Origin: Acidobacteriaceae bacterium
Lineage (GTDB): Bacteria; Acidobacteriota; Terriglobia; Terriglobales; Acidobacteriaceae
NCBI GenBank assembly: GCA_027449965.1
Contig: DAIDKP010000009.1
Coordinates: forward strand, 2,753-66,752
Direction: 5' to 3'
Length of the DNA stretch: 64,000 bases
Part shown: positions 1 through 64,000 of the stretch, one piece after another
Position numbering within the stretch: position 1 is the stretch's first letter
Layout of the letters: each line of letters starts with the position of its first letter
Made by a program: the position numbers and the translations under genes
Notes under the pieces: generated by a model
What the model saw: only the letters and a program-made list of their open reading frames with translations
Told to the model about the DNA's origin: nothing
Database searches by the model: none

Positions 1-635
1 ACACCGACCGGCACGTGCTCTTTGGCGGAGATTTCGCGGGCAAAGTACCAGGCAACAGCGGAAAAATCATGGGCCGACTTTGGATCGGAGACTGCCCAGC
101 CGGTGCAGTTGCAGTCCGGCTGTGCGGATTCTGCAGCAAGCTTCGGGACGACAAACAGGCGCAGATTGGGCAGCGAAGCGGCGGCAAGATCGGCAGTGGC
201 CGTGGCGGATTTGTACATCTCGAATTCCATGTTGGACTGTCCGCTGGCCAGCCAGAGATCTCCCACCAGAACGTCGGTGAACTGCAGGGGAGACTGGCTG
301 GAGGATGATCCGATGATTGAGAGCGTATCCGGACCGCCTGCTGCTTCCGGCGAAAGATAAAGGCTCCAGCGGCCAAGATCGTCGGCGGCGGTGGAGCGGG
401 ATTGGTTGCGGAAATGGACGGTGATGACCTCGGATGGATCGGCCCAACCCCACAGTTGAATGGGCATGTTCCGCTGCAGCACCATGTGATTGGAAAAGAG
501 ATGGGGAAGACGAATGGCAGCATCCGCAGAGCGGCTGAGCAGCAGCGGGATGACCGCGAGTGTTGCGAGCAAGATGACGGTGGGATGAAATCGATTCGGT
601 CGCGGGATGTGCCGCGGAAGCAGGCGGATGGGCAT
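1..635 (-). CDS. Sialate O-acetylesterase (SASA-family) secreted esterase, 3' end beyond window edge
   Basis: Not in ORF track because it runs off the edge. Manual translation from ATG 635: signal-like N-terminus, then AIRLPHLFSNHMVLQRNMPIQLWGWADP...DVLVGDLWLASGQSNMEF, the GQSN esterase motif. SD AGGAG upstream. Confidence 0.85.
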   Translation of the reverse strand, partial: MPIRLLPRHIPRPNRFHPTVILLATLAVIPLLLSRSADAAIRLPHLFSNHMVLQRNMPIQLWGWADPSEVITVHFRNQSRSTAADDLGRWSLYLSPEAAGGPDTLSIIGSSSSQSPLQFTDVLVGDLWLASGQSNMEFEMYKSATATADLAAASLPNLRLFVVPKLAAESAQPDCNCTGWAVSDPKSAHDFSAVAWYFAREISAKEHVPVG

Positions 636-831
636 TGCGGGGCTCCTGTGTGCTGCCAGAAAGGGAAGAATGCGACGATCGCAGGAATTTAAGTCCGCAA
701 TCACGGTATCACGCTGCTGCGTACGGACGAACTGACTCCGCAGGAGCAGGTTTTCTGCCATACTGAATGGAGTGGCATAGACGAGGCAACCAGCTTCGCG
801 CCATCTCGATCCACCATTCTTTTTTGATTCC

Positions 832-1965
832 ATGCCTGATCAAGGAGTTCGCATGCAGCAGTGCACCGCCCCTGTATCAGTGAATTGGCATGCCAGAATG
901 CGCAGGACTTCCTGCGTGGTCGGCATTGTTTTTCTGTGGAGTCTCTGCCTGTCAGCATGTGCGCATGCGCAGGCTGCGCTGCTGCTGGAAGAGCCTTACG
1001 GGGTGTTTGGCCACTTGAATCCAACCGGGCATGCGGCTCTTTACCTGAGCCGGGTATGTGCGGATACACCGGTTCGCCTGCGCATGTGCAGGCCTGGCGA
1101 GATGGGTGTAGTGCTGAGCCGCTATGAGGGTATCGGGCACTATGATTGGATCGCGATGCCGCTGGTGCCTTATCTCTACGCGGTGGATACCGCAGGCAAA
1201 GCGCCGCTGCATGTGGATGTCGAGATGGTGGATCGCTTGCGCAACCTATATCGCGAGCGGCATCTGGCCGAGTTTACGGATGGATTGCAGCGCGGGGGAT
1301 TCTTCTCCGGTGGCTGGACGGAGCTGATCGGCGCAGCCTATGAGCGACGCATCTTCGCCTTGAGTTTCCAGACGACGGTGGCCCAGGATCAGGCTCTGAT
1401 CCGAACGCTCAACACCTCTCCGAACATCTCCCACTTTCATCTGCTGACGAACAACTGTGCGGATTTCGACCGGTATGTGCTGAACCTCTATTTCCCGCGC
1501 AAGTTTCGTCGCAGCGCCTTCCCGGATGCGGGTTTGACCACGCCGCGCCACATTGCGCACCGGCTTGTGGTCTATGCGCATCGCCATCCGCAGCTGCAAT
1601 TGAAGGTGTATGAGATTCCGCAGGTGCCCGGATATCGACGCCCCAGCCACTCGAATCATGGCATTGCCGAGTCACTGGTCAAGTCCGGATATGTGGTGCC
1701 GATTGTGATCCTGAGTCCGTATGTTGCCGGAGGCCTGCTGGCGGATTATCTGCTCACCGGGCGGGACAAGGTTTTGCCGCACACGATTCCGCATCTGCTG
1801 CCGACGGAATTGAGTGTGTTGCAGCGATACGATATGACCACCCCCAGGACAGTCGCGGATCCAGTTGTGGCTGAGGACGCGGCACCTGGAAGCAACGTTG
1901 TGCCAAAGAGCATTCCAGCAGGCGATTCGCCGGTGGGAGCTGCGATGGTACTGCCTCAGAAGTAA
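832..1965 (+). CDS. Exported hypothetical protein with permuted papain-like His...Cys motifs
   Basis: 377-aa ORF with hydrophobic signal region, TGHAALYL and FHLLTNNCADF motifs. True start may be a downstream Met. Confidence 0.6.
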   Translation: MPDQGVRMQQCTAPVSVNWHARMRRTSCVVGIVFLWSLCLSACAHAQAALLLEEPYGVFGHLNPTGHAALYLSRVCADTPVRLRMCRPGEMGVVLSRYEGIGHYDWIAMPLVPYLYAVDTAGKAPLHVDVEMVDRLRNLYRERHLAEFTDGLQRGGFFSGGWTELIGAAYERRIFALSFQTTVAQDQALIRTLNTSPNISHFHLLTNNCADFDRYVLNLYFPRKFRRSAFPDAGLTTPRHIAHRLVVYAHRHPQLQLKVYEIPQVPGYRRPSHSNHGIAESLVKSGYVVPIVILSPYVAGGLLADYLLTGRDKVLPHTIPHLLPTELSVLQRYDMTTPRTVADPVVAEDAAPGSNVVPKSIPAGDSPVGAAMVLPQK

Positions 1966-1980
1966 GAGAGGAAATCGCCC

Positions 1981-2427
1981 ATGTCCGAGATGCAAAATCG
2001 TGCCAACCATGTTCGACTTGACCCGAAGTTTCAGTTCTTTCTGGTCCCGGTATGGCTGCTGCTGGTGATTCTCAGTATTGTTATTGCCGTGCATGCGCTG
2101 CGCAACGGTGGCAGCTGGCTGCTGGCGATCTGGACGGTATTTCTGACGCTGATGCTGGGATTTGTGGCAGCGGTAGCTCGGCTCTATGCCCTGAAGGTGC
2201 AGGACCGGGTGATCCGGCTGGAAGAGCGCCTGCGGCTGGCATCCCTGCTGCCGGAGGAGCTGAAGCGGAGAATTCCGGAGCTGAACGAAGATCAGCTGAT
2301 CGGGCTTCGGTTTGCCTCCGACGGAGAGCTGGCTGAGCGTGTGCGGGAGACGCTGGAGCAGGGGCTGACGCGCAGCCAGATCAAGGATCGCGTGCAGCAG
2401 TGGCGGCCGGACAACTGGCGCGTCTGA
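1981..2427 (+). CDS. DUF6526-like small membrane protein
   Basis: QNRANHVRLDPKFQFF N-terminus, two TM segments, LQDRVIRLEE-like motif, SD GAGG upstream. Confidence 0.7.
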   Translation: MSEMQNRANHVRLDPKFQFFLVPVWLLLVILSIVIAVHALRNGGSWLLAIWTVFLTLMLGFVAAVARLYALKVQDRVIRLEERLRLASLLPEELKRRIPELNEDQLIGLRFASDGELAERVRETLEQGLTRSQIKDRVQQWRPDNWRV

Positions 2428-2464
2428 CGGCTGGCGTAACCTCCTGCCAAGCCAAAGAAATCCA

Positions 2465-2494
2465 TTGACGGCATGCGCGAGCCAAACGTAAGGT
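2465..2494 (+). promoter_or_regulatory. sigma70-type promoter, probably leaderless, for the M28 peptidase
   Basis: TTGACG(2465-2470)-N18-TAAGGT(2489-2494)-N6-ATG(2501), no SD. Confidence 0.65.
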
Positions 2495-2500
2495 TGTGCC

Positions 2501-4003
2501 ATGCGGAAACAACGTGTCTCACTCTTTCTCGGTTTGGCGCTGGTTTGTTCGCCTTGTCTTCTGGCTCAGACTGCGGATGGCGTCAAGCCGACCCTGACGC
2601 TGGATGCTGCGGCGCAGCAGGATCTGATCCATCTTGGCGGACAGATGATGATGGCCGGCAAGGCCTACGAATATGACCGTGAGCTTTCCGACGATATCGG
2701 GCCGCGCCTGACAGGCTCTGCCAACTATGGAAAAGCAACGGACTGGGCTGTGGCCGAGTTCCGGCGTCTGGGGCTGAGCAACGTTCACAAGGAAGGCTGG
2801 ACGATTCCTGCCGCCTGGGAGCCGGAGACACTGGCCACGGCGAGCATGATCCTGCCGCATGAGCAACGGTTGCATCTGGAAAGCGAAGGCTGGAGCCCCT
2901 CGACGCCGCCTGGTGGTGTTCGCGGTTCTGTCTTCTATCTGGATGACCTTACGGTGGAGAGTGTTCGCAGCCATGCGGCAGCCATTCACGGAGCCATTGT
3001 GCTGGTGGACGGCGAATCCGTGGATCGCGGGATCGAGGGTGGCTTCGGCAAGCTCTTTGATGCGCTTCACGAGATTGGTACGCAGGGGGCAAAGGGCCTG
3101 ATTCTGGGCATTGGAACGACGAACAATGCTCCCAGCTTTGTGGGGCTGACGGCCTTTGATGGCTCGCTGACCAATCTTCCCTCCGGCAATCTTGGCCTCG
3201 AAGATACGCTGCTGCTGAAGCGGCTGCTGCAACGGGGTCCGGTGGAGGTGGAGTACAGCTTCAAGAACCGGATTCGCGAAAACGTGACAGTAAATAATGT
3301 GGTGGCAGAGATTCCCGGCACCGACGGCACGGGGGACTATGTGCTCATTGGCGGCCATCTGGATTCCTGGCATCCGGGAACCGGAGCACAGGACAACGGA
3401 ACCGGCGCTGCCACGGTGGTGGCTGTGGCTCAGGCGGTGATGGCCTCTGGCGTGAAGCCGAAGCGGACCATGCGCTTTGTCCTCTTTGGCGGCGAAGAGC
3501 AGGGAACAATCGGCTCCATTCGCTATGCGGAAAAGCATGCCGGGGAGATGAACCGTTGCGTGGGCGTGTTTGTGACGGATACCGGCGCACAGGCTCCGAA
3601 GGGCTGGTATGACTTTGGCCGCTCGGATGAGGCCGGTGCCTTGAAGACCATCCAGCCGCTGCTGGATTCGCTGGGCGCAGGCAGCGTCTCTGACAATGGA
3701 CAATTCACCTTTGAAACGGATGAGTCCGCCTTTCTCGTGAAGGGTGTTCCGGCCTTTGTGCTCTGGACGCCGGTTGATCAATACTTCAAGATTCACCACA
3801 AGCCGAGCGACACCTTTGACAAGGTGAACCAGCGCGACCTGAACCTGGGAGCTGCCACGGTGGGCGTAACGGCCTTTGCCTTTGCCGATGCCGGCAACAC
3901 GCTGCCGCAATACACGGCAAAGCAGGTGATCGACCAGCTGAAGACGGTGAAGGCCTATGGGCAGTATGAGGACCTGCTGCAGCATCATGTGCTGCAACCG
4001 TGA
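2501..4003 (+). CDS. M28 family metallopeptidase (carboxypeptidase Q-like) with PA insert
   Basis: Signal peptide; GPRLTGS, GGHLDSW, GAQDNGTG, GGEEQG, HHKPSDTFDKV zinc-binding motifs. Confidence 0.9.
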   Translation: MRKQRVSLFLGLALVCSPCLLAQTADGVKPTLTLDAAAQQDLIHLGGQMMMAGKAYEYDRELSDDIGPRLTGSANYGKATDWAVAEFRRLGLSNVHKEGWTIPAAWEPETLATASMILPHEQRLHLESEGWSPSTPPGGVRGSVFYLDDLTVESVRSHAAAIHGAIVLVDGESVDRGIEGGFGKLFDALHEIGTQGAKGLILGIGTTNNAPSFVGLTAFDGSLTNLPSGNLGLEDTLLLKRLLQRGPVEVEYSFKNRIRENVTVNNVVAEIPGTDGTGDYVLIGGHLDSWHPGTGAQDNGTGAATVVAVAQAVMASGVKPKRTMRFVLFGGEEQGTIGSIRYAEKHAGEMNRCVGVFVTDTGAQAPKGWYDFGRSDEAGALKTIQPLLDSLGAGSVSDNGQFTFETDESAFLVKGVPAFVLWTPVDQYFKIHHKPSDTFDKVNQRDLNLGAATVGVTAFAFADAGNTLPQYTAKQVIDQLKTVKAYGQYEDLLQHHVLQP

Positions 4004-4031
4004 AGGGCGGCCGATCCTTAGACCATGCAAG

Positions 4032-4065
4032 GCAAAGAGCCACCGCGTTTGCGGTGGCTCTTTGC
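4032..4065. terminator. Intrinsic terminator hairpin between convergent genes
   Basis: GCAAAGAGCCACCGC-GTTT-GCGGTGGCTCTTTGC, perfect 15-bp stem. Confidence 0.8.
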
Positions 4066-4124
4066 TCTTCTGAGGAATCGATGGGCGTCAGCACTGCGGC
4101 CCCGAAGGGCCAACTGCCGGAAGA

Positions 4125-5720
4125 TCAGCTTCTGCCGACCCACTCCTCATAGGGACCTTTGTGGTCTTCGATGCTGCCGTGCTCAAAGTTCCAGAGCCGT
4201 GTGCCAACCTCTTCGATCAGGTCCTGATCGTGCGTGACCAGGAAGACGGTGCCTTCGTAGCGTTGCAGGGCAATGTTGAGCGCGTTGATGGACTCCAGAT
4301 CGAGGTGGTTGGTCGGCTCATCAAGGACGAGAATGTTGGGCTTGAGCAGCATGAGGCGGCAGAAAAGCAGACGGGCAGATTCGCCGCCGGACAGTGCCTT
4401 CGTGGGCTTCAATCCCTCTTCGCCGCTGAAGAGCATCTGGCCGAGCAGGCCGCGGATCTCTTCGCGCGTCACTTTGGGATCCCACTGGTGCAGCCAATCG
4501 GAGACGGTCATCCCATGCTCGATTTCATTGCTGACGTCCTGGGGAAAGTAACCAATCTGTGCCTCGTGGCCCCACTTGACCGTGCCGTTGTCCAGAACAA
4601 AATCCTTGTCGGCAACCTCAGGAACGGGGCTCAGCAGGGACTTGAGCAGGGTGGTTTTTCCCACGCCATTTCGCCCCATCAGACAGACTTTTTCTCCACG
4701 CATGACGGCGGCGGAAAAGCCGGAAAGCACCTTCTGCGGGCCGTAGGATTTGCTTAACCCATCGAACTCGAGCACATGCTTGCCGCTGGGGCGGATCTGG
4801 TCGAACTTGATGAAGGGGCGTTGAATGTTGGACCGGGCCAGCTCCGCAGTCTGCAGCCGTTCCACTTCCTTTTTTCGGCTGGTCACCTGTGTGGATCGCG
4901 TGCCGGCAGCAAAGCGTGAGATGAACTCATTGAGCTGCGCAATCTTCTTTTCCCGCTGCGCATTTTCAGCTTCCAGCCTGGAGCGGATCTGGGTCTTGGC
5001 AACAACCATGTCATCGTATCCGCCGGTGTAGAGGATGATGGTCTGGTAGTCGATATCCGCGGTGTGCGTGGTCACGGCATTGAGAAAATGCCGATCGTGC
5101 GAGATCGTGATCAGAGTGCCCTGGAAGCTGAGCAGAAACTCGCGCAGCCAGTGAATGGACTCGAGATCAAGATGGTTGGTGGGTTCGTCGAGCAGCAGTG
5201 CCTCCGGCTTGCCAAACAGCGCCTGCGCCAGCAGCACGCGCACCTTCTGTCCGCCCTGCAACTCGCTCATCCTGCGCTCGTGCAGCTCGTCGGGAATATC
5301 CAGCCCCTGCAGCAGCACCGCTGCGTCGCTCTCGGCCGTGTAGCCGTCCTCGTCGCCGACAATGCCCTCCAACTCGCCCAGCCTCATGCCGTCTTCGTCG
5401 GTCAGCTCGGCCTTTTCATAGATGCGGTCGCGCTCTTCCATCGCCTTCCACAGCGCGCTGTTGCCCATAATCACCGTATCGATCACGCGATAGGCATCGA
5501 AGGCAAACTGATCCTGGCGCAGAATGCCCAGCTTGCGCGGACGCACGACTGTGCCTTTCTGCGCCTCCAGCTCGCCCGTCAGAATCTTCATGAAGGTCGA
5601 TTTTCCAGCGCCGTTCGGTCCGGTCAATCCATAGCGGCGGCCCGGCGTAAAGGTTACGCTGACATCTTCAAAGAGAACCTTGGAGCCATACCGCATCGTT
5701 ACATTGCTGACACTGATCAT
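4125..5720 (-). CDS. ABC-F family ribosome-associated ATPase (YbiT-like)
   Basis: Two ABC domains (GPNGAGKST, GRNGVGKTT; LLDEPTNHLD twice), inter-ABC linker, no TM segments. Start MISVSNV at 5720. Confidence 0.9.
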   Translation of the reverse strand: MISVSNVTMRYGSKVLFEDVSVTFTPGRRYGLTGPNGAGKSTFMKILTGELEAQKGTVVRPRKLGILRQDQFAFDAYRVIDTVIMGNSALWKAMEERDRIYEKAELTDEDGMRLGELEGIVGDEDGYTAESDAAVLLQGLDIPDELHERRMSELQGGQKVRVLLAQALFGKPEALLLDEPTNHLDLESIHWLREFLLSFQGTLITISHDRHFLNAVTTHTADIDYQTIILYTGGYDDMVVAKTQIRSRLEAENAQREKKIAQLNEFISRFAAGTRSTQVTSRKKEVERLQTAELARSNIQRPFIKFDQIRPSGKHVLEFDGLSKSYGPQKVLSGFSAAVMRGEKVCLMGRNGVGKTTLLKSLLSPVPEVADKDFVLDNGTVKWGHEAQIGYFPQDVSNEIEHGMTVSDWLHQWDPKVTREEIRGLLGQMLFSGEEGLKPTKALSGGESARLLFCRLMLLKPNILVLDEPTNHLDLESINALNIALQRYEGTVFLVTHDQDLIEEVGTRLWNFEHGSIEDHKGPYEEWVGRS

Positions 5721-5901
5721 TCTTCGTCGTCTTTCAGGTTGGGCAGACACTGTGGTTCGTGCGCTCGCCGCCCGCGACGATCACGATCAAAGTGGATGGA
5801 TGCCCGTTGGGAATCGTATTGAGCCTGTTGCGACTGCCTGGTAGCAGTGCCTGCTCTCTTTCAGTTTCTCACAGCTTGCAGTTGTGCGCAGCCCATTGCG
5901 C

Positions 5902-8379
5902 TCAGAAGCGAAACAGATGGCTCACCTTCACATAGAAGATGCGCTGATCGTTCAGGCTCGGTGTCGTGATCGTGGACAGAATCGGATCGTTGGCGTTGCA
6001 GTAGCCATCGGCCAGACGCGTACACAGATTGCTGTTCAGATTGATGTAGTCCGTCGTGTAGCCCAGATAAAACGCTGTTCCCGGATGCGGCAGATAGGTT
6101 AGCAGCAAGTCTCCGAATCCATCCTTCGTATACGGGGTGCTGGTATAGGTGGTGTTGGGCTGCTCCTGAACATACTCGCCGATAAAGTTCACTGACCACG
6201 CCTTGGTCAACTGCAAATTCAATCGCGAGACAGCCTGATGACTGTCGTACACCAGAGCGCCGTTCGACGGATGCGTGTAGTGGTCAAATTCGTAAAAGCC
6301 AGAGATATCCAGCCCGCCCGTTGGCTTGAACTCATAGTTCATGCGTTGCGATACTGCGTTCATCGGGTTGGGGCCAAGCGAAGCGATCGGCGAATAATTC
6401 ACTTCCTGCCCGCCATAGTAGCGATAGCGCAGAAAGAGTCCCGGATTGGGTGAGGTGCTTGCGCTAGCGCCATAGATGCGCGTCTGGTATTCGACATTGG
6501 CCGGCAGCGCGGAGTAGTCGCTCGGGCGCAGCCGATCCTGACCCAGATCCGCAAAAAAGGAGACAAAGGTCTTCTTCTGGAAGTTCAGCGAGTAGTTCGG
6601 ATTCAGATAGAAGTCGAGCGGCAAGCCCGTATGATCCCAGATCCGCTCCGAATAAACACCCACCGTGTGCGAGAGCAGAATTCCATGCCGCGGACGGAAG
6701 GTATACGAAGCCGAACCATAGGGCTGGCGCACATCCGGACGCGTAAAGAAACCCGTATTCGTCAGATATCCAGCTGCCACGTCGCGATATTTCCAACTGA
6801 AGTTGCGATGGAGATCCGAGTAGTACAGCGCTTCATAGTACGCCTGCCCGCCCTGTCGCGAGCCACTCAGATTTGTGGTCTGCGAGGTGATGCCCTGTCC
6901 CAGCCACGTCCAGCGTTTGCCAATGCGCAATCGATAGTCAATGCCGCCGTTGCGATTGAAGGAGTTCAGATACTGATAGTCGGCAAAGATCGCGCCGATA
7001 TTCGACTGTGTACCCAGGTCGCGATTCACGCGGCCAATGTAGTAGTGCGAGCGCGTGCCATAGTCGGGATTCGTCGGCGGAACCTGATATCCCGGATTGC
7101 GATCATCCACATCCAGCAGCCCCACCGCCCACGGACCCACCTTGCCCGTTAGCCGCTGGCCAAACTGCGGCATCACAATATTCGGCGTGTAGTAGAGATT
7201 GAACGGCGTCTGAAAGTAGCTGGCGTTTTCAATAAAAAACGGACGCAGCTCCGGAAAGTAAAACGGAAATCGCTGATTGGGCGGTGCCGGGTTGTTGATG
7301 CCAATCTGGCTGAAATCCGGGTTGAACGTCATGTCCAGTACCAGACTGTTGTGCAGGATAAACTTCGTATCCAGCCCGGTGTAGCCTTGCAGGTTCAGAT
7401 TGCTGAAGTAGGGATTGATCGGATCGACCGTATTCAGCAGCCGCTGGCTGTGTGCCAGCGCGTAGGGAATGAACTGCCAGTTTTTGCCGCTTTCTATGTT
7501 TTCAAATCCCTCGGCCAGCGCCTCCTGCGTCAGTTGGCCGGCAATGTTGTGCCGCACGGCGGGCCAGTTTTCATACTCCGTCTTGCGCGAGATGGACCGC
7601 GAAAACAGCAGTCCCCAGGTGCGCTGTGCGCCGTTGGCGGCCTTGTCAAAGTACAGGCTCGCAAAGGGAATTCGCATCAGCACCACCCAGCCGTTTGCCG
7701 TTTTCTGACCCCAGCTGTCCCACACCGTGTCAAAGGAAAAATCCGTTCCCGTCAGCTCTGTATACAGCGCATCGGCCTGAATGCCCAGCGGATTGACGCG
7801 AAAGAGAAACGAGCGGCGATGATCGGCAAAGGTGTCGATCATCACCTGAACATAATCGTCATCGCTCAGGTTATCCCGCTGCAACATGTGTCCGCGAATC
7901 CCCGCCGGAGTGCCATCCTTGCAGACAAAAGCGACATAGAAGTTCTCGTGCGTATAGCCCACATACGCCGTCGTCGGTTCGGTCGGTGGCAGGCCATCCT
8001 CGGGATAGCGCTGTACGAAGTTGCGGATGCGCAACATCGCCTGCGCCGCTTTTCCGGTGGGTTGCGGCGTCAGAAAATTCGCCAGCTTCGGTTCGCCCGG
8101 TAGCACGGGGACCAGAATGTGCGGCAGTGTCTTTTCCGATTGCTCAATGCTGATCTGCGCCTTCACCGGGGGCGTGGGCGATTTTGCCTTGCCTGCAGAA
8201 CCCACCTCCGCCGCTCCCGGAGCAGACGGATGCGCATCCGGGCAAGCCGATGCCGCCACGCACACCATCGCCAGAAGGCACAGCATACTGCGCTGCAAGC
8301 ACCATCGCAGCCTGCCTGTCGAGCGGGTGGCTGGCTGCCCCTGGCTCATGGCTTTCCACGCAGGATCATGTGCGGCCAA
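5902..8379 (-). CDS. DUF5916 / CBM9-like domain outer-membrane protein
   Basis: Signal region; DDYVQVMIDTF...FRVNPLGIQAD...DFSFDTVW CBM9-like N-domain; TFNPDFSQ motif; beta-rich C-terminus ending in Phe (YVKVSHLFRF). Confidence 0.75.
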   Translation of the reverse strand: MAAHDPAWKAMSQGQPATRSTGRLRWCLQRSMLCLLAMVCVAASACPDAHPSAPGAAEVGSAGKAKSPTPPVKAQISIEQSEKTLPHILVPVLPGEPKLANFLTPQPTGKAAQAMLRIRNFVQRYPEDGLPPTEPTTAYVGYTHENFYVAFVCKDGTPAGIRGHMLQRDNLSDDDYVQVMIDTFADHRRSFLFRVNPLGIQADALYTELTGTDFSFDTVWDSWGQKTANGWVVLMRIPFASLYFDKAANGAQRTWGLLFSRSISRKTEYENWPAVRHNIAGQLTQEALAEGFENIESGKNWQFIPYALAHSQRLLNTVDPINPYFSNLNLQGYTGLDTKFILHNSLVLDMTFNPDFSQIGINNPAPPNQRFPFYFPELRPFFIENASYFQTPFNLYYTPNIVMPQFGQRLTGKVGPWAVGLLDVDDRNPGYQVPPTNPDYGTRSHYYIGRVNRDLGTQSNIGAIFADYQYLNSFNRNGGIDYRLRIGKRWTWLGQGITSQTTNLSGSRQGGQAYYEALYYSDLHRNFSWKYRDVAAGYLTNTGFFTRPDVRQPYGSASYTFRPRHGILLSHTVGVYSERIWDHTGLPLDFYLNPNYSLNFQKKTFVSFFADLGQDRLRPSDYSALPANVEYQTRIYGASASTSPNPGLFLRYRYYGGQEVNYSPIASLGPNPMNAVSQRMNYEFKPTGGLDISGFYEFDHYTHPSNGALVYDSHQAVSRLNLQLTKAWSVNFIGEYVQEQPNTTYTSTPYTKDGFGDLLLTYLPHPGTAFYLGYTTDYINLNSNLCTRLADGYCNANDPILSTITTPSLNDQRIFYVKVSHLFRF

Positions 8380-8596
8380 CGCGTTCTCCTCGGACTGGCG
8401 CAGGCTCTCGCAACCGTGCCGCGCAGCGTTTTCCCATCTGGCTGAGAATTGGACTGGAGAAACGCGCCCGCGTCACCCCGCAAGGTTCTTCTCTCCAAGT
8501 ATATCGTTCCATCCGTTCCGAGTTCGAGCGCGATGCCAGCCATCCACCCGGCAGGAGGCTCCTTCAGCAACCCCAAGCGGGAATCTCACGGAAAGC

Positions 8597-10501
8597 TCAC
8601 ATCCAGATCATCCCGACCGCCCAGTTGGCCACAAACGCTGCGCCCCAGGCCAGCACCAGCATGTAGAGAAACTGGATCACCGGCCAGCGCCAACTATTCG
8701 TCTCTCGTCGCACCACCGCCATCGTCGAAGTACACTGCATGGCAAACGCGAAGAAGACCATCAGCGCAATGGCTCCGCCCAGATGCAGATCGTGGTGCAG
8801 CGCGGTTTGCAGGCTCAGCGACTGGGTCTGCGGATCGGCGCCATACAGCGTGCCCATCGTGCCCACCATCACCTCGCGCGCCAGCACGCTCGACAGCAGC
8901 CCGATGCCAATCTTCCAGTTGAATCCCAGCGGCGCAATCGCCGGCTCCATCCAGTGACCCAGCCGACCGATGATGCTCTCCGTCAGCTCGGGAGCCATGC
9001 CATGATGACGCGGAAAGTTGGCCAGCACCCAAAGCCCCAGCGTCACCACCAGAATCACGCTGCCTGCCTGGCGCAGAAAGACGCTGCCACGATCCCACAG
9101 CCGCAGTCCAATTGAACGCAGTGTCGGCATCCGATACTGCGGCAGCTCCAGAATGAACGGCGTCTGACTCGATTTCAAAATCGAGCTTTTCAGCAGCCGC
9201 GCCGTGGCCAGCGCCGCCAGAAAACCCAGCAGATACAGCCCCAGCATCACCAGCGTCTGCAAGCCCACCAGACCATGCACAAAGGCAATCGGCGGAATGA
9301 ACGCAGCGATGAACAGCATATACACCGGCAGCCGCGCCGAGCAGGTCATGAACGGCGTCACCAGAATCGTCGCCAGCCGGTCGCGCTTGTTCTCGATCGT
9401 GCGCGTCGCCATGATTGCCGGCACCGCGCAGGCATACGCCGAGAGCAGCGGAATGAACGCCTTGCCATTCAGCCCAATCGTCCGCATCACGCGATCGGCA
9501 ATCAGCGCGGCGCGCGCCAGATAGCCGGAGTCTTCCAGAATGCCGATAAACAGAAACAGCAGCAGAATCTGTGGCAGAAAGACCAGAACGGAAGTCACGC
9601 CTTTCCATGCGCCGTCCAGCACCAGCGAGCGAAGCCAGTCGTTGGGCAGGAAGTTGGTCGCCCACGTGCCCGCGCGAGCCAGCACGTCGCCCAGCCCATC
9701 GCTCAGCGGCTGGCCAATGCTGAACACAACCTCAAAGACGCTGAAGACCACCACCAGAAAAAACAGCGGACCCCAGAAGCGATGCAGCAGAACCGCATCC
9801 ACCTTGCGGCTTGCCTCCGCTGAAAGCGGAGCGCGATAGCCCGTGCGCGCGCTCACCTGCGCCGCCCATTTGTGCGCGCTCACTGCGTTCCCCACCACGG
9901 GCAGCACAGTGATGGCTGCCCGGTTCGCGTCCTCGCCGCGATGGCGATTCAGAAAAAGCTGAATCGCCTCCATCCCGGAGCCTTTTGCCGCGCTGATCCG
10001 CGCCACCGGCGCGCCAATCTCCTGCGCCAGCCGCAGCGGATCGATCTCGCCGCCGCGCATCTCCATCAGGTCGCTCATATTCAGCAGCACCATCGTCGGC
10101 AGGCCCAGCGCCAGCACCGGTGCAGCCAGCATCAGTTGCCGCGTCAGGTGCAGGGAGTCGAGCACCAGCAGAATCGCATCCGGCTTCGGCGTGCCCGGCA
10201 TACGTCCTTCCAGCACCTCCACCGAGACGCGCGCATCTTCTGAAAACGGATCCAGCGAATAGATTCCCGGCAGATCGATCAACGTCAGATCGCTGCGCCC
10301 AATGCCGGCCATTGCGCCCATGCGCTGCTCGACCGTCACGCCCGGATAGTTCGCCACCTTCTGCCGCAGCCCGGTCAAACGGTTAAAGAGCGTCGACTTG
10401 CCCGAGTTCGGCGGGCCAATCAGCGCAATCGTGCGCAGGCGCGTCGTGTCCGCTCCCGGCTCGGGCGGTTTATACGGTTCAGGCGTGCAACAGTTGCTCA
10501 T
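8597..10501 (-). CDS. feoB: Ferrous iron transporter B
   Basis: GPPNSGKSTLFN, NYPGVTV, DLPG, NMSD GTPase motifs; PFMTCSARLPVY gate motif; many TM segments. Confidence 0.95.
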   Translation of the reverse strand: MSNCCTPEPYKPPEPGADTTRLRTIALIGPPNSGKSTLFNRLTGLRQKVANYPGVTVEQRMGAMAGIGRSDLTLIDLPGIYSLDPFSEDARVSVEVLEGRMPGTPKPDAILLVLDSLHLTRQLMLAAPVLALGLPTMVLLNMSDLMEMRGGEIDPLRLAQEIGAPVARISAAKGSGMEAIQLFLNRHRGEDANRAAITVLPVVGNAVSAHKWAAQVSARTGYRAPLSAEASRKVDAVLLHRFWGPLFFLVVVFSVFEVVFSIGQPLSDGLGDVLARAGTWATNFLPNDWLRSLVLDGAWKGVTSVLVFLPQILLLFLFIGILEDSGYLARAALIADRVMRTIGLNGKAFIPLLSAYACAVPAIMATRTIENKRDRLATILVTPFMTCSARLPVYMLFIAAFIPPIAFVHGLVGLQTLVMLGLYLLGFLAALATARLLKSSILKSSQTPFILELPQYRMPTLRSIGLRLWDRGSVFLRQAGSVILVVTLGLWVLANFPRHHGMAPELTESIIGRLGHWMEPAIAPLGFNWKIGIGLLSSVLAREVMVGTMGTLYGADPQTQSLSLQTALHHDLHLGGAIALMVFFAFAMQCTSTMAVVRRETNSWRWPVIQFLYMLVLAWGAAFVANWAVGMIWM

Positions 10502-10794
10502 CGCCGAGCCTTTCGCTCGGATTGCCGCGGCTTTGATGGTTGGCGCGTTTCCTTCGCAGACGGTTGCCTTGGCCGCGTCATTCTCACTTGAATCGCCTGT
10601 GCCGTCTCGCGGCGCAGCGCAATCTCCAGTCCGTCGATCGCATACACGGTCGGGTCGCCGGCTGGCGCCCGGTGCAGCACCTCAACCCGCGCATTGGGCA
10701 GGAATCCCATATACATCAGGTGGTTATGAACGCTCGAGGGGAGATCGACGGATTCAATGATGCCAGTGGTTCCCACTTCCAGTTCACTCAGCAT
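10498..10794 (-). CDS. feoA: Ferrous iron transport protein A
   Basis: LSELEVGTTGIIESV...MGFLPNARVEVLHRAPAGDP...IALRR SH3-like FeoA; 4-bp overlap with feoB start. Start uncertain (GTG 10809 possible). Confidence 0.9.
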   Translation of the reverse strand: MLSELEVGTTGIIESVDLPSSVHNHLMYMGFLPNARVEVLHRAPAGDPTVYAIDGLEIALRRETAQAIQVRMTRPRQPSAKETRQPSKPRQSERKARR

Positions 10795-10855
10795 GCTCAA
10801 ACGCTTCACTCTCTGCCGCGCTCTCCGACGCAGAATCCTTCGGAAAGCCGAATTG

Positions 10856-10906
10856 CGACCACTTTGGTCCGTCTTTAGTATACGACCATTTCGGTCTGTA
10901 TTGCAA
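10856..10906 (-). promoter_or_regulatory. feoAB promoter with two palindromic operators
   Basis: Minus strand TTGCAA(10906-10901)-N18-TATACT(10882-10877); GACC-N5-GGTC palindromes at 10857-10869 and 10884-10896. Confidence 0.6.
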
Positions 10907-11110
10907 AGTCGCCCCCGCGGAACTCTTTTCATCGCATCAAGCCTGCCTTCCGTCACAGTTGTATCCTGCGTTTTGAGCATTTGTGTGTGATGTACATCAC
11001 TCCCGGATGCGGCAGGGATCTCCGTCGAGTGGCAGGGTCTTCGGCCTCTGTGCCAAACTCAAAAGGGCTTTCCGAACTCACTCCGGTTTTTCTGAGGTTT
11101 CACACATACC

Positions 11111-12037
11111 ATGCCGCTCCTGCGCAGCCTGTTCATCTCGCTTTCCACCAACCGTCCCATCCGCCGTTTCAGCGAAGCTTCCAGCATGGGACGCAAGATG
11201 AGTTCGCGCTTTGTAGCTGGCGTCCGCATGGAAGACGCTTTGGAGGTTGCCCGGCAACTCAACCAGCAGGGCCTCACCGTCACGCTGGATTCGCTTGGCG
11301 AAAGCGTCAGCAGCGAGGCCGACGCGCAACGCGCCGCGGAGATCTATCACCGCCTGCTCGACCAGATTGCCCAGCAAAAGCTCAACGCCAACATCAGCGT
11401 CAAGCTCACCCAGATGGGCATGGAGTTTGCCCCGGAACTGACCGAGACCATCGTCCGTAGCCTGGCCGAACACTGCCGCACAACCGGAAATTTTCTGCGT
11501 ATCGACATGGAGGGTTCCGCGCTCACACAGTCCACTCTCGACATGGTGCGCCGCGTACACGCTTTGCCCGGCAATGCAGGCCACATCGGGATCGTCATCC
11601 AGGCCTATCTCTACCGCTCGCAACAGGATATTGCCCAGTTGGTCGCCGATGGCATTCGCATCCGCCTTTGCAAAGGAGCGTATCAGGAACCTGCAACCGT
11701 CGCGTTTCCCGCCAAGTCCGACGTCGATCAAAACTATGTCCGGCTCGCGGAAACACTGCTCTCCAGCGCCATCTACCACGGCATCGCCACCCACGATGAA
11801 GCCATGATCCGCGCCGTTCAGCACTACGCCAGCACTCAGGGAATCGCCGCCGACCGCTTTGAGTTTCAGATGCTTTATGGTGTGCGCCGCGATCTGCAAC
11901 GCAAGCTCGTCCAGGAGGGCTATCGCGTGCGCATCTATCTGCCCTTCGGCAGTGAGTGGTATCCGTATTTCATGCGGCGGCTTGCCGAGCGTCCCGCCAA
12001 TGTCTTCTTCATTCTGCGCAATCTTTTCCGCGCCTGA
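11111..12037 (+). CDS. Monofunctional proline dehydrogenase
   Basis: SRFVAG, ISVKLTQMG, FLRIDMEGS, RLCKGAYQE, IATHD, EFQMLYG, WYPYFMRRLAERPAN; no P5C dehydrogenase domain. Confidence 0.92.
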   Translation: MPLLRSLFISLSTNRPIRRFSEASSMGRKMSSRFVAGVRMEDALEVARQLNQQGLTVTLDSLGESVSSEADAQRAAEIYHRLLDQIAQQKLNANISVKLTQMGMEFAPELTETIVRSLAEHCRTTGNFLRIDMEGSALTQSTLDMVRRVHALPGNAGHIGIVIQAYLYRSQQDIAQLVADGIRIRLCKGAYQEPATVAFPAKSDVDQNYVRLAETLLSSAIYHGIATHDEAMIRAVQHYASTQGIAADRFEFQMLYGVRRDLQRKLVQEGYRVRIYLPFGSEWYPYFMRRLAERPANVFFILRNLFRA

Positions 12038-12089
12038 AAGGCTGCGCTTCGGAGAATGCAGTCAGCGGGTCGCCGGCCTGCCTGAGGCT

Positions 12090-12129
12090 CTGGAATCAGC
12101 TCAGGAATCAGATCTGGAATCAGCTCAGG
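12090..12129. repeat. 12-bp imperfect tandem repeat, about 3.3 copies
   Basis: CTGGAATCAGCT / CAGGAATCAGAT / CTGGAATCAGCT / CAGG. Confidence 0.85.
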
Positions 12130-12820
12130 GCTGCTTCACAGCAGGAGCCGTCTGCTGTGGCAGATACGGCTCCACCTTCAGCAGGTTGCCCAGCACCCCT
12201 CGTTCCTGCGTCGTCAACGAATCGCTGTACGGCGCGGAAGCAAGCAGTTTCGTTCGCTCGTCTTCGGGATATCGGCGCAGGCTGCGAAACGCTGCCGTCA
12301 CAGCCGCCCGACGATCCGGCGTCATCTCGAGCACGGCTTGCAGGGAAGCATGAAAGCTCGCGCGTTCCTCCGGAGTCAGGCGCTCCATCGCCTCGTTCCG
12401 CGCCAGATAACGCTGCCGCTGCGCCGGCGGCATCTGGTTGATCCGGGTTAACTGGTCCAGCACTCGCTGCTGCGCCTGCGGTGCCATGCGGAGAAACTCC
12501 GCGTTGCGGCGCAGCAACATCTCCTGCTGCGCCACAGGAAGATTCTGATGCCGATCCAGCCACTCCGGCAGGTGACCTGAAGCCGAGGGAATCGAGCGTT
12601 GCAGAAATCCGGGACGGGTCGCCTCCGCGCCTGTCTGCGCGCCGTTGGTGGACCCATGTTTCTGCTGGCCACCCAGCAGATTTGTCGTCAACAGCAGCAG
12701 GCAGGCCACGGTTGCGGCCTGCGCCGCCCTGTTGCCTTTGCTTCTCCTCTTTATGGTCATCATTTCCATCACTCCAGCGTCATGCCTCACCCGGACGCCG
12801 TGTTTCCATAATTTAGTCAT
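12125..12820 (-). CDS. DUF3106-like periplasmic helical-repeat protein
   Basis: Signal/TM segment, then repeated units such as LPVAQQ, MAPQAQQRV, MPPAQRQR, LTPEERA; 8-bp overlap with the upstream anti-sigma gene. Confidence 0.7.
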   Translation of the reverse strand: MTKLWKHGVRVRHDAGVMEMMTIKRRSKGNRAAQAATVACLLLLTTNLLGGQQKHGSTNGAQTGAEATRPGFLQRSIPSASGHLPEWLDRHQNLPVAQQEMLLRRNAEFLRMAPQAQQRVLDQLTRINQMPPAQRQRYLARNEAMERLTPEERASFHASLQAVLEMTPDRRAAVTAAFRSLRRYPEDERTKLLASAPYSDSLTTQERGVLGNLLKVEPYLPQQTAPAVKQP

Positions 12821-13322
12821 GACCGCCAGACAGGCTCTCCAGCGTGTCCAGCGCCGTTGTATTCGAGTCGAGACTTTGCAGATCGTGAATCACCGCGGGA
12901 GTAACCGTAATCACCGCCGGCTCCGTCGGACGAACCGTTTCCACATGAGACAGATAGACGCCACCACCCACCAGCACCAGCACAGAAAGCGCCGTCGCCG
13001 TCACCGGCTGCAATCGCCATCGCATTCCATAGTTGATCCGCGCATGAACGCGGTTCCACAAGTGCTCCAGCCATCCCTCTCGCGCGGTCGCGCGCTCCTC
13101 CGCAAGCCGTGCCGCAAAGCGCGTCATAAAGTACGGATTCGGCTCCGGAGCAGCCCATTCATCCAGCGCCACCATCAGGCTGCGCATCTCCGCCGCCTCC
13201 TGGCGACACGGCTCGCAGTCTTTCAAGTGCTGCCGCACGACGGTCGGCACAGCTTGCTTCGTCGCCCCGATGCCCACCGTCCGCGTCATCATTTCGTCTT
13301 GTACATCCTTGCATCGCATCAT
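12813..13322 (-). CDS. Zinc-binding (ZAS, zf-HC2) transmembrane anti-sigma factor
   Basis: CKDVQ...HLKDCEPC (HxxxCxxC), single TM, directly downstream of an ECF gene. Confidence 0.85.
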   Translation of the reverse strand: MMRCKDVQDEMMTRTVGIGATKQAVPTVVRQHLKDCEPCRQEAAEMRSLMVALDEWAAPEPNPYFMTRFAARLAEERATAREGWLEHLWNRVHARINYGMRWRLQPVTATALSVLVLVGGGVYLSHVETVRPTEPAVITVTPAVIHDLQSLDSNTTALDTLESLSGGHD

Positions 13323-13377
13323 GATTCACCTCCCTGTGGTTCGCCGATCTTCCCCGGCTTCCAACCTCGCATTTGCC

Positions 13378-14049
13378 TCACAGGAAATCCCGCAAACTCT
13401 CTCGCAACGTGCGATAGGCGCGAAAAAGCAAAGATTTGGTCGCTGACTCACTCAACTGCAACACTTCACCAATCTGGCGATAGTCCATCTCCTGATACTT
13501 GTGCATCAGCACAGCCATGCGCTGCCGCTCCGGCAGTCGGTCAACCTCTCTGCGAATCGCCGCCATACGTTCCTCCCGCACCAGCCGGCGCTCGATATCC
13601 GGAGTCGGATCGGCAACCTCGTTCGTCATCCCGGTCACCGGGTCCACAGCGTCCAGTTCCACGCGCTGCGCCTCGCGTTCGCTCTTGGAATCCCGCGCAT
13701 GATTGGCCGCCAGGTTGGTCGCAATCCGATACAGCCACGTACTGAACTTGGCCTCAGCCCGATAGCTCGTCCTTGCTCGATAGACCCGCAGAAACACCTC
13801 CTGCGCCAGCTCCTCGGCAACGGCCTCCGAGTGCACCATCCGATACAGAAAGTGCACCATCGAGCGATGATATCTTTCCACCAGATAGGTAAATCCGGTT
13901 TCATCGCCCGCAGCCACCGCTTGCATAATCTCTGAATCGGTGCGAGCGCCCGCCTTCGCCGCATTCGGACGTATGGCTTCGTGTTGTGAGTCCGGCTCGA
14001 TCGTCTCTCTCATGCCCAGGCCCGGATTGCCCATCACCAGGGTCGCCAT
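13378..14049 (-). CDS. ECF RNA polymerase sigma factor (cassette 1)
   Basis: AEELAQEVFLRVY, FSTWLYRIATN (region 2); LPERQRMAVLMHKYQEMDYRQIGEVL (region 4). Confidence 0.92.
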   Translation of the reverse strand: MATLVMGNPGLGMRETIEPDSQHEAIRPNAAKAGARTDSEIMQAVAAGDETGFTYLVERYHRSMVHFLYRMVHSEAVAEELAQEVFLRVYRARTSYRAEAKFSTWLYRIATNLAANHARDSKSEREAQRVELDAVDPVTGMTNEVADPTPDIERRLVREERMAAIRREVDRLPERQRMAVLMHKYQEMDYRQIGEVLQLSESATKSLLFRAYRTLRESLRDFL

Positions 14050-14055
14050 GTCCTT

Positions 14056-14083
14056 GTGGACACAACTTCAGCTTAAAAGTTGC
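14056..14083 (-). promoter_or_regulatory. Candidate autoregulatory ECF promoter, leaderless
   Basis: Minus strand GCAACT-N16-GTCCAC-N6-ATG(14049). Confidence 0.55.
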
Positions 14084-14454
14084 GAACGGCGCATGACAAT
14101 TATTCTCCGGCTTTTTGTTCGGCGGCCTCCGCGCAGGCTATTTCACGTTTTCTGTCATACTGTCCGTGCGGCTCCCATCGTCTGCGGCAAACTGGCTCGG
14201 TCGGCTGCGTGATCTGGTCCGCTGCAACCGATCCAAAGCAACCGGAAGGCAGCAGGGAACTCCTCCAGCAGTCCACCATGGGGGAGACGGCATTCGAGTT
14301 GGAAAACTGCTTCCGACAGGCGATTTGCAGGGAAAACAACATTTCAAGCATGATTTGAATTTCCTGCAAACGTTTTTGAATCAACAGGATACCAAAAATG
14401 AAATCTCGCGAAATTCCGGCAACTCCAATCGAATGAACAAGATGAGTGAAAACA

Positions 14455-14473
14455 CCCCTCCCCCCCCTCCCCC
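14455..14473 (-). other. G-rich tract, potential G-quadruplex
   Basis: Plus strand C4-T-C8-T-C5; minus strand GGGGGAGGGGGGGGAGGGG. Confidence 0.5.
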
Positions 14474-14547
14474 TCGTTCTCAATTCGTTCGCAATTCAGG
14501 AAACATACCGCACGTTTTTGCCCTCCATCTATTGCTTGCTGCTGACC

Positions 14548-14575
14548 GCAACCTCAGCTCGGCATTCGTGTCTAA
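14548..14575 (+). promoter_or_regulatory. Candidate ECF promoter for the BON-domain gene
   Basis: GCAACC-N16-GTCTAA, about 70 nt upstream of ATG 14645. Confidence 0.55.
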
Positions 14576-14644
14576 TAAGCTGAACGATGCTGCGGGCGCA
14601 TTGCCTTCGGCGTATCGAAATTTCTTCTCGGGTTGAGGTCTTGT

Positions 14645-15925
14645 ATGCGTCTGCTCGGTTTCTTTCGCCTCTTCGGTGGTGTGGTTTTGTTCGCGGCGCT
14701 CTCCTGTGCGGCTCGCGCGCAGAGTGTGCCGGCCAACTCCGACGGTCAGATTGAGATGAATGTCGTCCACGCTCTCGACGCCGCCGATCAGCTCAAACCC
14801 GACTGGATCACCGCATCCACGGTGCAGGGTGTCGTCACGCTTGCCGGAACCTCTTCGAGTCAGGCCAACCGGGAACTGGCCGCCTCCCTGGCGGCAAAGG
14901 TTCCGGGTGTCACCAAGGTGGTGAACAACCTCACGGTCGGCAATCCCCAGCAGGCCACGGCAGACGCCGGTTCCGGGCCAGCCGATGCGCAGAACTCAGC
15001 CGACGCGCAGAATCCGCCGCAGCAGTATGCGCAGAATCCTCCGGAGCAGGGCGCGCCCGATGCCGCGCAGCAAAACACCGCCGGTTTGCCGCCTGCGCAA
15101 CAGTCCGACCAGCCGCAGCGACCCGGATACGCGCAAACCGGCAACAGCTTTGAACAGAATCAGCCATACCAGCAGCAGTATCCAGCCGGACCGGAGCCGC
15201 CGCGCAATCCCGTCACGCTGCCCCAAGGCACCAGCCTGGTCGTCCGCACCACGCAGTCGCTCTCTTCGCAGATGGCTCAGCCCGGCACGCCGGTCGATTT
15301 CGTCGCCGCTCGCGATGTCTACTCCGGCGGCATCCTGGCCATTCCGCGCGGAGCCACCATTCACGGCGAGGTCACCGACGTTCGACAATCCGGCTCGCTC
15401 ACCGGCCACGCGGAACTGGCTCTTCGTCTGGACGCTGTGCAGCTTGAAGGCAATAGCTTCCCCATTAACGCCAACCTCTTCCGCGTGCGCAGCCCGGGCA
15501 AAGGTGGACACACGGCGATGAGCGCCTTTGGCGGCGCGCTGCTGGGCGCAGTGGTGGGCGGAGCCTTTGGCGGCGGCACTGGCGCTTTGGTCGGCGGCAC
15601 AGCCGGCGGACTCGGTGGCACGGCGGCTTCGGCCATCTCCCACGGTCCTCAGGTCTGGGTTCCGTCGGAGTCGATGCTCACCTTTCACCTGACTACCCCG
15701 CTCACCGTCACCCCGGTCAGCCGACAGGAGGCGCTGCGACTCTCTTCGGCTGCGCCCGGTGACGCAGGAGGCCCCATGCTTCATCGCCGCGGGGTCTATC
15801 CGCCGCCCGCGCCGGTTGTCTATCCCTACGGATTCTATGGCAGCTACTATCCGGGCTATTACCCCGGCTATTATCCCGGATACTACGGACCAGGCCTTGG
15901 CATCAGCTTCGGTCGTGTCTGGTAA
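14645..15925 (+). CDS. BON-domain periplasmic protein with Q/P-rich linker, glycine zipper and Tyr/Gly/Pro tail
   Basis: Signal peptide; BON motif ITASTVQGVVTLAG...AKVPGVTKVVNNL; GALLGAVVGGAFGGG glycine zipper; (YYPG)x3 tail. Confidence 0.8.
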   Translation: MRLLGFFRLFGGVVLFAALSCAARAQSVPANSDGQIEMNVVHALDAADQLKPDWITASTVQGVVTLAGTSSSQANRELAASLAAKVPGVTKVVNNLTVGNPQQATADAGSGPADAQNSADAQNPPQQYAQNPPEQGAPDAAQQNTAGLPPAQQSDQPQRPGYAQTGNSFEQNQPYQQQYPAGPEPPRNPVTLPQGTSLVVRTTQSLSSQMAQPGTPVDFVAARDVYSGGILAIPRGATIHGEVTDVRQSGSLTGHAELALRLDAVQLEGNSFPINANLFRVRSPGKGGHTAMSAFGGALLGAVVGGAFGGGTGALVGGTAGGLGGTAASAISHGPQVWVPSESMLTFHLTTPLTVTPVSRQEALRLSSAAPGDAGGPMLHRRGVYPPPAPVVYPYGFYGSYYPGYYPGYYPGYYGPGLGISFGRVW

Positions 15926-15939
15926 GGTGGCAGTTCTTT

Positions 15940-15973
15940 CGGCCTGGAGCGTCTTCCGGCCTGGAGCGTCTTC
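15940..15973. repeat. 17-bp exact tandem duplication
   Basis: CGGCCTGGAGCGTCTTC x2 in the convergent gap. Confidence 0.9.
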
Positions 15974-15993
15974 GCGGACAAGGCGAAAACGCT

Positions 15994-17430
15994 CTAGTCC
16001 CGGCCTTTCTTGCGAATCTCGATATTCAGCCGCTTGATCTTCTGGTTCAGCGTCGAAAGCGGAATGCGGAACTGCTCGGCAGCTTCGGTCTGGTTCCAGT
16101 TGCAGCGTTCCAGCTTTTCCAGGATGATACGCCGCTCGATTACCTCGATCATGTCAAAGAGCGAGGCGTTGGGATTGTCCTCGAGCAGCGCCGCCGGTAG
16201 CGTCCGTCCGCTGATATTCGGTGGCAGCAGGCTGGAGTCGATCAGCGGATTCGTCGACAGCACCACGCAGCGCTCCATCACATTTTCCAGCTCACGCACA
16301 TTGCCCGGCCAGTCATAGTCAATCAGCGAACGCATCGCATCCTGCGTGATTCGGCGCATTTCCAGACCGTTTTCACGCGAATAGAACTCCAGAAAGCGGT
16401 TGGCCAGCAGCGGAATATCCTCGCGACGGCTGCGCAGCGGCGGCAGGTCGATCGAGATCACGTTCAGCCGATAGAAGAGGTCTTCGCGGAAGCGTCCTTC
16501 ACGCACGGCCTGCCGCAGATCGACGTTGGTCGCCGCCACGATGCGCACGTCTACCTGAATCTCATGCGTACCGCCAAGCTGCATGAAGCGGCGATCCTGC
16601 AGGACGCGCAGAATCTTGGCCTGCGTATCGAGGCCCATGTTGCCGATCTCGTCCAGAAAGAGCGTGCCGTTGTTGGCAATCTCAAAGAGGCCCTTTTTGC
16701 TGGCAATGGCCGAGGTGAATGAGCCTTTGACGTGGCCAAAGAGCGTGGACTCCAGCAACTCCGACGGCATCGAGCCTGTGTTGACAGGCACAAACGGCTT
16801 GTCCTTGCGGGGTGAACCGGCGTGCAGAGCCTTGGCAATCAGCTCCTTGCCGGTGCCGCTTTCCCCCAGAATCAGCACCGTCGAGCGGCTTGGAGCCACC
16901 TGCGCCACCAGATCGAAGATGCGCAGCATCACTTCGCTTTTGCCCACGATATTGGAGAAGTTGTAGCGTTGGCGCAGGGCGCGCTTCAGTTGCACATTCT
17001 CCGTTTCGGCGCGATGACGCGCCAGTGCGGAGCGAATGTCGGCCAGCAGCTTTTCGTTGTCCCACGGCTTCTGGACAAAGTTTTCCGCGCCTGCGCGAAT
17101 GGCGTCCACCACGTTGTCCACAGTGCCGTAAGCGGTAATCATGATGACCGGCAGATCCGGATACCGCGCATGAATCTGCGGCAGCAGTTCCATGCCGGAC
17201 TGGCCCGGAAGCGCCAGGTCCAGCAGCACCAGATCATAGACCTGCTGTTCGAGTTGCTTCAGTCCAGACTCGCCATCGATCGCCAGATCGATCGTGTAGC
17301 CCTCCAGCGAGAGCAGCACTTCCAGCGATTCACGAATGCCGGCTTCATCGTCGATGACCAGGATGTGTGCATCGTGTTCCTCTTCGGCAGAGGGTGATCC
17401 GACGCGGAGTGCGGAGAGTGTATCAGGCAT
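15994..17430 (-). CDS. sigma54-dependent response regulator (NtrC family bEBP)
   Basis: REC (VIDDE, LLDLALP, KPW); AAA+ GESGTGKE, GSFTSA (GAFTGA-like), FLDEIG, GNVRELEN; C-terminal HTH. Confidence 0.93.
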   Translation of the reverse strand: MPDTLSALRVGSPSAEEEHDAHILVIDDEAGIRESLEVLLSLEGYTIDLAIDGESGLKQLEQQVYDLVLLDLALPGQSGMELLPQIHARYPDLPVIMITAYGTVDNVVDAIRAGAENFVQKPWDNEKLLADIRSALARHRAETENVQLKRALRQRYNFSNIVGKSEVMLRIFDLVAQVAPSRSTVLILGESGTGKELIAKALHAGSPRKDKPFVPVNTGSMPSELLESTLFGHVKGSFTSAIASKKGLFEIANNGTLFLDEIGNMGLDTQAKILRVLQDRRFMQLGGTHEIQVDVRIVAATNVDLRQAVREGRFREDLFYRLNVISIDLPPLRSRREDIPLLANRFLEFYSRENGLEMRRITQDAMRSLIDYDWPGNVRELENVMERCVVLSTNPLIDSSLLPPNISGRTLPAALLEDNPNASLFDMIEVIERRIILEKLERCNWNQTEAAEQFRIPLSTLNQKIKRLNIEIRKKGRD

Positions 17431-20314
17431 GGATAGGATTCCTTATGAGCGGAAATTCAAGAGAAAATGTCGTGCCGACACCGAGTGTGCTTTCGACGGC
17501 GATCTTGCCGGAGTGTTCCTGAATAATTCCATAGGTCACAGCAAGTCCCAGGCCGGTGCCGCGTCGTTCGCCGGGCTTGGGCGCGGATTTGGTGGTAAAA
17601 AACGGGTCGTAGATACGCTTCAGATGTTCCGGAGCGATGCCGGAGCCGGTGTCGGTGATGCGTGCCTCCACATGTCCGTTGCCCAGGGTCGCCACGGTCA
17701 GACGACCACCCTGCGGCATGGCGTCGCGAGCGTTCAGCAGCAGATTCAGAAAGACCTGTTGCAGCTTGCCGGGGTTTCCCTGAATTGGTGGAAGTGAGAC
17801 GTCCAGCGCCAGTTCCAACTCGATGCGCGCGGTCTTCATCGGGTGCTCGATAAGCGCTACGGTATCGCGAATGACCTGGTTCAGATCGGTTTCACGAAAC
17901 TCGGTGGTGCTGGTGCGGGAGAAATTCAACAGCCCGCTGGCAATCTCGGAGGCGCGAAAGGTCTGCTGTGTGATTCGCTCCAGCAGCGGAGCCAGGCGAG
18001 CATCGTCACGCACCTGCTTGGTGAGCATCTGCGTGTAGGAACTGATGACGGCCAGCGGCGTGTTGATCTCGTGCGCGACCCCGGCGGCGAGAAGGCCGAT
18101 GGAGCTGAGCTTGTCGGCCTGTGTGAGCTGGTTTTCGAGCGCAATACGTTCCGTGATGTCGTCGACCAGGATGATGCGTCCGACGGCAACAAAGTCGCGG
18201 CTCATCAGCGGCGCAATGGCGATATTGGCTATGCGCGACTCTCCGGCGCGGCTGGTCAGCCGAAACTTGTAGAGATGGTGGACGCCGGGTTCGTCGCGGA
18301 ATCGATGGAAGGACTCCATGAACTCAGGCGGAAAGACCGCGGTGAGCGACTGCCCGATCGCTTCGCTGCGGCTGAGGGCATACATCGCTTCCATCTGCGC
18401 ATTCCAGCTTTCAATGCGGTCTTCGAGATCGACGGCCAGAATGCCGACGTTCGTCGATTCCACGATATTTTCATTGAACTCCTTGAGCCGCTCGAACTCG
18501 GCAATCTGTTTCTCCAGCCGCGCGTAGAGGCTGGCGTTCTGCAGCGCAATGCCGATGTAGCTGGCCAGCGACTCCAGCAGCTCCACATCTTCGCTGGAGA
18601 GAAAATCGCCGCCGATGGTGCGCCCCAGCCCAATGACGGCGATGGTGCGCGAGCGAGCGCCGTCCGAGACAAGGCAGGGGAGGTAGTAGTTCAGATCGAG
18701 CAGGGAGACGGTAGACTGCTGCGCCAGTGGAAGGTGCAGCGTCTGCTGCGTGTTCTCAAAGAAGATGTGCGTGCGGCGCTCGTCGGTGCGGTCGGCATCC
18801 GGAGTATCGAAGTCCAGAAAGCCCAGATCCAGCGTCGTCGAGCTGAGCGAAGCATCCATGCCGTGGCTGCGCGCCAGGCGAAAACCACCCTCGGGCGCCG
18901 TCAAAAAGACGGCCACGCGAGCCACCAGCAGCGCGCGCGGCAGCCGCTCGACGATCGAACGCAGCAGGGCGTCCAGATCGGTCTCCGAGCTGAGTCCGCG
19001 GCCAAACTCCACCAGCGCGTGGCGATAGTCATAGCGATGCCGGTCAAAGACCTGATCGACCCATGTCTGGAAGCGGCGCTTGAGCGGATCGAAAAGCTGC
19101 GCGGTGAGCAGGATGGTGAAGACCAGTCCCCACTCGCGAACGGCCTCGGGCAGATAGTTGTGAACACGTTCGGAGATGAGCGCGACGATACCGAAGTAGA
19201 CGGCGACCAGCGTTCCCGTGGCCAGCGTGTAGGCCATGCCGCGCTTGAAGATCAAGTCCGTATCCATAAGCCGATAACGGACGATGGCCCAGGCAAAGGT
19301 GAGCGGCAGAAAGACCAGCGTCAGCTCGGCAATCTTCTGCAAGACATTGTTGATCGGCACGCCCAGCAGGAAGGGAATGGCGTAAAGCGTAGTGAAGGGA
19401 AGCACAGCCAGCAAAGTGCCGCGCGTGAGCCACTTCAACTGCTGGCGGAGCAGGGGTGTGTTGGCGTGGCGATAGCTGCGCAGGAAAAGCGCCGCCGAAA
19501 GCACAAAGCTGAGTGCGACGTATCCGGTGGATATTTGATCGAGGCGCAGGCGCAGCGCAAAGGTGGCCTGCCAGAAGAGCAGGGCAAACGCCTGAAGCGC
19601 GATGACCGCCACGGCCGGAGCATAAAGAAACGGGACAAGCCAGCCACGACGGCTGCGGCGCAGTCGCTCCTCAGGAAAGACGAGAGCAAAGTGAAGGAAA
19701 AGCGCCGGCTGAAGAGCGCCAGCGACGATGTTGCCCCAGTAGATGGTCCAGTCCAGCGCATCGAGCTGGCCGGTGTAATGGAAAGCATTCAGCGCAAAGG
19801 ATGTGAGACAGAAGAGGTAAAAATGCGTGGCCCGCGGCGCGGTCCAGCGGCGAAACAGGACATAAAGCCCAATGGCAAGATAGATCAGTCCAATGGCGCG
19901 GGCAAGCTGCCGAAGGCTGGTGTCTGCCGGAATGGGAATGACGACGACAGGCGCGTCCAGAGCGATGCCGCGGCGGATGATGGTGTAGTTGGCCTTGCCA
20001 TAGACGTCGGTGTGCTTCAGCTCGCGGTCAAAGTCGGCGGCGATTTCAACAGGATGGTTGTTGACGGCGATCAGCAGGTCGCCCGGCTCGATTCCGGCCA
20101 GCGCTCCCGGTCCACCCGGGCGAACGTGCTCTGCGACCAGCCCATCCACGGCTTGACCGCTGGCAATCGCGGAGACTTCGGTCCACTGAACGCCGTCGTC
20201 CGGCTGCTGATACTGCGATTCCTGAAGGAAGTTGAAGACCGCAAGAATAACCAGCGCCACGGTAGAGATGGCAAGCACGGTGGCCAGAAGCCGGTTATAT
20301 CGGTGGGTTTCCAT
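17423..20314 (-). CDS. Membrane sensor histidine kinase: PDZ + multi-TM + GAF + PAS + HisKA/HATPase
   Basis: HVRPGGPGALAGIEPGDLLIAVN (PDZ); several TM helices; GVAHEINTPL H-box; QVFLNLLLNA, DTGSGI, DPFFTTK, GTGLGL. ATG 20314 preferred over TTG 20329. Confidence 0.9.
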   Translation of the reverse strand: METHRYNRLLATVLAISTVALVILAVFNFLQESQYQQPDDGVQWTEVSAIASGQAVDGLVAEHVRPGGPGALAGIEPGDLLIAVNNHPVEIAADFDRELKHTDVYGKANYTIIRRGIALDAPVVVIPIPADTSLRQLARAIGLIYLAIGLYVLFRRWTAPRATHFYLFCLTSFALNAFHYTGQLDALDWTIYWGNIVAGALQPALFLHFALVFPEERLRRSRRGWLVPFLYAPAVAVIALQAFALLFWQATFALRLRLDQISTGYVALSFVLSAALFLRSYRHANTPLLRQQLKWLTRGTLLAVLPFTTLYAIPFLLGVPINNVLQKIAELTLVFLPLTFAWAIVRYRLMDTDLIFKRGMAYTLATGTLVAVYFGIVALISERVHNYLPEAVREWGLVFTILLTAQLFDPLKRRFQTWVDQVFDRHRYDYRHALVEFGRGLSSETDLDALLRSIVERLPRALLVARVAVFLTAPEGGFRLARSHGMDASLSSTTLDLGFLDFDTPDADRTDERRTHIFFENTQQTLHLPLAQQSTVSLLDLNYYLPCLVSDGARSRTIAVIGLGRTIGGDFLSSEDVELLESLASYIGIALQNASLYARLEKQIAEFERLKEFNENIVESTNVGILAVDLEDRIESWNAQMEAMYALSRSEAIGQSLTAVFPPEFMESFHRFRDEPGVHHLYKFRLTSRAGESRIANIAIAPLMSRDFVAVGRIILVDDITERIALENQLTQADKLSSIGLLAAGVAHEINTPLAVISSYTQMLTKQVRDDARLAPLLERITQQTFRASEIASGLLNFSRTSTTEFRETDLNQVIRDTVALIEHPMKTARIELELALDVSLPPIQGNPGKLQQVFLNLLLNARDAMPQGGRLTVATLGNGHVEARITDTGSGIAPEHLKRIYDPFFTTKSAPKPGERRGTGLGLAVTYGIIQEHSGKIAVESTLGVGTTFSLEFPLIRNPIHA

Positions 20315-20338
20315 ATATAGTCTGAACAAATCGCTTCA

Positions 20339-20354
20339 TGCACGTTTCGTGCCA
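20339..20354 (-). promoter_or_regulatory. sigma54 (-24/-12) promoter of the kinase-regulator operon
   Basis: TGGCACG-AAAC-GTGCA versus consensus TGGCACG-N4-TTGCW, one mismatch, correct spacing. Confidence 0.7.
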
Positions 20355-20544
20355 CTGTCGGGCCACCCGAAGCTGCTCCGCGACGACAGGGATATATCTG
20401 TCTGATTACAAGAGTCTTATTCTGCATTACCCGTTGTAATAAAAGGCTTCAGCGACAGTGCCTGGCGTTCCATGGGCGATGGTTACTCCTTGCTATCTAT
20501 TATTAAATGAATGTGGCTATGTTTTTCCATAGTGAGTTGCGGTT

Positions 20545-21270
20545 TCATACACTTGCAGGGGACTTTTGGCCGTAGGTTGCGTTGGGACCATGTTTGCGGC
20601 GGTGATGATGAGCGGCGATGTACTCCGGCAGTGAGTCTGCGTGAAGACCGAGCAGGGTGGTGCGCCAGGCCAGCCGCGCGATGAACTCGAGCAGGTCGGC
20701 GTGTTCGACTGCCTCGGCGGCTGTTGCGCCCCAGGCAAAGGGAGCGTGCCCGGCGACGAGGACGCCGGGTGTGGAGACGGGATCAAGGCCGTCGCGAGCA
20801 AAGAGTGCAGTGATGAGCCGACCTGTCTCCAACACATAGCCGCTGCGCACGGCAGGCTCGGTGAGGTAGCCGGTGACGGGAACGGTGGTGTGAAAGTAGT
20901 CCGCGTGTGTGGTTCCCAGGCAGGGAATGGATTTGCCGGCCTGCGCCCAGACGGTGGCAAACTCGGAGTGGGTGTGGACGATGCCGCCGATCTGAGGGAA
21001 AGCGCGGTAGAGTTCCAGGTGCGTGTCGAGGTCGCTGGAGGGTCGCAGCGTGCCTTCGACGAGGGTTCCGTCGAGGTGAGTGAGCACCAGGTCGGCGGAT
21101 GTGAGCGCGGCGTAGGGTACGCCGCTGGGCTTGATGGCGACGATGGGCTGACCGCCGTCGGCGGGGCGATGAATGCCGCTGGCGTTGCCAAAGGTGTGCA
21201 GCGCAAGGCCACGCGCGGCAATCTGACGATTGGCTTCAAGAACCTGTGTGCGAAGTTCGGGCAGCAGCAT
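20545..21270 (-). CDS. araD: L-ribulose-5-phosphate 4-epimerase (class II aldolase fold)
   Basis: TFGNASG, IKPSGV, PSSDLDTH, GGIVHTHS, GTTHADYF, LVAGHAPFAWG, KHGPNATYGQ; SD GGAG. Confidence 0.92.
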   Translation of the reverse strand: MLLPELRTQVLEANRQIAARGLALHTFGNASGIHRPADGGQPIVAIKPSGVPYAALTSADLVLTHLDGTLVEGTLRPSSDLDTHLELYRAFPQIGGIVHTHSEFATVWAQAGKSIPCLGTTHADYFHTTVPVTGYLTEPAVRSGYVLETGRLITALFARDGLDPVSTPGVLVAGHAPFAWGATAAEAVEHADLLEFIARLAWRTTLLGLHADSLPEYIAAHHHRRKHGPNATYGQKSPASV

Positions 21271-21401
21271 GGAATCTCCGGTTTTTTGTGAAGTACGGAC
21301 AGTGAGGCTTGAATGTTCCCGTAGAAAAGTGTAGCAGTTGGGCAAAGCAGGACTGTGAGCAGAGCAGGTGGCAGACAGCCTAGGAAAAAGCTGCACAGGG
21401 A

Positions 21402-21431
21402 TGTAATCGCGCGGGCAGTTGGGTCGTCTGA
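21402..21431 (+). promoter_or_regulatory. Candidate ECF promoter of cassette 2
   Basis: TGTAAT-N18-GTCTGA, 10 nt upstream of ATG 21442. Confidence 0.4.
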
Positions 21432-21441
21432 TACAAGTGAG

Positions 21442-22029
21442 ATGGCAACGACAAACCCAACATGGAATGGATTTGGCGGGCGATGGATGGCGATGAGTGA
21501 AGCGCCGGAACGGGCGAGTTTTGAAGACGTGGCGCGGGAGTACAGGCCACAGGTGTTTCGGTTTCTGCTTTCTTCGCTGCGCGATCCAGAGTTGGCCGAG
21601 ACGCTGACTCAGGAGTGCCTGCTGAAGGCATATCGCAATTGGGCGGGATTCCGCGGCGATTCGCAGGTGCTGACGTGGCTGCTGCGGATAGCCATCAATC
21701 TGCAGAAAGACCAGTGGCGCAATCGGCGACTGCAGTTCTGGCGTCAGACGACGGCGAACGCAGTGGATGCGGGTGAAGCAGCCAACTGGCTGGCCAGCGA
21801 AGGCTCTACGCCGGAAGCGCAGGTGATGGCGAAACAGCAGGTTAAGCTGGTGTGGAAGGCCGTGGAGAAGCTGAGTGAACGGCAGCGAACGGTCTTTTTG
21901 CTACGACACGTGGAGGAGATGGAGATTGCCGAGATCGCTGAAGCAACCGGGTTGAGCGACGGCACGGTGAAGGCGCATCTGTCGCGGGCCATGGGGCGCG
22001 TGCGCGAAGAACTGGGGGGACGACGATGA
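21442..22029 (+). CDS. ECF RNA polymerase sigma factor (cassette 2)
   Basis: LAETLTQECLLKAY, LTWLLRIAIN; LSERQRTVFLLRHVEEMEIAEIAEATG...TVKAHLSRA. Start could be 21484 or 21493. Confidence 0.9.
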   Translation: MATTNPTWNGFGGRWMAMSEAPERASFEDVAREYRPQVFRFLLSSLRDPELAETLTQECLLKAYRNWAGFRGDSQVLTWLLRIAINLQKDQWRNRRLQFWRQTTANAVDAGEAANWLASEGSTPEAQVMAKQQVKLVWKAVEKLSERQRTVFLLRHVEEMEIAEIAEATGLSDGTVKAHLSRAMGRVREELGGRR

Positions 22030-22616
22030 ACCACGAGAGAAGCAACGAACGGATACAGGTCTCCGACGAGCAATTGGAGCAGGCCATCGCCAGCTTTCGG
22101 CAAAGCGTGAAGAACTGGAGCGAGCAGGAGCACGCGGCAGCGCGCGCTGCGGGACTGGCGTCGCAGTCCCGTGGCAGGGGTATGGGTCGGTTCGGAAGCG
22201 GGTTCGGAGGCTGGTTTTGGGTGAGTGCTGGAACCGTGGTCGCGTCATGTGCGGTGGCTGTGGTGATGGCGGCCGGGCATGGCAGCGGCACGATGCAGCA
22301 GGCGCGCGAGGTTGAGCGGGTGCTCACTCGGTCGGGTCAGGCTCAATCGGGTCAGGCTCTGCAGATGGAGGCGCAGCAGGCACAGCCGATGAAGCCTGTA
22401 AGCGCGATGGAGCAGCCGAACCCGCAGACAGATGCGCGGACGGCTACGCTGGCTGAAGCTCTGTCCGAGCGGACGTCGCGGCGCGTGAAAGCGATGCAGG
22501 CGGCGGATGACTCCGACGATGCCCTGCTGGCGGCTGTGGACAACGATATTTCGCAGGGAACGGCGAAAGCGCTGGCTCCCATGGCGGACTGGATGGGCGA
22601 CTCTGCAAACCGGTAA
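22026..22616 (+). CDS. Putative non-zinc transmembrane anti-sigma factor
   Basis: ATGA overlap with the ECF gene, short cytoplasmic N-terminus, one TM segment, no HxxxCxxC. Confidence 0.55.
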   Translation: MNHERSNERIQVSDEQLEQAIASFRQSVKNWSEQEHAAARAAGLASQSRGRGMGRFGSGFGGWFWVSAGTVVASCAVAVVMAAGHGSGTMQQAREVERVLTRSGQAQSGQALQMEAQQAQPMKPVSAMEQPNPQTDARTATLAEALSERTSRRVKAMQAADDSDDALLAAVDNDISQGTAKALAPMADWMGDSANR

Positions 22617-22619
22617 TTC

Positions 22620-23285
22620 ATGCGGACGATGGAGGCGGATACGCAGGCACTTCCGACGTATGGCACAAAGACAAGGATGATTGCGATGAGACGCGGATGG
22701 ATGATGGTTGCATGGTTGATGGGAAGTATTCTGTGCGGCGGACAGGCGCTGCTGGCGCAGGCTGGCAATGGCCCGCTGATGGGGCTTGGATTGCAAGGCA
22801 AGTGGTGGAGTCGGCCCGCGCTGGTGCGGCGGCTGGGCCTGACGCCGGAGCAACAGACAAAGATGGACGACATTCTGCAACAGCATCGGTTGCAGTTGGT
22901 GGATCTGCGGGCCAATCTGCAGAAGGCGGAGATTGAGCTGGAGCCATTGGTGAATGCCGAGGTGCCGAACGATGAACAGGTGCTGGCACAGGTGAAGAGT
23001 GTGGCTGAGGCGCGTGCGCAACTGGAAGTGGCCAACGCGCGATTGCTGCTGGCGATTCGGCGTCAGTTGACGCCTGCGCAGTGGCAGCAGATGCGGCAGT
23101 TGATCGCCGAGCGGCGAGATCAGATGCAGCAGATGCGCACGAACCAGATGCAGCACATGATGAACGATCCGCGCATGAGTGGCGCGCGCATGAACACGAT
23201 GCAGAATGGGAGCGATGGCGGTCCAGATGGAGCCAATCTGCCGCTTGTTCCCCAGGGTGGCAGCACCGCTCCGCCCCAGCCGTAA
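22620..23285 (+). CDS. Spy/CpxP-like (LTXXQ) periplasmic protein
   Basis: Signal peptide; WW..P...LGLTPEQ and QLTPAQW motifs; Met/Gln-rich tail. Start may be about 22677. Confidence 0.8.
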   Translation: MRTMEADTQALPTYGTKTRMIAMRRGWMMVAWLMGSILCGGQALLAQAGNGPLMGLGLQGKWWSRPALVRRLGLTPEQQTKMDDILQQHRLQLVDLRANLQKAEIELEPLVNAEVPNDEQVLAQVKSVAEARAQLEVANARLLLAIRRQLTPAQWQQMRQLIAERRDQMQQMRTNQMQHMMNDPRMSGARMNTMQNGSDGGPDGANLPLVPQGGSTAPPQP

Positions 23286-23428
23286 CGCAGGCGCATTGCG
23301 GCTTGCGGTGAGAGATGTTCTGAAAAATCGAGTTTGTCCGGAAGCATGACCGGGCAAAGACAGCGCTGCAGGCGTTACGCTTCCGGTGTCTGTCGGCTGT
23401 ACTAAAAACAAGCAAAGCAGAGAGCATT

Positions 23429-23457
23429 GCGGTGGCCAAACGGTCACCGCGTTTTTT
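23429..23457 (+). terminator. Intrinsic terminator after ECF cassette 2
   Basis: GCGGTGGCC-AAAC-GGTCACCGC followed by GTTTTTT. Confidence 0.7.
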
Positions 23458-24877
23458 CCACTGCGGATTCCGTAGCTGTGAGCAGCAGGCGCAGGTCGCG
23501 GAGGTTGTTGCCGGTGGGGCCGGTGACGACGGCGTCGCCGAGCGCGTTGAAAAGCGGCCAGGCGTTGCAGTCGTCAAGCGCGGCCTCGGGGTCAAGCTCA
23601 TGGGCGCGAGCGCGTGAGAAGGTGGCTGCATCGGCGATGGCTCCGGCGGCGGGGCTGATGCCGTCGATGCCATCGGTGCCCGCGCTGAGCACAACGGTGG
23701 TCGCGCAGGCCTCGGTGCTGAGCAGGCGCGCGGCTTCCAGCGCAAACTGCTGGTTGCGTCCGCCGCTGCCCGGCGCGACGGGCAGCGTGACGGTAACTTC
23801 GCCGGTCGAGATGAGGCAGGCGCGCGCAGCGGTGGCGGACAACGGCTGCAGGCGCGTGAGCAGATACGGCGCGGCCTGAGCGTAGTCCCAGTCATCGCAG
23901 TGGTTGTCGACGGTGACGGTGTAGCCGAGAGCCTGCGCGTGGCGCGTGGCGGAGCGGGCAAGATCGTCTGTAGAGAGCAGCAGGTCATGAAAGCAGCGAG
24001 CCGGATCAAGTTGTGATTCGGCTCGAGGGGTGGGCTGCGTGGCGCGGCGAGTTAAGCGCTCAAAAAAACTGCGAACGGCGGGCGGAAACTGCGGCAGCAG
24101 GCGATAGTGCTCAAGCAGCGCCGCGACCGCGGCAGGCGTGTGGGACGACGGCAGCGTGGGGCCGGAGGCAAGCGCATCGAGCGCATCAGCGGGAACGTCG
24201 GAGACGAGCAGGGAGTATTGTGTCGCGTGGGCTGCGGCTGCGGCGAGGCGACCCCCTTTGACGGCGGAAAATGCCTGGCGGATGGCGTTGAGTTCGGCGA
24301 TGGGCGCGCCGCAGCCGACCAGCGCCTGATGAAACCGGCGCGTCTCTTCGAGTGAGATTGCCGGATCCAGCGGAAGCTCGCAAAGCGCCGAGCCGCCGCC
24401 AGAGATGAGAAAAAAGACAAGCGTCTCTGCCGTAGCGGAACGGAGCAGATCGAGCGCGGCGAGCGCAGCGGCGAAGGAGTCGGCATTGGGCAGCGGATGG
24501 CCTGCCGCGAAGCAGACGATGCTCGGATGAGGATGCGCAGGAAAAGCAGGCGCGGCGCATACGCCGCGCAGATCGTGTGTGGAATGGATGTTGGCGGGAA
24601 GCTGATCCATCAGCGCATCGAGCATGGGAACAGCGGCTTTGCCGAGCGCGATGATGAGGATGCGTGGGAAACGCCGCAGGTCGATTTCGGTGGGTGCAAC
24701 CGCGATCAGAGGGATTGTGGCCGGGCTGGCGGTTGTGCGGAGACGATGGAGCGTCGATGCCTCGCAATGCAGCGCGCGTTGAAAGGCTGCTGAAATGGAG
24801 CATTCGGCAAGCGTGGCGCGAAAGATGGCCAGCGCGTCGGCGCGAAGTCGGGTCTGGATTGCCGCGGGGTTCGTCAT
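23444..24877 (-). CDS. Glycerate 2-kinase (DUF4147/MOFRL family)
   Basis: LGKAA, GHPLP, LISGGGSAL, VKGGRL, SDV...ASGPT, GEVTV, GGRNQ, GTDGIDG, TGPTGNNLRD. Start MTNP at 24877 overlaps the upstream stop (ATGA). Confidence 0.9.
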   Translation of the reverse strand: MTNPAAIQTRLRADALAIFRATLAECSISAAFQRALHCEASTLHRLRTTASPATIPLIAVAPTEIDLRRFPRILIIALGKAAVPMLDALMDQLPANIHSTHDLRGVCAAPAFPAHPHPSIVCFAAGHPLPNADSFAAALAALDLLRSATAETLVFFLISGGGSALCELPLDPAISLEETRRFHQALVGCGAPIAELNAIRQAFSAVKGGRLAAAAAHATQYSLLVSDVPADALDALASGPTLPSSHTPAAVAALLEHYRLLPQFPPAVRSFFERLTRRATQPTPRAESQLDPARCFHDLLLSTDDLARSATRHAQALGYTVTVDNHCDDWDYAQAAPYLLTRLQPLSATAARACLISTGEVTVTLPVAPGSGGRNQQFALEAARLLSTEACATTVVLSAGTDGIDGISPAAGAIADAATFSRARAHELDPEAALDDCNAWPLFNALGDAVVTGPTGNNLRDLRLLLTATESAVEKTR

Positions 24878-25623
24878 AAGGCGGAGGATGTTGTGCGCTG
24901 TATGAGCGGCAGCGTGGCGAGCCAGTCGCGGATGGCCTGCTGCATGGCGTCGAGATGCCCGGTGAAGAAGTGATCGGCGTCGGGAATGAGGCGAAGCTGC
25001 GCGTGCGGCGCGGCGAGCGCGATGGTGGCGGCGAGCGCCTGGGGCGAAGCGAAGCTGTCCTGAGCGCCGGAGAGAAACAGGCTGGGCAGGCTCCAGTGAG
25101 CCAGCTGCGGATAAGCGTACTGCTGATTGGGCGAGCGTAGCGGCAGGCCCAGCGCGAGACAGGCGCAGACCGAGCGATGCGTGGCGGCAACGGCGAGCGT
25201 GATGGCTGCGCCGAAGGAAAATCCCGCGGCGAGGATGGGCCGATGTGTCTGCGTGTCGGGTAGCGGAAATTCGTCGTGCCTTGCCTTTTCGAGCTTTGTT
25301 TTTTCGAGCCAAGTGAGCGCTGCGGCCAGGTCGTCGGCTTCGGCGTGGCCGTCATGTGTGCCTTCGCTGAGGCCAACGCCGCGAAAGTTGAAGCGCAGCG
25401 TGGGCCAGCCGAGATCGCGAAAGACGCGCGCGGCGTGGTAGACGACCTTGTTGTGCATGGAGCCGCCGCCGAGCGGGTGGGGGTGCGCGAGGACGACAGA
25501 ACAAGGCGCGGAAGCATGGCCGGGATCGAGCAGCGCTTCCAGACGCCCGGCGGGTCCATCGATGAAGAATGTCCGCAGTGTGGGAGGAACGGCAGGCGTC
25601 CGAGATTCCGTGTGTGAGTCCAT
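24874..25623 (-). CDS. Alpha/beta hydrolase (XCC0279/AT2-like family)
   Basis: GPAGRLEA, HPHPLGGGSMHNKVV, RFNFRGVG.S.G, GFSFGA nucleophile elbow, ADHFF. TATCAT-N7-ATG at 25623. Confidence 0.85.
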   Translation of the reverse strand: MDSHTESRTPAVPPTLRTFFIDGPAGRLEALLDPGHASAPCSVVLAHPHPLGGGSMHNKVVYHAARVFRDLGWPTLRFNFRGVGLSEGTHDGHAEADDLAAALTWLEKTKLEKARHDEFPLPDTQTHRPILAAGFSFGAAITLAVAATHRSVCACLALGLPLRSPNQQYAYPQLAHWSLPSLFLSGAQDSFASPQALAATIALAAPHAQLRLIPDADHFFTGHLDAMQQAIRDWLATLPLIQRTTSSAL

Positions 25624-25700
25624 GAGGAAGATGATAGCGCCGGAACGAGCGCAAGCGCGGGCTGCGATATGCTGGCAGGGAGAATGCAAAGCAGGGAGCG

Positions 25701-26735
25701 GTGATGACGAGCGAAGTGGATGCGTTGGCGCTGACGCGCGAGCTGGTGAAGATTGAATCGACCACCTACAACGAAGGCGATGTGATGGAGTTTGTAGCCG
25801 AGTGGCTGCGCGAGCGAGCGTGGCTGGTGGAGACGATGGAGGTTCCGCAGCCTGCCGAGAGTGGGAACTCGGCGCGGCGGTGCAATGTCTATGCCGGACC
25901 GCGTGTGGGCGCGCCGGAGCTGGTGTTTTCGACGCATCTCGATACTGTGCCGCCGTATGTGGCGCTGCGCGAGGATGAAGAGTTTTTGTATGGACGCGGA
26001 GTGTGCGACGCGAAGGGAATTGCCGCGGCGCAGATTGCGGCTGCCGAGCGTCTGCGCGCGCAGGGTTTCGCCGTGGGATTGCTGTTTGTGGCGGGCGAGG
26101 AGCGCGACTCCGCAGGGGCCAAGGTGGCCAACGAGCAGGCCAGGGGCAGTCGATGGCTGATTAACGGTGAGCCGACCGACAATTGCCTTGCGGTTGCCTC
26201 CAAAGGCGCGCTGCGAGCGGTGGTGCGCGCCTCGGGAAGGATGGCGCATTCGGCGTATCCGGAGCTGGGCGAGTCGGCGGTGCATAAGCTGGTGGAGGCG
26301 CTGGGTCGTATGATGGCGATTCCGCTGCCGGTGACCGAGGACGTAGGCGAGAGCACGCTGAACATTGGGCAGATTGCCGGTGGACGCGCGCCGAATGTGA
26401 TTGCCGACGAGGCCAGTGCACAGGTGCTGGTACGGCTGGTGGGCGACTCCGCCGAGACGCGTGCGGCGTTGGTGGAAGCTGCGGCGGGATGTGCGGAGAT
26501 TGAGTTTCCGCTGGAGATTCCCTTTGTCCGGCTGCGCACGATCGAGGGGTTTCCGACGATGGTGGCGAAGTTTACGACGGATATTCCGCAGTTGACGAAG
26601 TGGGGCGAGCCGCTACTGCTGGGGCCGGGATCGATCCATGTGGCGCACACGCCTCACGAGAAGATTGCCAAGCGCGAACTGGTGGAGGCTGTGGACTTGT
26701 ATGAGTCGCTGGCCAGGAGACTGCTGACGAAGTGA
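25701..26735 (+). CDS. M20 family metallohydrolase (ArgE/DapE-like deacylase)
   Basis: STHLDTV, GRGVCDAKG, GEE, GEPT, GRMAHS, GPGSI..AH. Confidence 0.88.
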   Translation: MMTSEVDALALTRELVKIESTTYNEGDVMEFVAEWLRERAWLVETMEVPQPAESGNSARRCNVYAGPRVGAPELVFSTHLDTVPPYVALREDEEFLYGRGVCDAKGIAAAQIAAAERLRAQGFAVGLLFVAGEERDSAGAKVANEQARGSRWLINGEPTDNCLAVASKGALRAVVRASGRMAHSAYPELGESAVHKLVEALGRMMAIPLPVTEDVGESTLNIGQIAGGRAPNVIADEASAQVLVRLVGDSAETRAALVEAAAGCAEIEFPLEIPFVRLRTIEGFPTMVAKFTTDIPQLTKWGEPLLLGPGSIHVAHTPHEKIAKRELVEAVDLYESLARRLLTK

Positions 26736-26753
26736 GCCGCTTTGCCTGACGGA

Positions 26754-27602
26754 TTACCAGGTGTGCAGCCACTCGCCGTCGTGGCCGATGCGGACTTCGG
26801 CGCGAAAGAGATCGCTGAGCGTGGGGGCGGTGAGCAGCGTGTGACGCGGACCGTCGGCGACGATGCGCCCATCGCGCATGAGTAGCACGCGCTCGATCTC
26901 CGGGAAGATATCGGCCAGATGATGGGTGACGAGGATGATGCCGATGCCGTCGGCGGCGAGGCGGCGGAGCGCTTCGCGCAGCTCGCGCTGGGCGGCGATG
27001 TCAAGGGCGTTGGATGGCTCGTCAAGGAGCAGTTGGCGCGGACGGTGAACGAGCGCACGGGCGATGAGGATGCGGCGTTTTTCGCCTGCCGACATTTCGC
27101 CGACAAAGCGCTGCGCGAGATGTGTGGCGTCGATGCGGGCGAGCGCGTGGTGTGCGGCCTCGCGCATGGCTGCGGTGATCTCCAGATGAGGCCAGAGCGT
27201 GGAAGCGCCAAAGAAGCCGGCCAGCGTGGCGTCGAGGCCGGTGGTGCGCGCGGTCAGGCATCCGGCGGTGTCGGCGGTGCGCGAGTAGCCCTGATGGCCG
27301 GGAAGGTTGTCGGAGACGACGCCGAAGTGGCGGCGAAGCTGGTTGAGATCCCAGCGTGGACGGCCAAAGATGCGCAGTTCGGTGCCGGGCAGCACGAGCG
27401 GATAGAGTTCGCAGGTGAGTGTGCGGATGAGTGTGGACTTGCCGCAGCCGTTGGGGCCAAGGATGGCGATGTGTTCGCCGGCGCGGATGGTGAGCGAGAG
27501 ATCGTGCAGGACTTTGCGCTCGCCCAGAGTGACGGTGACGTGGCGCATTTCCAGGAAGGTTTCAGCGGAGGGTTCAGAGGGGATCGATGCAGAGCTGCTC
27601 AC
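26754..27602 (-). CDS. Stand-alone ABC ATP-binding protein (ModF-like)
   Basis: GPNGCGKST, MSAGEKRR, LLLDEP, LVTHH. GTG start at 27602. Confidence 0.8.
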   Translation of the reverse strand: MSSSASIPSEPSAETFLEMRHVTVTLGERKVLHDLSLTIRAGEHIAILGPNGCGKSTLIRTLTCELYPLVLPGTELRIFGRPRWDLNQLRRHFGVVSDNLPGHQGYSRTADTAGCLTARTTGLDATLAGFFGASTLWPHLEITAAMREAAHHALARIDATHLAQRFVGEMSAGEKRRILIARALVHRPRQLLLDEPSNALDIAAQRELREALRRLAADGIGIILVTHHLADIFPEIERVLLMRDGRIVADGPRHTLLTAPTLSDLFRAEVRIGHDGEWLHTW

Positions 27603-27620
27603 TTTGTTAGAGTAAACGGG
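27603..27620. promoter_or_regulatory. Symmetric bidirectional -10 element, leaderless in both directions
   Basis: Plus TAGAGT(27608-13)-N7-ATG; minus TACTCT(27614-09)-N6-GTG. Confidence 0.6.
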
Positions 27621-28832
27621 ATGAGCGATCTGACGAGACTGATGATTCCGCGGGGCTTTCGCTTTGCGGCGGCGACGGCTGGGCTGAAGGCAAGCGGACG
27701 ACCGGATTTTGCGTTGATTGTGGCGGACAAAGCGGCCAGTGCCGCGGCGATGTACACGGCAAACAAGGTGTGCGCGGCACCGCTGGTGCTGGACCGCGAA
27801 CACATGACGGCGACCGGAGGGCGAGTGCGCGTGGCGGCGATCAACGCCGGCAATGCCAACTGCGCTACGGGGCAGGTGGGCATTGACGCGGCCAGGCGCG
27901 TGTGTCAGGCGGCGGCGGAGCGGTTTGGCTGCCGCGCCGAAGAGGTGTTTCCGTCTTCGACGGGCATTATCGGGGTGCCGCTTGATGCGGATAAGCTGGT
28001 GCGCGCGCTGGGGTCGATGGAAGCTGCGCTGGGCGCGGATGTGGAGGATTTTCATGCTGTGGCGCAGGCGATTCTGACCACGGATACGGTGGAGAAGACG
28101 GCTTTTGCACGGGTCTTTCGCGATGGCGCGGAGATTCGCATCGCCGGTCTGTGCAAGGGTTCCGGCATGATCCATCCACAGCTTGTGCCCCATGCGACGA
28201 TGCTGGCCTATGTGATGACGGATGCGGCGGTGAAGCCGGAGGTTTTGCAGGCGATGTTGCAGGGCGCGGCGGAGCACAGCTTCAATCGTATCTCGGTGGA
28301 TGGCGACACCTCGACCAACGACACGGTGCTGGCGTTGGCGTCGGGAGTGAGTGGCGTTGCGATTGAGGCCGGAGATGCGGAGTTTCAGGCGGCGCTGGAG
28401 CAGGTGATGGTTTCACTGGCGCGGCAGATTGTGGCGGATGGTGAAGGTGTACGCCATGTGGTTGAGCTGCGCATTGAGGGCGCGGCGACGGAGGCCGATG
28501 CGGTGCGCGTGGCCAGAGCGATTGCGCACTCGCCGCTGGTGAAGACGGCGTGGGCTGGGTGCGATCCAAACTGGGGTCGGCTGATGGCGGCGATTGGCTA
28601 CTCAGGCGCGGCGATCGAGCCGGAGCGCCTGGAGATCGATTTTGGCGAACTGGCGATCTGTCGCGCAGGGGGTCGCGCGGCGGAGATGGATGTGGCGGCG
28701 GCGCACGCGTACCTGAAGCAGGCGGAGTTTGCGGTGACGGTGCGGCTGGGCATGGGCGAGGCGCGCTGCACCTTCTGGACGACCGACCTGACGGCGGAGT
28801 ATGTGCAGATCAATGCGGATTATTCAACGTAA
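27621..28832 (+). CDS. argJ: Ornithine acetyltransferase / N-acetylglutamate synthase
   Basis: GLKASG..D, INAGNANCATG, STGIIG, AILTTDT, KGSGMIHP...ATML, DGDTSTNDT, DGEG, NWGR, DLT.EYVQINADYST. Confidence 0.95.
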   Translation: MSDLTRLMIPRGFRFAAATAGLKASGRPDFALIVADKAASAAAMYTANKVCAAPLVLDREHMTATGGRVRVAAINAGNANCATGQVGIDAARRVCQAAAERFGCRAEEVFPSSTGIIGVPLDADKLVRALGSMEAALGADVEDFHAVAQAILTTDTVEKTAFARVFRDGAEIRIAGLCKGSGMIHPQLVPHATMLAYVMTDAAVKPEVLQAMLQGAAEHSFNRISVDGDTSTNDTVLALASGVSGVAIEAGDAEFQAALEQVMVSLARQIVADGEGVRHVVELRIEGAATEADAVRVARAIAHSPLVKTAWAGCDPNWGRLMAAIGYSGAAIEPERLEIDFGELAICRAGGRAAEMDVAAAHAYLKQAEFAVTVRLGMGEARCTFWTTDLTAEYVQINADYST

Positions 28833-28905
28833 GCTGAATTGCGGGTCCAACGTGGTTTTGTCAGGTCGAGTGTGACTCAATCCATGGTTTATTCCCGCCT
28901 TTGGA

Positions 28906-28934
28906 TTGACCCTCGAAGTGGCGTTCAGTAGAGT
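28906..28934 (+). promoter_or_regulatory. sigma70-type promoter, probably leaderless, for wzi-like gene
   Basis: TTGACC-N17-TAGAGT-N6-ATG(28941), no SD. Confidence 0.7.
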
Positions 28935-28940
28935 GAACCC

Positions 28941-30737
28941 ATGGCATTCTTTGCAGGAAACAGAATCAGACGGTCATGGGTGATTTCATTGGCCGGATTG
29001 CTGGCCACAGGCATGACGCTGAGCTTGCAGGCGGAGACGCCGGGCGCGGCGAGCGAAGCAGCGAACATGGCCAGCGGCGCAGGGGCTGCTGGCGGGCAGG
29101 TGACAGCGGCACCGTGTGATCTGGCGCCACAGGGTTCGCCGTATATTCCGCTGAACTTCTGGCTGTATCCGGCTTTGACGCGTCTGTACTCGCTGGGATA
29201 TCTGGACCCGGCGTTTCTGGGCCTGAGGCCGTGGACACGGCTGAGCGTGGTGCACATGCTGGAGAATACCTCGGCCAGGCTGGAGGATGCGCCGGACACA
29301 GCAGGCAACGAGGAGGCGCGCGGCATCTATGACGCTTTGATGAAGGAACTGAACATCGATGCCGAGGGTCCGTGCGGGAAATATCGCGGGGAGTTCCGCG
29401 TGGAATCGACGTATTCGGTGGAGCGCGGGATCAGCGGAACGCCGCTCCATGACAGCTACCATCTGGGCCAGACGATAGTGAACGACTATGGACGTCCGGT
29501 CGAGGGCGGCTTTGACGACTACTCCGGGGCGAGCGGGTATGCGGTCTCCGGGCCGTGGACGCTGTATCTGAGGACGGAGTTGCAGTATGCGCCGTCAGCG
29601 ACAGGCTACTCGTATTCGCTGTACAGCACGCTTTCTCAGGATGACAACGTTCCGCCGGTGGGCAACGAAGCGCAGGCAACGATTCCGCTGGGGCCAATCG
29701 CCACCAAGGCGGATACGCGTTTGCTCGAAGGCTATCTGTCAGTGCATGTTCTAGGGCACGATATTTCTTTTGGCAAGCAGGATCAGTGGTGGGGGCCGGC
29801 GGCCAGCGGCGCGTATGCCTACTCCAACAATGCGCAGAATATCTATTCGTTTGAAATCAATCGCTCGGAGCCTCTGCGGGTTCCGCTGCTTTCGCGGCTG
29901 ACGGGGCCGTTTCGCTATGAGTTTATCGTTGGCTCGCTGAAAGGACATACCCTTTTCAACGATCCGTGGGTTCATGCGGAGAAGATCAGCATGAAGCCGA
30001 CGCGGAACTTTGAGGTTGGCTTTGAGCGAACGGCGATCTGGGGCGGCGAAGGCCATGTGCCGATTACGATTCACTCCTTTTTGAAGAGTTTTTTCAGTTT
30101 CCAGAATGTTTCCTATGCAGAGAAGATTTCGCGCAACGATCCCGGCGCTCGTTTTGGCGCCTTTGATGTGAACTATCGAATGCCTTTTCTGCGGAACTGG
30201 CTGACCTTTATTGTGGACTCTGAAGCACATGATGACGTGTCGCCGGTTTCTGCGCCGCGCCGCGCTGATTTTACAACCGGATTTTATCTTTCGCATGTGC
30301 CGCGATTGCCGAAGCTGGATGCGCGCGTGGAAGCGATCATGGACGATCAATCGACCTCACGTAGTGTCGGTGGCCAGTTTACCTACTATGAAGGCGAGGT
30401 GCCGCAAGGATATACCAACCAGGGACAGATCTTTGGCCACTGGATGGGACGCGAAGGCAAAGGTGGTGAGGCGTGGTCGACGTGGCACTTCAATCCGAAG
30501 GAGTGGATTACGGTGAACTGGCGTCGGCAGAAGAATGCCAAGGACTTCATTCCTGGCGGCACGACGCTCGATGACTATGGCGTGCAGGTGGTCAAGCGGA
30601 TTACGCCGGAGATCGAACTGGACGGAACGTTTACCTATGAGGGATACAAAGCGCCAATCTATCTGCCAGGCACGCAGAGAGTAACGGCGACAACGATCCA
30701 GTTGACGTGGTTTCCAACGCGGAAGGTGAGCTTCTGA
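28941..30737 (+). CDS. Capsule assembly Wzi-family outer-membrane protein
   Basis: Signal peptide; RPWTR; FGKQDQWWGP.....YSNNA; beta-barrel-like C-terminus ending in Phe. Confidence 0.8.
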   Translation: MAFFAGNRIRRSWVISLAGLLATGMTLSLQAETPGAASEAANMASGAGAAGGQVTAAPCDLAPQGSPYIPLNFWLYPALTRLYSLGYLDPAFLGLRPWTRLSVVHMLENTSARLEDAPDTAGNEEARGIYDALMKELNIDAEGPCGKYRGEFRVESTYSVERGISGTPLHDSYHLGQTIVNDYGRPVEGGFDDYSGASGYAVSGPWTLYLRTELQYAPSATGYSYSLYSTLSQDDNVPPVGNEAQATIPLGPIATKADTRLLEGYLSVHVLGHDISFGKQDQWWGPAASGAYAYSNNAQNIYSFEINRSEPLRVPLLSRLTGPFRYEFIVGSLKGHTLFNDPWVHAEKISMKPTRNFEVGFERTAIWGGEGHVPITIHSFLKSFFSFQNVSYAEKISRNDPGARFGAFDVNYRMPFLRNWLTFIVDSEAHDDVSPVSAPRRADFTTGFYLSHVPRLPKLDARVEAIMDDQSTSRSVGGQFTYYEGEVPQGYTNQGQIFGHWMGREGKGGEAWSTWHFNPKEWITVNWRRQKNAKDFIPGGTTLDDYGVQVVKRITPEIELDGTFTYEGYKAPIYLPGTQRVTATTIQLTWFPTRKVSF

Positions 30738-30768
30738 GGGCGAAATCGCAGGTGGAAATCGGACAGAC

Positions 30769-30808
30769 AAACTCCGGGCGGATCGACTTCGATCCGCCCG
30801 GAGTTTTT
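30769..30808. terminator. Bidirectional intrinsic terminator
   Basis: Perfect 18-bp inverted repeat AAACTCCGGGCGGATCGA-CT-TCGATCCGCCCGGAGTTT(TT) between convergent genes. Confidence 0.85.
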
Positions 30809-30834
30809 GCACAGGGTGATTGCTGAGTCGTCGA

Positions 30835-31956
30835 TCAGGCGAGCATCTGGATGCCTGCGGTGCTGTAGAGGCGTGTGATGTATTCCATGTCGCGCAAACC
30901 TTCTTCGCCGGGAGTTTTGGGCGTCTGGTTATGGCGGACGCAGTGGGAGAAGTGATTGGCCTGCGCGGTGAACTGGTAGGGGTCTTTCTGCAGATTGGGC
31001 TCGTCAAGCGAGACCCATTTGCCCGAGGCGTCCTGATATTCGGCCTGGAGACGCAGGCCGTCGTAGTTGTAGGATGGGCGCGCTTCGATCCAGCCGCGCG
31101 AGCCGTAGACGTGGAAATAGCCGTCCATGCGGGAGCCGTAGGTCGTGTTGCAGCTGGCAACCACGCCGGAGGGAAATTTGGTGTTCCAAACGAGATTTTC
31201 CTCCACCTGGCGGAAACGCGGATCGGCAGGATCGCTGAAAGCGTAGGCGTGCAGGTCGGAGGGTTCTTCGCCGGTGAGGTAGCGCGTAGCGTTCAGGCAG
31301 TAGATGCCGACATCCATGAGCGGTCCACCGCCGGCGAGTTTTTTATTGATTCGCCACTCGGTGGCTCCAATATCGAAGCCGAAGGCGCTTTGAATGGACT
31401 CGACCTTGCCGATGGCTCCGCTGCGGATGAGGCTGACGGCTTTCAGGTTGGTCGGCTCATAGTGGCAGCGGTAGGCGATCATGAGCTTGACGTTGGCCTG
31501 CTTGCAGGCGTCGATCATGGCGTGAGCTTCTGCAACGTTGATGCACATGGGCTTTTCGCAGAGGACGTGCTTGCCGGCTTTGGCCGAACGTATGGTGTAT
31601 TCGGCGTGCATACTGTTGGGCAGGGCGACGTAGACGGCATCGACGTTGGGATTGTCACGGAAGCTGTCCATATTCTCGTAGTTGTAGATGGAAGAGTGGG
31701 GAACGCCGTACTTGTCCGCGTAGCGCGCGGCTTTGTCCGGATGGCCGCTGACGAGAGCTGTGACCTTGGAGTTGGGGCTGTGCTGGATGCCGTCCATGAA
31801 GTGGTCTGCGATGCGCCCGAGGCCGATGATGGCGTAGCCAACGGGCTTGTCTGAAGACGTAGCCTGCTCAGAGGACTGAGCGAGGAGCGGCGGCGCGAAA
31901 CGTGAGGCAAGAGCGGCAGCGCCCAGCGCTGTGAACTGGCGACGTGTGAACGACAT
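30835..31956 (-). CDS. Tat-exported Gfo/Idh/MocA oxidoreductase (glucose-fructose oxidoreductase-like)
   Basis: SFTRRQF twin-Arg; GLGRI; DAVYVALPN..H; HVLCEKP; GGGPLMDVGIY. Confidence 0.9.
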   Translation of the reverse strand: MSFTRRQFTALGAAALASRFAPPLLAQSSEQATSSDKPVGYAIIGLGRIADHFMDGIQHSPNSKVTALVSGHPDKAARYADKYGVPHSSIYNYENMDSFRDNPNVDAVYVALPNSMHAEYTIRSAKAGKHVLCEKPMCINVAEAHAMIDACKQANVKLMIAYRCHYEPTNLKAVSLIRSGAIGKVESIQSAFGFDIGATEWRINKKLAGGGPLMDVGIYCLNATRYLTGEEPSDLHAYAFSDPADPRFRQVEENLVWNTKFPSGVVASCNTTYGSRMDGYFHVYGSRGWIEARPSYNYDGLRLQAEYQDASGKWVSLDEPNLQKDPYQFTAQANHFSHCVRHNQTPKTPGEEGLRDMEYITRLYSTAGIQMLA

Positions 31957-32248
31957 GGGAGACTCCTTTGCGGTCCGGAGGCTGTCCGGAGAGAATGGCG
32001 TGAGGCTTCAGCAAACAAACGATTGATAACGCGAGCGAGGGTGGTTCTGGTTGCGCGTCGAGTATACGCGTGCTGCGCTCTGGCTGACAAAGGGCACTGC
32101 CATGCGGCCACTGCGCGTTCGCGCGACGGCGCTTCCGTTGGTCAAGGGGTGGGGGTTGTAGCCGGATGTGGAGGGTGATGGAAAAGACAAGTATGAATCG
32201 CCGACGGGAGGAAACCAAGGCCATGCCACTTTGGGTACACTCAGTACG

Positions 32249-32764
32249 ATGCGGGTGATGGGGATCGATTGCGGGACGGAGGTTACGGGCTGGGGGGTGG
32301 TGGAAAGCGACCCAGAGGCTCGTTCGCCGATGCTGGTTTGCCGCGGCTATGGGGTGGTACGGCTGGCCAAGCCGAAGTCGCTGCCTCTGCGCTTGAGGCA
32401 GGTGTTTGAGGAACTCTCGGAAAAGATCGCACACTTTTCGCCGGATGTGGTGGCGATTGAGGAAGTGTTTTATTCGGTGAATGCGAAGTCTGCGCTGAAG
32501 CTGGGGCAGGTGCGCGGGGTTGCGCTGCTTGCGGCTGGAGTGGCGGAGTTGCCTGTGGCCGAATATGCACCGCTCAGCATCAAGTCGGCGGTGGTGGGCT
32601 ATGGTTTGGCGGGCAAGGAGCAGGTGCAGTTCATGGTGGCGCGGCTGCTTGCGCTGGACAAGATTCCCGAGCCGGCCGATGCCGCCGATGCGCTGGCAAT
32701 CGCGATCTGCCATCTGCATACGGCTGAGACGCAGGCGATGCATCAGGCTCCGAGCCGTAGATAG
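32249..32764 (+). CDS. ruvC: Holliday junction resolvase
   Basis: MRVMGIDCG, AIEEVF, LGQVRGV, VVGYG.A.KEQV, DAADALAIA. TACACT-N7-ATG. Confidence 0.95.
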   Translation: MRVMGIDCGTEVTGWGVVESDPEARSPMLVCRGYGVVRLAKPKSLPLRLRQVFEELSEKIAHFSPDVVAIEEVFYSVNAKSALKLGQVRGVALLAAGVAELPVAEYAPLSIKSAVVGYGLAGKEQVQFMVARLLALDKIPEPADAADALAIAICHLHTAETQAMHQAPSRR

Positions 32765-32899
32765 GCGAGCTGATGGGCAAACCGGCAGGCGAGCGTTGCA
32801 GGGCAATGCTGCGTCCTTGCAGCGAACTCCATGGTGAGTGAGAGTATGGTGATGACCGGTGAGCTGTGCATCGCGGCGGCAGGATTTCGCTGATTTGGA

Positions 32900-32928
32900 G
32901 CAACTTTTCGCCCGGAACTTTGGTCTGA
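32900..32928 (+). promoter_or_regulatory. Candidate ECF promoter for FecR/DUF6600 gene
   Basis: GCAACT-N17-GTCTGA; shares GCAACTTTT with the cassette-1 promoter. Confidence 0.5.
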
Positions 32929-32950
32929 GCAGAGAGACAGCGCGCCGAGG

Positions 32951-34507
32951 ATGGCGATACGGCGACAAGGAGCATGCATGAGAGGGAAGAGTTGCATCGA
33001 GATGGTTCGCTGGCGCGCTGGCGCTTTTGCACTGGTGGCCGCGATGACGCTGACCATGGCCTGCCAGGCGCAAAGCCCGGATAACAGCAGTGGCAGTGGT
33101 GCAAGTGGCGGCAACGCGCGCGCAGCTCGGCTGAGCAGTGTGGATGGGCAGGTGCAGGTGGTGGTCGATGGCCAGATCGTTGCAGATCCGGCATATGTGA
33201 ATCTGCCGCTTTTTGAAGGCTCTCAGGTGGTGACGCGCAATGACGGACGAGCTGAAATTCAGACCGACGACGGCAACATCGTTCGCGTGACGCCGAATAG
33301 CACTGTGACGTTGACGGCGCTGGCTGGATCACAAGGCGACACGAAGACGGAAGTGGTGGTCAACGCCGGGCAGGTGTACTTTGAGTTGCAGCCAAGCACC
33401 GACAATCGGCGTGTTCGGATGGACTTTGGAGCGACGAGCGTCGTTCCCGGCGCGTTCAGCGTGCTGCGCGTGAACTATGACATGGATCCGGGCGTAATGG
33501 CGGTCTTTTCCGGGCAGGTGCATGTGACGCGCGGCGACAATCTGATGGTGGACGCGCATGGAGGCCAGACACTGAGTCTGGACCCCAGCGACCCATCGGC
33601 GTATAACATGACCGACTCGATTCAGCCGGACTCGTGGGACCAGTGGAATACCGACCGCGACAATGCAGCGATGGCTGCGCAGTCGGCGAAGACACCGGCC
33701 AGCGCGCAGTTGAGCGGCGAGGAAGCGACAGGCGTAAGCGATCTGGATGCGAACGGCAACTGGTATGACGTGCCGGGTCAGGGATATGTGTGGTCGCCGT
33801 ATGATGCGCAGGGCGCAGGGGAAAACTGGGATCCGTATGGATATGGTTACTGGACGAGTTATCCGGGCGCGGGCTATGTGTGGATTTCCGGCTATAACTG
33901 GGGCTACGCGCCGTACAACTGCGGAAGCTGGAATTTCTATGGCGGCTTTGGGTGGGGGTGGAATCCACGCGGGGGGTGCAATCCGTGGTGGCGTCGCCGA
34001 CGCTGGGCAGCCAACATGGGCAATGTGCCGGGTGATTATCGTCTGCCGATGAGGCCACGCGGGCCAACAGGAACGGGCGTAGCGCGCGTGGTGGCGACTG
34101 GAGGATTGCCGGGCGCAGCGAGGCCGCTGCGCTACAAACCGGTTCTGGTGGATCGCAGGCCGTCGAGTGGCGTGAATGCGTATCTGGGATTTCATCCTGG
34201 ACAGCCGATGCTGGCAGGCGGTCAACTGATCTCGCCCATGAAGACGATTGCGGCAAGAACCTCGTATATGCGGTCGTACACGTATCTGAGTGACCGGACG
34301 CCGAGTTCGGTGAAGCAGGGAATTGATGGTGGGCGGCTGGCGTATGCTCCGGGCGGCATCCGTTCACCCTACTCTCACGCGACATCGATGAGTGGGACGC
34401 GGCCTACAACGGGCCATGGCTCGTACTACAGTGGCACGCACGGCGGAGCGATGCACATGGGCGGAGGAATGCCGCATGGCAGCGTGAGCGGCGGCTCGCA
34501 TCACTGA
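32951..34507 (+). CDS. FecR-like beta-domain + DUF6600-like Gly/Trp/Tyr-rich exported protein
   Basis: Signal peptide; ARLSSVDGQVQV...GRAEI..DDG..VR..PNS; LDANGNWYDVPGQGYVWSP, WGYAPYNCGSW; low-complexity tail. Confidence 0.7.
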   Translation: MAIRRQGACMRGKSCIEMVRWRAGAFALVAAMTLTMACQAQSPDNSSGSGASGGNARAARLSSVDGQVQVVVDGQIVADPAYVNLPLFEGSQVVTRNDGRAEIQTDDGNIVRVTPNSTVTLTALAGSQGDTKTEVVVNAGQVYFELQPSTDNRRVRMDFGATSVVPGAFSVLRVNYDMDPGVMAVFSGQVHVTRGDNLMVDAHGGQTLSLDPSDPSAYNMTDSIQPDSWDQWNTDRDNAAMAAQSAKTPASAQLSGEEATGVSDLDANGNWYDVPGQGYVWSPYDAQGAGENWDPYGYGYWTSYPGAGYVWISGYNWGYAPYNCGSWNFYGGFGWGWNPRGGCNPWWRRRRWAANMGNVPGDYRLPMRPRGPTGTGVARVVATGGLPGAARPLRYKPVLVDRRPSSGVNAYLGFHPGQPMLAGGQLISPMKTIAARTSYMRSYTYLSDRTPSSVKQGIDGGRLAYAPGGIRSPYSHATSMSGTRPTTGHGSYYSGTHGGAMHMGGGMPHGSVSGGSHH

Positions 34508-35358
34508 GTGGCGGTCAATGCATGATGGAGCGCGGCGAATTGGTCAGGCGATAGCTCCTCGGCGCGGGCCTGAGCCGGTGTGCGGGTCTGGTCCAGCGCT
34601 CGTGCAATGTGGGCTGAGGTATATCCGGCAGCGCGGAGATTGTTGGCCAGCGTCTTGCGCTTCTGTGCAAAGGCGGATTTGAGCAGTCTGGAGAACGGTG
34701 CAGCCTCCAGTCCCAGAGCCTGGAAACGAGGGGCAAATCTCCAGCGGAAGACGGTCGAGTGGACCTCCGGCGGCGGCGAAAATGCTTCTGGCGGAAGCGT
34801 GAAAAGTGGCGTGGCTGCGCCGTGGAGCGCGCACAGTACGGTCAGCAGTCCATAGTCACGCGAGCCGGGGAGCGCGGTCACGCGGTCGGCTACTTCTCGC
34901 TGCACCATAAGCACGGCTGAGTCGAGGACGGGCGCTGTCGAGGGATCGGCAGGGGAATGAGCTGCGTGGGCCAGGTGCATCAGGATGGGCGAGGTGATGT
35001 AGTAGGGCAGGTTGCCGACGATGAGCAGCGGCTGGCCGACCTGGCGTGAAGCGGCGGCAAAGTCGAAGGTGAGCACATCCTGCTCGACGATCTCGACCTT
35101 GGCCTGCGCGCCCCGGGTCTGCATGGTCTGAGCCTGCGTCAGGACGAAGCGTTCGCGGAGTGCAGCGACCAATGTGGGATCGATCTCGACCGCGATCAGC
35201 CGCTCGGCGCGTGTGGCCAGCCGCTCGGTGATGGCTCCGCGACCGGGGCCGATCTCAACGACGGTGCGTTGGTCGAGTGGTCCAAGGGCATCGACAATGC
35301 GCTCGATGGCGGCGTGGTCGTGGAGGAAGTTTTGTCCGAGTCTGGATTTGGGCGGCAG
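34501..35358 (-). CDS. rsmA: 16S rRNA m6,2A1518/1519 dimethyltransferase, CTG start
   Basis: In-frame extension of the ORF-track ORF gives LPPKSRLGQNFL...VVEIGPGRG..T...VEID; GNLPYYIT; MVQREVA; FSPPPEVHS; QKRKTLANNL; RAEEL. Confidence 0.9.
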   Translation of the reverse strand: MPPKSRLGQNFLHDHAAIERIVDALGPLDQRTVVEIGPGRGAITERLATRAERLIAVEIDPTLVAALRERFVLTQAQTMQTRGAQAKVEIVEQDVLTFDFAAASRQVGQPLLIVGNLPYYITSPILMHLAHAAHSPADPSTAPVLDSAVLMVQREVADRVTALPGSRDYGLLTVLCALHGAATPLFTLPPEAFSPPPEVHSTVFRWRFAPRFQALGLEAAPFSRLLKSAFAQKRKTLANNLRAAGYTSAHIARALDQTRTPAQARAEELSPDQFAALHHALTATQ

Positions 35359-35511
35359 TGTGTGTCTCCGTATCCGGGAAAGCCGGGAATCGCTATTGTT
35401 TGGGAATCGTCTTCCGGTTGCGCCGCATCAGGCGTAGTAGACTTGGCGTTTGAGCGATGCCGCGCAAGGCGTGAGCCAAAGCGACAGCCAGGTTGGTGAA
35501 GGAGCGTACCG

Positions 35512-36975
35512 ATGCATATTGTATTCGCTGCCTCAGAGTGTGTGCCGTTTGCCAAGACCGGAGGGTTGGCCGACGTGGTGGGTGCGTTGCCTCCTGAGTT
35601 GGCGAAGCTGGGTCACAAGGTCACGGTCTACCTGCCGCTGTTTCGCTCAGCGCGTGGCTTTGTGCCGGAGCCACGACCCTATGCCGTGCGCTCTTTGACA
35701 ATTCCGTTTCCGTTTTACAGCCGGTTTGTGGGAGTTGTGGATGGCGGCGTGCTGAATGGAGTGCAGTATTACTTCATCGACTGCCCGGAACTGTTTGATC
35801 GCGACGGTCTCTACGGACCGCGCGGCGGCGGTGATTACAGCGATAACGCGGAGCGCTTCGGGTTGTTTAGCCGCGCTGTGCTGGAGGCTGTGAAGCTGCT
35901 GGGAGTGCCGGATCTGTTCCATGTCCATGACTGGCAGACCGCGATTTTGCCGGTTTTATTGCGGACGCTGTACGTTTACGATCCGGTGTTGCGGAATGTG
36001 GGCGTGGTGCTGACGGTGCATAACGCAGGCTATCAGGGATGGTTTCCGCCGCGAACGACGGAGCTGCTGCTGTTGCCGTGGGATCTGTTCACCTTTGACA
36101 AGGTGGAGCAGAACGACACATTCAACTTTCTGAAGGGTGGGCTGGTCATGTGTGACTATATGACGACGGTCAGCCCGACCTATGGGCGAGAGATTCAAGG
36201 GCCAGAGTTTGGCGAGGGGCTGGAGTCGATCTTCAGTCGTCGGCACTGGGATCTGCGCGGCATTCTGAATGGGGTGGACTATGCGCAGTGGGATCCGTCG
36301 CGGGATGTGCATCTGGCGGCGCATTATTCCGCCGAGAACCTGAGTGGCAAGGCGGAGTGTCGGCGCGATGTGCTGCACGCCTTTGGACTGGAGCACATTC
36401 CGGATTCGACACCGGTGCTGGGAATTGTTTCGCGCTTTGCGACGCAAAAAGGATTTGACATGCTGGCGGCGATCAGCGACCAGCTTGCGCAGCGGGAGAT
36501 TGCGCTGGTGGCTCTGGGTACCGGCGAGCCGTTCTACGAGAGCTTCTTTCGCAGTTTCGCTGCGCGCTATCCAGAGAAGGTGGCCGTACAGGTGAAGTAT
36601 GACGACGCCATCGCGCACAAGATTGAGGCTGGTGCGGATATCTTCCTGATGCCGTCGCGCTATGAGCCGTGCGGGCTGAACCAGATTTACTCGATGAAGT
36701 ACGGGACCATCCCCGTAGTGCGAGCGACGGGCGGGCTGGAGGATACGGTCGAGGAGTGGAATGCCGATCATCGCACCGGCACGGGATTCAAGTTTTCCGG
36801 CTATCACCCGGGGGATTTCCTTTGGGCGATTGACCGCGCGCTGTGGGTCTTCGCCAACGATCCCGAGGGTTGGAAGACGCTGATGCAGAACGGGATGGCG
36901 CGGGATTACGGGTGGGAGCATCCGGCGCGGGAATATGTCGAGGTCTACGAAGAGGTGCTGAGGCGGCGGGGGTGA
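35512..36975 (+). CDS. glgA: Glycogen synthase
   Basis: KTGGLADV, HVHDWQTA, TVHN..YQG, NGVD, SRFATQKG, PSRYEPCGLNQ, TGGLEDT. Confidence 0.95.
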   Translation: MHIVFAASECVPFAKTGGLADVVGALPPELAKLGHKVTVYLPLFRSARGFVPEPRPYAVRSLTIPFPFYSRFVGVVDGGVLNGVQYYFIDCPELFDRDGLYGPRGGGDYSDNAERFGLFSRAVLEAVKLLGVPDLFHVHDWQTAILPVLLRTLYVYDPVLRNVGVVLTVHNAGYQGWFPPRTTELLLLPWDLFTFDKVEQNDTFNFLKGGLVMCDYMTTVSPTYGREIQGPEFGEGLESIFSRRHWDLRGILNGVDYAQWDPSRDVHLAAHYSAENLSGKAECRRDVLHAFGLEHIPDSTPVLGIVSRFATQKGFDMLAAISDQLAQREIALVALGTGEPFYESFFRSFAARYPEKVAVQVKYDDAIAHKIEAGADIFLMPSRYEPCGLNQIYSMKYGTIPVVRATGGLEDTVEEWNADHRTGTGFKFSGYHPGDFLWAIDRALWVFANDPEGWKTLMQNGMARDYGWEHPAREYVEVYEEVLRRRG

Positions 36976-36996
36976 GCGGGGCAGACAACTGCATTT

Positions 36997-37052
36997 ATAG
37001 GGAATTTACCAAAGAATTGGAGAAATCTCCTATTCGCAGGTAAATTTCCTAT
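36997..37052. repeat. AT-rich nested inverted repeat, 56 nt
   Basis: ATAGGGAATTTACC(36997-37010) / GGTAAATTTCCTAT(37039-37052), 13 of 14 complementary, enclosing GGAG-AAAT-CTCC. Confidence 0.75.
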
Positions 37053-37064
37053 CAATCGTAACGG

Positions 37065-37832
37065 ATGTTTCACCATCACTCGTGGATGGATGATTGTCAG
37101 ATGAATGCGCACGAAAAATCTTCGGTGAGTAGCTGTAAATTATGTGATCTCCTGTTGTCCTCTCTTCAGGACGATCTTCATAGGGTGGTCCGGACGGAGG
37201 CGACGGGTTGCTGCAGCTTTGGTACAACCACAAGGTTTGGTTATGTCTACCATCGACGGGATGCTATCCGCATCTATCTCCGTGCGAAAGAATCCGACGG
37301 GCCGGACCTGAAGGCTCTGATAGGCAGCAACTCTGCGATTTCATTGCAAGTTCGCGGTGCAAAAGGAAGTGCCTGGGCGCAGTCAACATACTATTTTCTG
37401 GATGTTGATCACGAAGCACAAATTCGTGCAGCGACGTCGCTCCTGCTTTACGCCGCCGGCAAGATCAAACAACGACCCGGCCGTCAATTTCTCCTTCCCT
37501 CTGAAGAAGATGCATGTCAGTTGATCGAAGGAAATAGAGTCACTGTTCAAGTGAGCCGCGTGGAGCGAAATCCAAAGGCCAGGGCGGAGTGTATCGCGAT
37601 TTTTGGTCCAGTCTGCTCAGTTTGCGGATTCGACTTTGAACGTACCTATGGAGAGATTGGCAAAGGGTTTATCCATGTGCATCACTTGAGTTCGCTTGCA
37701 TCGAGAAACGGTCGGCACACGGTCAATCCCAAGACGGAGCTTCGTCCTGTTTGTCCAAACTGCCACGAGATGCTGCACAGGCGGAATCCTCCGATTTCGA
37801 TTGAGGAGTTGGCGGTGCGAATCTCGCGATGA
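37065..37832 (+). CDS. McrA-like HNH endonuclease with unrecognised N-terminal domain
   Basis: EG..V.V.RVERNPKAR..C; CSVCGFDF..YG; FIHVHH; CPNCH.MLH zinc-finger HNH. Atypical codons (TTA, ATA, AGA). Start could be 37101. Confidence 0.85.
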   Translation: MFHHHSWMDDCQMNAHEKSSVSSCKLCDLLLSSLQDDLHRVVRTEATGCCSFGTTTRFGYVYHRRDAIRIYLRAKESDGPDLKALIGSNSAISLQVRGAKGSAWAQSTYYFLDVDHEAQIRAATSLLLYAAGKIKQRPGRQFLLPSEEDACQLIEGNRVTVQVSRVERNPKARAECIAIFGPVCSVCGFDFERTYGEIGKGFIHVHHLSSLASRNGRHTVNPKTELRPVCPNCHEMLHRRNPPISIEELAVRISR

Positions 37833-37954
37833 AAGCCAGACCGAATCCATGGCTGAATCTCGGTTCGACATTCTCCGCGGACAACGGATCTGCGTTCCCG
37901 GACAGGCTCTTCGCTGGCATCGCCCATTTACACTAGTAAACGGAGAGCTACGCC

Positions 37955-40912
37955 TTGTTCAGCAAGTTTTTAACGAAGATATTTGGTACGAGCAATGATC
38001 GCGCCGTGAAGCGCATGATGCCGGTGGTGGCGCGCATAGGCGCTTTTGAGTCCGAGATAAAGGCCCTGACGGACGAGCAGCTGCGGGCAAAAACGGTGGA
38101 GTTTCGCGAGAGGGTTGCCGCGCAACTGGCCAGTGTTACCGAGGCCGAGGCGCGCAAGACAGCCGAGAAGGCCGCGCTGGATGAGCTGCTGCCGGAGGCT
38201 TTTGCCGTGGTGCGCGAGGCCGGCAGGCGCGTGCTGAAGATGCGCCACTTTGATGTGCAGTTGATCGGCGGTATGGTGTTGCACCAGGGCAAGATTGCCG
38301 AGATGCGGACCGGCGAGGGCAAGACGCTGGTGGCGACGCTGGCCTGCTATCTGAACGCGCTGGCCGGCCATGGCGTGCATGTGGTTACGGTGAACGATTA
38401 TCTGGCCAAGCGCGACGCCGAGTGGATGGGCAAGATCTATACGTTTCTGGGCTTGACCGTGGGCGTGATCGTGCATGATCTGGACGATACGCAGCGGCGC
38501 GAGGCGTATGCGGCGGATATTACCTATGGCACGAACAATGAATTCGGCTTTGATTATCTGCGCGACAACATGAAGTTTGATGTGAAGGATTGCGTGCAGC
38601 GCGGGCACTACTACGCGATTGTCGATGAGGTGGATTCGATCCTGATTGACGAGGCGCGGACGCCGCTGATTATCTCCGGCCCGACGGACCAGACGACCGA
38701 CAAATATCAGCGCGTGAAGAAGATCATTCCGCACCTGGAGCAGGGTGAGGAGATTGAAAAAGAAGAGATGGTCAAGATTCTCACCGGCGACTATGTGGTC
38801 GATGAGAAGATGCGCACGATCAGCGTGACCGACGACGGCTGGCTGAAGATTGAGGAGCTGCTGGGGATTGGCAACATTGCCGACCCGGAGAACTGGGATC
38901 TGAAGCACTACGTGGAGACGGCGATCAAGGCGCATTCGCTGTATAAGCGCGACGTGGACTACGTGGTGAAGGATGGCGAAGTGATCATCGTGGACACCTT
39001 CACCGGGCGACTGATGCCGGGACGGCGGTGGTCCGACGGGCTGCACCAGTCGGTGGAGGCCAAGGAAGGTGTTTCGATCCGCAAGGAAGATCAGACGTTG
39101 GCGACGATTACTTTTCAGAACTACTTCCGGCTCTACGGCAAGCTTTCCGGCATGACGGGCACGGCGGAGACCGAGGCATCGGAGTTCGACAGCATCTACA
39201 AGCTCGATATCACGGTGATTCCGACGAACAAGCCGATGTTGCGCGCCGATAACTCGGATGTGGTCTACCGGACGGTGAAGGAAAAATACAAGGCTGTCGC
39301 CGACGACATTGCGGAGATTCACAAGAACGGGCAGCCGATTCTGGTGGGCACCACGTCGATCGAAAAGAGCGAGCTGCTCTCGCAGACGCTGCAACGCAAG
39401 GGCGTGAAGCATGTGGTGCTGAACGCCAAGTTCCACGAGCGCGAAGCGGAGATTGTGGCGCAGGCTGGCCGCTTTGGCATGGTGACGATTGCGACAAATA
39501 TGGCCGGTCGCGGAACGGATATTCTGCTGGGCGGCAATGCCGAATTCATGACGCGGCAGGAGCTGGTGAAAAAGGGTCAGGCGCGTTCGATCAGCGTGGC
39601 GGAGGGAGCAATCAATCCGACAGCGCCTGCGGGCTTTCTGCGTTTCTATTATCAGGGGCAGGAGTTTGAGACTGAACTGCGGCAGTGGGAAGAGGTTTTT
39701 GCTGTCCACGCGGCGGCTGCGGATCAGGAGCGCGAAGCGGTGATCGGAGCCGGAGGGTTGTTCATCCTGGGTACGGAACGGCACGAATCCCGGCGCATCG
39801 ACAACCAGTTGCGGGGCCGCGCGGGCCGACAGGGCGATCCCGGCGCGTCGCGTTTCTATCTGTCGCTTGAAGACGATCTGATGCGCATCTTTGCCAAGGC
39901 GTGGGTCTCCACGCTGCTGGAACGGCTGGGCATGGAAGAGGGCGTTCCCATTGAGTCCAAGATGATCTCCAAACGGATCGAGGGCGCGCAAAAGGCCGTG
40001 GAAGCGCAGAACTTCGAGTCGCGCAAGCATCTGCTGGAGTACGACGACGTGATGAACAAGCAGCGCGAGGCGGTCTATGGACTGCGTCATGAGTTGCTGC
40101 TTGGCATGGAGCAGCGGGAGCTGATTCTGGAGGACTACGTCACCACCATTCTCGGCAATGTGCTGAATGAGTTTGCCGACGAGCAGAAGCATCCGGAGCA
40201 GTGGGATCTGAAGGGGCTGAAAGCGCGATTGGTGGACCTGTTCGGCTTCAATCTGGATGAGGCGAAGATAGATCCGATGGAGATGACCCGGCATGAGCTG
40301 GGCGAGACGATCTATGAGCAGTTGAAAGCACACTACGAGCAGAAGGAATCCATCCTGGGCATGGAGGCGATGCGGTATCACGAGCGGATGGTGATGCTGA
40401 GCGTGCTGGATGGCCTGTGGAAGGATCATCTGCTGTCGATGGATCACCTGAAGGAAGGGATCGGGTTGCGCGGATATGCGCAGCAGGATCCGTTGGTGGC
40501 GTACAAAAAAGAGTCCTTCGATATGTTTGAGGCGATGATGATGCGCTTCCAGGAGGACACGGCGCGGTACCTCTTCCGGATGCAGATTGTGGGTCCGGAT
40601 GGTCAGCCCGTGACGGCGGCTCCCTCGGTGCGGCGTGAGGTTCCGGCGGCGCCTCCGGTGGCCAGCGCGACGGTGAATCCGGTGCGCGAAATCGCGGTGC
40701 CGACGCGAGCACCGGCGACGACGATCGATGCGCTGGAACGGGAGTTTGAACGAAAGAAACAGCGCGAACTGGAAGCCGCGCGAATGGCAGGGCCAGCGGG
40801 CGGTGCAACGACGGCGACGCCGCGTACTGTGGGCGCCAAGGTTGGGCGAAACGATCCTTGTCCATGTGGGTCCGGAAAAAAGTACAAGAAGTGCCACGGA
40901 GCGGAAGGCTGA
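37955..40912 (+). CDS. secA: Preprotein translocase ATPase
   Basis: [48 protein letters not shown]-terminal [13 protein letters not shown]; TTG start with GGAG SD. Confidence 0.97.
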
Positions 40913-40946
40913 GCAGCAGGCAAGGCGCAGACAGGGGAAACGGCCA

Positions 40947-40993
40947 AAAACAAAGGAGCCTGGCGTGAATTCGGACGCCAGGCTCTTTGTTTT
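40947..40993. terminator. Bidirectional intrinsic terminator after secA
   Basis: AAAACAAAG(G)AGCCTGGCGT-loop-ACGCCAGGCTCTTTGTTTT. Confidence 0.85.
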
Positions 40994-41119
40994 GCGAGGG
41001 TGATCGTGCTGGAGGGAACGCGATCAGCCCCAGTGAGAACGCAGAAAACGGGAAGAAGTAGACCGCGAGCAGATCAGAGAATGCGCTTTCAATCTGCGAT
41101 CTGCGCGCGGCGATGGATC

Positions 41120-41479
41120 TCAGTGGTTGAGGGTGAAGTTGAGATCGACGTTGACCGTGGACTGGCTGTCGGCCGGAACAAACTTCCAACGCTGAACGGC
41201 ATCTTCCGCTGCCGAAGCAAGCATGTGATTGCCGCTCACGGTTTTGACCGCCGTAACTTTTCCGTCTGGCGCGACAACGGCTTGAATCTCTACCACGCCG
41301 GTGATGCCCATGCGCTTGGCAATCTCCGGATACACGGGCGCAACGCGCTGTTTGACCGCGCGATCTTCCGCGTGAAGCGAGAGACCGAGCATCATGACGG
41401 CAAGAGCAAGGCCAGAGACCGCAGCGACGGAGCGGCGTGGCGAGTGACGATTAATTTGGAATGAAGGAAGCATCATCAT
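41120..41479 (-). CDS. Short TonB C-terminal-domain protein
   Basis: Signal-like segment, then VAPVYPEIAKRMGITGVVEI..V..DGKV......SG..ML..AA.DAV.RWKF.P; no Pro-rich linker. Confidence 0.85.
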   Translation of the reverse strand: MMMLPSFQINRHSPRRSVAAVSGLALAVMMLGLSLHAEDRAVKQRVAPVYPEIAKRMGITGVVEIQAVVAPDGKVTAVKTVSGNHMLASAAEDAVQRWKFVPADSQSTVNVDLNFTLNH

Positions 41480-41638
41480 GGATCCCCGACGGCGAAGTGT
41501 CGCCTGCTGAACCTATCGGCAAGCGGGCGGAGGACGTTAGGGATTTCCAAAATATTTGCGAATTTTCAGGATTGCATCCGGGCTTTCCCATGAGAATTCG
41601 CACACACAGCGAGGGATGGGCGATGGCGGCCGGATCGC

Positions 41639-43390
41639 TCAACCTTCCAGCTTGAAGCGCGTCTCCGCCAGGTGATAGAGGCGTCGCCAGACGAGGCGAT
41701 TCATGCTGACCACCATGAGCGAGATGAGGATGGTGGCCAGCAGCAGCAGCGGAAACTGGCCGTGGTCGGTGGCGGCGTCAATCTGCGCTCCCAGGCCGAT
41801 GGTCGATAGCGTCTGATTGCCGAGGTGGGAGTATTCAGCGAAGACGGAGGCGTTCCATGCTCCACCTGAGGCGGTGACCATGCCGGTGATGAGATAGGGG
41901 AAGATGCCGGGCAGGATGAGTGTGGTCCAGCGCTGCCAGCGCGTGAATTGATATAGCGAGGCGGCTTCGCGCAGGTCGGATGGGATCGACATGGCACCGG
42001 CGATGACGTTGAAAAGAATGTACCACTGGGTGCCGAGCAGCATCAGGGCCACCGAGCCGATGCCGAGTCCACCGCCGAGCTTGACCAGGCCGATGAGCAG
42101 AATGGGAAAGAACGCCGTGGCGGGAACAGAGGCGAGAATCTGCGCGACCGGCTGAACAAACCGGGCCAGACGTGGGTTGAATCCGATGGCGACGCCGACC
42201 GGGATCGTCCAGAGGGCGGAGATGAGCAGGGAAGCGTTGACGCGCAGAAAGGTGGCTCCGGCACCGGCGAGGAGCAGGCGCAGGTCAGCCCAGGAGACGC
42301 CGCGCAACAGCAGCAGGCCCTGCCACGCTCCCCAGCTCACGGCCGCGGCAACGGCGATGGCGAGCATCCACAGGCGCAGCGAGGGTCGGCTGGGAACTGT
42401 TTCGTCGAGAGGTTGCGTGGGTTCGGCGCGGTGCGAGGCAGCCAGACGACGGTAGAGCGGCTCTTCGATCTGCGTCCAGATGCGGCGCGGCACCGATTGC
42501 AGGACGGTGGAGCGTCGCAGCAGTTCCAGGATCGGCGAGGCGACGCGGTCGTCGGATTCAACCTGTTCGAATTTGAATTTATCGCTCCAGGCGATGAGCG
42601 GACGCCAGAGAATCTGATCGGTGGCGACGACGATGAGGATGACGGTGGCGATGCCTGCGAGCAGCGCGTGAATGTCTCCGGAGCTGGCCGCGGTTTGAAG
42701 ATAGCTGCCGAGGCCGGGTAGCTGGAAGCTGCGGTCGCCCATGGTGAACATCTCGCAGGCGATGAGGGCAAACCAGCCGCCGGCCACCGAGACGATGGAG
42801 TTCCAGACCAGGCCGATGGTGGCATAGGGCATCTCAAGCTGCCAGAATCGCTGCCACGCGGAATAGCGAAAGATGGTGGAGGCTTCGAGCATCTCGCGCG
42901 GGATGGTTTTGAGCGAAGTGTAGAAGCTGAAGGCAAGATTCCAGACCTGGCCGGTGAAGATCAGCAGGATCACTCCGAGTTCAATGCCAAGCTGGTGACC
43001 GGGAACGAGCGCAACCATAGCCAGAACGACTGGTGGCAGAAAGCTGAGCACGGGAATCGATTGCAGGATGTCAAGCGTGGCGATCATCCATGCTTCCACG
43101 CGTGGATTGTAGGCGGCAAGATAGCCGTAGCTGATGGCAAAGATGAGACTGAGCAGATAGGCGATGGCTATGCGCACAATCGAATAAGCCGCGTAGGCGG
43201 GAAGCGCGCGGATGGAGTGTGAGATCGGCACGACCGGAATGGGCGCCTGCATCCAGTAAGCGCCCATGTGAACGATGGTGAAGAAGATCGCCAGGCCGCA
43301 CGCCGCTACGCCCGCGTCGATAAACACAGGCCAGGTGGAGCGCATGACCAGGGAACTGGCCAGCGGGCGAAATCTGTGCTGAAGGCTCAA
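41639..43390 (-). CDS. NitT/TauT-type ABC permease with duplicated membrane domain
   Basis: Two repeats (LQSIPVLSF / LASVPATAF; IPREMLEA / IPSDLREA); 583 aa, hydrophobic. Confidence 0.85.
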   Translation of the reverse strand: MSLQHRFRPLASSLVMRSTWPVFIDAGVAACGLAIFFTIVHMGAYWMQAPIPVVPISHSIRALPAYAAYSIVRIAIAYLLSLIFAISYGYLAAYNPRVEAWMIATLDILQSIPVLSFLPPVVLAMVALVPGHQLGIELGVILLIFTGQVWNLAFSFYTSLKTIPREMLEASTIFRYSAWQRFWQLEMPYATIGLVWNSIVSVAGGWFALIACEMFTMGDRSFQLPGLGSYLQTAASSGDIHALLAGIATVILIVVATDQILWRPLIAWSDKFKFEQVESDDRVASPILELLRRSTVLQSVPRRIWTQIEEPLYRRLAASHRAEPTQPLDETVPSRPSLRLWMLAIAVAAAVSWGAWQGLLLLRGVSWADLRLLLAGAGATFLRVNASLLISALWTIPVGVAIGFNPRLARFVQPVAQILASVPATAFFPILLIGLVKLGGGLGIGSVALMLLGTQWYILFNVIAGAMSIPSDLREAASLYQFTRWQRWTTLILPGIFPYLITGMVTASGGAWNASVFAEYSHLGNQTLSTIGLGAQIDAATDHGQFPLLLLATILISLMVVSMNRLVWRRLYHLAETRFKLEG

Positions 43391-44784
43391 GCGGCCTCCT
43401 CGTCCGATGGGGTTGGCTCCGGTTCTTCCGGAAGCATGAAGCGGCGACGCGCAGCATCGAAGTCGAAAAGCTCCGCGTAACGGCCCCAGTTGACGGCGGT
43501 TTCCACCTGGCGCAGGCTCTCGTCTTCGCTGAACTGCTCGTCGAGCATGTCCAGGAAGAACTCTTCCGGGACGGTATGGTCGTTCTTTGTCTCCAGGGCG
43601 CGCCGAATCTGGCGCAGCAGCAGAACATGCTCCAGCGCGGCTTCGCGGAAGAGCTCCTTCTGGCGAAGAATCTCGGAGTTGGCAAAGGCCGTGCCGGTGG
43701 GCGTGATGGCAACATCGCCCTCTTCCACGATGAGGAAGCCGAGCAGTTGGGCCGCATCGACGATCGGCAGCAGATCGTCGATCTCAAAGGCGAGATCGTC
43801 GGCGAGGCGATAGATGTCATCCTTGCCGCCCTTGTCGATCAACAGTTCCAGCAGGCCTGCAACTCCGCCCGGACGCGCGTGAGGCAACATCTGATAGTGC
43901 ATCTGGCGCTGGTCGCGCGGCGGCTTGCCGGTGGTTTGGTCGGGCGCGGCGAGCGGAGCCACTTCAGGCCGTGTGAGCACTTTATAGACGTAATCGACAA
44001 GCTGCGTGAATGGGTCGGATTTGCGGTCGCGAGGATGAGCAAGCTGTACGCGAAAGTCGGTGCGGATGTGGCCAGGATTGCGACCGAGGACGATGATGCG
44101 GTCGGCCAGCAGGACGGCTTCTTCAATGTTGTGCGTGACCAGGAAGACAGCCTTGGTGGGCATGGTCTTGCGGGACCATAGTTCAAGCAGTTCGCTGCGC
44201 AGGTTTTCCGCGGTCAGCACATCGAGCGCCGAGAACGGCTCATCCATGAAGAGCACCTCGGGCTCGACGACCAGCGCGCGCGCAAAGCCGACGCGCTGAC
44301 GCATGCCACCGGAGAGTTCCTTGGGATATGCCGCTTCAAAGCCGTCAAGACCGACGGTATCGAGCATGCGCATACTGCGCTCACGACGCTCGTCTGCGTT
44401 CATGCCGCGCGCGCGGAGCGGAGCCTCGACATTTTCCAGCACGGTGAGCCAGGGGAAGAGCGCAAAACTCTGAAAGACGATGGAAACATTGATGGCGGAT
44501 TCTGCGATGGGGCGGCCATGCCAGTAGACCTGCCCGGCGCTGGGACGCGAGAGGCCGCTCAGCATGCGCAGCATGGTGGATTTGCCTGAGCCGGAGGGTC
44601 CAAGCAGAGCGAGAATTTCGCCGGGGACGATTGAGAGATCGGTCGGCGAGATCACCTGAATGCGATTCTGGCTGGGCTGCGCGTAGTATTTCTCAATACG
44701 CTCGGCGCGGATGATCGGCTCCGGCAGCGGAGCGACCTCGCTTCCGAAGGGGTTGAGCACAGTGCTGCCGGGCAGGTTGTCCAT
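43387..44784 (-). CDS. NitT/TauT-type ABC ATPase with C-terminal AAA-associated domain
   Basis: GPSGSGKST, LSGGMRQR, FMDEPFSALD, VTH; extra domain DDIYRLA...LLPIV...WGRYAELF. Confidence 0.88.
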   Translation of the reverse strand: MDNLPGSTVLNPFGSEVAPLPEPIIRAERIEKYYAQPSQNRIQVISPTDLSIVPGEILALLGPSGSGKSTMLRMLSGLSRPSAGQVYWHGRPIAESAINVSIVFQSFALFPWLTVLENVEAPLRARGMNADERRERSMRMLDTVGLDGFEAAYPKELSGGMRQRVGFARALVVEPEVLFMDEPFSALDVLTAENLRSELLELWSRKTMPTKAVFLVTHNIEEAVLLADRIIVLGRNPGHIRTDFRVQLAHPRDRKSDPFTQLVDYVYKVLTRPEVAPLAAPDQTTGKPPRDQRQMHYQMLPHARPGGVAGLLELLIDKGGKDDIYRLADDLAFEIDDLLPIVDAAQLLGFLIVEEGDVAITPTGTAFANSEILRQKELFREAALEHVLLLRQIRRALETKNDHTVPEEFFLDMLDEQFSEDESLRQVETAVNWGRYAELFDFDAARRRFMLPEEPEPTPSDEEAA

Positions 44785-45239
44785 TGCATTCCCCCTGAAG
44801 TTATCCGCGTGAAAGACGCAGAATCTGGGTTTCGATCATCGTCGCTGCGAGAGTGTATCTTCTCGGATGCGCACTGCGCACACCTGTCGCATTCGATGCA
44901 AAAAGATTGCGCCGAGGCATTTACAACGCAAAGTAAATCTTAAAGTGGGACCAGCGAAAGCTGGTTCCGAAGGAAGTGCCAGTCTTTGCGGAAGAGCAAT
45001 CCATGGGTGAATCTGAAACTCTTCCATTTGAGTTGTGGGGCGGAGATTGCCTGAACTTAGCTTAACGCGAATGTGGGCGGGCGGGACAGGCGGCAGACAG
45101 GAAAAATTTCAGAGGCAAACTGCGCACCGTCTGCGCGGACGGTGCGGCTTCGACCGATACAATAGTTGCAGTCATACGCTTCCACAAGGCTCGAAACGAG
45201 GAACAAACCGCGGGAGTGCAGGAGATGATGGGACGGAGT

Positions 45240-45611
45240 ATGAGTGAAACCAAAAGCAGGCAGCGAGTGCTGGTAGCCGACGATGAGCGTGTGATTGCAG
45301 ACACGCTGTCGATGATTCTGAATCAAAGCGGATTTGAAACACGCGTGGCATACTCCGGCGAACAGGCTGTGGAGATTGCCGGCGAGTTCCATCCGGAGAT
45401 GTTGATCTCGGATGTGATTATGGTGGGCGTCAACGGGATCGATGCGGCGATTGAGATTCGCCGGATGCTGCCGGAGATCAAGGTGCTTCTGTTTTCAGGA
45501 CAGGCGGCAACGGCTGACCTGCTGGAAAAAGCCCGCGCGCGAGGCTATGACTTTGAGATTTTGGCGAAACCCGTGCATCCGCAGGACCTGCTGGCTCGCA
45601 TGAGGCGGTGA
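45240..45611 (+). CDS. Single-domain response regulator (receiver only)
   Basis: VLVADDE, LISDVIM, LFSG, AKPVHP; no output domain. Confidence 0.85.
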   Translation: MSETKSRQRVLVADDERVIADTLSMILNQSGFETRVAYSGEQAVEIAGEFHPEMLISDVIMVGVNGIDAAIEIRRMLPEIKVLLFSGQAATADLLEKARARGYDFEILAKPVHPQDLLARMRR

Positions 45612-45678
45612 AACAGGATTCGATTCCGACGTGACGCTCGGTTTCGCTGCAAGGCCCGATTTCGCGGAATCTTCAGGG

Positions 45679-46221
45679 CTACGGTTTTGCGGAGCTTTGA
45701 CGCAGCATCCGGACAAGCTCCTGCTCGGTCTGAGAGCCTGCAATGCTGCCCTCGTATCGCCTTTGCACCACGCCTGCTCGATCCACCAGAAAAGAGACGG
45801 GAAGTCCCAGAATGCCACCGTAGAGCAGGCTCAGCCTGGGGTCGCTCATCACAACGGGATAGTTAATGCTGAGTCTGTGGACCCAGTCGAGAGCCGCACG
45901 GGATGAATCGTCCATGGAGATGCCGAGGATCTGCAGTCCCTGTGCGCGATAGCGATTCTGCCAGGTAACCAGTTGCGGAATCTCCGCCAGGCAAGGACCA
46001 CACCAGGTGGCCCAGAAATTGATCAGGACAACCTTGCCGCGAAACGCGCGAAGATGGACCGGCGTGTGGTTCGTGATGGATGAGCGCGTGAAGTCCGGAG
46101 CCGGCGAGCGCGCTGCAATCGATGAAGCCCACGTGGGAGCGAACGGGCAGGCGTAGAGAAACACGCCCGCCGTCAACGCTTGAAGCAGGTTGCGGCGGCT
46201 GGGTTGGGCTGGTTCAGGCAA
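45679..46221 (-). CDS. TlpA/ResA-like thioredoxin with Tat-like signal
   Basis: TTG start overlapping the rhodanese stop; SRRNLL; GKVVLINFWATWCGPC; GLPVSFLVDR.G. Confidence 0.85.
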   Translation of the reverse strand: MPEPAQPSRRNLLQALTAGVFLYACPFAPTWASSIAARSPAPDFTRSSITNHTPVHLRAFRGKVVLINFWATWCGPCLAEIPQLVTWQNRYRAQGLQILGISMDDSSRAALDWVHRLSINYPVVMSDPRLSLLYGGILGLPVSFLVDRAGVVQRRYEGSIAGSQTEQELVRMLRQSSAKP

Positions 46222-46705
46222 CCGGATATCCTTTGTCAGCCCAGTCGGCACCGAAGTTGTTATCGATTCGCAGAACTTTGACGGAAGAGAAACGCATAGC
46301 CTGAAGCTGATCCCATGCCGGAGCGATGTTGGGGCAGTGCGTCCAGGGGCAGCAGCCGCAATAAAGCAGGATGGGCTGTGTGTGCGGCCAGGCTTGGACT
46401 GTCTGACGCAGCAGCGCGAGTCCATCGGGTTGCGACCCTGGGCCTGCATACATGGCGCCGCGAATATGCTTCTGGTCGAACATGGAGTGGAAGCCCACCT
46501 GCAAAATCTTCCACGGAGCCGCGTGCGATCGCTGGAGTTGCGCGTTGACGAAGGCAGGCTCAAGCAAAGCCGAGGATGGAATCGTCGTTGCGCTCTCGGC
46601 CTGCAGGCGTGAAGTGTCGAGTGCAAGCGCGATGGCGCCGAGAGCGACAGGCGTGTGAAGGAGAAAATTCCGACGAGTGTGTTGCGTGGACATAGTGTTC
46701 CTCAT
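46214..46705 (-). CDS. Tat-exported rhodanese-like protein with Cys-rich loop
   Basis: TRRNFL; HIRGA; ILLYCGCCPWTHCPN; F.ADWADKGYPV; ATGA overlap with the upstream gene. Confidence 0.8.
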   Translation of the reverse strand: MRNTMSTQHTRRNFLLHTPVALGAIALALDTSRLQAESATTIPSSALLEPAFVNAQLQRSHAAPWKILQVGFHSMFDQKHIRGAMYAGPGSQPDGLALLRQTVQAWPHTQPILLYCGCCPWTHCPNIAPAWDQLQAMRFSSVKVLRIDNNFGADWADKGYPVA

Positions 46706-48666
46706 TTCGTGGCCGTAGTGGAGTTTGGAGTTGCTGTAGTGTTGGCTATGCCCGCCACGATGCCCTTACCTTCTTCGATGGCCAGGATGCGATCGACGGC
46801 AGGAATGTTGAGTTTTTCGATGGTGCGATCAGGCCAGTGAATCTCCACGGCGTCGATGTGTGCGGCATCGCCGAGGCCGAAGTGGAGGCGAAAATCGTTG
46901 GAGGAAAGATAGCTGCCGCCGCTGAGCACATCCTGTCTCTGGCGCTCACCGTTGGCCGTCAGATAGACTGTGCTGCCGACAGCATCGCGTGGGCTTTTCG
47001 GTCCTCCGATCAGGCTTAGCTCAATCCAGTGATGATGGTCGGGGCTGACGTTTTTGAGCAGCACCGGAACGCCATCCATGTTGCTGATGACAACGTCTAT
47101 TTTCCCATCGTTGAAGAGATCGCCAAAGGCCGCGCCACGGCCTACGCTGACGGTGGCAAGTCCGGTGCCTTCGACTGCTGGGACTTCTGTGAAGGTTCCA
47201 TTGCGATTGTTCTGGAAAAGCTGCGGGCGCTGCGCATAGCTCTGCCCCCATTCCGGGTGCTGATCGACCTGCGGGTAGACGTGGCCGTTGGCGATAAACA
47301 GATCGAGCCAGCCATCGTTGTCATAGTCCAAAAATCCGTCACCAAAGCCTACGAAGGGCATGGTAGGCAGCGCGATGCCAGCCTTGTAGCTTTCGTCGCT
47401 GAAGTTGCCAGTTCCATCGTTTTCAAAAAGCACTTTGTAGTCGTCGGCAAAAGTGGTGCTCACCACGTCGAGGTGGCCATTATTTTTGTAGTCACCGAGA
47501 GCCAGGCCCATATTGGCCACTTCACGTCCGCCTTCGTTCACGGCAAATCCGTCGGTGTAGCTGTCGTCCTCAAACGTGCCGTTGTGCTTGTTGATGTAGA
47601 GGTAGTTGGGCGAAGAGTCATCGGCAACCAGAAGATCGGGCCAGCCATCATTGTTGACATCAGCGAAGACCGTGCCCAGGCCATAGTAGCGATCCGGATC
47701 GCTGACCCCGGCCTTGACGCTCACATCGGTGAAGGTTCCATCGCCGTTGTTGTGGAAGAGATGGTCGGCCGCACCCTTGAGGCCGCGCGGACCACACATG
47801 ACCGTAACGCCGCGAAAGACGCAGCGCGAGTAGCCAACAACCTGATTGCCACTTTCCGGCGGGTTGTGAACGTCGAAATCGATGTAGCCGTCGACAAAGA
47901 GATCCAGCCGTCCGTCACCGTCGTAGTCGCCAAAGGTCGCTCCAGCAGACCATCCGCCGAGCGCGATTCCGGCCTTCTCTGCTACATCGGTAAAAGTGCC
48001 GTCATGATTGTTGTGATATAGACGATTTTTGCCGTAGTTCGTGATGTAAAGATCGGGCCACCCATCGTTGTCAAAATCTCCAACGACAACGCCGTATCCC
48101 CAGCGGTCATTGGTGACGCCAGCCTTTGCGGCAACATTGGTGAAGGTGCCGTCATGATTGTTATGAAAAAGTGCAGCCTGCGGTGCTGCGGCTTTGCCGT
48201 CGAGCGCGTCAAAGGTGGATCCGTTGACAAAATAGATGTCGAGCCAACCGTCGTGATCGTAGTCCAGTAGCGCAACGCCAGGGCCTTTGGCCTCAAGAAT
48301 ATATTTTTTCGCAGGAGTTCCGGCGGTGTGATGCCAGATGGTAAGACCGGCCTGCTGCGCGATGTTTTGGAAGATGATCGGACCGCTTTTGACAAATCCG
48401 CCCGCCGTGATGGGACGATGTTGCGCATCGAAAAGTGGTTGTTGTGGAGGTCCGCTGGAAGAACCGCCCATCTGCTGCGCGCGGGCCGGAACGAGCCATA
48501 CAAGAGTCGCGATCAAGAGCATCCAGCAGCTTGACAGAAAAGCGAGACGGTTACGGCGGCGCAGCACTGCGGCGGGTATTCCGGTGAAGAAAACTCCAGG
48601 TCCGGTCATCACACGAATTATACGAGAGCGGAGATGTACGGAAGAACTGACGCGCGTACGGGGCAA
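46702..48666 (-). CDS. CRTAC1-family protein (FG-GAP/VCBS repeats + ASPIC/UnbV)
   Basis: Repeated DYDHDGWLDIY, DFDNDGWPDLY, DYDGDGRLDLF, DVNNDGWPDLL; GGSYLSSNDFRLHFGLG. Exact start uncertain. Confidence 0.88.
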   Translation of the reverse strand: MPRTRVSSSVHLRSRIIRVMTGPGVFFTGIPAAVLRRRNRLAFLSSCWMLLIATLVWLVPARAQQMGGSSSGPPQQPLFDAQHRPITAGGFVKSGPIIFQNIAQQAGLTIWHHTAGTPAKKYILEAKGPGVALLDYDHDGWLDIYFVNGSTFDALDGKAAAPQAALFHNNHDGTFTNVAAKAGVTNDRWGYGVVVGDFDNDGWPDLYITNYGKNRLYHNNHDGTFTDVAEKAGIALGGWSAGATFGDYDGDGRLDLFVDGYIDFDVHNPPESGNQVVGYSRCVFRGVTVMCGPRGLKGAADHLFHNNGDGTFTDVSVKAGVSDPDRYYGLGTVFADVNNDGWPDLLVADDSSPNYLYINKHNGTFEDDSYTDGFAVNEGGREVANMGLALGDYKNNGHLDVVSTTFADDYKVLFENDGTGNFSDESYKAGIALPTMPFVGFGDGFLDYDNDGWLDLFIANGHVYPQVDQHPEWGQSYAQRPQLFQNNRNGTFTEVPAVEGTGLATVSVGRGAAFGDLFNDGKIDVVISNMDGVPVLLKNVSPDHHHWIELSLIGGPKSPRDAVGSTVYLTANGERQRQDVLSGGSYLSSNDFRLHFGLGDAAHIDAVEIHWPDRTIEKLNIPAVDRILAIEEGKGIVAGIANTTATPNSTTATK

Positions 48667-49266
48667 TCAGAAGTCACGACGGCCTTCGAGAGCGCGCGCC
48701 ATCGAAATCTCATCTACGTATTCCAGGTCGCTGCCAGCGGGAACACCGGTGGCAATGCGCGTGATGCGCACGGAAAGTCGGCGCAACAGCGCGGCAAGCC
48801 AGTCCGCAGTGGCTTCACCTTCGAGCGTGGGGCTGGTAGCTAGAATGACCTCATCCACTTCGCCGGCTTCCACGCGGGCCATCAGCGAGGTAATGCGAAG
48901 CTGATCGGGGCCGACGCCATGCAGCGGTGAAAGCGTACCGTGCAGCACATGATAGACGCCCTGATATCCGCGGACGCGCTCGATTGAAGCGATGCTGGTC
49001 GGTTCCTCCACGACGCAGACCAGCCGCTGGTTCCGCACGGGATTGGAGCAGTACGCGCAGGGATCGACATCGGTGACGTTGTTGCAGATCGAACACAGGC
49101 GCAGGTTTGCCTTGAGCGCGGCTAGTGCCTCGGCTAGCGCGTGCGCATCGTCCTCGCTGGCCCGCAGCAGGTGAAAGGCAAACCGTTGTGCGGTTTTACT
49201 GCCGACGCCGGGCAGTTTTTTCAGCTCTTCAATGAGCCTGGCCAGAGGCTCTGCGTAACGCTGCAC
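48667..49266 (-). CDS. recR: Recombination mediator
   Basis: LPGVGSKTAQR, CSICNN.....PC.YC zinc finger, YHVLHG.LSP, EVILAT Toprim; GTG start with GGAGG SD. Confidence 0.95.
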   Translation of the reverse strand: MQRYAEPLARLIEELKKLPGVGSKTAQRFAFHLLRASEDDAHALAEALAALKANLRLCSICNNVTDVDPCAYCSNPVRNQRLVCVVEEPTSIASIERVRGYQGVYHVLHGTLSPLHGVGPDQLRITSLMARVEAGEVDEVILATSPTLEGEATADWLAALLRRLSVRITRIATGVPAGSDLEYVDEISMARALEGRRDF

Positions 49267-49297
49267 GATGCTTGCTCCTCCAAACCATGTGCGCGGA

Positions 49298-50281
49298 TCA
49301 GACGCGCACGGTGCGATACACGATGCCGGTGAAAACGTCCGGTGTGATGCCGCCTTTGCCCCATTGTGCATCAAGCGAGGCGGTAGGTTTGCGCGCGACG
49401 ACTTCGGCTTCGGTGAGGCCGGATTTTTTCAGTGCTGCAACGCGGTCGCGAACGGCGGACAGCATGGCATGGTATTCCACAAGCTGCTCGCGCGTGCCCA
49501 GCGGTCCGTGGCCGGGGATGATTTTTGTCTGAGCATCGGCAAGTGTGAGCGCATGGGCAGAAGCAGTAATCATGCCGTCGATATTGCCGCCGGAGCTTTC
49601 GTCGATGAGCGGATAGACCCCGTTGAACCAGATGTCGGCGACATGCAGAACATTGGCATGGGTAAAGTGGATGTAGATGTCTGTGTCGGTGTGCGCGGGC
49701 GCATAGTGCGCCAGCGTGATCTGGTCCCCGTTGCGCCAGAGCGTGAGCGACTGGTCAAACGTGGTCACGGGCCAGGCCGGGGCCGGATACGCAGGCAGCG
49801 ATACGTGCAGCAGCGCAATGGACTGCGGAGTCATCAGGCGCTCGCGTGTCTTGCTGTGGGCCAGAATGCGAAATCCTGCCTCGTGCATGGGCTGGTTGCC
49901 ATCGACGTGATCGACGTGCCAGTGCGAGTTGATGAGCGTAGCCGCAGGATCCTTGCTGATGGCGTCGAGCGCGGCCAGAATGCGCGGCGCGGCAGGCATG
50001 TAGCTGCTGTCGATAAGCACTTTGCCGTCCGGGCCAGTCTGCACCGCCATGTTGCCACCGTAACCCTGGAGCAGATGGATGTTGCCAGCAAGCTGAGTAA
50101 CGCGAATGGGAGTTCTGGCCGCTGCGGCGCGGCTGGTGGTGCGGAAGTCGGCGGGCGCGGCCTGGGCAAGCAAATGAACCGGCGTCGCGGCAGCAACTCC
50201 GGCAACAGCCATCACGCTCAAAAACGAGCGGCGGCTCGCGATGGGCATGGCTGACGTTGTGGAAGCGTCTTCGAAGAACAT
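49298..50281 (-). CDS. Tat-exported MBL-fold metallo-hydrolase (cyclase-like)
   Basis: SRRSFL; HWHVDHVDGN; AHTDTD; HVAD; IIPGHG. Confidence 0.85.
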   Translation of the reverse strand: MFFEDASTTSAMPIASRRSFLSVMAVAGVAAATPVHLLAQAAPADFRTTSRAAAARTPIRVTQLAGNIHLLQGYGGNMAVQTGPDGKVLIDSSYMPAAPRILAALDAISKDPAATLINSHWHVDHVDGNQPMHEAGFRILAHSKTRERLMTPQSIALLHVSLPAYPAPAWPVTTFDQSLTLWRNGDQITLAHYAPAHTDTDIYIHFTHANVLHVADIWFNGVYPLIDESSGGNIDGMITASAHALTLADAQTKIIPGHGPLGTREQLVEYHAMLSAVRDRVAALKKSGLTEAEVVARKPTASLDAQWGKGGITPDVFTGIVYRTVRV

Positions 50282-50364
50282 GGTCGTTCCTTCCTTCTGG
50301 ATCAAATTTGAGCTGGATCAGATTGCAGTGCTGCAAACGTGCGTAAAGTTTGTTGCCGTCGCCC

Positions 50365-50691
50365 TCAACTGAGGCCGGGAATGCTGAGGCCGCCCAGCAG
50401 TCCGGTTAGCTGCGATTTCAAGTTCTGTTCCGCCTTGTTACCGGCGTCGTTTACGGCGGCGACGATCAGATCCTGAAGCATCTCCAGATCGGGGGATTCT
50501 CCGCTGAGGCTGGCAATGGCGGCGGGATCAATCTGCAGGCGCAGAAGCTGTTTCTTGCCGTTCATGAGGACGGTGACGGCGCCGCCGCCGCTGGCGCCCT
50601 CAATCTGGGTCTGGCTAAGCTTGCGCTGCACCTCCTCCTGCATTTGACCGGCTTTGGAAAGCATCTCCTGAAGCTTCATCGGATTGAACAT
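50365..50691 (-). CDS. ybaB: YbaB/EbfC nucleoid-associated protein
   Basis: EGASGGGAVTV.MNG, DLEMLQDLIVAAVNDA; between dnaX and recR. Confidence 0.92.
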   Translation of the reverse strand: MFNPMKLQEMLSKAGQMQEEVQRKLSQTQIEGASGGGAVTVLMNGKKQLLRLQIDPAAIASLSGESPDLEMLQDLIVAAVNDAGNKAEQNLKSQLTGLLGGLSIPGLS

Positions 50692-50784
50692 GGCAGACTC
50701 CTTCCACGGGAAAATTCCGCAATCCATGGCAAGCATACGATGCGCGGCTACGGTGCGGGATGCAAAGGACGACGGAAACCAAAA

Positions 50785-52776
50785 TTATTTTGGGCGCAGA
50801 TCGATGACACTACAAATCTCACCGTCAAAAATTTCCAGCGACTGGACAACCAGCGGATGATTCCGCGCTTCCTGGTCGATACTGCCGGCACTGGCAACAC
50901 GGGTCGTGATGGCGACAGAGGATTCGCCGGGAATAATCCGATAACGTGTGGGCGCACCGGATTGTGTCAGCGCCTGGCGGATCAGTTTCTCCGCTGCCGC
51001 ATTGAAGGTGATGCGGATCATCGTTGCTTTGGCCGGAACCTCGATGCGCAGCGAAGCTCCGTCGGGAATCCACTGGCCGGCATCGAGCAACGAAGCCGCT
51101 GAGCTGTGACCGCCGGTTTCGAGCGCCTGCACGACGGCGGCTTGCGCGGCCTCGAGCGAGAAGCCGCCTGCGGAAGACGGTGTTTCGAGCTTGGTTACCA
51201 GCGGTGTTTCGAGCCGTGTATCGATCAGAGCGGTCGAGTCTGGAGTGCTTGCCGCTGCCTCGATCGCGGGGATCGTCGCCACAGCAGGCTCTGCAACTGG
51301 CCGCTGCACAAGTTGCGGCCCAACCGCGCGGGCCAGCGCGCCTTCAGTTTCACGGAACTCCGCATGGCCGGCTTCGATGCGTGTTGATTCGGCATATGCG
51401 GCGGTGGAAGCGGTCATGGGTGAGACGCGCGCAGCAGCAGACGCGACCGGAGCGGATGCGGCAGAACCTGACGAAACAAACGGGGAGGGCGACGGCGCGT
51501 GCGAGCTGGGTACGTGTGAACTGGATGCGTGTGGACTCGCTCCATGCGCGGCGGAGTTGGATCGCGCCGCCAGTGCTGCTCCTTTGGCGGGAAGCGCCGC
51601 CAGACCGCTCAGAATCTGCTCCATGGGAATCAGACGCTGCGCATGGACGAGTCGCAGCAGGCCAAGTTCCAGATGGAAGCGCTGTTCCTGACGAAAGTTG
51701 AGATCGTCAAAGGTGCGCAGCAGCAGTTGAAGATTTCGTGTGAGTTCTTCTTCGCTGAAAAGCTGCGCGGTGCGTGCGGCACGGGCGCGTTCTTCCGTGG
51801 CGATTTGCAGCAGGGTGGTGTTTTCACCGCCCAGCGAAGCCATCAGCGTGTTGCGCAGATACCGAACCATCTGCCGTGCGATGGCCACAGGGCTATTGCC
51901 GCTGGTGAGCAGCCGATCCAGCTCATGCATCAGTGGCGCAGACTCGCCCCGTGCGATGATCTCAAAGAGCCGCTCCAGCGTTGCGTTGGGCAGTGTGCCC
52001 ATCAGTTCGCGGATCAGTGAAGCCTCAAGCAGGGGTTGACCATTCTGTCGCGGCGCGGAGGCGATGGCCTGATCCATGATGGAAAGCGCATCGCGCATGG
52101 AGCCGTCGCCCGCCTCGGCCAGCAGTGCCAGTGCTTCATCATCAAAGGCGATGTTTTCGTGCGCGGCAATGGTGCGAAGCTGCTGGAGAATATCGTCAAA
52201 GCGCACGGCATGGAAGCTGAAGTGCTGACAGCGTGAGCGGATGGTTTGCGGAATGTTCTCCGGCTCAGTCGTCGCCATCATAAAAACAGCCCATTCAGGT
52301 GGTTCTTCCAGCGTTTTCAGAATGGCGTTGAAGGCGGCGTCGGTGATCTGGTGGGCTTCGTCGAGCAGAAAGATTTTGTAGCGGTCGCGCGCCGGGCGCA
52401 CAGTAGCCTGGCTGCAGATGGACCGTACATCGTCGATGCCCCGGTTGGAGGCTGCGTCGATCTCAATGAAGTCAAAGGACTGTGTGGCTGCATCGTCGCC
52501 GCCGCCCGAGGAGATTTCGCGGCAACTCACGCATTGCAGACAAGGCTCGATATCGGGCCGCTCCGGGGAGCCAACCGCGGCGCGGCAGTCCAGCGCCATG
52601 GCCAGGATTCGCGCAATGGTGGTTTTTCCAATGCCGCGATGGCCGGAAAAGATGTAGCCGTGGGCGATGCGTTGCTGCGTGAGCGCATTCTTCAGCGTAC
52701 GCGTCACGTGCTCCTGACCGGCAACGTCGGCAAAGCGCTGAGGTCGATATTTTCGCGCCAGAACCTGATAGGCCAT
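50785..52776 (-). CDS. dnaX: DNA polymerase III gamma/tau subunit
   Basis: YQVLARKYRPQ, GIGKTT, EIDAAS, LDEAH, TIRSRC, GSMRDALS; long Ala/Ser/Pro-rich linker. Confidence 0.95.
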   Translation of the reverse strand: MAYQVLARKYRPQRFADVAGQEHVTRTLKNALTQQRIAHGYIFSGHRGIGKTTIARILAMALDCRAAVGSPERPDIEPCLQCVSCREISSGGGDDAATQSFDFIEIDAASNRGIDDVRSICSQATVRPARDRYKIFLLDEAHQITDAAFNAILKTLEEPPEWAVFMMATTEPENIPQTIRSRCQHFSFHAVRFDDILQQLRTIAAHENIAFDDEALALLAEAGDGSMRDALSIMDQAIASAPRQNGQPLLEASLIRELMGTLPNATLERLFEIIARGESAPLMHELDRLLTSGNSPVAIARQMVRYLRNTLMASLGGENTTLLQIATEERARAARTAQLFSEEELTRNLQLLLRTFDDLNFRQEQRFHLELGLLRLVHAQRLIPMEQILSGLAALPAKGAALAARSNSAAHGASPHASSSHVPSSHAPSPSPFVSSGSAASAPVASAAARVSPMTASTAAYAESTRIEAGHAEFRETEGALARAVGPQLVQRPVAEPAVATIPAIEAAASTPDSTALIDTRLETPLVTKLETPSSAGGFSLEAAQAAVVQALETGGHSSAASLLDAGQWIPDGASLRIEVPAKATMIRITFNAAAEKLIRQALTQSGAPTRYRIIPGESSVAITTRVASAGSIDQEARNHPLVVQSLEIFDGEICSVIDLRPK

Positions 52777-52968
52777 CGGACGGTGCTCCCAATCGGATTG
52801 TATCGTTTGCCGCAAGACTTGCTCAGGACAGGCTGTGGATGTTTTGGCGGTCGGGGCATCTCCAAATGTGGGAACAGGCATCCCAGAGACAGGAATACCC
52901 GGAGCGATTCGCCGGAGTCTGGATGAGGCTCAGCGGTGGATGCGATTCCAAGGTGACAAGGAGAGACG

Positions 52969-53553
52969 ATGAAGGGTAAAGCAATGATTGGAGCAGCTCT
53001 GGCCTTTGCGCTGACGCTGGCTGCATCCGCAGAGATTCGTACCGATTTCAACCATCACGCAGATTTTGCCAGGTATCACACGTTTTCGTTTGGCAAGCTC
53101 AACACTTCCAATCCACTGGACGCAAGCCGGATCAAGCGGGTGGTCGTGCGCGATCTGGAGATGCGCGGACTGCAGATGGTGCCGACAGGTGGCGATCTGG
53201 TGGTTTTCGCCACGGACAAAGTGAAAACCGAGCATGATCTTGAAACGATGTACAACGGCATCGGCGACGGCTGGGGTGACGGCTGGGCATGGGGCGATGA
53301 CTGGGTTGGCGGCTGGGGCGACGGAATGGATGGAATGAGCACGGCAACAACAACCGAAGTGAGTCAGCGCAGGGGCAAGTTTGTCCTGGATTTGTTTGAA
53401 GGCTCCAGCAAAAAGCTGCTCTTTCGCGGTGTGGCCGACCAGAATGTCTCCAATAATTCCGGCAAAGACAAGAAGATGCTGGATAAGGATGCCGACGACA
53501 TGCTGAAAAAGCTGCCCATCAAACCCGAAAAACATGGCGGAATGAAGATGTAA
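52969..53553 (+). CDS. DUF4136-like periplasmic protein
   Basis: Signal peptide; DFNHHADFARYHTF; Gly/Trp/Asp loop; G.FVLDLF....KLLFRG.A. Confidence 0.75.
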   Translation: MKGKAMIGAALAFALTLAASAEIRTDFNHHADFARYHTFSFGKLNTSNPLDASRIKRVVVRDLEMRGLQMVPTGGDLVVFATDKVKTEHDLETMYNGIGDGWGDGWAWGDDWVGGWGDGMDGMSTATTTEVSQRRGKFVLDLFEGSSKKLLFRGVADQNVSNNSGKDKKMLDKDADDMLKKLPIKPEKHGGMKM

Positions 53554-53669
53554 TCGACCGCCGATGGCGAAACCATGTCGCAGCCGCGCGCCTCTGTCCA
53601 CTATGCTGGAGTGAGCCGCTGCTGCGACATTTTCCGTTGCGGGTTTCAGGTGCGAGTGTAAGGCAGAAG

Positions 53670-54476
53670 ATGTATGGAGTGAAGATGCGTATGACGGCAA
53701 TCAAGAGCCTTTGGCTGGTTGGACTGCTGTGCTGCGGCGCACTGATGCAGGCGCAAAGTGGCGGTCAGCCAAGCAACCCGTTTCCGGACGATACGCAGAC
53801 GACAAAACAAAATGCCGCGCCCACCTCCCGGCAAGTGCCATCCAGGCCGGGCAGCGCCACCGCTCCCAACAGCAGCGGTACAGAACAGAATCCGTTTCCG
53901 GGTGAGGACGCCAATGCGCCTGTAATTCCCGTTGGACCCGAAGGCGCGAATCCAGCCCCCAGACATGCGACGCCGTCCCCGACGGTCAGCGACATCGATC
54001 CCAAGGGTGACCCTGTTCGGATGCCGGAGTGGAACGACGAAGTGACTGACCCTGCCGTGGAGGAGGCCAGTCAGGAGGCCTCGCGCGGATTCAGTTCCAG
54101 CAGCACCGGAATGCAGGACTGGAGTACTCCCGACGTTCCCACCGGCAAAGGCAAGCACAAAAAAGGTCAGCCGGAAGATGTGGAACAGACTCCGGAGCAG
54201 CGGTTGAAGGAAGACCTGAGCGTGGGTTCTTTTTATGAGGATCAGCGAAACTGGCTTGCTGCCGAATCACGTTTTGCCGAGGCTTTCCAGATGAATCCCG
54301 AGGAGCCCAAAGCATTGTGGGGGCTGGCCGTGGCCGAGGAGCATCTTCAGGAGTACGCGAAAGCGCGACAGCATTATGAGCTGTACCTGAGCTATGGCAT
54401 GGACGGGCGCGAGGCGAAGGAAGCGCGCAAGGCTTTGAAAGAGATGCCTCAGACGGACGGCGCGCAGAATCGCTGA
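53670..54476 (+). CDS. Exported protein with disordered P/S/T-rich N-half and C-terminal TPR pair (BamD-like fold)
   Basis: Signal peptide; VGSFYEDQRNWLAAESRF..A....PE...A.WGLA..EE.L..Y.KA..HY..YL. Start may be 53685 or 53691. Confidence 0.65.
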   Translation: MYGVKMRMTAIKSLWLVGLLCCGALMQAQSGGQPSNPFPDDTQTTKQNAAPTSRQVPSRPGSATAPNSSGTEQNPFPGEDANAPVIPVGPEGANPAPRHATPSPTVSDIDPKGDPVRMPEWNDEVTDPAVEEASQEASRGFSSSSTGMQDWSTPDVPTGKGKHKKGQPEDVEQTPEQRLKEDLSVGSFYEDQRNWLAAESRFAEAFQMNPEEPKALWGLAVAEEHLQEYAKARQHYELYLSYGMDGREAKEARKALKEMPQTDGAQNR

Positions 54477-54633
54477 ATCGGTCGAGCGCGTTTCCAGAAT
54501 TTCTGTATGGTTTCGACTGCATGGATCAGTCCCGCGGTGAGCCGGTAACGGCTCGTCGAATGTTTTTGCCTGCGGTTTTTTGCTTGCTGACTTGCCTGTG
54601 AACTTGTTGCGAGTGTGACGTGCTCCGGGATTT

Positions 54634-55530
54634 TTATCGGAAAGAGGCCTGTATCCACAGCTGGAGCAGCCAGGCCGGGGCAAAGATCTCCGTGATGCCC
54701 GCAAGCGCGAGAAATGTACCAAGCGGCATGGGAAGTGTGGACCATCTCTCCTCGCGACTTCGCCCAATGCCTATCAGTATCCAGAGCAGGGCAGCGGCTG
54801 AGGCTGCAAAGACCGCGATCAAAAACGAATCGAGCATGGCCGAAAAGCCGAGCCAGGCACCCAGCGCCGCCAGCAGCTTGGCATCGCCGAGGCCCATGCC
54901 TTCCTGCCTGCGCACCAGCCAGTAAGCCAGTCGGATGATCAGCACCACTGCTGCTCCCGCAACGGCGGCAAGTGCAGCCGTGAGCACGGCGATAGCAGGC
55001 GTGAGGCGATGCGTTGTCGGCAATGCGCTCGCAGGAAACACAGCGGCAAGCCAAGGTGAGATGGGTTGGGGTGCAAGCATGGCATGGAGGCCACGCCAGA
55101 TCAGCCCCAGGGCAATCGCCGGCCAGGTGATGCGATCCGGCAGCCAGAGATTCTGCCAGTCAAGCGCCGCCAGCAGCAACATCATCCAGCAAAAGATGGC
55201 CGAGGCCAGCGCCTGGACGAAGGGTGCCGGTTGCGTCTCGGCAGCCGCCGCGCTCATGGCCCAGAGCGCGGCCGTGGCCAGCTCAAAAAGCGGATATGCA
55301 GGCGAGATCGTCTGGCGGCAGAAGTGGCAGCGGCCACGAAGCAGCAGCCAGCTCAGAACCGGAAGATTGTGCCACCAGGCAAGCGGATGCTGGCAGTGGG
55401 TGCAGTGCGATCCGGGATGCACGATGCTCTCTTCGGCGGGAAGGCGCAGTCGAACGACATTCAAAAAACTGCCAAAGAGCAGTCCGAAAAGAGCAAACAG
55501 CGCGGGCGCGGGTTGAGGCCAAGCGTACAT
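54634..55530 (-). CDS. A24 prepilin peptidase (PilD-like)
   Basis: GSFLNVV..RLP, CTHC...CHFC zinc module, LDW..LWLPD and GMGLGDAKL aspartates. Confidence 0.9.
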   Translation of the reverse strand: MYAWPQPAPALFALFGLLFGSFLNVVRLRLPAEESIVHPGSHCTHCQHPLAWWHNLPVLSWLLLRGRCHFCRQTISPAYPLFELATAALWAMSAAAAETQPAPFVQALASAIFCWMMLLLAALDWQNLWLPDRITWPAIALGLIWRGLHAMLAPQPISPWLAAVFPASALPTTHRLTPAIAVLTAALAAVAGAAVVLIIRLAYWLVRRQEGMGLGDAKLLAALGAWLGFSAMLDSFLIAVFAASAAALLWILIGIGRSREERWSTLPMPLGTFLALAGITEIFAPAWLLQLWIQASFR

Positions 55531-55615
55531 GGGGCTATGCGCAGTGTAACGGCTGAACCACAACACCAGCCGCGGGGTGAGGCGAGAGGCTTTGTTGCCG
55601 GGTTAGAGTAAAAAC

Positions 55616-56542
55616 ATGCACAGCCATGCGAACGAGTCCTCGCCGACGGAGATGAATGCAGTGACGGAGCACTTTGCCGAGTCCGTGCGGATCATGGCTC
55701 GATTGCGCGCACCGGATGGGTGCCCGTGGGATCGGAAACAGGATTTTGATTCGATTCGGAAATACACGCTGGAAGAAACCTGGGAAGTGCTGGATGCGAT
55801 TGAGCGGCGCGACTGGGACAATCTGCGCGAAGAGTTGGGCGACCTCACACTGCAAGTGCTTTTCTATGCGCAGATGGCGAGCGAGTCGGAGGAAGCGGGA
55901 TTTTCCATCGCCGATGTGCTGGCGGAGTTGAATCGCAAGCTGGTGCGACGACACCCGCACGTCTTCGGTGAGGCGGCTTCGCGTGCGGCTGGAAATCGTG
56001 TGGAAGTGGATGCTGCCGTGGATGGCTCGTCCGAACGCGTGCTGGCCAACTGGGAGGCAATTAAACAAGCGGAGAAGCAAGCGGCAAAATCTGCGGTCAG
56101 CCAGGATCTGCGCAGCAGCCTGCTGGACGGCGTGGTGCGAGGCCAGCCCGCTTTGGCTGAAGCGGCACAGATTGGATCGAAGTCGGCCAGAGTTGGATTT
56201 GACTGGCCTGCTTGGTCTGATCTGCTGAAAAAGCTGGCCGAGGAGACGGACGAACTGGTGGCCGAGGTCGATACGCCGGAACATACTCCGCAACGGCAGC
56301 AGCGTGTCGAAGCTGAACTGGGCGATCTGTTATTCACCGCAGCGCAACTGGCGCGGCATCTCGGCGTCGATGCGGAGATGGCATTGCGAGGAGCGAATCT
56401 GCGTTTTCGGCGGCGATTTGCCTGGATGGAGTGGGCGGCAGAACGAGGATTGGCAGACCTGGAGCCGGAGGCTCTGGAAGAACTGTGGCGACGCGCCAAG
56501 CTTGAGCTGGCAACGACAGAATCGGGAGACGGGAAGCGATGA
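55616..56542 (+). CDS. mazG: Nucleoside triphosphate pyrophosphohydrolase
   Basis: LRAPDGCPWDRKQ, EELGDL, KLVRRHPHVF, GFDW, ELGDLLF, F.RRF; TAGAGT-N6-ATG. Confidence 0.93.
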   Translation: MHSHANESSPTEMNAVTEHFAESVRIMARLRAPDGCPWDRKQDFDSIRKYTLEETWEVLDAIERRDWDNLREELGDLTLQVLFYAQMASESEEAGFSIADVLAELNRKLVRRHPHVFGEAASRAAGNRVEVDAAVDGSSERVLANWEAIKQAEKQAAKSAVSQDLRSSLLDGVVRGQPALAEAAQIGSKSARVGFDWPAWSDLLKKLAEETDELVAEVDTPEHTPQRQQRVEAELGDLLFTAAQLARHLGVDAEMALRGANLRFRRRFAWMEWAAERGLADLEPEALEELWRRAKLELATTESGDGKR

Positions 56543-57369
56543 TCGGGATGCGTGCCTGCTGCGGGCTGGAAGAGCTGGAAGCCTGCGTGCAACTGCAGAT
56601 TGATGTTTGGGGCTACGCCGATGGCGATGTGATTCCACGCCGCGTGTTTCTGGTAGCGCAAAAGATTGGCGGTCAGGTGATTGGCGCTTTTGACGCCGCC
56701 CAGCCGGATTCGCCGGAGGGGTGTGAGGCATCCGCCGACATGGTGGGATTTGCCCTCTCGTTGCCGGGCGTCAAACCCGCAGGGCCAGACGGCAAGGCGA
56801 CCAGCTATCTGCATTCCCACATGCTCGCCGTGCGTGAAGGGTACCGCAATGCAGGCATCGGCAGACGGCTGAAGCTGGCCCAGCGCGAAGATGCGCTGCG
56901 GCGCGGCATCACGCATATGGAGTGGACCTTTGATCCGCTGGAGATCAAAAATGCGTATCTGAACATTCATCGGCTGGGCGCGATTGTGCGGCGCTATGAG
57001 CCGAATTTCTATGGCAACTCCAGTTCCCGTTTGCAGGGCGGTCTGCCCACGGACCGGCTGGTGGCCGAGTGGTCCATGGCTTCGTCGCGCGTCGAGGAAC
57101 GGCTTTCCGCCGATGCCGGTAACCGGCTGCCAAGTGCCGCATTGTCGTCGGCGGATTCGGTGATGGTGCCGGCGGCCATCTACGCATGGAAGGCTGATGC
57201 GACGACGCGAAGCAAAGCGGAAGCGGTGCAGGCCAGCAATCGAGAGCGACTTCAGGATGCATTTGAGCGCGGGCTGGCGATTGTGGATTATCGCTTGGAC
57301 GAGGACGGAAATGGACACTTTGTGCTGGGGCGCTGGGCAGGAGCAAATGAGGCGCTTGTGGCAGGATAG
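56539..57369 (+). CDS. GNAT-family acyltransferase of the type paired with NSAR/OSBS
   Basis: YLHSHMLAV..GYRNAGIG..LK..QR, WTFDPL..KNAYLN...LGA, N.YG, PTDRL..EW; ATGA overlap with mazG. Confidence 0.8.
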   Translation: MIGMRACCGLEELEACVQLQIDVWGYADGDVIPRRVFLVAQKIGGQVIGAFDAAQPDSPEGCEASADMVGFALSLPGVKPAGPDGKATSYLHSHMLAVREGYRNAGIGRRLKLAQREDALRRGITHMEWTFDPLEIKNAYLNIHRLGAIVRRYEPNFYGNSSSRLQGGLPTDRLVAEWSMASSRVEERLSADAGNRLPSAALSSADSVMVPAAIYAWKADATTRSKAEAVQASNRERLQDAFERGLAIVDYRLDEDGNGHFVLGRWAGANEALVAG

Positions 57370-57458
57370 AAGTGGACTCAATCGAGAATGCACTCTGGCG
57401 CTCTGTATGGGTTTGACAGGAATCACAGACCAAATCATGCCGACAAGGATGGAATGCC

Positions 57459-58586
57459 ATGAAGATTGACGCGATTTATCTGCGCGAGCTGAACCTGCCT
57501 CTGGTCAAGCCGTTTCAAACAAGCTTTGGCGTCACGCGTGATCGGCGTGTGGTGCTGGCCGAGGTGCATTCTGAAGGTCTGGTTGGATGGGGCGAGTGTA
57601 CGGCGGGCGAGCATCCGCACTTCTCCGAAGAGTCCGTCGATTCCTGCTGGCAGGTCATCGTCGATGAGCTTGGACCGATGCTGGCCGCTGCCGAACCGGA
57701 GCACGGTGGGCAGATTCCCCGCCTCTTCGGCCTGGTGCGCGGAAACCGCATGGCCAAGGCGACGCTCGAGAATGCGATATGGGATATCGAGGCACAGCGG
57801 AAAGGAATCTCGTTGAGCCGGTTGCTGGGCGGCACGCGCGAGGTGATTCCGTGTGGCGTTTCGATTGGCATTCAACCCGGCATCGACGAACTCTTGGAGA
57901 CGATTGAACGCGAGGTTGCCGCTGGCTACCAGCGCATCAAGCTGAAGTGTAAACCTGGCTGGGATATGAACGTCTTTGATCGCGTCCGGAATCGCTTTCC
58001 GGCGATCACTTTGAGCTGCGATGCCAACTCGGCCTATCGGATGAAGGACTTTGACCACCTCGTGCAGTTTGAGGCCTTTGACCTGCTCATGATCGAGCAG
58101 CCACTCTGGCACGATGATTTCTACTTCCACTCCCTGCTCCAGAAGCGGCTTTCCACCGCCATCTGTCTGGATGAGTCGATCCGCAACCGACGTGACGCGC
58201 TGGCAGCCATTGAGATGGAGTCCTGCAGGATCATCAACATCAAGCTGGGGCGCGTGGGTGGATTCTCCGAGGCAATCGCCGTGCACAACGCGGCGTATGA
58301 GCGCGGCATTCCAGTCTGGTGCGGCGGGATGCTGGAGTCGGGCATTGGCCGTTCCCACAACATCGCGCTCTCCAGCCTGGCCAATTTTTCGTTGCCCGGC
58401 GATGTCTCCGCATCCAGGCGATATTGGACCGAGGACATCATCGATCCGGAGGTTACTGTCTCCGAGCAGGGCGAGATCGTCATTCCCGACACGCCCGGTC
58501 GAGGATTTTCCGTGCGCACCGATCGCGTGGAGCAACTGACCGTGCGCAAAGAGCGGATTCATGCCCGTGTCGCTGTTGCCGTGTAA
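57459..58586 (+). CDS. menC: o-succinylbenzoate synthase / N-succinylamino acid racemase (enolase superfamily, NSAR/OSBS subfamily)
   Basis: PFQTSFG, RIKLKC (KxK), CDANSAY, IEQP, LDES, INIKLGRVGG, WCGGMLESG, PGDVSAS.RYW..D. Confidence 0.88.
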   Translation: MKIDAIYLRELNLPLVKPFQTSFGVTRDRRVVLAEVHSEGLVGWGECTAGEHPHFSEESVDSCWQVIVDELGPMLAAAEPEHGGQIPRLFGLVRGNRMAKATLENAIWDIEAQRKGISLSRLLGGTREVIPCGVSIGIQPGIDELLETIEREVAAGYQRIKLKCKPGWDMNVFDRVRNRFPAITLSCDANSAYRMKDFDHLVQFEAFDLLMIEQPLWHDDFYFHSLLQKRLSTAICLDESIRNRRDALAAIEMESCRIINIKLGRVGGFSEAIAVHNAAYERGIPVWCGGMLESGIGRSHNIALSSLANFSLPGDVSASRRYWTEDIIDPEVTVSEQGEIVIPDTPGRGFSVRTDRVEQLTVRKERIHARVAVAV

Positions 58587-58606
58587 CGTCGCTGTTGCCG
58601 TGTAAC
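58569..58606. repeat. 19-bp exact tandem duplication spanning the menC stop codon
   Basis: GTCGCTGTTGCCGTGTAAC x2. Confidence 0.9.
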
Positions 58607-58617
58607 GAGGATGCGCT

Positions 58618-59103
58618 CTAGCGGCGCGTGAGCGCGCCAATCCACTCCGCTGCTTCGGGCCACTGCTTCACCAGTTCGTCGCGCAGGCCGCTTTGATAGT
58701 CGGCAAAATCGAAGCCGGGACAGACCGTGCAGCCCAGCAGTGCCACGTGGCCGGAACCCAGCAGACGAGCACCCTGCCAGACGCCCGCGGGAACCAGTGC
58801 CTGAACCGATTGTCCCTCCTCGATGCGCGGGCCAAGTACGATGCGCCGATGCGAGCCATCCGGCCAAAGCTGAAGCATCTCGACCGGGTCGCCCAGATAG
58901 AAATGAAAGATCTCGTCTGAGGCCAGCCGATGCATCTCCGAGAATGTTCCCGGTTCGAGCAGATAGTAAATCGCCGAGCCTGCCGAGCGGTTGCCGCGCG
59001 GAGTTGGCAACGATTGCACCGAGGCGTAGGTGCGGCGAAAACTGCCTCCTTCGACAGGATGAGCCTCAAGCGCAAGCAGCTTTTTGATCTGGTCGGAGTT
59101 CAT
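58618..59103 (-). CDS. Cupin (DUF985 / cupin_5 family)
   Basis: LEAHPVEGGSFRRTY, SAIYYLL, HRLASDEIFHFY.G, VP.GVWQ, GCTVCPGFDF.D. Confidence 0.88.
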   Translation of the reverse strand: MNSDQIKKLLALEAHPVEGGSFRRTYASVQSLPTPRGNRSAGSAIYYLLEPGTFSEMHRLASDEIFHFYLGDPVEMLQLWPDGSHRRIVLGPRIEEGQSVQALVPAGVWQGARLLGSGHVALLGCTVCPGFDFADYQSGLRDELVKQWPEAAEWIGALTRR

Positions 59104-59160
59104 GCTTGTCGGTCGCGCCAATGGTCCCGGCAATCTGCCCGGCGGCGATACAATCAGTGT

Positions 59161-59415
59161 ATGCATATTGTGCTCTATTCCGCATCGTGGTGTCGGGATT
59201 GTCGCGCCGCGAAACGTTTCCTGAACGAACATGGAATCGCCTTCGATGAGATCGATATTGAAGAGACCCCGGGTGCTGCCGAAGAGGTGATTCGCCACGT
59301 GGGCAAGCGCGCCATTCCGCAGTTGGTCCTGGATGGTGAATGGTTCCAGCCCTATCGCCCCGGTGAAGGGTTGCTCTATGCGGAGTTGAATCACCGGCTT
59401 GGGATTGCGGTCTAG
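59161..59415 (+). CDS. Glutaredoxin-like (NrdH-type) redoxin
   Basis: YSASWCRDC, IPQLVLDG; TACAAT-N6-ATG. Confidence 0.85.
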   Translation: MHIVLYSASWCRDCRAAKRFLNEHGIAFDEIDIEETPGAAEEVIRHVGKRAIPQLVLDGEWFQPYRPGEGLLYAELNHRLGIAV

Positions 59416-59471
59416 CTTGTCTGGTTGTTTGAGACTGGGCGACAGGTTGTCAGGATGGAAAGGGAACGACG

Positions 59472-60812
59472 TTGATCGAGCGCTACACACTGCCCGCAAT
59501 GGGCGCGATCTGGACGGAAGAATCGAAGTATCGCTGCTGGCTTCAGGTGGAGTCGGCGGCAAGTCTGGTGCTGGCTGAAGACGGTGTGATTCCAATGTCG
59601 GCAGCGCAGGCCATTGCGGAAAATGCCAGCTTTGAAGTAGCGCGCATCCAGGCTATTGAAGCGGAAGTTCGACATGACGTGATCGCATTCACGACGGCGG
59701 TGGCCGAGTCACTGAAAGCGCAGGGTCAGGCCGATGCTTCGCGATGGCTGCACTACGGCCTGACCTCGAACGATGTGGTAGACACCGCACAGGCCTTGCA
59801 GGTCAAGGCTGCTTCGGAGTTGATCCATGCTTCCGTCGAGAAATTTCTGGTGGTGCTGCGTCGACGCGCGCTGGAGTTCCAGCACACGCCAACGATCGGG
59901 CGCACGCATGGCATTCATGCCGAGCCGACAACGTTCGGCCTGAAGCTCCTGAACTGGTATGCCGAGATGCAGCGAAATCGGATGCGCTTTCAAGCGGCGT
60001 CCGAGGATATGCGCGTGGGCAAACTCTCTGGCGCGGTGGGCACCTTTGGCCATCTGAAGCCGGAGCACGAGGAGCGCATCTGTGCGCGACTTGGACTGAA
60101 GCCTGCTCCAGTGGCTACGCAGGTCATCCAGCGCGATCGCCATGCAGCTTACATCGGAACGCTGGCGGTGATGGCTTCGACGCTGGACAAGATTGCGGTT
60201 GAGATTCGGCACCTGCAACGCACCGAGGTCAGGGAAGCGCAGGAGTACTTCAGCGAAAAGCAGAAAGGCTCCTCGGCCATGCCGCATAAGAAGAATCCGA
60301 TTGTCAGCGAACAGATCAGCGGACTGGCGCGTGTGCTGCGTGGCAATGCGCAGGCTGCGCTTGAGAACGTGGCGCTGTGGCACGAACGCGATATCTCTCA
60401 CTCGTCCGTGGAGCGGGTCATCTTTCCGGATTCGACGATTCTGATGCACTATCTGCTGGCGAAGACGACAGACCTGATTGACCGCTTGCTGGTTTATCCG
60501 GCGCGGATGCTGCGTAATCTGGAAAGCACGGGTGGACTCATCTTCAGCGGACAGCTTTTGCTTGATCTGGCCGAAGCGGGCATGATGCGCGAGGATGCCT
60601 ATCGGCTGGTGCAGGGCCACGCCATGCGCGCCTGGAAAGACGATCTGGTCTTTCGCGAAGAGGTAGCGCGTGATGCGGAGATCTCTGCGCGGCTCTCCGC
60701 CGAACAACTGGAGCGAACGTTTGATATGCGTCGCCAACTGAAGCATGTCGATGCAATCTTTGCGCGGGTGCTTGGCAACAACTTCCAGAAGGAAGCGATT
60801 GGACCGGCATGA
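59472..60812 (+). CDS. purB: Adenylosuccinate lyase
   Basis: RHDVIAF, GLTSNDV, GRTHGIHAEPTTFG, GSSAMPHKKNP, WHERDISHSS.ER. Confidence 0.96.
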   Translation: MIERYTLPAMGAIWTEESKYRCWLQVESAASLVLAEDGVIPMSAAQAIAENASFEVARIQAIEAEVRHDVIAFTTAVAESLKAQGQADASRWLHYGLTSNDVVDTAQALQVKAASELIHASVEKFLVVLRRRALEFQHTPTIGRTHGIHAEPTTFGLKLLNWYAEMQRNRMRFQAASEDMRVGKLSGAVGTFGHLKPEHEERICARLGLKPAPVATQVIQRDRHAAYIGTLAVMASTLDKIAVEIRHLQRTEVREAQEYFSEKQKGSSAMPHKKNPIVSEQISGLARVLRGNAQAALENVALWHERDISHSSVERVIFPDSTILMHYLLAKTTDLIDRLLVYPARMLRNLESTGGLIFSGQLLLDLAEAGMMREDAYRLVQGHAMRAWKDDLVFREEVARDAEISARLSAEQLERTFDMRRQLKHVDAIFARVLGNNFQKEAIGPA

Positions 60813-61420
60813 GCGACTTGGATCGCAAATGGAACCTGACGGTCGCAGTGACCGGCGCAAGCGGAGCCGTCTTTGGTCAGCGAATGCTACGAACGCTTGA
60901 AGCCGATGAGCGCGTGGGAAAAGTGCATTTTCTGCCGTCGGAAAATTCGCTGCGCGTGATGGCTGAAGAGCTGGATGTGGCCGGTCGCAACAACCTTCTC
61001 GAAAAGCTTCTGGGTTGCGCGCCAATCAAGACGACACAACTGGCTGAGAGCGATATCGGCGCTTCGATTGCCAGCGGAAGCTATCCCTCAAGCGGCATGA
61101 TTGTGCTGCCGTGCAGCATGGGTACGCTGGCTGCGATTGCCAACGGGCTGGCCAGCACGCTGATCGCGCGCGCAGCTGATGTAACCCTCAAAGAGCGGCG
61201 ACCGCTGATCCTGTGTGTGCGCGAGACGCCGCTGAATCGAATTCATCTGCGCAATATGCAGCTTGCCGCTGACGCCGGAGCGGTCATCTTTCCGGTGATT
61301 CCCGCTTTTTATCATCGACCGATAGACTCAGCCGAGATGGTCCGGCAATTTGTTTGCCGCGTGCTGGCGCATATCGGGCTGCCGCAGCAGGACGCTTACG
61401 TTTGGCGTGAAGACGAGTAG
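60809..61420 (+). CDS. ubiX: Flavin prenyltransferase
   Basis: VTGASG, IASGS, PCSMGTLA.IA.G, RAADVTLKE.RPL, RETP, PAFY. Confidence 0.92.
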   Translation: MSDLDRKWNLTVAVTGASGAVFGQRMLRTLEADERVGKVHFLPSENSLRVMAEELDVAGRNNLLEKLLGCAPIKTTQLAESDIGASIASGSYPSSGMIVLPCSMGTLAAIANGLASTLIARAADVTLKERRPLILCVRETPLNRIHLRNMQLAADAGAVIFPVIPAFYHRPIDSAEMVRQFVCRVLAHIGLPQQDAYVWREDE

Positions 61421-61968
61421 CCCGCGCGACCGCTTGCATCTGCAAGCTGACGCCACATTCGCCATGCTTTCTGCAGCACAGGACGCGTAAACGATTCGAT
61501 GAGCGTGCTGTGCGCGGATTGCCACTCACGTGCCGGTACCCAGCGCACGTCGGAGGCGTAGCTGGCAGCCCTGACCGCATGGATCGCATGACCCGCGTCG
61601 CCTGCGTTGCCGATGGGGCGACAAAGATAATCGACCAGTACATAGTGATAGCGAACCTGCGCATCGGGTGACTCATCGCGAAGAATGCGCTCGACCACCT
61701 CCACCATGGCCACCGGCTCAACGCGCAGCCCTGTTTCTTCTTCCACTTCGCGCGCAACTGCGGCGTGGAGCGTTTCACCCACTTCCATCAGTCCGCCGGG
61801 AATCGACCACTTGCCGCGTGCGGGCTCATGGCCGCGCTGAATCATCAGCAATGCGCCATCCGCGTCAAAGACAAAAGCACCCACGCCCACCAGCGGACGT
61901 GCGGGATATTCGCGGGAGTCTTCCGTCGCGGCTTGTGGCGCAGAGTCGCCGGTCACAGGCTTGCTCAT
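61396..61968 (-). CDS. NUDIX hydrolase
   Basis: RPLVGVGA, GKWSIPGG, Nudix box GLMEVGETLHAAVAREVEEETGL. Confidence 0.88.
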   Translation of the reverse strand: MSKPVTGDSAPQAATEDSREYPARPLVGVGAFVFDADGALLMIQRGHEPARGKWSIPGGLMEVGETLHAAVAREVEEETGLRVEPVAMVEVVERILRDESPDAQVRYHYVLVDYLCRPIGNAGDAGHAIHAVRAASYASDVRWVPAREWQSAHSTLIESFTRPVLQKAWRMWRQLADASGRAGYSSSRQT

Positions 61969-62963
61969 TGCGGAATTTGAGCCATCGGAAGCTCGATGGC
62001 AAAGGTCTGATTGCCGTTCTTCTCCGCGTAGGCCCACAATCCGTGAAAGTTTTTCCGCAGGCCGGGATGAATGCGAAGCAACGCGCTCATCACGCCGACG
62101 GCCTCGGCGCGGGCGGCAACAGGGTCCGTGGTGCCGCTGCCTTCATAGGTCAAAGCAATATCAGCGCTGTGCAGCGACGTATCCAGTCGTGCGCCCGTCA
62201 ACTTCCACGTGGGAGACTTCGCGATTGCCGAAGCAGCGAGCCCCAGCGGCAGGGACTCCGACGGTGGACTGATCTGCTGCTGCTCGGCTTCCAGTTTCTG
62301 CAGATTCGGCGAGGAAAGAAAGTCGATCGGCAACAGCAGCCATCGCGCTGCCTCATAGCTGAACCACGCGCTCCAGTTGTCCGTGGTGGCGGCGTCGGTG
62401 CGCGCCTGCTTCCAATAGTCCACGCCATCGCGACCGTCCAAAGCGCCTTCACGCGCAAACAGTCCGCCCAGCTTCCAACCCTGATTGTCGGCCAGGATCA
62501 TGGCGATCTGACCAGCCAGCGGAGCCTTGAGATAGTCACCCAGAACCAGCGCATAGCGGCCCGGAGGCAGGTTATGCAGGTTCACGGTCACCGTGAGCGT
62601 GTTCTCCGCATTGGCGCAGAAAAACTCCGTATCCTGCGGCGCCTTCTGGTCTGAAGCGTCCAGCAGATACATCGTGCGCCAGCGCAGAGTTCCACCTTTG
62701 AAAAGCGGTGGAGCGCTTGCAACCACGTTGCGGATCGAGTCCCACTGATCAGTAATCGCAGGCAGCAGCGCCGCGTGCACCGCATCGGAGTTTCCGGTGG
62801 CCACGGCCTCTGCCAGCGGATCGGCCACCGCCGTCAAGGAAGACTTGTCTGCCGGATTCATCGATCCCTGAGGTGTGCACGTGGAGGCAAGCGCCGATGA
62901 GCCGCCGCTGAGGATTCCAACAGCGGCAAGCAAACAGGCGAGGCTGGCGATGCGAATCTTCAC
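61965..62963 (-). CDS. Exported hypothetical protein
   Basis: GTG start with AAGGAG SD, signal peptide, about 330 aa, 4-bp overlap with the NUDIX start; no motif recognised. Confidence 0.65.
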   Translation of the reverse strand: MKIRIASLACLLAAVGILSGGSSALASTCTPQGSMNPADKSSLTAVADPLAEAVATGNSDAVHAALLPAITDQWDSIRNVVASAPPLFKGGTLRWRTMYLLDASDQKAPQDTEFFCANAENTLTVTVNLHNLPPGRYALVLGDYLKAPLAGQIAMILADNQGWKLGGLFAREGALDGRDGVDYWKQARTDAATTDNWSAWFSYEAARWLLLPIDFLSSPNLQKLEAEQQQISPPSESLPLGLAASAIAKSPTWKLTGARLDTSLHSADIALTYEGSGTTDPVAARAEAVGVMSALLRIHPGLRKNFHGLWAYAEKNGNQTFAIELPMAQIPQ

Positions 62964-63076
62964 AGGCGAAACTCCTTGAGCGAAACGGCAGGCAAACGCA
63001 TGGCCTGAGTCCGAGCGAATGCGTAACATTGTTAGTCTAGTACAGTAAGGGTGCACTCGTGCGAGGCTGGAGACGG

Positions 63077-63853
63077 ATGGGAACGATGGTTGAAGGTGCA
63101 AAAAGTCTGGCGCTCGGATGTGCCTGGTGGCTTTGTGCTGCCGCCATCGGACCTTTGCTATTCACCGGCAACATCACCGTTGCCGCTGCACAAAGCGCTC
63201 CCGCTGCTTCGTCGTCGGCGCAGATGAGCGCAAAGACGAAAAACGCTCCAACGCCGAAACGCTCCGCGAAGCACGCCCGAAGAAAACATGCAGCCAGAAG
63301 ACAGGAGCGGCCTGTCGCTGCCGTCACCAGCATTCCGCAGCCACCACCCGATTGGCCCGCGCTCAGCGCGCCGGCGCCTGCCATCGTGCATTGGGACGGA
63401 AAGCAGTTGCGTGTTGCCGCAAGAAACTCCAGCCTGATGCAGACCATTCAGGCCGTCAGTGCCGTAACGCGCATTCCCGTCACGGGTCTCAAAAGCGACC
63501 AGCGCCTTTTCGGCGACTATGGCCCGGGGACGCCGAGAGAGGTTTTGTCCGATCTTCTTGAAGGTTCCGGTTACGACCTTCTGATGGTCGGCGGAAGCGA
63601 CCCGGGAGTTCCCAAAGGCGTGGAACTGAGTCGGCGCTCCGGTACGTCGGAGCCGCCCGAGCGCGCCGCATACACTCCAGCCCCAAACAGCTCCTACGTG
63701 AACCCCGCGCTCGCTCAGCAGCAGCTTGCGCCCGCTCCGCAATCCCCGACACAGCCCTTCAATCGTCCTCCGGGAATGACGCCGCAGGAGTTTATCCAGC
63801 AGCGAATGCAAATGATGCAGCAGCAGAACGCCCAGCAACAGCGTCCGCAGTAG
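63077..63853 (+). CDS. Exported protein with secretin-N0/STN-like segment and Pro/Gln-rich tail
   Basis: TM/signal, Lys/Arg-rich linker, V.ARNSSL.Q.I.AV....I.V.G...D.RLFG.YGPG.P.EVL..LL.G.GYD; TPQEFIQQRMQMMQQQ tail. Confidence 0.55.
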   Translation: MGTMVEGAKSLALGCAWWLCAAAIGPLLFTGNITVAAAQSAPAASSSAQMSAKTKNAPTPKRSAKHARRKHAARRQERPVAAVTSIPQPPPDWPALSAPAPAIVHWDGKQLRVAARNSSLMQTIQAVSAVTRIPVTGLKSDQRLFGDYGPGTPREVLSDLLEGSGYDLLMVGGSDPGVPKGVELSRRSGTSEPPERAAYTPAPNSSYVNPALAQQQLAPAPQSPTQPFNRPPGMTPQEFIQQRMQMMQQQNAQQQRPQ

Positions 63854-64000
63854 TTGCGGCTTGCCGATGCAACCCCGGAAGTGTGATGCCGTGAAATCGC
63901 CGTTTCAGATCCATGGCGCCTTCCGTGGATAATCAATGCTGTGAGTGAAATCGCACGGATGTTGTGGCGCTGGGCGCTGCCTTGCTCCGCCTGGATGCTT

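Follow-up and report, generated by a model that had tools for sequence, protein, structure and literature searches.

Positional enrichment of -10-type hexamers at start codons points to leaderless mRNAs in an Acidobacteriaceae genome

Leaderless translation has an established mechanism in Actinobacteria and Deinococcus. In the 64,000-nt stretch of Acidobacteriaceae DNA analysed here (the window), nine genes carry a promoter-type box a few nucleotides before the start codon, which raises the question of whether these genes, and others in the same genome, are transcribed as leaderless mRNAs. The source genome is that of a soil acidobacterium and lies near Terracidiphilus. All nine combinations of motif and spacing given in a preliminary description of the window were present in the DNA (Table 1), and Pfam supported all nine gene identities. 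A scan of the window added a site that was absent from that description, upstream of a gene encoding an FG-GAP/ASPIC protein. GGAG and GAGG were absent at the nine window sites; the sole Shine-Dalgarno-like match was a weak AAGG that overlaps the M28 peptidase hexamer, TAAGGT. The gap of 6-7 nt between box and start leaves no room for a Shine-Dalgarno sequence between promoter and start codon, and transcription from a box at this distance should begin on or near the start codon.

Table 1. Promoter-type elements and start codons in the window, with the distances between them
Gene	Elements	Span	Strand	Support
M28 peptidase	TTGACG 2465-2470, 18 nt, TAAGGT 2489-2494, 6 nt, ATG 2501	2465..2503	+	sequence, Peptidase_M28
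ECF sigma gene	GCAAC 14079-14083, 17 nt, GTC within GTCCAC 14056-14061, 6 nt, ATG 14049	14047..14083	-	Sigma70_r2/r4
alpha/beta hydrolase	TATCAT 25631-25636, 7 nt, ATG 25623	25621..25636	-	sequence, Pfam
ABC ATPase	TACTCT 27609-27614, 6 nt, GTG 27602		-	sequence, Pfam
argJ	TAGAGT 27608-27613, 7 nt, ATG 27621		+	sequence, Pfam
ABC ATPase and argJ pair	GTG 27602 (-) and ATG 27621 (+), 18 nt between starts	27600..27623	divergent	
wzi	TTGACC 28906-28911, 17 nt, TAGAGT 28929-28934, 6 nt, ATG 28941	28906..28943	+	sequence, Pfam
ruvC	TACACT 32236-32241, 7 nt, ATG 32249	32236..32251	+	sequence, RuvC profile
FG-GAP/ASPIC protein	TATAAT, 7 nt, ATG 48609	48607..48622	-	window scan, Pfam
mazG	TAGAGT 55604-55609, 6 nt, ATG 55616	55604..55618	+	sequence, Pfam
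glutaredoxin (grx)	TACAAT 59149-59154, 6 nt, ATG 59161	59149..59163	+	sequence, Glutaredoxin profile

Genome-wide, 208 candidate ATG or GTG starts were preceded by a TANNNT hexamer ending 6-7 nt 5' of the codon, compared to 58±7 in shuffled sequence; the maximum in 100 dinucleotide shuffles was 76 (z ~20). The enrichment that the preliminary description had proposed as a check was therefore observed directly. Gene calls and candidate starts were obtained with a purpose-built, crude Markov gene finder, by which some genes were merged or missed: the ABC ATPase gene was swallowed and argJ was fused with upstream sequence. Since its single starts were unreliable, spacing profiles were calculated over all candidate starts. 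These profiles had a sharp maximum at 6 nt (135-144 matches against a background of ~40; Poisson z ~15-16). Before in-frame starts there were 144 matches at a distance (d) of 6 nt and 87 at 7 nt, with a background of 40, and a smaller excess was present at d = 8-10 (counts of 57-62 and 44-46, where the local background was ~25-40). When two further genomes from the phylum, each with a clear Shine-Dalgarno peak, were run through the same pipeline, no TANNNT peak appeared, which shows that the peak is not created by the method. These results confirmed that the TANNNT pattern before starts is real and beyond chance.

The nine window sites could be chance matches combined with mis-called starts, picked out among many ATG and GTG codons in a 60% GC genome. 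Such an origin would suit the finding that five of the nine starts (ruvC, grx, argJ, ABC ATPase and alpha/beta hydrolase) are internal to the longest open reading frame. It also draws on the ~58 of 208 genome-wide matches that are expected by chance, so that an accidental match is conceivable at one or two of the window sites, most likely at the hydrolase. The starts themselves were nevertheless upheld by Pfam and by homologue alignments, which backed eight of the nine and supported the hydrolase start weakly. For ArgJ, RuvC, M28, glutaredoxin and the ECF sigma factor, the alignment with homologues starts at residue 1, for RuvC throughout the phylum, and in the proposed RuvC and glutaredoxin proteins the Pfam profile starts at residue 3. 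Together with the shuffle statistic (z ~20) and the frame controls, the spacing conserved in relatives contradicts a chance origin for the class as a whole, and this explanation is extremely improbable.

The leaderless layout was found in 30 of 35 homologous loci for wzi, 18 of 29 for grx, 14 of 28 for mazG and 10 of 19 for M28, compared to 0-2 in out-of-frame controls, and in the relatives of these four genes the hexamer and its exact spacing were kept while the spacer letters drifted. For M28, TA(A/G)G(G/A)T-6-ATG was retained in five genus relatives with differing spacer letters, and a TTGAC-type -35 element was retained in three. The wzi loci with the layout carry an extended -10 element, TG(A/G)TA(A/G)AGT, 6-7 nt before the ATG; in several wzi orthologues a GAGG also precedes the ATG by 3-4 nt. 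At mazG, at least 14 genus relatives had TA(C/G)AGT-6 nt-ATG, with the spacer in nine different versions, and at the glutaredoxin gene TA(C/G/A)(A/G)(A/C)T preceded the ATG by 6-7 nt in 17 genus relatives. For ruvC, a different genus of the family shows TACACT-7-ATG, and a different family TAGACT-6-GTG; in many other lineages ruvC lies directly behind yebC instead. The weakest site was that of the alpha/beta hydrolase, the hexamer of which was conserved only in the closest relative (L001). In the one other orthologue inspected (G005), a TAAAAT precedes another possible in-frame ATG by 10 nt, an ambiguous arrangement.

The peak was specific to the hexamer, to the codon and to the frame. Genome-wide, no peak at 6-7 nt was found for TGNNNT, TANNNA/C/G, CANNNT, AANNNT or further variant hexamers, nor for single-mismatch relatives of TANNNT; these relaxed hexamers were left out of the leaderless-type count for that reason. 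The TANNNT peak was absent genome-wide before TTG or CTG, TTG-initiated leaderless genes included, and before other purine-initial in-frame triplets. Out-of-frame ATG and GTG codons in the same regions gave no peak (23 and 26 matches against a background of 26, and 16 and 13 against 13). The unconstrained positions of the hexamer were biased like those of a -10 box, with A in 58% of cases at position 4 and A or C in 81% at position 5; the consensus was TAcA(a/c)T and the commonest hexamers were TACAAT, TACACT, TATACT and TAGAAT.

Upstream of 231 leaderless-type hexamers, no clear enrichment of a -35 element was detected when TTG, TTGA and TGAC were sought with spacers of 12-24 nt; TTGA at 16-18 nt occurred 10 times compared to ~3.5 expected. 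These promoters were accordingly treated as -10-dominated, and for most genes the promoter assignment depends on the -10 element alone. Within the window a -35 element was visible at just two sites, M28 and wzi. Both boxes, which the preliminary description had pointed out, are real sequence, but as a general feature they were rejected, since the element is not enriched genome-wide. The extended -10 motif TGn, although kept at wzi orthologues, was likewise not enriched across the genome (12% compared to 12%).

Leaderless-type genes tended to head transcription units. A divergent upstream neighbour was present for 49% of them, compared to 31% of Shine-Dalgarno genes, and a same-strand gene lay within 25 nt upstream of only 5%, compared to 22%. 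These observations, together with the specificity controls, bear on the possibility that TANNNT acts in the RNA, as an A/U-rich, non-Shine-Dalgarno enhancer or unstructured ribosome landing site within longer leaders that are transcribed from promoters further upstream. A translational signal would also be expected to show frame specificity for true starts, and it would accord with the missing -35 enrichment. However, T-A-n-n-n-T is strictly needed, and general A/U richness is not the signal, because TANNNA and AANNNT were not enriched. The hexamer has the content of a -10 box, accompanied by TGn at wzi orthologues and by TTGAC -35 elements at M28 and wzi, and the genes concerned head transcription units. 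In argJ orthologues, moreover, the box lies at distances beyond the tolerance of any ribosome-binding signal. An RNA-level role is thus very unlikely.

The argJ distances come from a divergent gene pair in which the ABC ATPase and argJ genes share the near-palindromic TTAGAGTAA, read as TAGAGT on the plus strand and as TACTCT on the minus strand. The argJ -10 element (TAGATT/TAGAGT) was conserved in most of 80 relatives, and its distance to the ATG was 12-40 nt in all but three of them. The argJ relatives include the cultured close relatives Terracidiphilus gabretensis S55 and Acidicapsa dinghuensis. The leaderless layout was present at argJ in 3 of 80 loci and at the ABC gene in 11 of 77. Judged from these alignments, the argJ box probably works as a promoter in the orthologues at differing distances from the start. 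Among ABC orthologues the start is either a GTG that follows the box by 5-7 nt or an ATG preceded by a short GGAGG leader, so that this gene switches between the leaderless layout at a GTG and a leadered start; at argJ the leaderless layout is confined to this clade, and elsewhere the gene has leaders of 12-40 nt with no Shine-Dalgarno sequence. Bidirectional promoters that share one symmetric -10 element have reportedly been described by Warman and colleagues (2021, Nature Microbiology). The ABC/argJ pair resembles them in using one near-palindrome as a -10 element on both strands; unlike in those promoters, both divergent transcripts would be leaderless, with just 18 nt separating the start codons.

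The best reading of these data, to which we assign a probability of about 0.85, is that the genes produce leaderless or near-leaderless mRNAs from sigma-70-type, mostly -10-only promoters. With a housekeeping sigma-70-type hexamer, TAcA(a/c)T, at 6-7 nt before the ATG or GTG, RNA polymerase would be expected to begin at the first base of the start codon or no more than 1-3 nt away from it. The resulting mRNA would have no Shine-Dalgarno leader, and a ribosome carrying initiator tRNA would bind its 5'-terminal AUG or GUG by the leaderless route. Both the position of +1 and the mode of translation are predicted here from promoter geometry.

A variant of this reading also has real promoters, but with +1 a few bases upstream of the codon, especially at spacings of 7-10 nt; it would give leaders of 1-5 nt and initiation that is independent of a Shine-Dalgarno sequence although not strictly at a 5'-terminal AUG. 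The excess at d = 8-10, which would give leaders of 1-3 nt, is in line with this variant, as are the 7-nt spacing at four of the eight sigma-70-type window sites and the position of the GTC of the ECF gene ~10 nt before its ATG. The main peak, however, falls at exactly 6 nt, which is the usual gap between hexamer end and +1, and it occurs at the purine-initial codons ATG and GTG with none at TTG, which fits a +1 on the first base of the codon. We consider this variant improbable.

The ECF sigma factor gene also appears to be leaderless or near-leaderless, from a candidate ECF-type promoter of a different make. Its GCAAC-17-GTC arrangement matches such promoters, in which a -35 AAC and a -10 GTC or CGT stand ~16-17 nt apart, and it lies upstream of the ECF gene itself, as would suit autoregulation. 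The string GCAAC...GTGT(C/T)C-8 nt-ATG and the N-terminus MAT(S)L were conserved, with constant spacing, in 17 genus members.

The excess over background amounted to 149-191 of 2,383 called genes (~6-8%), or perhaps 10-15% of transcription units, and a larger class of genes in the genome has ordinary GGAG-type Shine-Dalgarno leaders. The preliminary description had proposed a sizeable leaderless class; such a class exists, but its size is moderate and well below that in Actinobacteria and Deinococcus.

A leaderless layout is not new in kind for Acidobacteria. All three acidobacterial genomes in an earlier survey were predicted to have 9.7-19.4% leaderless genes (Zheng et al. 2011, BMC Genomics 12:361, PMC3160421, Table 2), so the suggestion that this class was not known to be well characterised in Acidobacteriota did not hold: it had been predicted in 2011 with the same TANNNT logic. 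The "TA-led" genes of that survey have a Pribnow-like TANNNT signal ~10-12 nt upstream of the translation start that is significant against dinucleotide shuffles (PMC3160421), and the genes described here share that spacing and shuffle significance. They differ in coming from another, apparently uncultured member of the Acidobacteriaceae, and their share, taken as the conservative excess of 6-8% of genes, lies at or below the range of the survey. Controls for frame, codon, operon position and orthologue spacing were added here, none of which the survey gave per genome.

A second point of comparison is group C of GeneMarkS-2, comprising Actinobacteria and Deinococcus-Thermus, in which leaderless transcriptomes have been mapped experimentally (Lomsadze et al. 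2018, PMC6028130). For group C genomes the prediction is that 25-50% of operons are leaderless, and dRNA-seq on M. tuberculosis and D. deserti backs it; the paper's main text makes no mention of Acidobacteria (PMC6028130). The present genome resembles group C in that the first genes of operons have a Pribnow box 6-8 nt before their starts, other genes use Shine-Dalgarno sequences (a dual start model), and promoters are largely -10-only. At roughly 10-15% of transcription units, the share estimated here from DNA sequence is lower than the group C range. A literature search by Acidobacteria genus name found no experimental work on leaderless genes or transcription starts.

The leaderless-type share ranged from undetectable to ~13% among related genera and families (samples of 330-400 kb); in G018, a different genus within the same family, 400 kb showed none. 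This variation hints that the leaderless layout in Terriglobales may be evolutionarily labile and not a fixed property of the lineage, with start codons that "slide" at conserved promoters and an ECF sigma gene that is kept (near-)leaderless throughout the genus, although we regard this view as tentative and somewhat doubtful. If it is true, these lineages would offer a natural series in which to study the selection pressures that favour or oppose leaderless initiation.

The understanding of translation initiation is unchanged by this finding. Its practical consequence is that gene finders which assume Shine-Dalgarno sequences will misplace ~150-200 starts in such genomes. Acidobacteria are abundant soil bacteria that are difficult to study, and the knowledge that around a tenth of transcription units are probably leaderless aids promoter prediction, the design of expression tools and the interpretation of metatranscriptomes.

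In the whole 3.24 Mb assembly, approximately 2,330-2,380 genes were called by a self-trained periodic Markov model. Rather than relying on single predicted starts, every in-frame ATG, GTG or TTG from the ORF 5' end to the onset of coding signal was taken as a candidate start, and TANNNT hexamers ending d nt upstream were counted for each candidate at every d. Since false candidate starts add only a flat background, the spacing profile served as its own control. For ATG and GTG, d = 6 gave counts of 135-144, d = 7 gave 73-87 and d = 8-9 gave about 60; the background was about 40 at greater upstream distances and about 25 in the immediate vicinity of the peak. A total of 208 hexamers were found at d = 6 or 7, compared to 58 ± 7 (maximum 76) in 100 dinucleotide-preserving shuffles. 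Genome-wide profiles of TGNNNT, TANNNA/C/G, ATNNNA, CANNNT, GANNNT and other one-mismatch variants had no such peak. The presence of -10-type boxes abutting start codons is confirmed.

The peak was coupled to the start codon itself. In the same regions, no peak was seen for out-of-frame ATG/GTG (frame +1, 23/26 vs 26; frame +2, 16/13 vs 13) or for in-frame ACG/GCG, AAG/GAG, ATC/GTC, ATT/GTT/ATA/GTA, CTG or TTG. A promoter that merely lay upstream would ignore frame and codon; restriction of the peak to in-frame ATG/GTG fits a promoter with its +1 at the start codon. The unconstrained hexamer positions were biased as in a -10 element, with A in 58% at position 4 (32% in control hexamers) and A or C in 81% at position 5; the most frequent hexamers were TACAAT (33), TACACT (25), TATACT (15), TAGAAT (13) and TAGACT (12). 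Genome-wide, neither a -35 element nor TGn was enriched upstream of these hexamers. The promoters look -10-dominated, as is likewise usual in high-GC leaderless-rich bacteria. The leaderless-type genes behave as transcription-unit heads, since 49% had a divergent upstream neighbour, compared to 31% of Shine-Dalgarno genes, and only 5%, compared to 22%, had a gene on the same strand whose end lay no more than 25 nt away.

The excess over background was 149 (d = 6-7) to 191 (d = 6-9) of 2,383 genes. As far as sequence analysis goes, the leaderless class proposed in the preliminary description is supported, at 6-8% of genes or roughly 10-15% of transcription units. The GGAG-type Shine-Dalgarno sequences reported for many other genes were recovered as a GGAG/GAGG peak at d = 5-9, and the excess, about 37% of genes, confirmed ordinary Shine-Dalgarno leaders as the majority mode.

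When the window sequence was re-read, the motifs, spacers and start codons described for nine genes were all found, and Pfam upheld the nine identities (Peptidase_M28, alpha/beta hydrolase, ABC_tran, ArgJ, Caps_assemb_Wzi, RuvC, MazG, Glutaredoxin and Sigma70_r2/r4). Five of the nine proposed starts fall inside the longest ORF rather than at its 5' end, and start positions therefore were checked against profiles and homologues. Residue 3 of the proposed protein was the first residue covered by the profile for both RuvC and Glutaredoxin. ArgJ aligned from residue 1 with homologues in 80 relatives and, among 58 genomes sampled from the phylum, RuvC did so in most of those with a match; genus homologues of the M28 peptidase, glutaredoxin and ECF sigma factor likewise aligned from residue 1. 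ArgJ was 66-81% identical to its counterparts in MAGs and isolates of the Terracidiphilus group, and the source organism was assigned to the Acidobacteriaceae, close to Terracidiphilus.

Leaderless-type sites and neighbouring features of the window. Layout, TANNNT ending 6-7 nt before the start; grx, glutaredoxin gene.
Feature	Coordinates	Strand	Element and spacing	Layout in relatives
M28 peptidase	2501		TA(A/G)G(G/A)T-6-ATG in five relatives; TTGAC -35 in three	10/19
ECF sigma	14049	minus	GCAAC-17-GTGT(C/T)C, 8 nt, ATG; 17 genus members	
alpha/beta hydrolase	25623	minus		closest relative only
ABC ATPase (GTG)	27602	minus		
argJ (ATG)	27621	plus		3/80
ABC ATPase/argJ region	27600-27623			
wzi	28941		extended -10 TG(A/G)TA(A/G)AGT, 6-7 nt	30/35
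ruvC	32249		recurs in another genus and another family	5/29
FG-GAP/ASPIC (UnbV)	48607-48622 (ATG 48609)	minus	TATAAT-7-ATG	
dnaX	50785-52776			
dnaX upstream region	52777-52810	minus	TACAAT 20 nt before ATG, GGGAG between	
mazG	55616		TA(C/G)AGT exactly 6 nt from ATG, at least 14 genus genomes	14/28
Cupin_5 (DUF985)	58618-59232	minus		
grx	59161	plus	TA(C/G/A)(A/G)(A/C)T, 6-7 nt, 17 genus members	18/29

A further leaderless-type site, with a perfect TATAAT, preceded an FG-GAP/ASPIC (UnbV) gene, so that the window, with about 55 genes, held eight listed sigma-70-type sites, this site and the ECF gene. The FG-GAP/ASPIC family is highly expanded, with 9 matches at E ≤ 1e-100 in the source genome and as many as 17 in a relative. 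The region upstream of dnaX would represent a leadered, Shine-Dalgarno-using form of the same promoter type. The Cupin_5 gene is divergent from grx and, if read from its longest-ORF start (59232), would extend over the start and promoter of grx. Since its Pfam domain does not begin until residue 51, the true start probably lies further downstream, for example at TTG 59121.

The spacing was retained in relatives to differing degrees. The mazG box was kept across nine forms of the six-base spacer; the alpha/beta hydrolase gene had the weakest site. An out-of-frame version of the layout test gave 0-2 hits per gene. In many Acidobacteriota (loci L155-L180) ruvC lies directly behind a yebC-type gene, with only a few bases between the conserved C-terminus of the latter (...VWANFDID...) and the ruvC start; the family of the window differs in that ruvC is preceded by a leaderless-type promoter of its own. 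In six genus members (G001, G005, G008, G013, G014 and G015), the match to an M28-like paralogue (31-33% identical, query residues ~55-474) contained a single in-frame TAG/TAA. This codon may be no more than a stop upstream of the true start that the six-frame search passed over, or it may be a trait that the six genomes share.

The ABC ATPase and argJ start codons are 18 nt apart and share a near-palindromic TTAGAGTAA (TAGAGT on one strand, TACTCT on the opposite strand). This one element apparently provides the -10 box for both divergent genes, each of which appears to be leaderless. In about 60 of the 80 relatives the homologous box lay within a conserved CTGCTAGATTAAATGGGTT and was separated from the argJ ATG by 12-40 nt in which no Shine-Dalgarno sequence was obvious; the argJ leaderless layout was limited to the source genome and its nearest relatives. 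The ABC gene began with GTG 5-7 nt after the box in some relatives and, in others, with ATG downstream of a GGAGG-containing leader of 13-20 nt. This variable distance indicates that the box behaves as a promoter, and counts against an RNA-level translation signal. The strongly conserved CTGCTAGATTAAATGGGTT is longer than a -10 box requires, and a regulator site, possibly for an arginine repressor, therefore may overlap it.

The ECF-type element described for the ECF sigma gene was borne out by its conservation within the genus, where the encoded proteins share a MAT(S)L N-terminus. The arrangement fits an autoregulated ECF-type promoter, with transcription predicted from the ATG or a few bases before it. 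Because the exact +1 is less predictable at ECF promoters, the odds that this gene is strictly leaderless are about even.

The same pipeline was applied to 330-400 kb samples of six other genomes, small enough that the variation is not yet firm. The excess was 6.5% of genes (z = 3.4 at d = 6) in G005 and 5.9% (z = 4.1) in G010, both of the same genus, 12.6% (z = 7.7) in G020, from a sister family of the same order, and 3.1% (z = 4.7) in G073, a 71% GC genome from another family of the phylum. In 400 kb each of G018 (another genus of the same family; loci L131-L150) and G047 (another family of the phylum; L181-L200), Shine-Dalgarno peaks were strong but TANNNT showed no peak at 6-9 nt; both genomes also served as negative controls for the method. 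Related lineages seem to differ sharply in how far they use the layout.

In the preliminary description, leaderless translation was not known to be well characterised in Acidobacteriota. A search of the open-access literature found no acidobacterium with experimental data on leaderless mRNAs or transcription starts; prediction for the phylum already exists. Zheng et al. (2011; PMC3160421) described the TAnnnT pattern, defined 'TA-led' genes by this signature and reported leaderless genes in all three Acidobacteria genomes studied, at 9.7-19.4% of genes. The same signal is modelled by GeneMarkS-2 as group C, mostly Actinobacteria and Deinococcus-Thermus, where it has dRNA-seq support (Lomsadze et al. 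2018; PMC6028130). The leaderless interpretation is supported by the sequence data; the case is a typical example of a gene layout that is already known and that had been predicted for Acidobacteria.

What the first reader, a model, noticed from the sequence alone, without database searches (positions are those of the whole stretch)
27600..27623. One 7-bp symmetric -10 element serving two leaderless genes back to back
Seen: only 18 bp (TTTGTTAGAGTAAACGGG) separate the GTG of the ABC ATPase (27602, minus) from the ATG of argJ (27621, plus). TAGAGTA reads TAGAGT (with extended TG) on plus, 7 nt from ATG, and TACTCT on minus, 6 nt from GTG. There is no room for an SD. Established: overlapping symmetric -10 boxes give divergent TSS pairs about 18 bp apart in E. 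coli. Inference: a minimal bidirectional promoter whose two TSSs are both start codons, so expression of the two genes is coupled or mutually exclusive.
Basis: partly seen in the sequence, partly recalled or inferred. Interest (0 to 1): 0.7.

Follow-up and report, generated by a model that had tools for sequence, protein, structure and literature searches.

The report
Shared two-way promoter, two leaderless genes
The 18 bases between an ABC ATPase gene and the arginine-synthesis gene argJ are an invariant promoter core that very probably starts both messages at, or one base from, their start codons; this is a compact and well-conserved example of a promoter type already known from E. coli.

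Summary
GTG (27602, minus) and ATG (27621, plus) are separated by the 18 bp TTTGTTAGAGTAAACGGG. It holds TGtTAGAGT on plus and TACTCT on minus, overlapping so that A-11 of each pairs with T-7 of the other. This is the 18-bp geometry of known bidirectional promoters.

- **Start codons:** both are supported by comparison. The ATPase's internal Met is not conserved, and argJ's ATGAGYGAT is.
- **Conservation:** 16 of 18 positions are invariant in all 17 species of the genus with the gene pair, beside diverged flanks. The element is single-copy.
- **Family level:** in 16 of 19 other genera examined, argJ carries a TGnTAGAGT-type box 6-13 nt before its ATG.
- **ATPase elsewhere:** it has TANNNT 6-7 nt before its start even in four genera where argJ is not its neighbour.
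- **Compact gaps:** four lineages have gaps of 18-25 bp.
- **This genome:** it uses leaderless starts, with a TANNNT peak 12 nt upstream of start codons.
- **ArgR rival rejected:** real ARG boxes sit at the argR-argCBDFGH operon and none sits here.

"Coupled or mutually exclusive" expression is untested. Verdict: a new member of a known kind, of moderate interest.

The parts
26754..27602 (-). Solitary ABC-type ATPase gene (282 aa, GTG start at 27602-27600). It has no adjacent permease gene.
   Evidence: PF00005 at 92 bits; no NCBIfam equivalog reached its cut-off. An in-frame ATG or GTG lies 0-4 nt after the conserved 18-mer in all 17 species of the genus.
27603..27620 (.). Invariant 18-mer TTTGTTAGAGTAAACGGG. 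It is the whole intergenic gap and the proposed bidirectional promoter core.
   Evidence: 16 of 18 positions are identical in 17 species while the flanks have diverged. It is single-copy per genome, and matches outside the genus are not at this locus. It is not held in a fixed reading frame relative to the ATPase (offsets 0, 2 and 4 nt), so it is non-coding.
27605..27613 (+). Extended -10 element TGtTAGAGT for argJ.
   Evidence: Read from the sequence. TGnTAGAGT-type boxes (variants TAGACT, TAGAAT, TACAGT, TAAAGT) lie 6-13 nt before the argJ ATG in 16 other genera.
27609..27614 (-). -10 element TACTCT for the ATPase gene. It overlaps the plus-strand hexamer by 5 bp, so that A-11 of each pairs with T-7 of the other.
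   Evidence: Read from the sequence. Geometry as in bioRxiv 10.1101/2020.01.31.928960. ATPase orthologues elsewhere have TANNNT 6-7 nt before their start.
27620..27621 (+). Predicted argJ transcription start (G27620 or A27621), giving a 0-1 nt leader.
   Evidence: Inference from the 7-8 nt distance to the -10 hexamer. Not measured.
27602..27602 (-). Predicted ATPase transcription start, the G of GTG, 18 bp from G27620.
   Evidence: Inference from the 7-nt distance to TACTCT. Not measured.
27621..28832 (+). argJ (403 aa), bifunctional glutamate N-acetyltransferase / amino-acid acetyltransferase.
   Evidence: NF003802 at 474 bits, cut-off 351. The start ATGAGYGAT (MSD) is conserved in 16 of the 17 species of the genus analysed (ATGAATGAC in L006). 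An independent gene call on an ENA contig also gives 403 aa.

Best explanation
The 18-bp gap is a minimal bidirectional sigma-70-type promoter with no -35 element. One pseudo-symmetric heptamer, TAGAGTA, supplies TAGAGT on the plus strand, strengthened by an upstream TG (extended -10), and TACTCT on the minus strand.

RNA polymerase can open this region in either orientation. It would start argJ mRNA at G27620 or A27621 and ATPase mRNA at G27602. Both mRNAs are therefore leaderless (0-1 nt leader) and are translated without a Shine-Dalgarno sequence.

Shown:
- the sequence geometry;
- both start codons;
- invariance of the element across the genus;
- the family-wide argJ box;
- leaderless-type signals for the ATPase in other genera;
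- genome-wide use of leaderless starts.

Inferred:
- the transcription start sites;
- activity in both directions.

The family comparison also suggests the shared promoter is old. Leader lengths on both sides have varied: 0 to about 75 nt for the ATPase and 0-254 nt for argJ. The 18-bp state belongs to a clade with small genomes.
For: 1. **Geometry.** The plus A-11 (27609) pairs with the minus T-7, and the plus T-7 (27613) pairs with the minus A-11. The predicted starts are 18 bp apart, the commonest spacing at E. coli bidirectional promoters with a shared -10.

2. **Start codons.**
- The ATPase N-terminal extension is open, varies in length, and ends at an in-frame ATG or GTG 0-4 nt from the 18-mer in 17 species.
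- The internal Met is I in L009 and F or L in L079, L085, L090 and L099.
- argJ ATGAGYGAT is conserved.

3. **Conservation.** 16 of 18 positions are invariant, against 35-65% identity in the flanks. The element is single-copy.

4. **Family level.**
- The divergent ATPase-argJ pair is kept in about 20 of 28 other genera.
- In 16 of them a cTTGATAGAGTAAAA-like box lies 6-13 nt before the argJ ATG, with no Shine-Dalgarno sequence.
- Three other lineages also have compact gaps: 21 bp (L091), 24 bp (L092) and 25 bp (L097). TAGAGTA is the only TANNNT pair in each.

5. **ATPase without argJ next to it.** The signal persists: TAAGCT-6-GTG (L072), TATGCT-6-ATG (L080), TATCCT-7-ATG (L082) and TATTCT-7-ATG (L089).

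6. **This genome.**
- TANNNT peaks 12 nt upstream of candidate starts: 156 against about 48 background. At 13 nt the count is 81. GTG starts are also enriched, 41 against 17.
- Earlier computational work predicted 9.7-19.4% leaderless genes in three Acidobacteria genomes (PMC3160421).
- The next gene (ATG 28941) has TTGACC-17-TAGAGT-6-ATG, conserved in 7 species.
Against:
- TACTCT matches TATAAT at only 3 of 6 positions. It has T at position 4 (12% in this genome's leaderless set) and neither an upstream TG nor a G at -14.
- Neither TAGAGT nor TACTCT is enriched among this genome's predicted leaderless -10 boxes.
- Neither direction has a conserved -35, and the consensus promoter scan found nothing.
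- The A after TAGAGT, which gives the minus-strand T-12, is part of an A-run. That run is also present in L017, where no ATPase is adjacent, so it need not reflect the minus-strand promoter.
- Invariance of all 18 bases is more than a -10 element needs.
- In nine larger-genome species of the genus the box lies 44-254 nt from argJ, so its plus-strand use there is unproven.
Confidence: 0.6

Rival explanations
1. The promoter works in one direction only. The 18-mer is the argJ promoter, and the ATPase is transcribed from a weak, unconserved promoter inside the argJ coding region. Its mRNA then carries the 18-mer as a short leader and is translated without a Shine-Dalgarno sequence, for example helped by the A-rich AACAAA.
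For: - The plus-strand box is much the better promoter (extended TG, family-wide conservation).
- TACTCT is a poor -10 by this genome's own profile.
- Only about 45% of Acidobacteriia genes have a Shine-Dalgarno sequence, so initiation without one on leadered mRNAs must be common (PMC10783764).
Against: - The first 30 nt of argJ vary freely among L001-L007, and no TANNNT is present there.
- In species with long spacers, nothing beyond the 18-mer is conserved upstream of the ATPase.
- ATPase orthologues away from argJ have their own TANNNT 6-7 nt before the start.
Confidence: 0.2
2. The 18-mer is also, or instead, the operator of a DNA-binding regulator other than ArgR, and that binding explains why all 18 bases are frozen. 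The regulator would control one or both genes.
For: 18-bp invariance across species whose proteins are only 62-70% identical exceeds ordinary promoter conservation. GTT-N6-AAC forms a weak inverted repeat within the element (read from the sequence).
Against: - The element is single-copy per genome, and no regulon-like copies exist at up to 2-4 mismatches.
- Across genera only the extended -10 and the A-run are kept, not the flanks.
- There is no strong dyad symmetry and no regulator gene nearby.
- Dual-strand promoter constraints can account for every position.
Confidence: 0.12
3. ArgR operator: the conserved element is an ARG box through which arginine represses argJ.
For: argJ is an arginine-biosynthesis gene, and the genome encodes ArgR.
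Against: The genome's real ARG boxes are easy to see. They are two tandem boxes, TTTGCATATTTATACAAA and TGCGTATATTTATGCAAG, before argR-argCBDFGH, at 2 and 4 mismatches to the E. coli consensus. The argJ region has nothing better than 7 mismatches.
Confidence: 0.03
4. The start codons are misassigned. The ATPase starts at the internal ATG (27548) and/or argJ at the second ATG (27642), so the true gap is longer and ordinary leaders exist.
For: Both alternative codons exist in this genome.
Against: - The ATPase Met is not conserved, while the FL before it is.
- The ABC profile begins at residue 17.
- argJ residue 8 is M, V or L, encoded by CTG in L009 and L018, whereas MSD at residue 1 is conserved.
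- Neither internal ATG has a Shine-Dalgarno sequence before it.
Confidence: 0.03

Closest known systems
Bidirectional promoters arising from -10 element symmetry (Warman, Grainger and colleagues; bioRxiv 10.1101/2020.01.31.928960; PMC12825309)
   Same: Two -10 hexamers overlap on opposite strands, with position 2 of one paired to position 6 of the other. The predicted divergent starts are 18 bp apart, and a short shared core suffices for both directions.
   Different: In that work the transcripts were mapped in E. coli, and the examples read here (acrR/acrAB, pfs/dgt) concern leadered genes. Here both start codons sit at the predicted starts, so the promoter core is the entire intergenic region. 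The organism is an uncultured Acidobacteriaceae bacterium and nothing has been measured. Neither of the two papers I searched mentions leaderless genes. No paper in the searchable library joined 'leaderless', 'bidirectional promoter', '10 element' and 'divergent'.
Leaderless genes with TANNNT about 12 bp upstream of the start codon (Actinobacteria and Deinococcus-Thermus; predicted for Acidobacteria in PMC3160421; mapped in Deinococcus deserti, PMC4007540)
   Same: A -10 box lies 6-7 nt before ATG or GTG, with no Shine-Dalgarno sequence and no clear -35. GTG is accepted as a 5'-terminal start.
   Different: The passages read from those studies describe single genes. Here two genes share one box.
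Extended -10 (TGn) promoters
   Same: TGtTAGAGT lacks a conserved -35. The TG is conserved across the genus, and as TTGA-TAGAGT across the family.
   Different: The hexamer matches TATAAT at only 4 of 6 positions, and the same DNA also has to serve the opposite strand.

Membership tests
Bidirectional promoter with shared -10 element | Two -10 hexamers on opposite strands overlap so that A-11 of one pairs with T-7 of the other. | tested here: met
   TAGAGT is at 27608-27613 (+) and TACTCT at 27614-27609 (-). Positions 27609 and 27613 are the shared A/T pairs (definition).
Bidirectional promoter with shared -10 element | Divergent transcription start sites 7-25 bp apart, most often 18 bp. | not testable with these tools
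The predicted starts at 27602 and 27620 are 18 bp apart, by inference only.
Bidirectional promoter with shared -10 element | Both directions are used productively. | tested here: inconclusive
   Both flanking genes are conserved and intact, and no other conserved promoter-like element exists. This is indirect evidence.
Leaderless bacterial genes | A TANNNT -10 box starts 12-13 nt upstream of the start codon, and no Shine-Dalgarno sequence is present. | tested here: met
   The distance is 13 nt for argJ and 12 nt for the ATPase. These match the genome-wide peaks at 12 and 13 nt.
Leaderless bacterial genes | The mRNA 5' end lies at, or within a few nt of, the start codon. | not testable with these tools
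   No RNA data were available.
Leaderless bacterial genes | The organism uses leaderless initiation at scale. | tested here: met
   There is an excess of about 180 candidate starts with TANNNT at 12-16 nt, out of about 2,400 crude gene calls. PMC3160421 predicts 9.7-19.4% leaderless genes in Acidobacteria.
ArgR operator (ARG box) | An 18-bp near-palindrome of the type TNTGAATWWWWATTCANW, usually in tandem. | tested here: not met
   The best match in 27561-27660 has 7 mismatches. Tandem boxes with 2 and 4 mismatches occur before argR-argCBDFGH.
ArgJ (NF003802 / PF01960) | A full-length profile match above the curated cut-off. | tested here: met
   474 bits against a cut-off of 351, residues 6-403; PF01960 at 454 bits.
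ABC transporter ATPase (PF00005) | An ABC_tran domain above the cut-off, and assignment to a named subfamily. | tested here: inconclusive
   PF00005 scores 92 bits. No NCBIfam equivalog reached its cut-off; the best was a heme ABC ATPase at 145 bits against 261. No permease gene is adjacent.

The most novel reading that the evidence does not exclude
The frozen 18-mer is an orientation switch. Both -10 boxes occupy the same 7 bp and both mRNAs begin within 1 nt of their start codons, so only one polymerase orientation can be engaged at a time. An unknown factor that reads the invariant flanks (TTTG and AAACGGG) would bias that choice, making argJ and ATPase expression anticorrelated. This shared core would also be what has kept two unrelated genes locked together across the family.
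Probability: 0.12. Interest if true: 0.65.

Novelty: new member of a known kind. Interest (0 to 1): 0.4.

Why it matters
If confirmed, this shows that a bacterial intergenic region can shrink to the bare 18-bp core of a two-way promoter, with no leaders and no ribosome-binding sites, in a phylum (Acidobacteriota) for which I found no transcription-start mapping in the searchable library.

The family comparison offers a natural series. The same anchored promoter drives leaderless, short-leader and Shine-Dalgarno-led versions of the same two genes. That could be used to study how leadered and leaderless expression interconvert, and how a shared promoter preserves gene order.

It also has a practical use for annotation. 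Gene callers that expect a ribosome-binding site may misplace starts at such loci.

Tried and rejected
- **Metatranscriptome-like contigs.** An exact-protein look-up gave one ENA contig that starts 62 nt upstream of argJ. It confirms the gene calls but is uninformative about transcript ends. The ATPase was not on record in either length.
- **Consensus promoter scan.** It found 0 sites. It requires a -35, so this says little about -10-only promoters.
- **Repeated motif or regulon.**
  - The 18-mer is single-copy in this genome.
  - It is single-copy in each of the four genus-g1 genomes in the 301-genome family scan. The eight matches at 2 mismatches in other genera are no more frequent than the reversed-pattern control and are not at this locus.
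  - A 14/18 look-alike near secA (about 37923) is a different promoter with its own Shine-Dalgarno sequence.
- **ArgR operator.** Rejected.
- **Known RNA families.** None in 25000-31000 at E <= 1, apart from one chance hit.
- **Conserved structured leader.** The long argJ spacers of larger-genome relatives are heterogeneous, with tandem repeats and lineage-specific hairpins.
- **Other back-to-back pairs in this genome.** My crude gene caller found no second convincing case. It also mis-called this very locus, merging argJ with a shadow ORF and dropping the ATPase. Its genome-wide leaderless count is therefore a lower bound and its negative result is weak.
- **Closest solved structures of the ATPase.** These were only generic ABC domains.
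Full report
**What is in the sequence**

One search shows cac at 27600-27602 (GTG on the minus strand), then TTTGTTAGAGTAAACGGG at 27603-27620, then ATG at 27621.

The minus-strand ORF from the GTG encodes a 282-aa ABC-type ATPase. It matches PF00005 at 92 bits, but no named subfamily reached its cut-off.

The plus-strand ORF encodes ArgJ (403 aa). It matches NF003802 at 474 bits against a cut-off of 351, with residues 6-403 on profile positions 6-400.

The promoter-like elements are:
- **Plus strand:** TAGAGT at 27608-27613, preceded by TG in the extended -10 register, 7 nt before the ATG.
- **Minus strand:** TACTCT at 27614-27609, 6 nt before the GTG.

The heptamer is pseudo-symmetric (TAnnnTA) rather than palindromic.

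**Are the start codons right?**

I fetched the locus from 17 further genomes of the same genus and 23 from the family and order. The organism is an uncultured Acidobacteriaceae bacterium; named relatives are MAGs, and Terriglobus roseus is a distant one.

For the ATPase:
- The stretch between the 18-mer and the conserved F-L-x-M-x-x-V motif is open in every species.
- It differs in length (8 to 31 codons) and in sequence.
- It always begins with an in-frame start codon 0, 2 or 4 nt from the 18-mer. This is GTG in the seven closest species and ATG in the rest.
- The offset changes among 0, 2 and 4 nt, so the 18-mer itself is not coding.

The Phe-Leu two residues before it is conserved. The ABC profile also begins at residue 17. 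The upstream start is therefore real.

For argJ, ATGAGYGAT (Met-Ser-Asp) is conserved across the genus. Residue 8 varies (ATG, GTG, TTG, CTG) as an ordinary hydrophobic position. An independent gene call on an ENA metagenome contig also gives 403 aa.

**Conservation of the gap**

I anchored 17 species on the element. Positions 1-16 are identical in all, and positions 17 and 18 in 16 and 14 species. Flanking columns are 35-65% identical. The proteins themselves are 62-95% identical.

The element is single-copy in this genome and in each genome of the genus. Matches with two mismatches in other genera are no more frequent than for a reversed control pattern, and they are not at this locus. It is therefore not a dispersed repeat or a regulon-wide operator.

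Only the seven species with small genomes (2.9-3.3 Mb) have argJ abutting the element. In the ten larger-genome species (4.2-7.1 Mb for the nine with a genome handle) the element stays 2-4 nt from the ATPase start, but argJ lies 44-254 nt away. It is separated by heterogeneous sequence, including tandem repeats and lineage-specific hairpins.

**The wider family**

The ATPase orthologue occurs in 58 of 142 sampled genera. In about 20 of the 28 best loci it is the divergent neighbour of argJ.

On the argJ side, 16 genera carry a box of the form cTTGATAGAGTAAAAgcc. This is an extended -10 (TGnTAGAGT, with variants TAGACT, TAGAAT, TACAGT and TAAAGT) followed by an A-run. The ATG lies 6-13 nt after the hexamer, most often 11, and no Shine-Dalgarno sequence intervenes. 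argJ is thus leaderless, or has a leader of a few nucleotides, throughout the family, and TAGAGT is its -10.

On the ATPase side, the start codon or a GGAG-type Shine-Dalgarno sequence begins directly after TACTCT. Leaders range from 0 to about 75 nt.

Four lineages have very small gaps in which TAGAGTA is the only TANNNT pair:

| Lineage | Gap |
|---|---|
| This clade | 18 bp |
| L091 | 21 bp |
| L092 | 24 bp |
| L097 | 25 bp |

Where the ATPase is not next to argJ, it still has a TANNNT box 6-7 nt before its start:
- L072: TAAGCT-6-GTG, with an in-frame stop immediately upstream.
- L080: TATGCT-6-ATG.
- L082: a terminator hairpin, then TATCCT-7-ATG.
- L089: TATTCT-7-ATG.

This is the best indirect evidence that the minus-strand box here is used.

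**Does this genome use leaderless starts?**

I built a crude self-trained gene caller and measured where TANNNT falls upstream of candidate start codons.

| Distance upstream of start | TANNNT count |
|---|---|
| 12 nt | 156 |
| 13 nt | 81 |
| 14 nt | 72 |
| Other offsets (background) | about 48 |

- At 12 nt, ATG and GTG are enriched but TTG is not.
- No -35 signal appears.
- G is favoured two bases before the hexamer.

The excess of about 180 starts is a lower bound, because the caller mis-called this very locus.

Published computation predicted 9.7-19.4% leaderless genes in three Acidobacteria genomes, with TANNNT about 12 bp upstream (PMC3160421). Only 45% of Acidobacteriia genes have a Shine-Dalgarno sequence (PMC10783764).

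The gene after argJ is a Wzi-like protein with ATG at 28941. It has TTGACC-17 nt-TAGAGT-6 nt-ATG, conserved in seven species. This shows the same hexamer in a textbook leaderless promoter 1.3 kb away.

**Mechanism**

The two hexamers overlap so that A-11 of one pairs with T-7 of the other. With the usual 7-nt distance the starts fall at 27620 and 27602, 18 bp apart.

I conclude, with about 60% confidence for both directions together, that the gap is a -10-only bidirectional promoter producing two leaderless mRNAs. For argJ alone my confidence is roughly 80%, and for the ATPase roughly 65%.

Every one of the 18 positions then lies in an element for one strand or the other. On the plus strand these are the TG, the -10, the discriminator and the start. 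On the minus strand they are the -10, the 6-nt spacer and the start. This may explain the invariance.

**Evidence against, and rivals**

- TACTCT is a weak box, and neither hexamer is among those enriched in this genome's leaderless set. The enriched ones are TACAAT, TACACT and TATACT.
- The A following TAGAGT belongs to an A-run that also occurs where no ATPase is adjacent (L017).
- A one-directional promoter, with the ATPase read from inside argJ, remains possible (about 20%).
- An unknown regulator binding the 18-mer could add to the constraint (about 12%).
- An ArgR operator is rejected. The genome has ArgR at the head of an argR-argCBDFGH operon whose promoter carries two clear tandem ARG boxes. 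The argJ region has no match better than 7 mismatches.
- No Rfam family matches the region.

**Coupling or exclusivity**

Nothing here bears on it. In E. coli, basal bidirectional promoters were too weak for polymerase competition, and interference appeared only when one direction was strongly activated (PMC12825309).

**Novelty**

Both ingredients are known. No paper in the searchable library combined 'leaderless', 'bidirectional promoter', '10 element' and 'divergent'.

Earlier unchecked notes of this scan describe similar back-to-back leaderless pairs in Patescibacteria, a hot-spring bacterium and a phage. The architecture is therefore probably widespread.

I rate this a new member of a known kind. 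Its added value is depth of conservation and the natural series of leader lengths around one anchored promoter.

Noticed in passing
window 28906-28943: The gene after argJ is a 598-aa Wzi-like capsule-assembly protein (PF14052 on an ENA gene call). It has a textbook leaderless promoter: TTGACC (28906-28911), a 17-nt spacer, TAGAGT (28929-28934), 6 nt, then ATG at 28941. The arrangement is conserved in the seven closest species.
   Followed up: partly
window 55604-55618: A third TAGAGT box is followed by AAAAAC and ATG (55616), which opens a 308-codon ORF. It is another candidate leaderless gene.
   Followed up: no
own genome, contig C26:82124-90313 (outside the window): An argR-argC-argB-argD-argF-argG-argH cluster plus an acetyltransferase lies on one strand, divergent from a gltB-like gene. 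Its promoter region holds two tandem ARG boxes, TTTGCATATTTATACAAA and TGCGTATATTTATGCAAG, separated by GA. argJ lies outside this ArgR-controlled cluster.
   Followed up: partly
relatives L009, L011, L012, L014, L015, L040: the 3 nt after the 18-mer: In larger-genome species, where argJ is 44-254 nt away, a start-like codon (ATG, TTG or GTG) still follows AAACGGG directly, at the position of the argJ ATG in this window. This holds in 13 of 17 species, or 4-5 of about 7 lineages. The short ORFs it opens (3-26 codons) are not conserved. It could be a relic of an ancestral abutting start or a leaderless upstream ORF. Unexplained.
   Followed up: partly
relatives L011-L013 and L014, argJ spacers: L011-L013 share a hairpin, CCCATGTCTC-N6-GAGACATGGG, with base changes that keep the pairing. 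L014 has a long tandem array of GTGTGAAGTGTGA-like units. These look like intergenic insertions in the larger genomes.
   Followed up: no
window 37923-37957: Upstream of secA (TTG start at 37955) lies TACACTAGTAAACGGAGAG. Its complement matches the 18-mer at 14 of 18 positions. It has its own GGAGAG Shine-Dalgarno sequence, so it appears to be an unrelated short-leader promoter.
   Followed up: partly
window 25701-26772: An M20-family peptidase-like gene (ArgE/DapE-like by its N-terminal sequence; identified from memory, not by profile search) converges on the ATPase gene. Only 18 bp separate the two stop codons (26735 and 26754), and the scan reports no terminator-like hairpin.
   Followed up: no

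Follow-up and report, generated by a model that had tools for sequence, protein, structure and literature searches.

What does a rhodanese with four cysteines in its active-site loop do outside the cytoplasm, and which of its neighbours work with it? The question is raised by three genes in a window of 64,000 nucleotides (the whole stretch of DNA that was analysed) from an Acidobacteriaceae genome, which the original prediction read as one coupled module of a CRTAC1-like protein, a rhodanese and a TlpA-type thioredoxin. All three genes are present with the sequence features described for them, and are laid out as follows.

46702-48666, minus strand: FG-GAP/UnbV_ASPIC (CRTAC1-like) calcium-loop propeller gene, 654 aa, assigned by Pfam
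46214-46705, minus strand: gene of the exported rhodanese-fold protein with the four-Cys loop, an open reading frame of 163 aa from the ATG at 46705
45679-46221, minus strand: TlpA/ResA/DsbE-like thiol:disulfide oxidoreductase gene, 180 aa from a TTG start, assigned by Pfam
46598-46705, minus strand: predicted twin-arginine-type signal peptide of the rhodanese, residues 1-36, ending in HTRRNFLLHTPVALGAIALALDTSRLQA before ES, read from the sequence
46328-46363, minus strand: four-Cys loop YCGCCPWTHCPN of the rhodanese, defined by invariant alignment columns
45991-46005, minus strand: thioredoxin active site W-C-G-P-C, read from the sequence
46214-46221, minus strand: 8-bp overlap TTGCCTGA in which the rhodanese gene stops and the TlpA gene starts, AAGGA standing 7 nt upstream

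The conserved unit is smaller than this array: it consists of two genes, those for the four-Cys exported rhodanese and for a dedicated TlpA-type reductase, which together look like an undescribed periplasmic cysteine-relay pair. The 8-bp overlap between these two genes stands as predicted, and their spacing in other loci clusters at about -17 to +30. The 4-bp ATGA overlap described between the propeller and rhodanese genes holds for the longest rhodanese reading frame, but a start at the second ATG (46693, giving 159 aa) is more likely than one at 46705, since GAGGAA precedes it and the closest relatives are 157-159 aa long and begin M-x-x-x-H-S-R-R. That start would replace the overlap by a gap of 8 nt, with coupling still tight.

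The first gene does encode, as predicted, a calcium-loop FG-GAP propeller with an ASPIC/UnbV domain: six FG-GAP_3 stretches (PF13517, E=3e-56) and UnbV_ASPIC (PF07593, E=1.6e-20) were found, the translation shows DxDxDG-type calcium loops, and the protein carries a Cys pair. Among the 80 closest loci, however, only those of the two nearest relatives (L001 and L002) have a CRTAC1-like gene upstream in the same orientation; two further loci have one on the other strand and the remaining 76 have none, while the genome of the window holds about 11 CRTAC1-like paralogues. The propeller gene is thus a lineage-specific neighbour outside the conserved two-gene unit, and a three-gene module that includes it is ruled out.

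The rhodanese identity of the middle gene is not obvious from its own Pfam match, which reaches E=0.027 and 15.3 bits against a gathering cut-off of 22.2 for PF00581. It was upheld by the relatives, 23 of 27 of which match this model at E<=0.01 (best 2.7e-8) in a family of at least 850 proteins, by an AF2 model of a single-domain rhodanese (pLDDT 87), and by Foldseek, whose top 25 matches in the PDB are all rhodanese domains, the best of them single-domain rhodaneses with TM scores of 0.67-0.76 on the target and rmsd 2.3-2.8. On these grounds the modelled alpha/beta rhodanese fold is confirmed. A thioredoxin fold, suggested by a phmmer alignment against the PDB (CPWT-HCPNIAPAW with APWCGHCKxLAPxW), is ruled out by the same model and structure matches. 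Single-domain rhodaneses such as PspE, GlpE, the Alr3790 domain (3ilm/2kl3) and a Francisella protein (6mxv) share this fold and have a Cys after the central strand at the position of C116; PspE is also periplasmic, as predicted for the four-Cys protein. Compared with them, the family has three extra invariant Cys, no conserved Arg or Lys in a longer loop, and Q-V-G in place of the D-x-R motif.

As predicted, four Cys (46363-46328) replace the usual single-Cys loop, in the order Y115-C116-G-C118-C119-P-W-T-H-C124-P-N126. C116 occupies the canonical catalytic position in a profile alignment to 6mxv (YCG on YCG), in which an insertion makes the loop about 5 residues longer than usual. The family consensus, Y-C-G-C-C-P-[WFML]-x-x-C-P-N, is matched exactly by 262 out of a set of 269 sequences, and 268 of the 269 retain every one of the four Cys. 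The Cys position agrees with the six-residue C-x-x-x-x-[R/K/T] thiosulfate loop of rhodaneses proper, but the basic residues are missing; the Cdc25/Acr2-type H-C-x5-R loop is absent as well, with no Arg at +6 and a Tyr before the Cys. Because the loop lacks conserved Arg or Lys, arsenate reduction by this rhodanese appears unlikely from the sequence, as does the classical thiosulfate:cyanide sulfurtransferase reaction. An Fe-S cluster in the loop is likewise unlikely, since most family members have Sec-type signals, which are incompatible with exporting a preassembled cluster, and a Cys-Trp cross-linked quinone cofactor at CCPW is ruled out because about 16% of members have F, M or L where the Trp would be. 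The family carries no curated name, and a full-text literature search with the loop motif returned no paper.

The nearest curated family is NCBIfam NF041203, the rhodanese-related (seleno)protein 'LYCAU', which all 27 members tested match weakly (best E=2.7e-6); the window protein scores 12.5 bits against a cut-off of 115 and falls outside it. LYCAU proteins are also exported, and their loop [FY]-C-[AT]-U-P-N shares its flanks with the Y-C-G...C-P-N of the four-Cys family. The latter differs in having no selenocysteine codon (no selenocysteine version was seen among 17 genomes) and six extra residues (CCPWxx) between the two common Cys positions; moreover, the LYCAU loci fetched have no TlpA within 1.5 kb, unlike the paired clade of the CGCC family. 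The selenocysteine of NF041203 (C-x-U-P-N) points to redox catalysis at the loop.

The third gene encodes a thioredoxin matching AhpC-TSA and Redoxin in Pfam (E about 1e-20). The NCBIfam models for ResA, DsbE and TlpA all match below their cut-offs, including the equivalogs for TlpA (NF047696, 60.5 against 230 bits) and ResA (NF002854, 88.1 against 170 bits). The domain, the W-C-x-x-C site and a predicted signal or anchor place it with the TlpA/ResA/DsbE-like periplasmic type, and the partner TlpAs of the family have the active site WC[A/D/G/E/V/P]PC. In other genomes the two genes are linked, which bears out the predicted functional link between a multi-Cys rhodanese and TlpA. Genes unlinked elsewhere, which would have counted against that link, are not what this pair shows. 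A TlpA homologue is the next gene downstream, in the same orientation, in 79 of the 80 closest genome loci, which span three phyla and include Gamma- and Alphaproteobacteria, and the rhodanese-then-TlpA order recurs in Proteobacteria and Verrucomicrobia. An adjacent TlpA accompanies 95 of 163 distinct sampled sequences, clustered on the rhodanese tree so that 6 changes account for the linkage against a mean of 52 after shuffling; the window protein belongs to a clade of 50 sequences (SH-aLRT 97%), every one with an adjacent TlpA. This pairing is far beyond chance. In addition, the window TlpA is 39-55% identical to partner TlpAs of other phyla and 27-38% identical to five paralogues of its own genome, so that by sequence it looks like a dedicated partner of the four-Cys rhodanese. 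A strictly obligatory TlpA did not survive the comparison: the remaining 68 of the 163 sequences, more divergent members, have no adjacent TlpA, indicating that this reductase is not universally needed, and some divergent members are fused to cytochrome c instead. Rhodanese-TlpA fusions were absent among 150 representatives, and the TlpA reading frame of 508 aa in one locus (L065) contains no additional domain.

More than 600 sampled genome loci carry the family, scattered over Acidobacteriota (17 of 301 genomes of the window's phylum), Proteobacteria, Verrucomicrobiota, Bacteroidota and Ignavibacteria, mostly in acid-soil, peat and acidophilic bacteria; cultured verrucomicrobial hosts are Methylacidiphilum and Methylacidimicrobium. 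Neither rhodanese domains nor thioredoxins of the TlpA type are novel in themselves; what looks undescribed is an exported subfamily with four invariant Cys and with its own reductase in one clade or a fused cytochrome c in another.

Both twin-Arg signals that had been described were found. The rhodanese begins with T-R-R-N-F-L-L, a hydrophobic stretch and L-Q-A, weakly matching the Pfam Rieske TAT-signal model (E=0.013), and TatC is present in the genome; motif, hydrophobic region, cleavage site and machinery make it a predicted Tat substrate. The TlpA has a looser S-R-R-N-L-L near its N-terminus and a hydrophobic stretch that could be a signal or an anchor. Tat export is nevertheless not a property of the whole system: the RR motif of the rhodanese is confined to its nearest relatives, and most relatives of both proteins have Sec-type signals or signal anchors.

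What, then, could a TlpA do for such a loop? Thioredoxin is a known acceptor of sulfur from the rhodanese GlpE, and proteins of the TlpA type act as reductases of specific Cys clients in the periplasm. The reading that we tentatively prefer, while placing it somewhat short of even, is that TlpA recycles a multi-cysteine relay on the rhodanese, with sulfane sulfur or a selenium species as the favoured substrate. Electrons would pass from the single DsbD_TM protein of the genome, a DsbD-type membrane protein, into the periplasm and to the TlpA-like protein. C116 would capture a thiophilic or electrophilic species, most likely sulfane sulfur or a selenium species, and hold it as a persulfide, perselenide or trisulfide bridge; C118, C119 and C124 would resolve the adduct, the reduced product being released or handed on and one or more intramolecular disulfides remaining, which TlpA would reduce to reset the loop. 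Electron flow in this direction, the relay through the Cys and the nature of the substrate are our inferences. What weighs against a relay is that the loop has none of the cationic residues with which classical rhodaneses bind thiosulfate.

The proposed scheme is close to the thioredoxin-coupled cascades of cysteines in ArsC and Cdc25, placed on a periplasmic rhodanese scaffold. ArsC of S. aureus and B. subtilis, and the active-site and backdoor Cys of Cdc25, which has a rhodanese fold, follow the same logic of nucleophilic Cys, resolving Cys and a disulfide passed to thioredoxin, but these enzymes are cytoplasmic and have an oxyanion-binding CX5R loop that is absent here. On the side of the reductase, Bradyrhizobium TlpA, ResA and CcmG/DsbE likewise combine a thioredoxin fold, W-C-x-P-C and an N-terminal signal or anchor, and are presumed DsbD/CcdA-dependent reductases for one periplasmic client (PMC7558416); here the client would be a rhodanese-fold protein rather than an apocytochrome c, ScoI or CoxB. 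If the relay is real, the reducing pathways of the periplasm would gain a class of client new to them, and it could become clear in what way bacteria abundant in soil and peat deal with reactive sulfur, selenium or copper outside the cytoplasm. With two small, soluble proteins and some hosts in culture, the question is directly testable.

The pairing with TlpA also bears on a reading that we regard as very unlikely. In it the Cys would have a structural role, in two disulfides or a Zn site, the rhodanese would be a catalytically inactive binding module, and TlpA would work for something else, for example cytochrome c maturation or the FG-GAP/ASPIC protein. Domains without catalytic activity are common among the rhodanese-like ones, and in the lineage of the window a propeller with a Cys pair stands directly upstream. 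Within the genome no CcmG or ResA is assignable, ResB is absent, and the CcmF/CcmC-like genes lie apart from every TlpA paralogue. Yet the canonical catalytic Cys is kept and the loop is invariant, including its Gly, Pro and Asn, and the propeller is missing from most loci, as described above. TlpA, for its part, strictly adjoins the rhodanese across phyla while the surroundings keep changing, which argues that the rhodanese itself is the TlpA client.

At least 22 clusters are natural fusions that join the rhodanese to a membrane-anchored cytochrome c, in another clade than the TlpA-paired one. They can be taken as a redox partner recurring in another form, as a relay would have it; on the other hand, the His/Met class I cytochrome c of the fusions is a poor dithiol/disulfide partner and suits a metal centre better. 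We weighed a soft metal or metalloid thiolate site, CopG- or ArsD-like, in which TlpA would keep the ligand Cys reduced before loading; this is possible but rather unlikely. A CopG-like copper site, Cu(I) being the favoured ligand, is the chief rival to sulfur or selenium, with the fused cytochrome, of high-potential type and suited to a one-electron centre, exchanging single electrons with the metal, for example Cu(I) to Cu(II). By analogy, the C-C-x4-C spacing of the loop is that of the ArsD As(III) site, and the loop also holds C-x-C-C; the W, F, M or L after CCP may offer cation-pi or thioether partners for Cu(I). C-x-C-C ligates the tetranuclear Cu cluster of CopG, a periplasmic thioredoxin-fold protein (PMC7558416, PMC8456105), and TlpA has a precedent in reducing the Cu-binding Cys of CoxB and ScoI (PMC7558416). 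The switch to a Tat signal in the window's lineage would permit folding or loading before export, and the acid habitats of most hosts fit as well. The likeness to CopG (DUF411, PF04214) is functional only: both are alpha/beta proteins, periplasmic or predicted to be so, with C-x-C-C at a strand-helix junction, but the folds differ, and the rhodanese shares only the CxCC string, with no Pfam or PDB sequence match to DUF411. A search for CopG in the window's genome gave no match, the control genomes being equally silent. Furthermore, copG normally lies inside cop/cus clusters, whereas resistance genes for copper, arsenic or mercury do not recur around the four-Cys family at any of 160 loci. The sole metal regulator seen, RcnR-like with an H-C-H-H fingerprint, is 1.7 kb from a fusion gene and beyond a convergent porin gene, and where some loci have an RND pump nearby, its best score is that of a multidrug pump rather than CusA/CzcA.

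In the Painter reaction, selenite and four thiols yield one S-Se-S bridge and one disulfide. The loop could accordingly be an unrecognised cofactor-type centre, either a cysteine-bridged, cytochrome c-coupled Cu cluster that would be an analogue of CopG on a different fold, or a four-thiol 'Painter' site for selenite or tellurite, contained in one protein, that TlpA resets; we consider this unlikely. If true, either would amount to a new class of periplasmic oxidoreductase for metals or chalcogens, common among bacteria of acid soil and peat and among acidophilic methanotrophs.

All-against-all clustering of open reading frames revealed no conserved third gene across 160 loci. A Pfam search that covered the two genes upstream in each of the 80 closest loci, plus selected other neighbours, returned subclade-specific genes only: RND/MFP/OMF, OsmC, ECF sigma factors with a ZAS-type domain, LysR with YeiH, GGT and ExbBD. 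Some of them would suit a periplasmic defence against oxidants and electrophiles (peroxides, hypohalous-acid damage, sulfenic acids, quinones), with the rhodanese as a thiol reductase recycled by TlpA on the model of the TlpA to PprX peroxiredoxin route of Caulobacter; we judge this decidedly unlikely. In two acidobacterial subclades the pair adjoins OsmC-family genes (19 loci, 14 and 5), an ECF sigma factor with a ZAS-type zinc-finger (anti-sigma-like) C-terminal domain (15 loci) and an RND/MFP/OMF efflux set. A dihaem cytochrome c peroxidase is upstream in two loci, the nearest family is a selenoprotein, and patchy accessory occurrence within the phylum fits a stress trait. Such contexts are confined to related genomes, however, and common descent may account for the synteny; the OsmC proteins lack a signal peptide, to our knowledge no peroxidase has a rhodanese fold, and a need for four Cys is left unexplained. 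As for the preferred relay, its sulfur or selenium assignment rests on sporadic contexts, since no neighbour but TlpA is conserved across the 160 loci. Sulfur and thiol-stress genes do appear in scattered neighbourhoods, in keeping with such a relay, and the adjacent OsmC-family and ECF sigma factor genes count among them. The Daejeonella locus holds YeeE/YedE-like genes together with a SoxA/TsdA-type dihaem cytochrome, and in the window a SoxH-related, Tat-exported MBL is encoded two genes upstream.

The rhodanese-type gene and the TlpA-type thioredoxin gene downstream of it form a unit, inherited as well as horizontally shared, that belongs to one large clade and does not characterise the family of relatives with the four-cysteine (Cys4) loop as a whole. 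In the window, the pair follows a co-oriented run of genes and a propeller gene:

50785-52881 (-), dnaX, in the co-oriented run upstream of the three genes
50365-50736 (-), ybaB, in the same run
49298-50305 (-), MBL-fold gene, in the same run, between ybaB and recR
48667-49374 (-), recR, the last gene before the three-gene set
46702-48666 (-), FG-GAP/UnbV_ASPIC propeller gene, 654 aa, six FG-GAP_3 stretches and a UnbV_ASPIC domain
46214-46705 (-), rhodanese-type gene, 163 aa
45679-46221 (-), thioredoxin gene, 180 aa, TTG start, thioredoxin fold of the Redoxin/AhpC-TSA type, WCGPC

The original prediction had described overlapping stop and start codons within this set, and we confirmed both junctions, reading ATGA and TTGCCTGA at the two gene boundaries. 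Because the second ATG of the rhodanese gene (46693) is preceded by GAGGAA, and because the closest relatives of its product are 157-159 aa long and start just ahead of the RR motif, the 4-bp overlap between the propeller and rhodanese genes is probably an 8-nt gap, which leaves the tight packing unchanged. The MBL-fold gene overlaps the longest recR ORF at its 3' end and encodes its own twin-arginine signal (SRRSFLSVMA). Its top NCBIfam hit, at E=1e-19 and under the cut-off, is 'quinoprotein relay system zinc metallohydrolase 2', a SoxH-related family. The gene is found in the loci of the two nearest rhodanese relatives (L001 and L002) and is missing from the ybaB-recR interval of locus L053. 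On the other side, a receiver-only, single-domain response regulator of 131 aa (45216-45611, +) is convergent to the TlpA gene and is kept at the same position in all three of these loci.

Pairing was surveyed in two samples of genome loci, with ORFs called by simple in-house scripts. Of the 80 loci nearest to the window protein, drawn from Terriglobales, Steroidobacteraceae and other Gammaproteobacteria, Rhizomicrobium and Hyphomicrobiales, 79 carry a TlpA homologue directly downstream on the same strand, mostly at intergenic distances of -17 to +30, and no further conserved neighbour was found. Only the two nearest relatives have the CRTAC1-like propeller gene upstream on the same strand. 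The FG-GAP/UnbV_ASPIC protein has about 11 paralogues in the window's genome, a large lineage-specific expansion spread over contigs C23, C14, C7 and C3 (seven on C23; 26-67% identity). The second sample comprised 80 loci of greater divergence, from Bryobacterales, Blastocatellia, Acidoferrales, Bacteroidota, Verrucomicrobiota and Ignavibacteria, with cultured Daejeonella, Methylacidiphilum and Methylacidimicrobium among them, and shares at least two contigs with the first (e.g. L006/L148 and L017/L163). TlpA is adjacent in just 17 of these loci, and there is no other conserved partner. Of 163 distinct rhodanese sequences placed on a tree, 95 are TlpA-adjacent; adjacency requires just 6 changes, against a mean of 52 after shuffling (0/500 shuffles as low), and the window belongs to a well-supported clade whose 50 sequences all have an adjacent TlpA. 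Our view of the pair as the unit of one clade rests on this distribution. Identity to the window's TlpA is 39-55% for partner TlpAs across phyla and only 27-38% for the five TlpA-like paralogues in the window's own genome, which have very long branches. The window thioredoxin matches the ResA, DsbE and TlpA models, each below its curated cut-off, and does not reach the TlpA and ResA equivalog cut-offs.

On family and fold evidence, the middle protein of the set is a rhodanese. Taken alone it has no Pfam match at E<=0.01, Rhodanese appearing only at E=0.027; PF00581 is matched by 23/27 diverse family members. A model predicted from an alignment of diverse members (pLDDT 87, pTM 0.76) has only single-domain rhodaneses as its best PDB matches (3tp9, 2kl3/3ilm, 6mxv and 3nhv; rmsd 2.3-2.8 Å, target-normalised TM up to 0.76). 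A weak phmmer resemblance to thioredoxins around the active site proved to be local only. The profile-to-PDB alignment sets 'ivlYCGCCPWekCPNiap' on 'IYLYCGSGFR-----SAL' of 6mxv, which puts C116, the first loop cysteine, at the canonical catalytic position in a loop about 5 residues longer than usual. The family comprises at least 850 proteins in a 90%-clustered database and, in a 50%-clustered library, 197 clusters at E<=1e-30 and 574 at E<=1e-10. The family is patchy (17/301 genomes of the phylum) and single-copy, the window's genome likewise having one copy.

The loop motif Y-C-G-C-C-P-x-x-x-C-P-[N/T] is exact in 262/269 sequences, and 268/269 retain all four cysteines; the position after CCP is W in 84%, otherwise F, M or L. 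That these cysteines serve a merely structural role in a non-catalytic module seems very improbable. The loop has no invariant basic residue, and Q-V-G stands where rhodaneses usually have D-x-R, which argues against both classical thiosulfate sulfurtransferase chemistry and CX5R phosphatase/arsenate-reductase chemistry. The nearest curated family, NF041203 (rhodanese-related (seleno)protein 'LYCAU'), is matched weakly by 27/27 members, far under its cut-off. In acidobacterial loci its loop reads [FY]-C-[AT]-U-P-N; the flanks Y-C-G...C-P-N are common to both, whereas the Cys4 family has six additional residues between them. Selenocysteine at this site implies redox catalysis. The middle protein lacks the defining loop features of each of catalytic rhodaneses, Cdc25/Acr2 and NF041203. 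Many rhodanese-like ORFs of Acidobacteriota have one in-frame TGA at the loop ([FY]C[AT]UPNE; e.g. at L082, L087 and L089), yet the NF041203 cut-off is exceeded in just 2/301 genomes of the phylum, suggesting that a wide range of exported selenoproteins of rhodanese type falls under the curated threshold.

The N-terminus of the middle protein reads as a good Tat motif (T-R-R-N-F-L-L, then L-Q-A), that of the window TlpA has S-R-R-N-L-L, and TatC is encoded in the genome. Since Sec-type signal peptides or signal anchors prevail among the relatives of both proteins, Tat export appears to be lineage-specific. A preassembled Fe-S cluster is unlikely, Sec export being predominant in the family.

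Both proteins belong to known superfamilies. A full-text literature search for the loop motif found nothing, and rhodanese and TlpA appear together in incidental co-mentions only. The pair is widespread, sharply defined and open to testing. We tentatively favour a thioredoxin-recycled cysteine relay on the rhodanese loop. Beyond the fold, the motif, the export signal and the linkage, we infer its steps: a DsbD-type protein, which the genome encodes, would pass electrons to TlpA; C116 would capture a thiophilic species; the additional cysteines would resolve the adduct, leaving one or more intramolecular disulfides; and TlpA would reset the loop.

Other architectures occur outside the pair. Natural fusions that join a TM anchor and a class I cytochrome c (CAFCH ... 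MPGF) to the Cys4 rhodanese account for at least 22 clusters, most of them from Acidoferrales.

Cytochrome c-Cys4 rhodanese fusions in Acidoferrales
L090 6001-6948
L093 6001-6954
also cluster representatives P0184 and P0270-P0290

The fusion locus is conserved, with an SDR gene on one side and an OprB porin gene on the other and no TlpA adjacent; other acidobacterial genomes have an unfused 195-aa cytochrome at the same SDR-OprB locus. One further cluster is a cupin-rhodanese fusion. An RcnR-type regulator, typed by its H3-C35-H60-H64 fingerprint, lies 1.7 kb from the fusion gene, past a convergent porin gene; a TonB-dependent-type barrel gene also follows the locus. The fused cytochrome would suit the one-electron centre expected under the main rival to the relay, a soft-metal thiolate site formed by the Cys4 loop: the Cu cluster of periplasmic CopG has the motif C-x-C-C (PMC7558416, PMC8456105), and the best-known TlpA clients are copper-site cysteines (PMC7558416). 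Metal-gene context is, however, wholly absent at the surveyed loci, copper, arsenic or mercury genes recurring in none of the neighbourhoods, and we consider such a site rather unlikely.

For the relay, we favour sulfane sulfur or selenium as cargo, given the role of the fold elsewhere, the selenoprotein nature of the nearest family and a few sulfur or thiol-stress contexts. The sole clearly sulfur-flavoured context found is that of the cultured Daejeonella sp. JGW-45 (L180 1081-6039), with genes, in this order, for Usp, two YeeE/YedE-like sulphur-transport proteins, the Cys4 rhodanese, an MFS transporter (its start overlapping the stop of the rhodanese gene) and a SoxA/TsdA-type dihaem cytochrome c. 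In acidobacterial subclades the pair has OsmC-family genes beside it in 19 loci and, in 15, an ECF sigma factor with a C-terminal zinc finger of the ZAS type; an RND/MFP/OMF set, scoring best as multidrug type, is a further neighbour. That the rhodanese is a periplasmic oxidant-defence reductase we hold to be improbable. Proteobacterial loci have unrelated neighbours (TIR-TPR, PQQ dehydrogenase, GH3, IS481 transposase).

The ECF sigma factor (about 300 aa; L020 7030-7941 (-) and 14 other loci) has a fused C-terminal zinc finger, H-x3-C-x2-C, and in an acidobacterial subclade its gene immediately follows the pair in convergent orientation, with an OsmC gene and the RND/MFP/OMF set alongside. 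In one acidobacterial subclade, L104 (4477-6201) and six other loci carry a gamma-glutamyltranspeptidase gene some 1 kb downstream of the TlpA-less rhodanese gene; ExbB-ExbD-ExbD-TPR genes are located upstream at about 11 loci.
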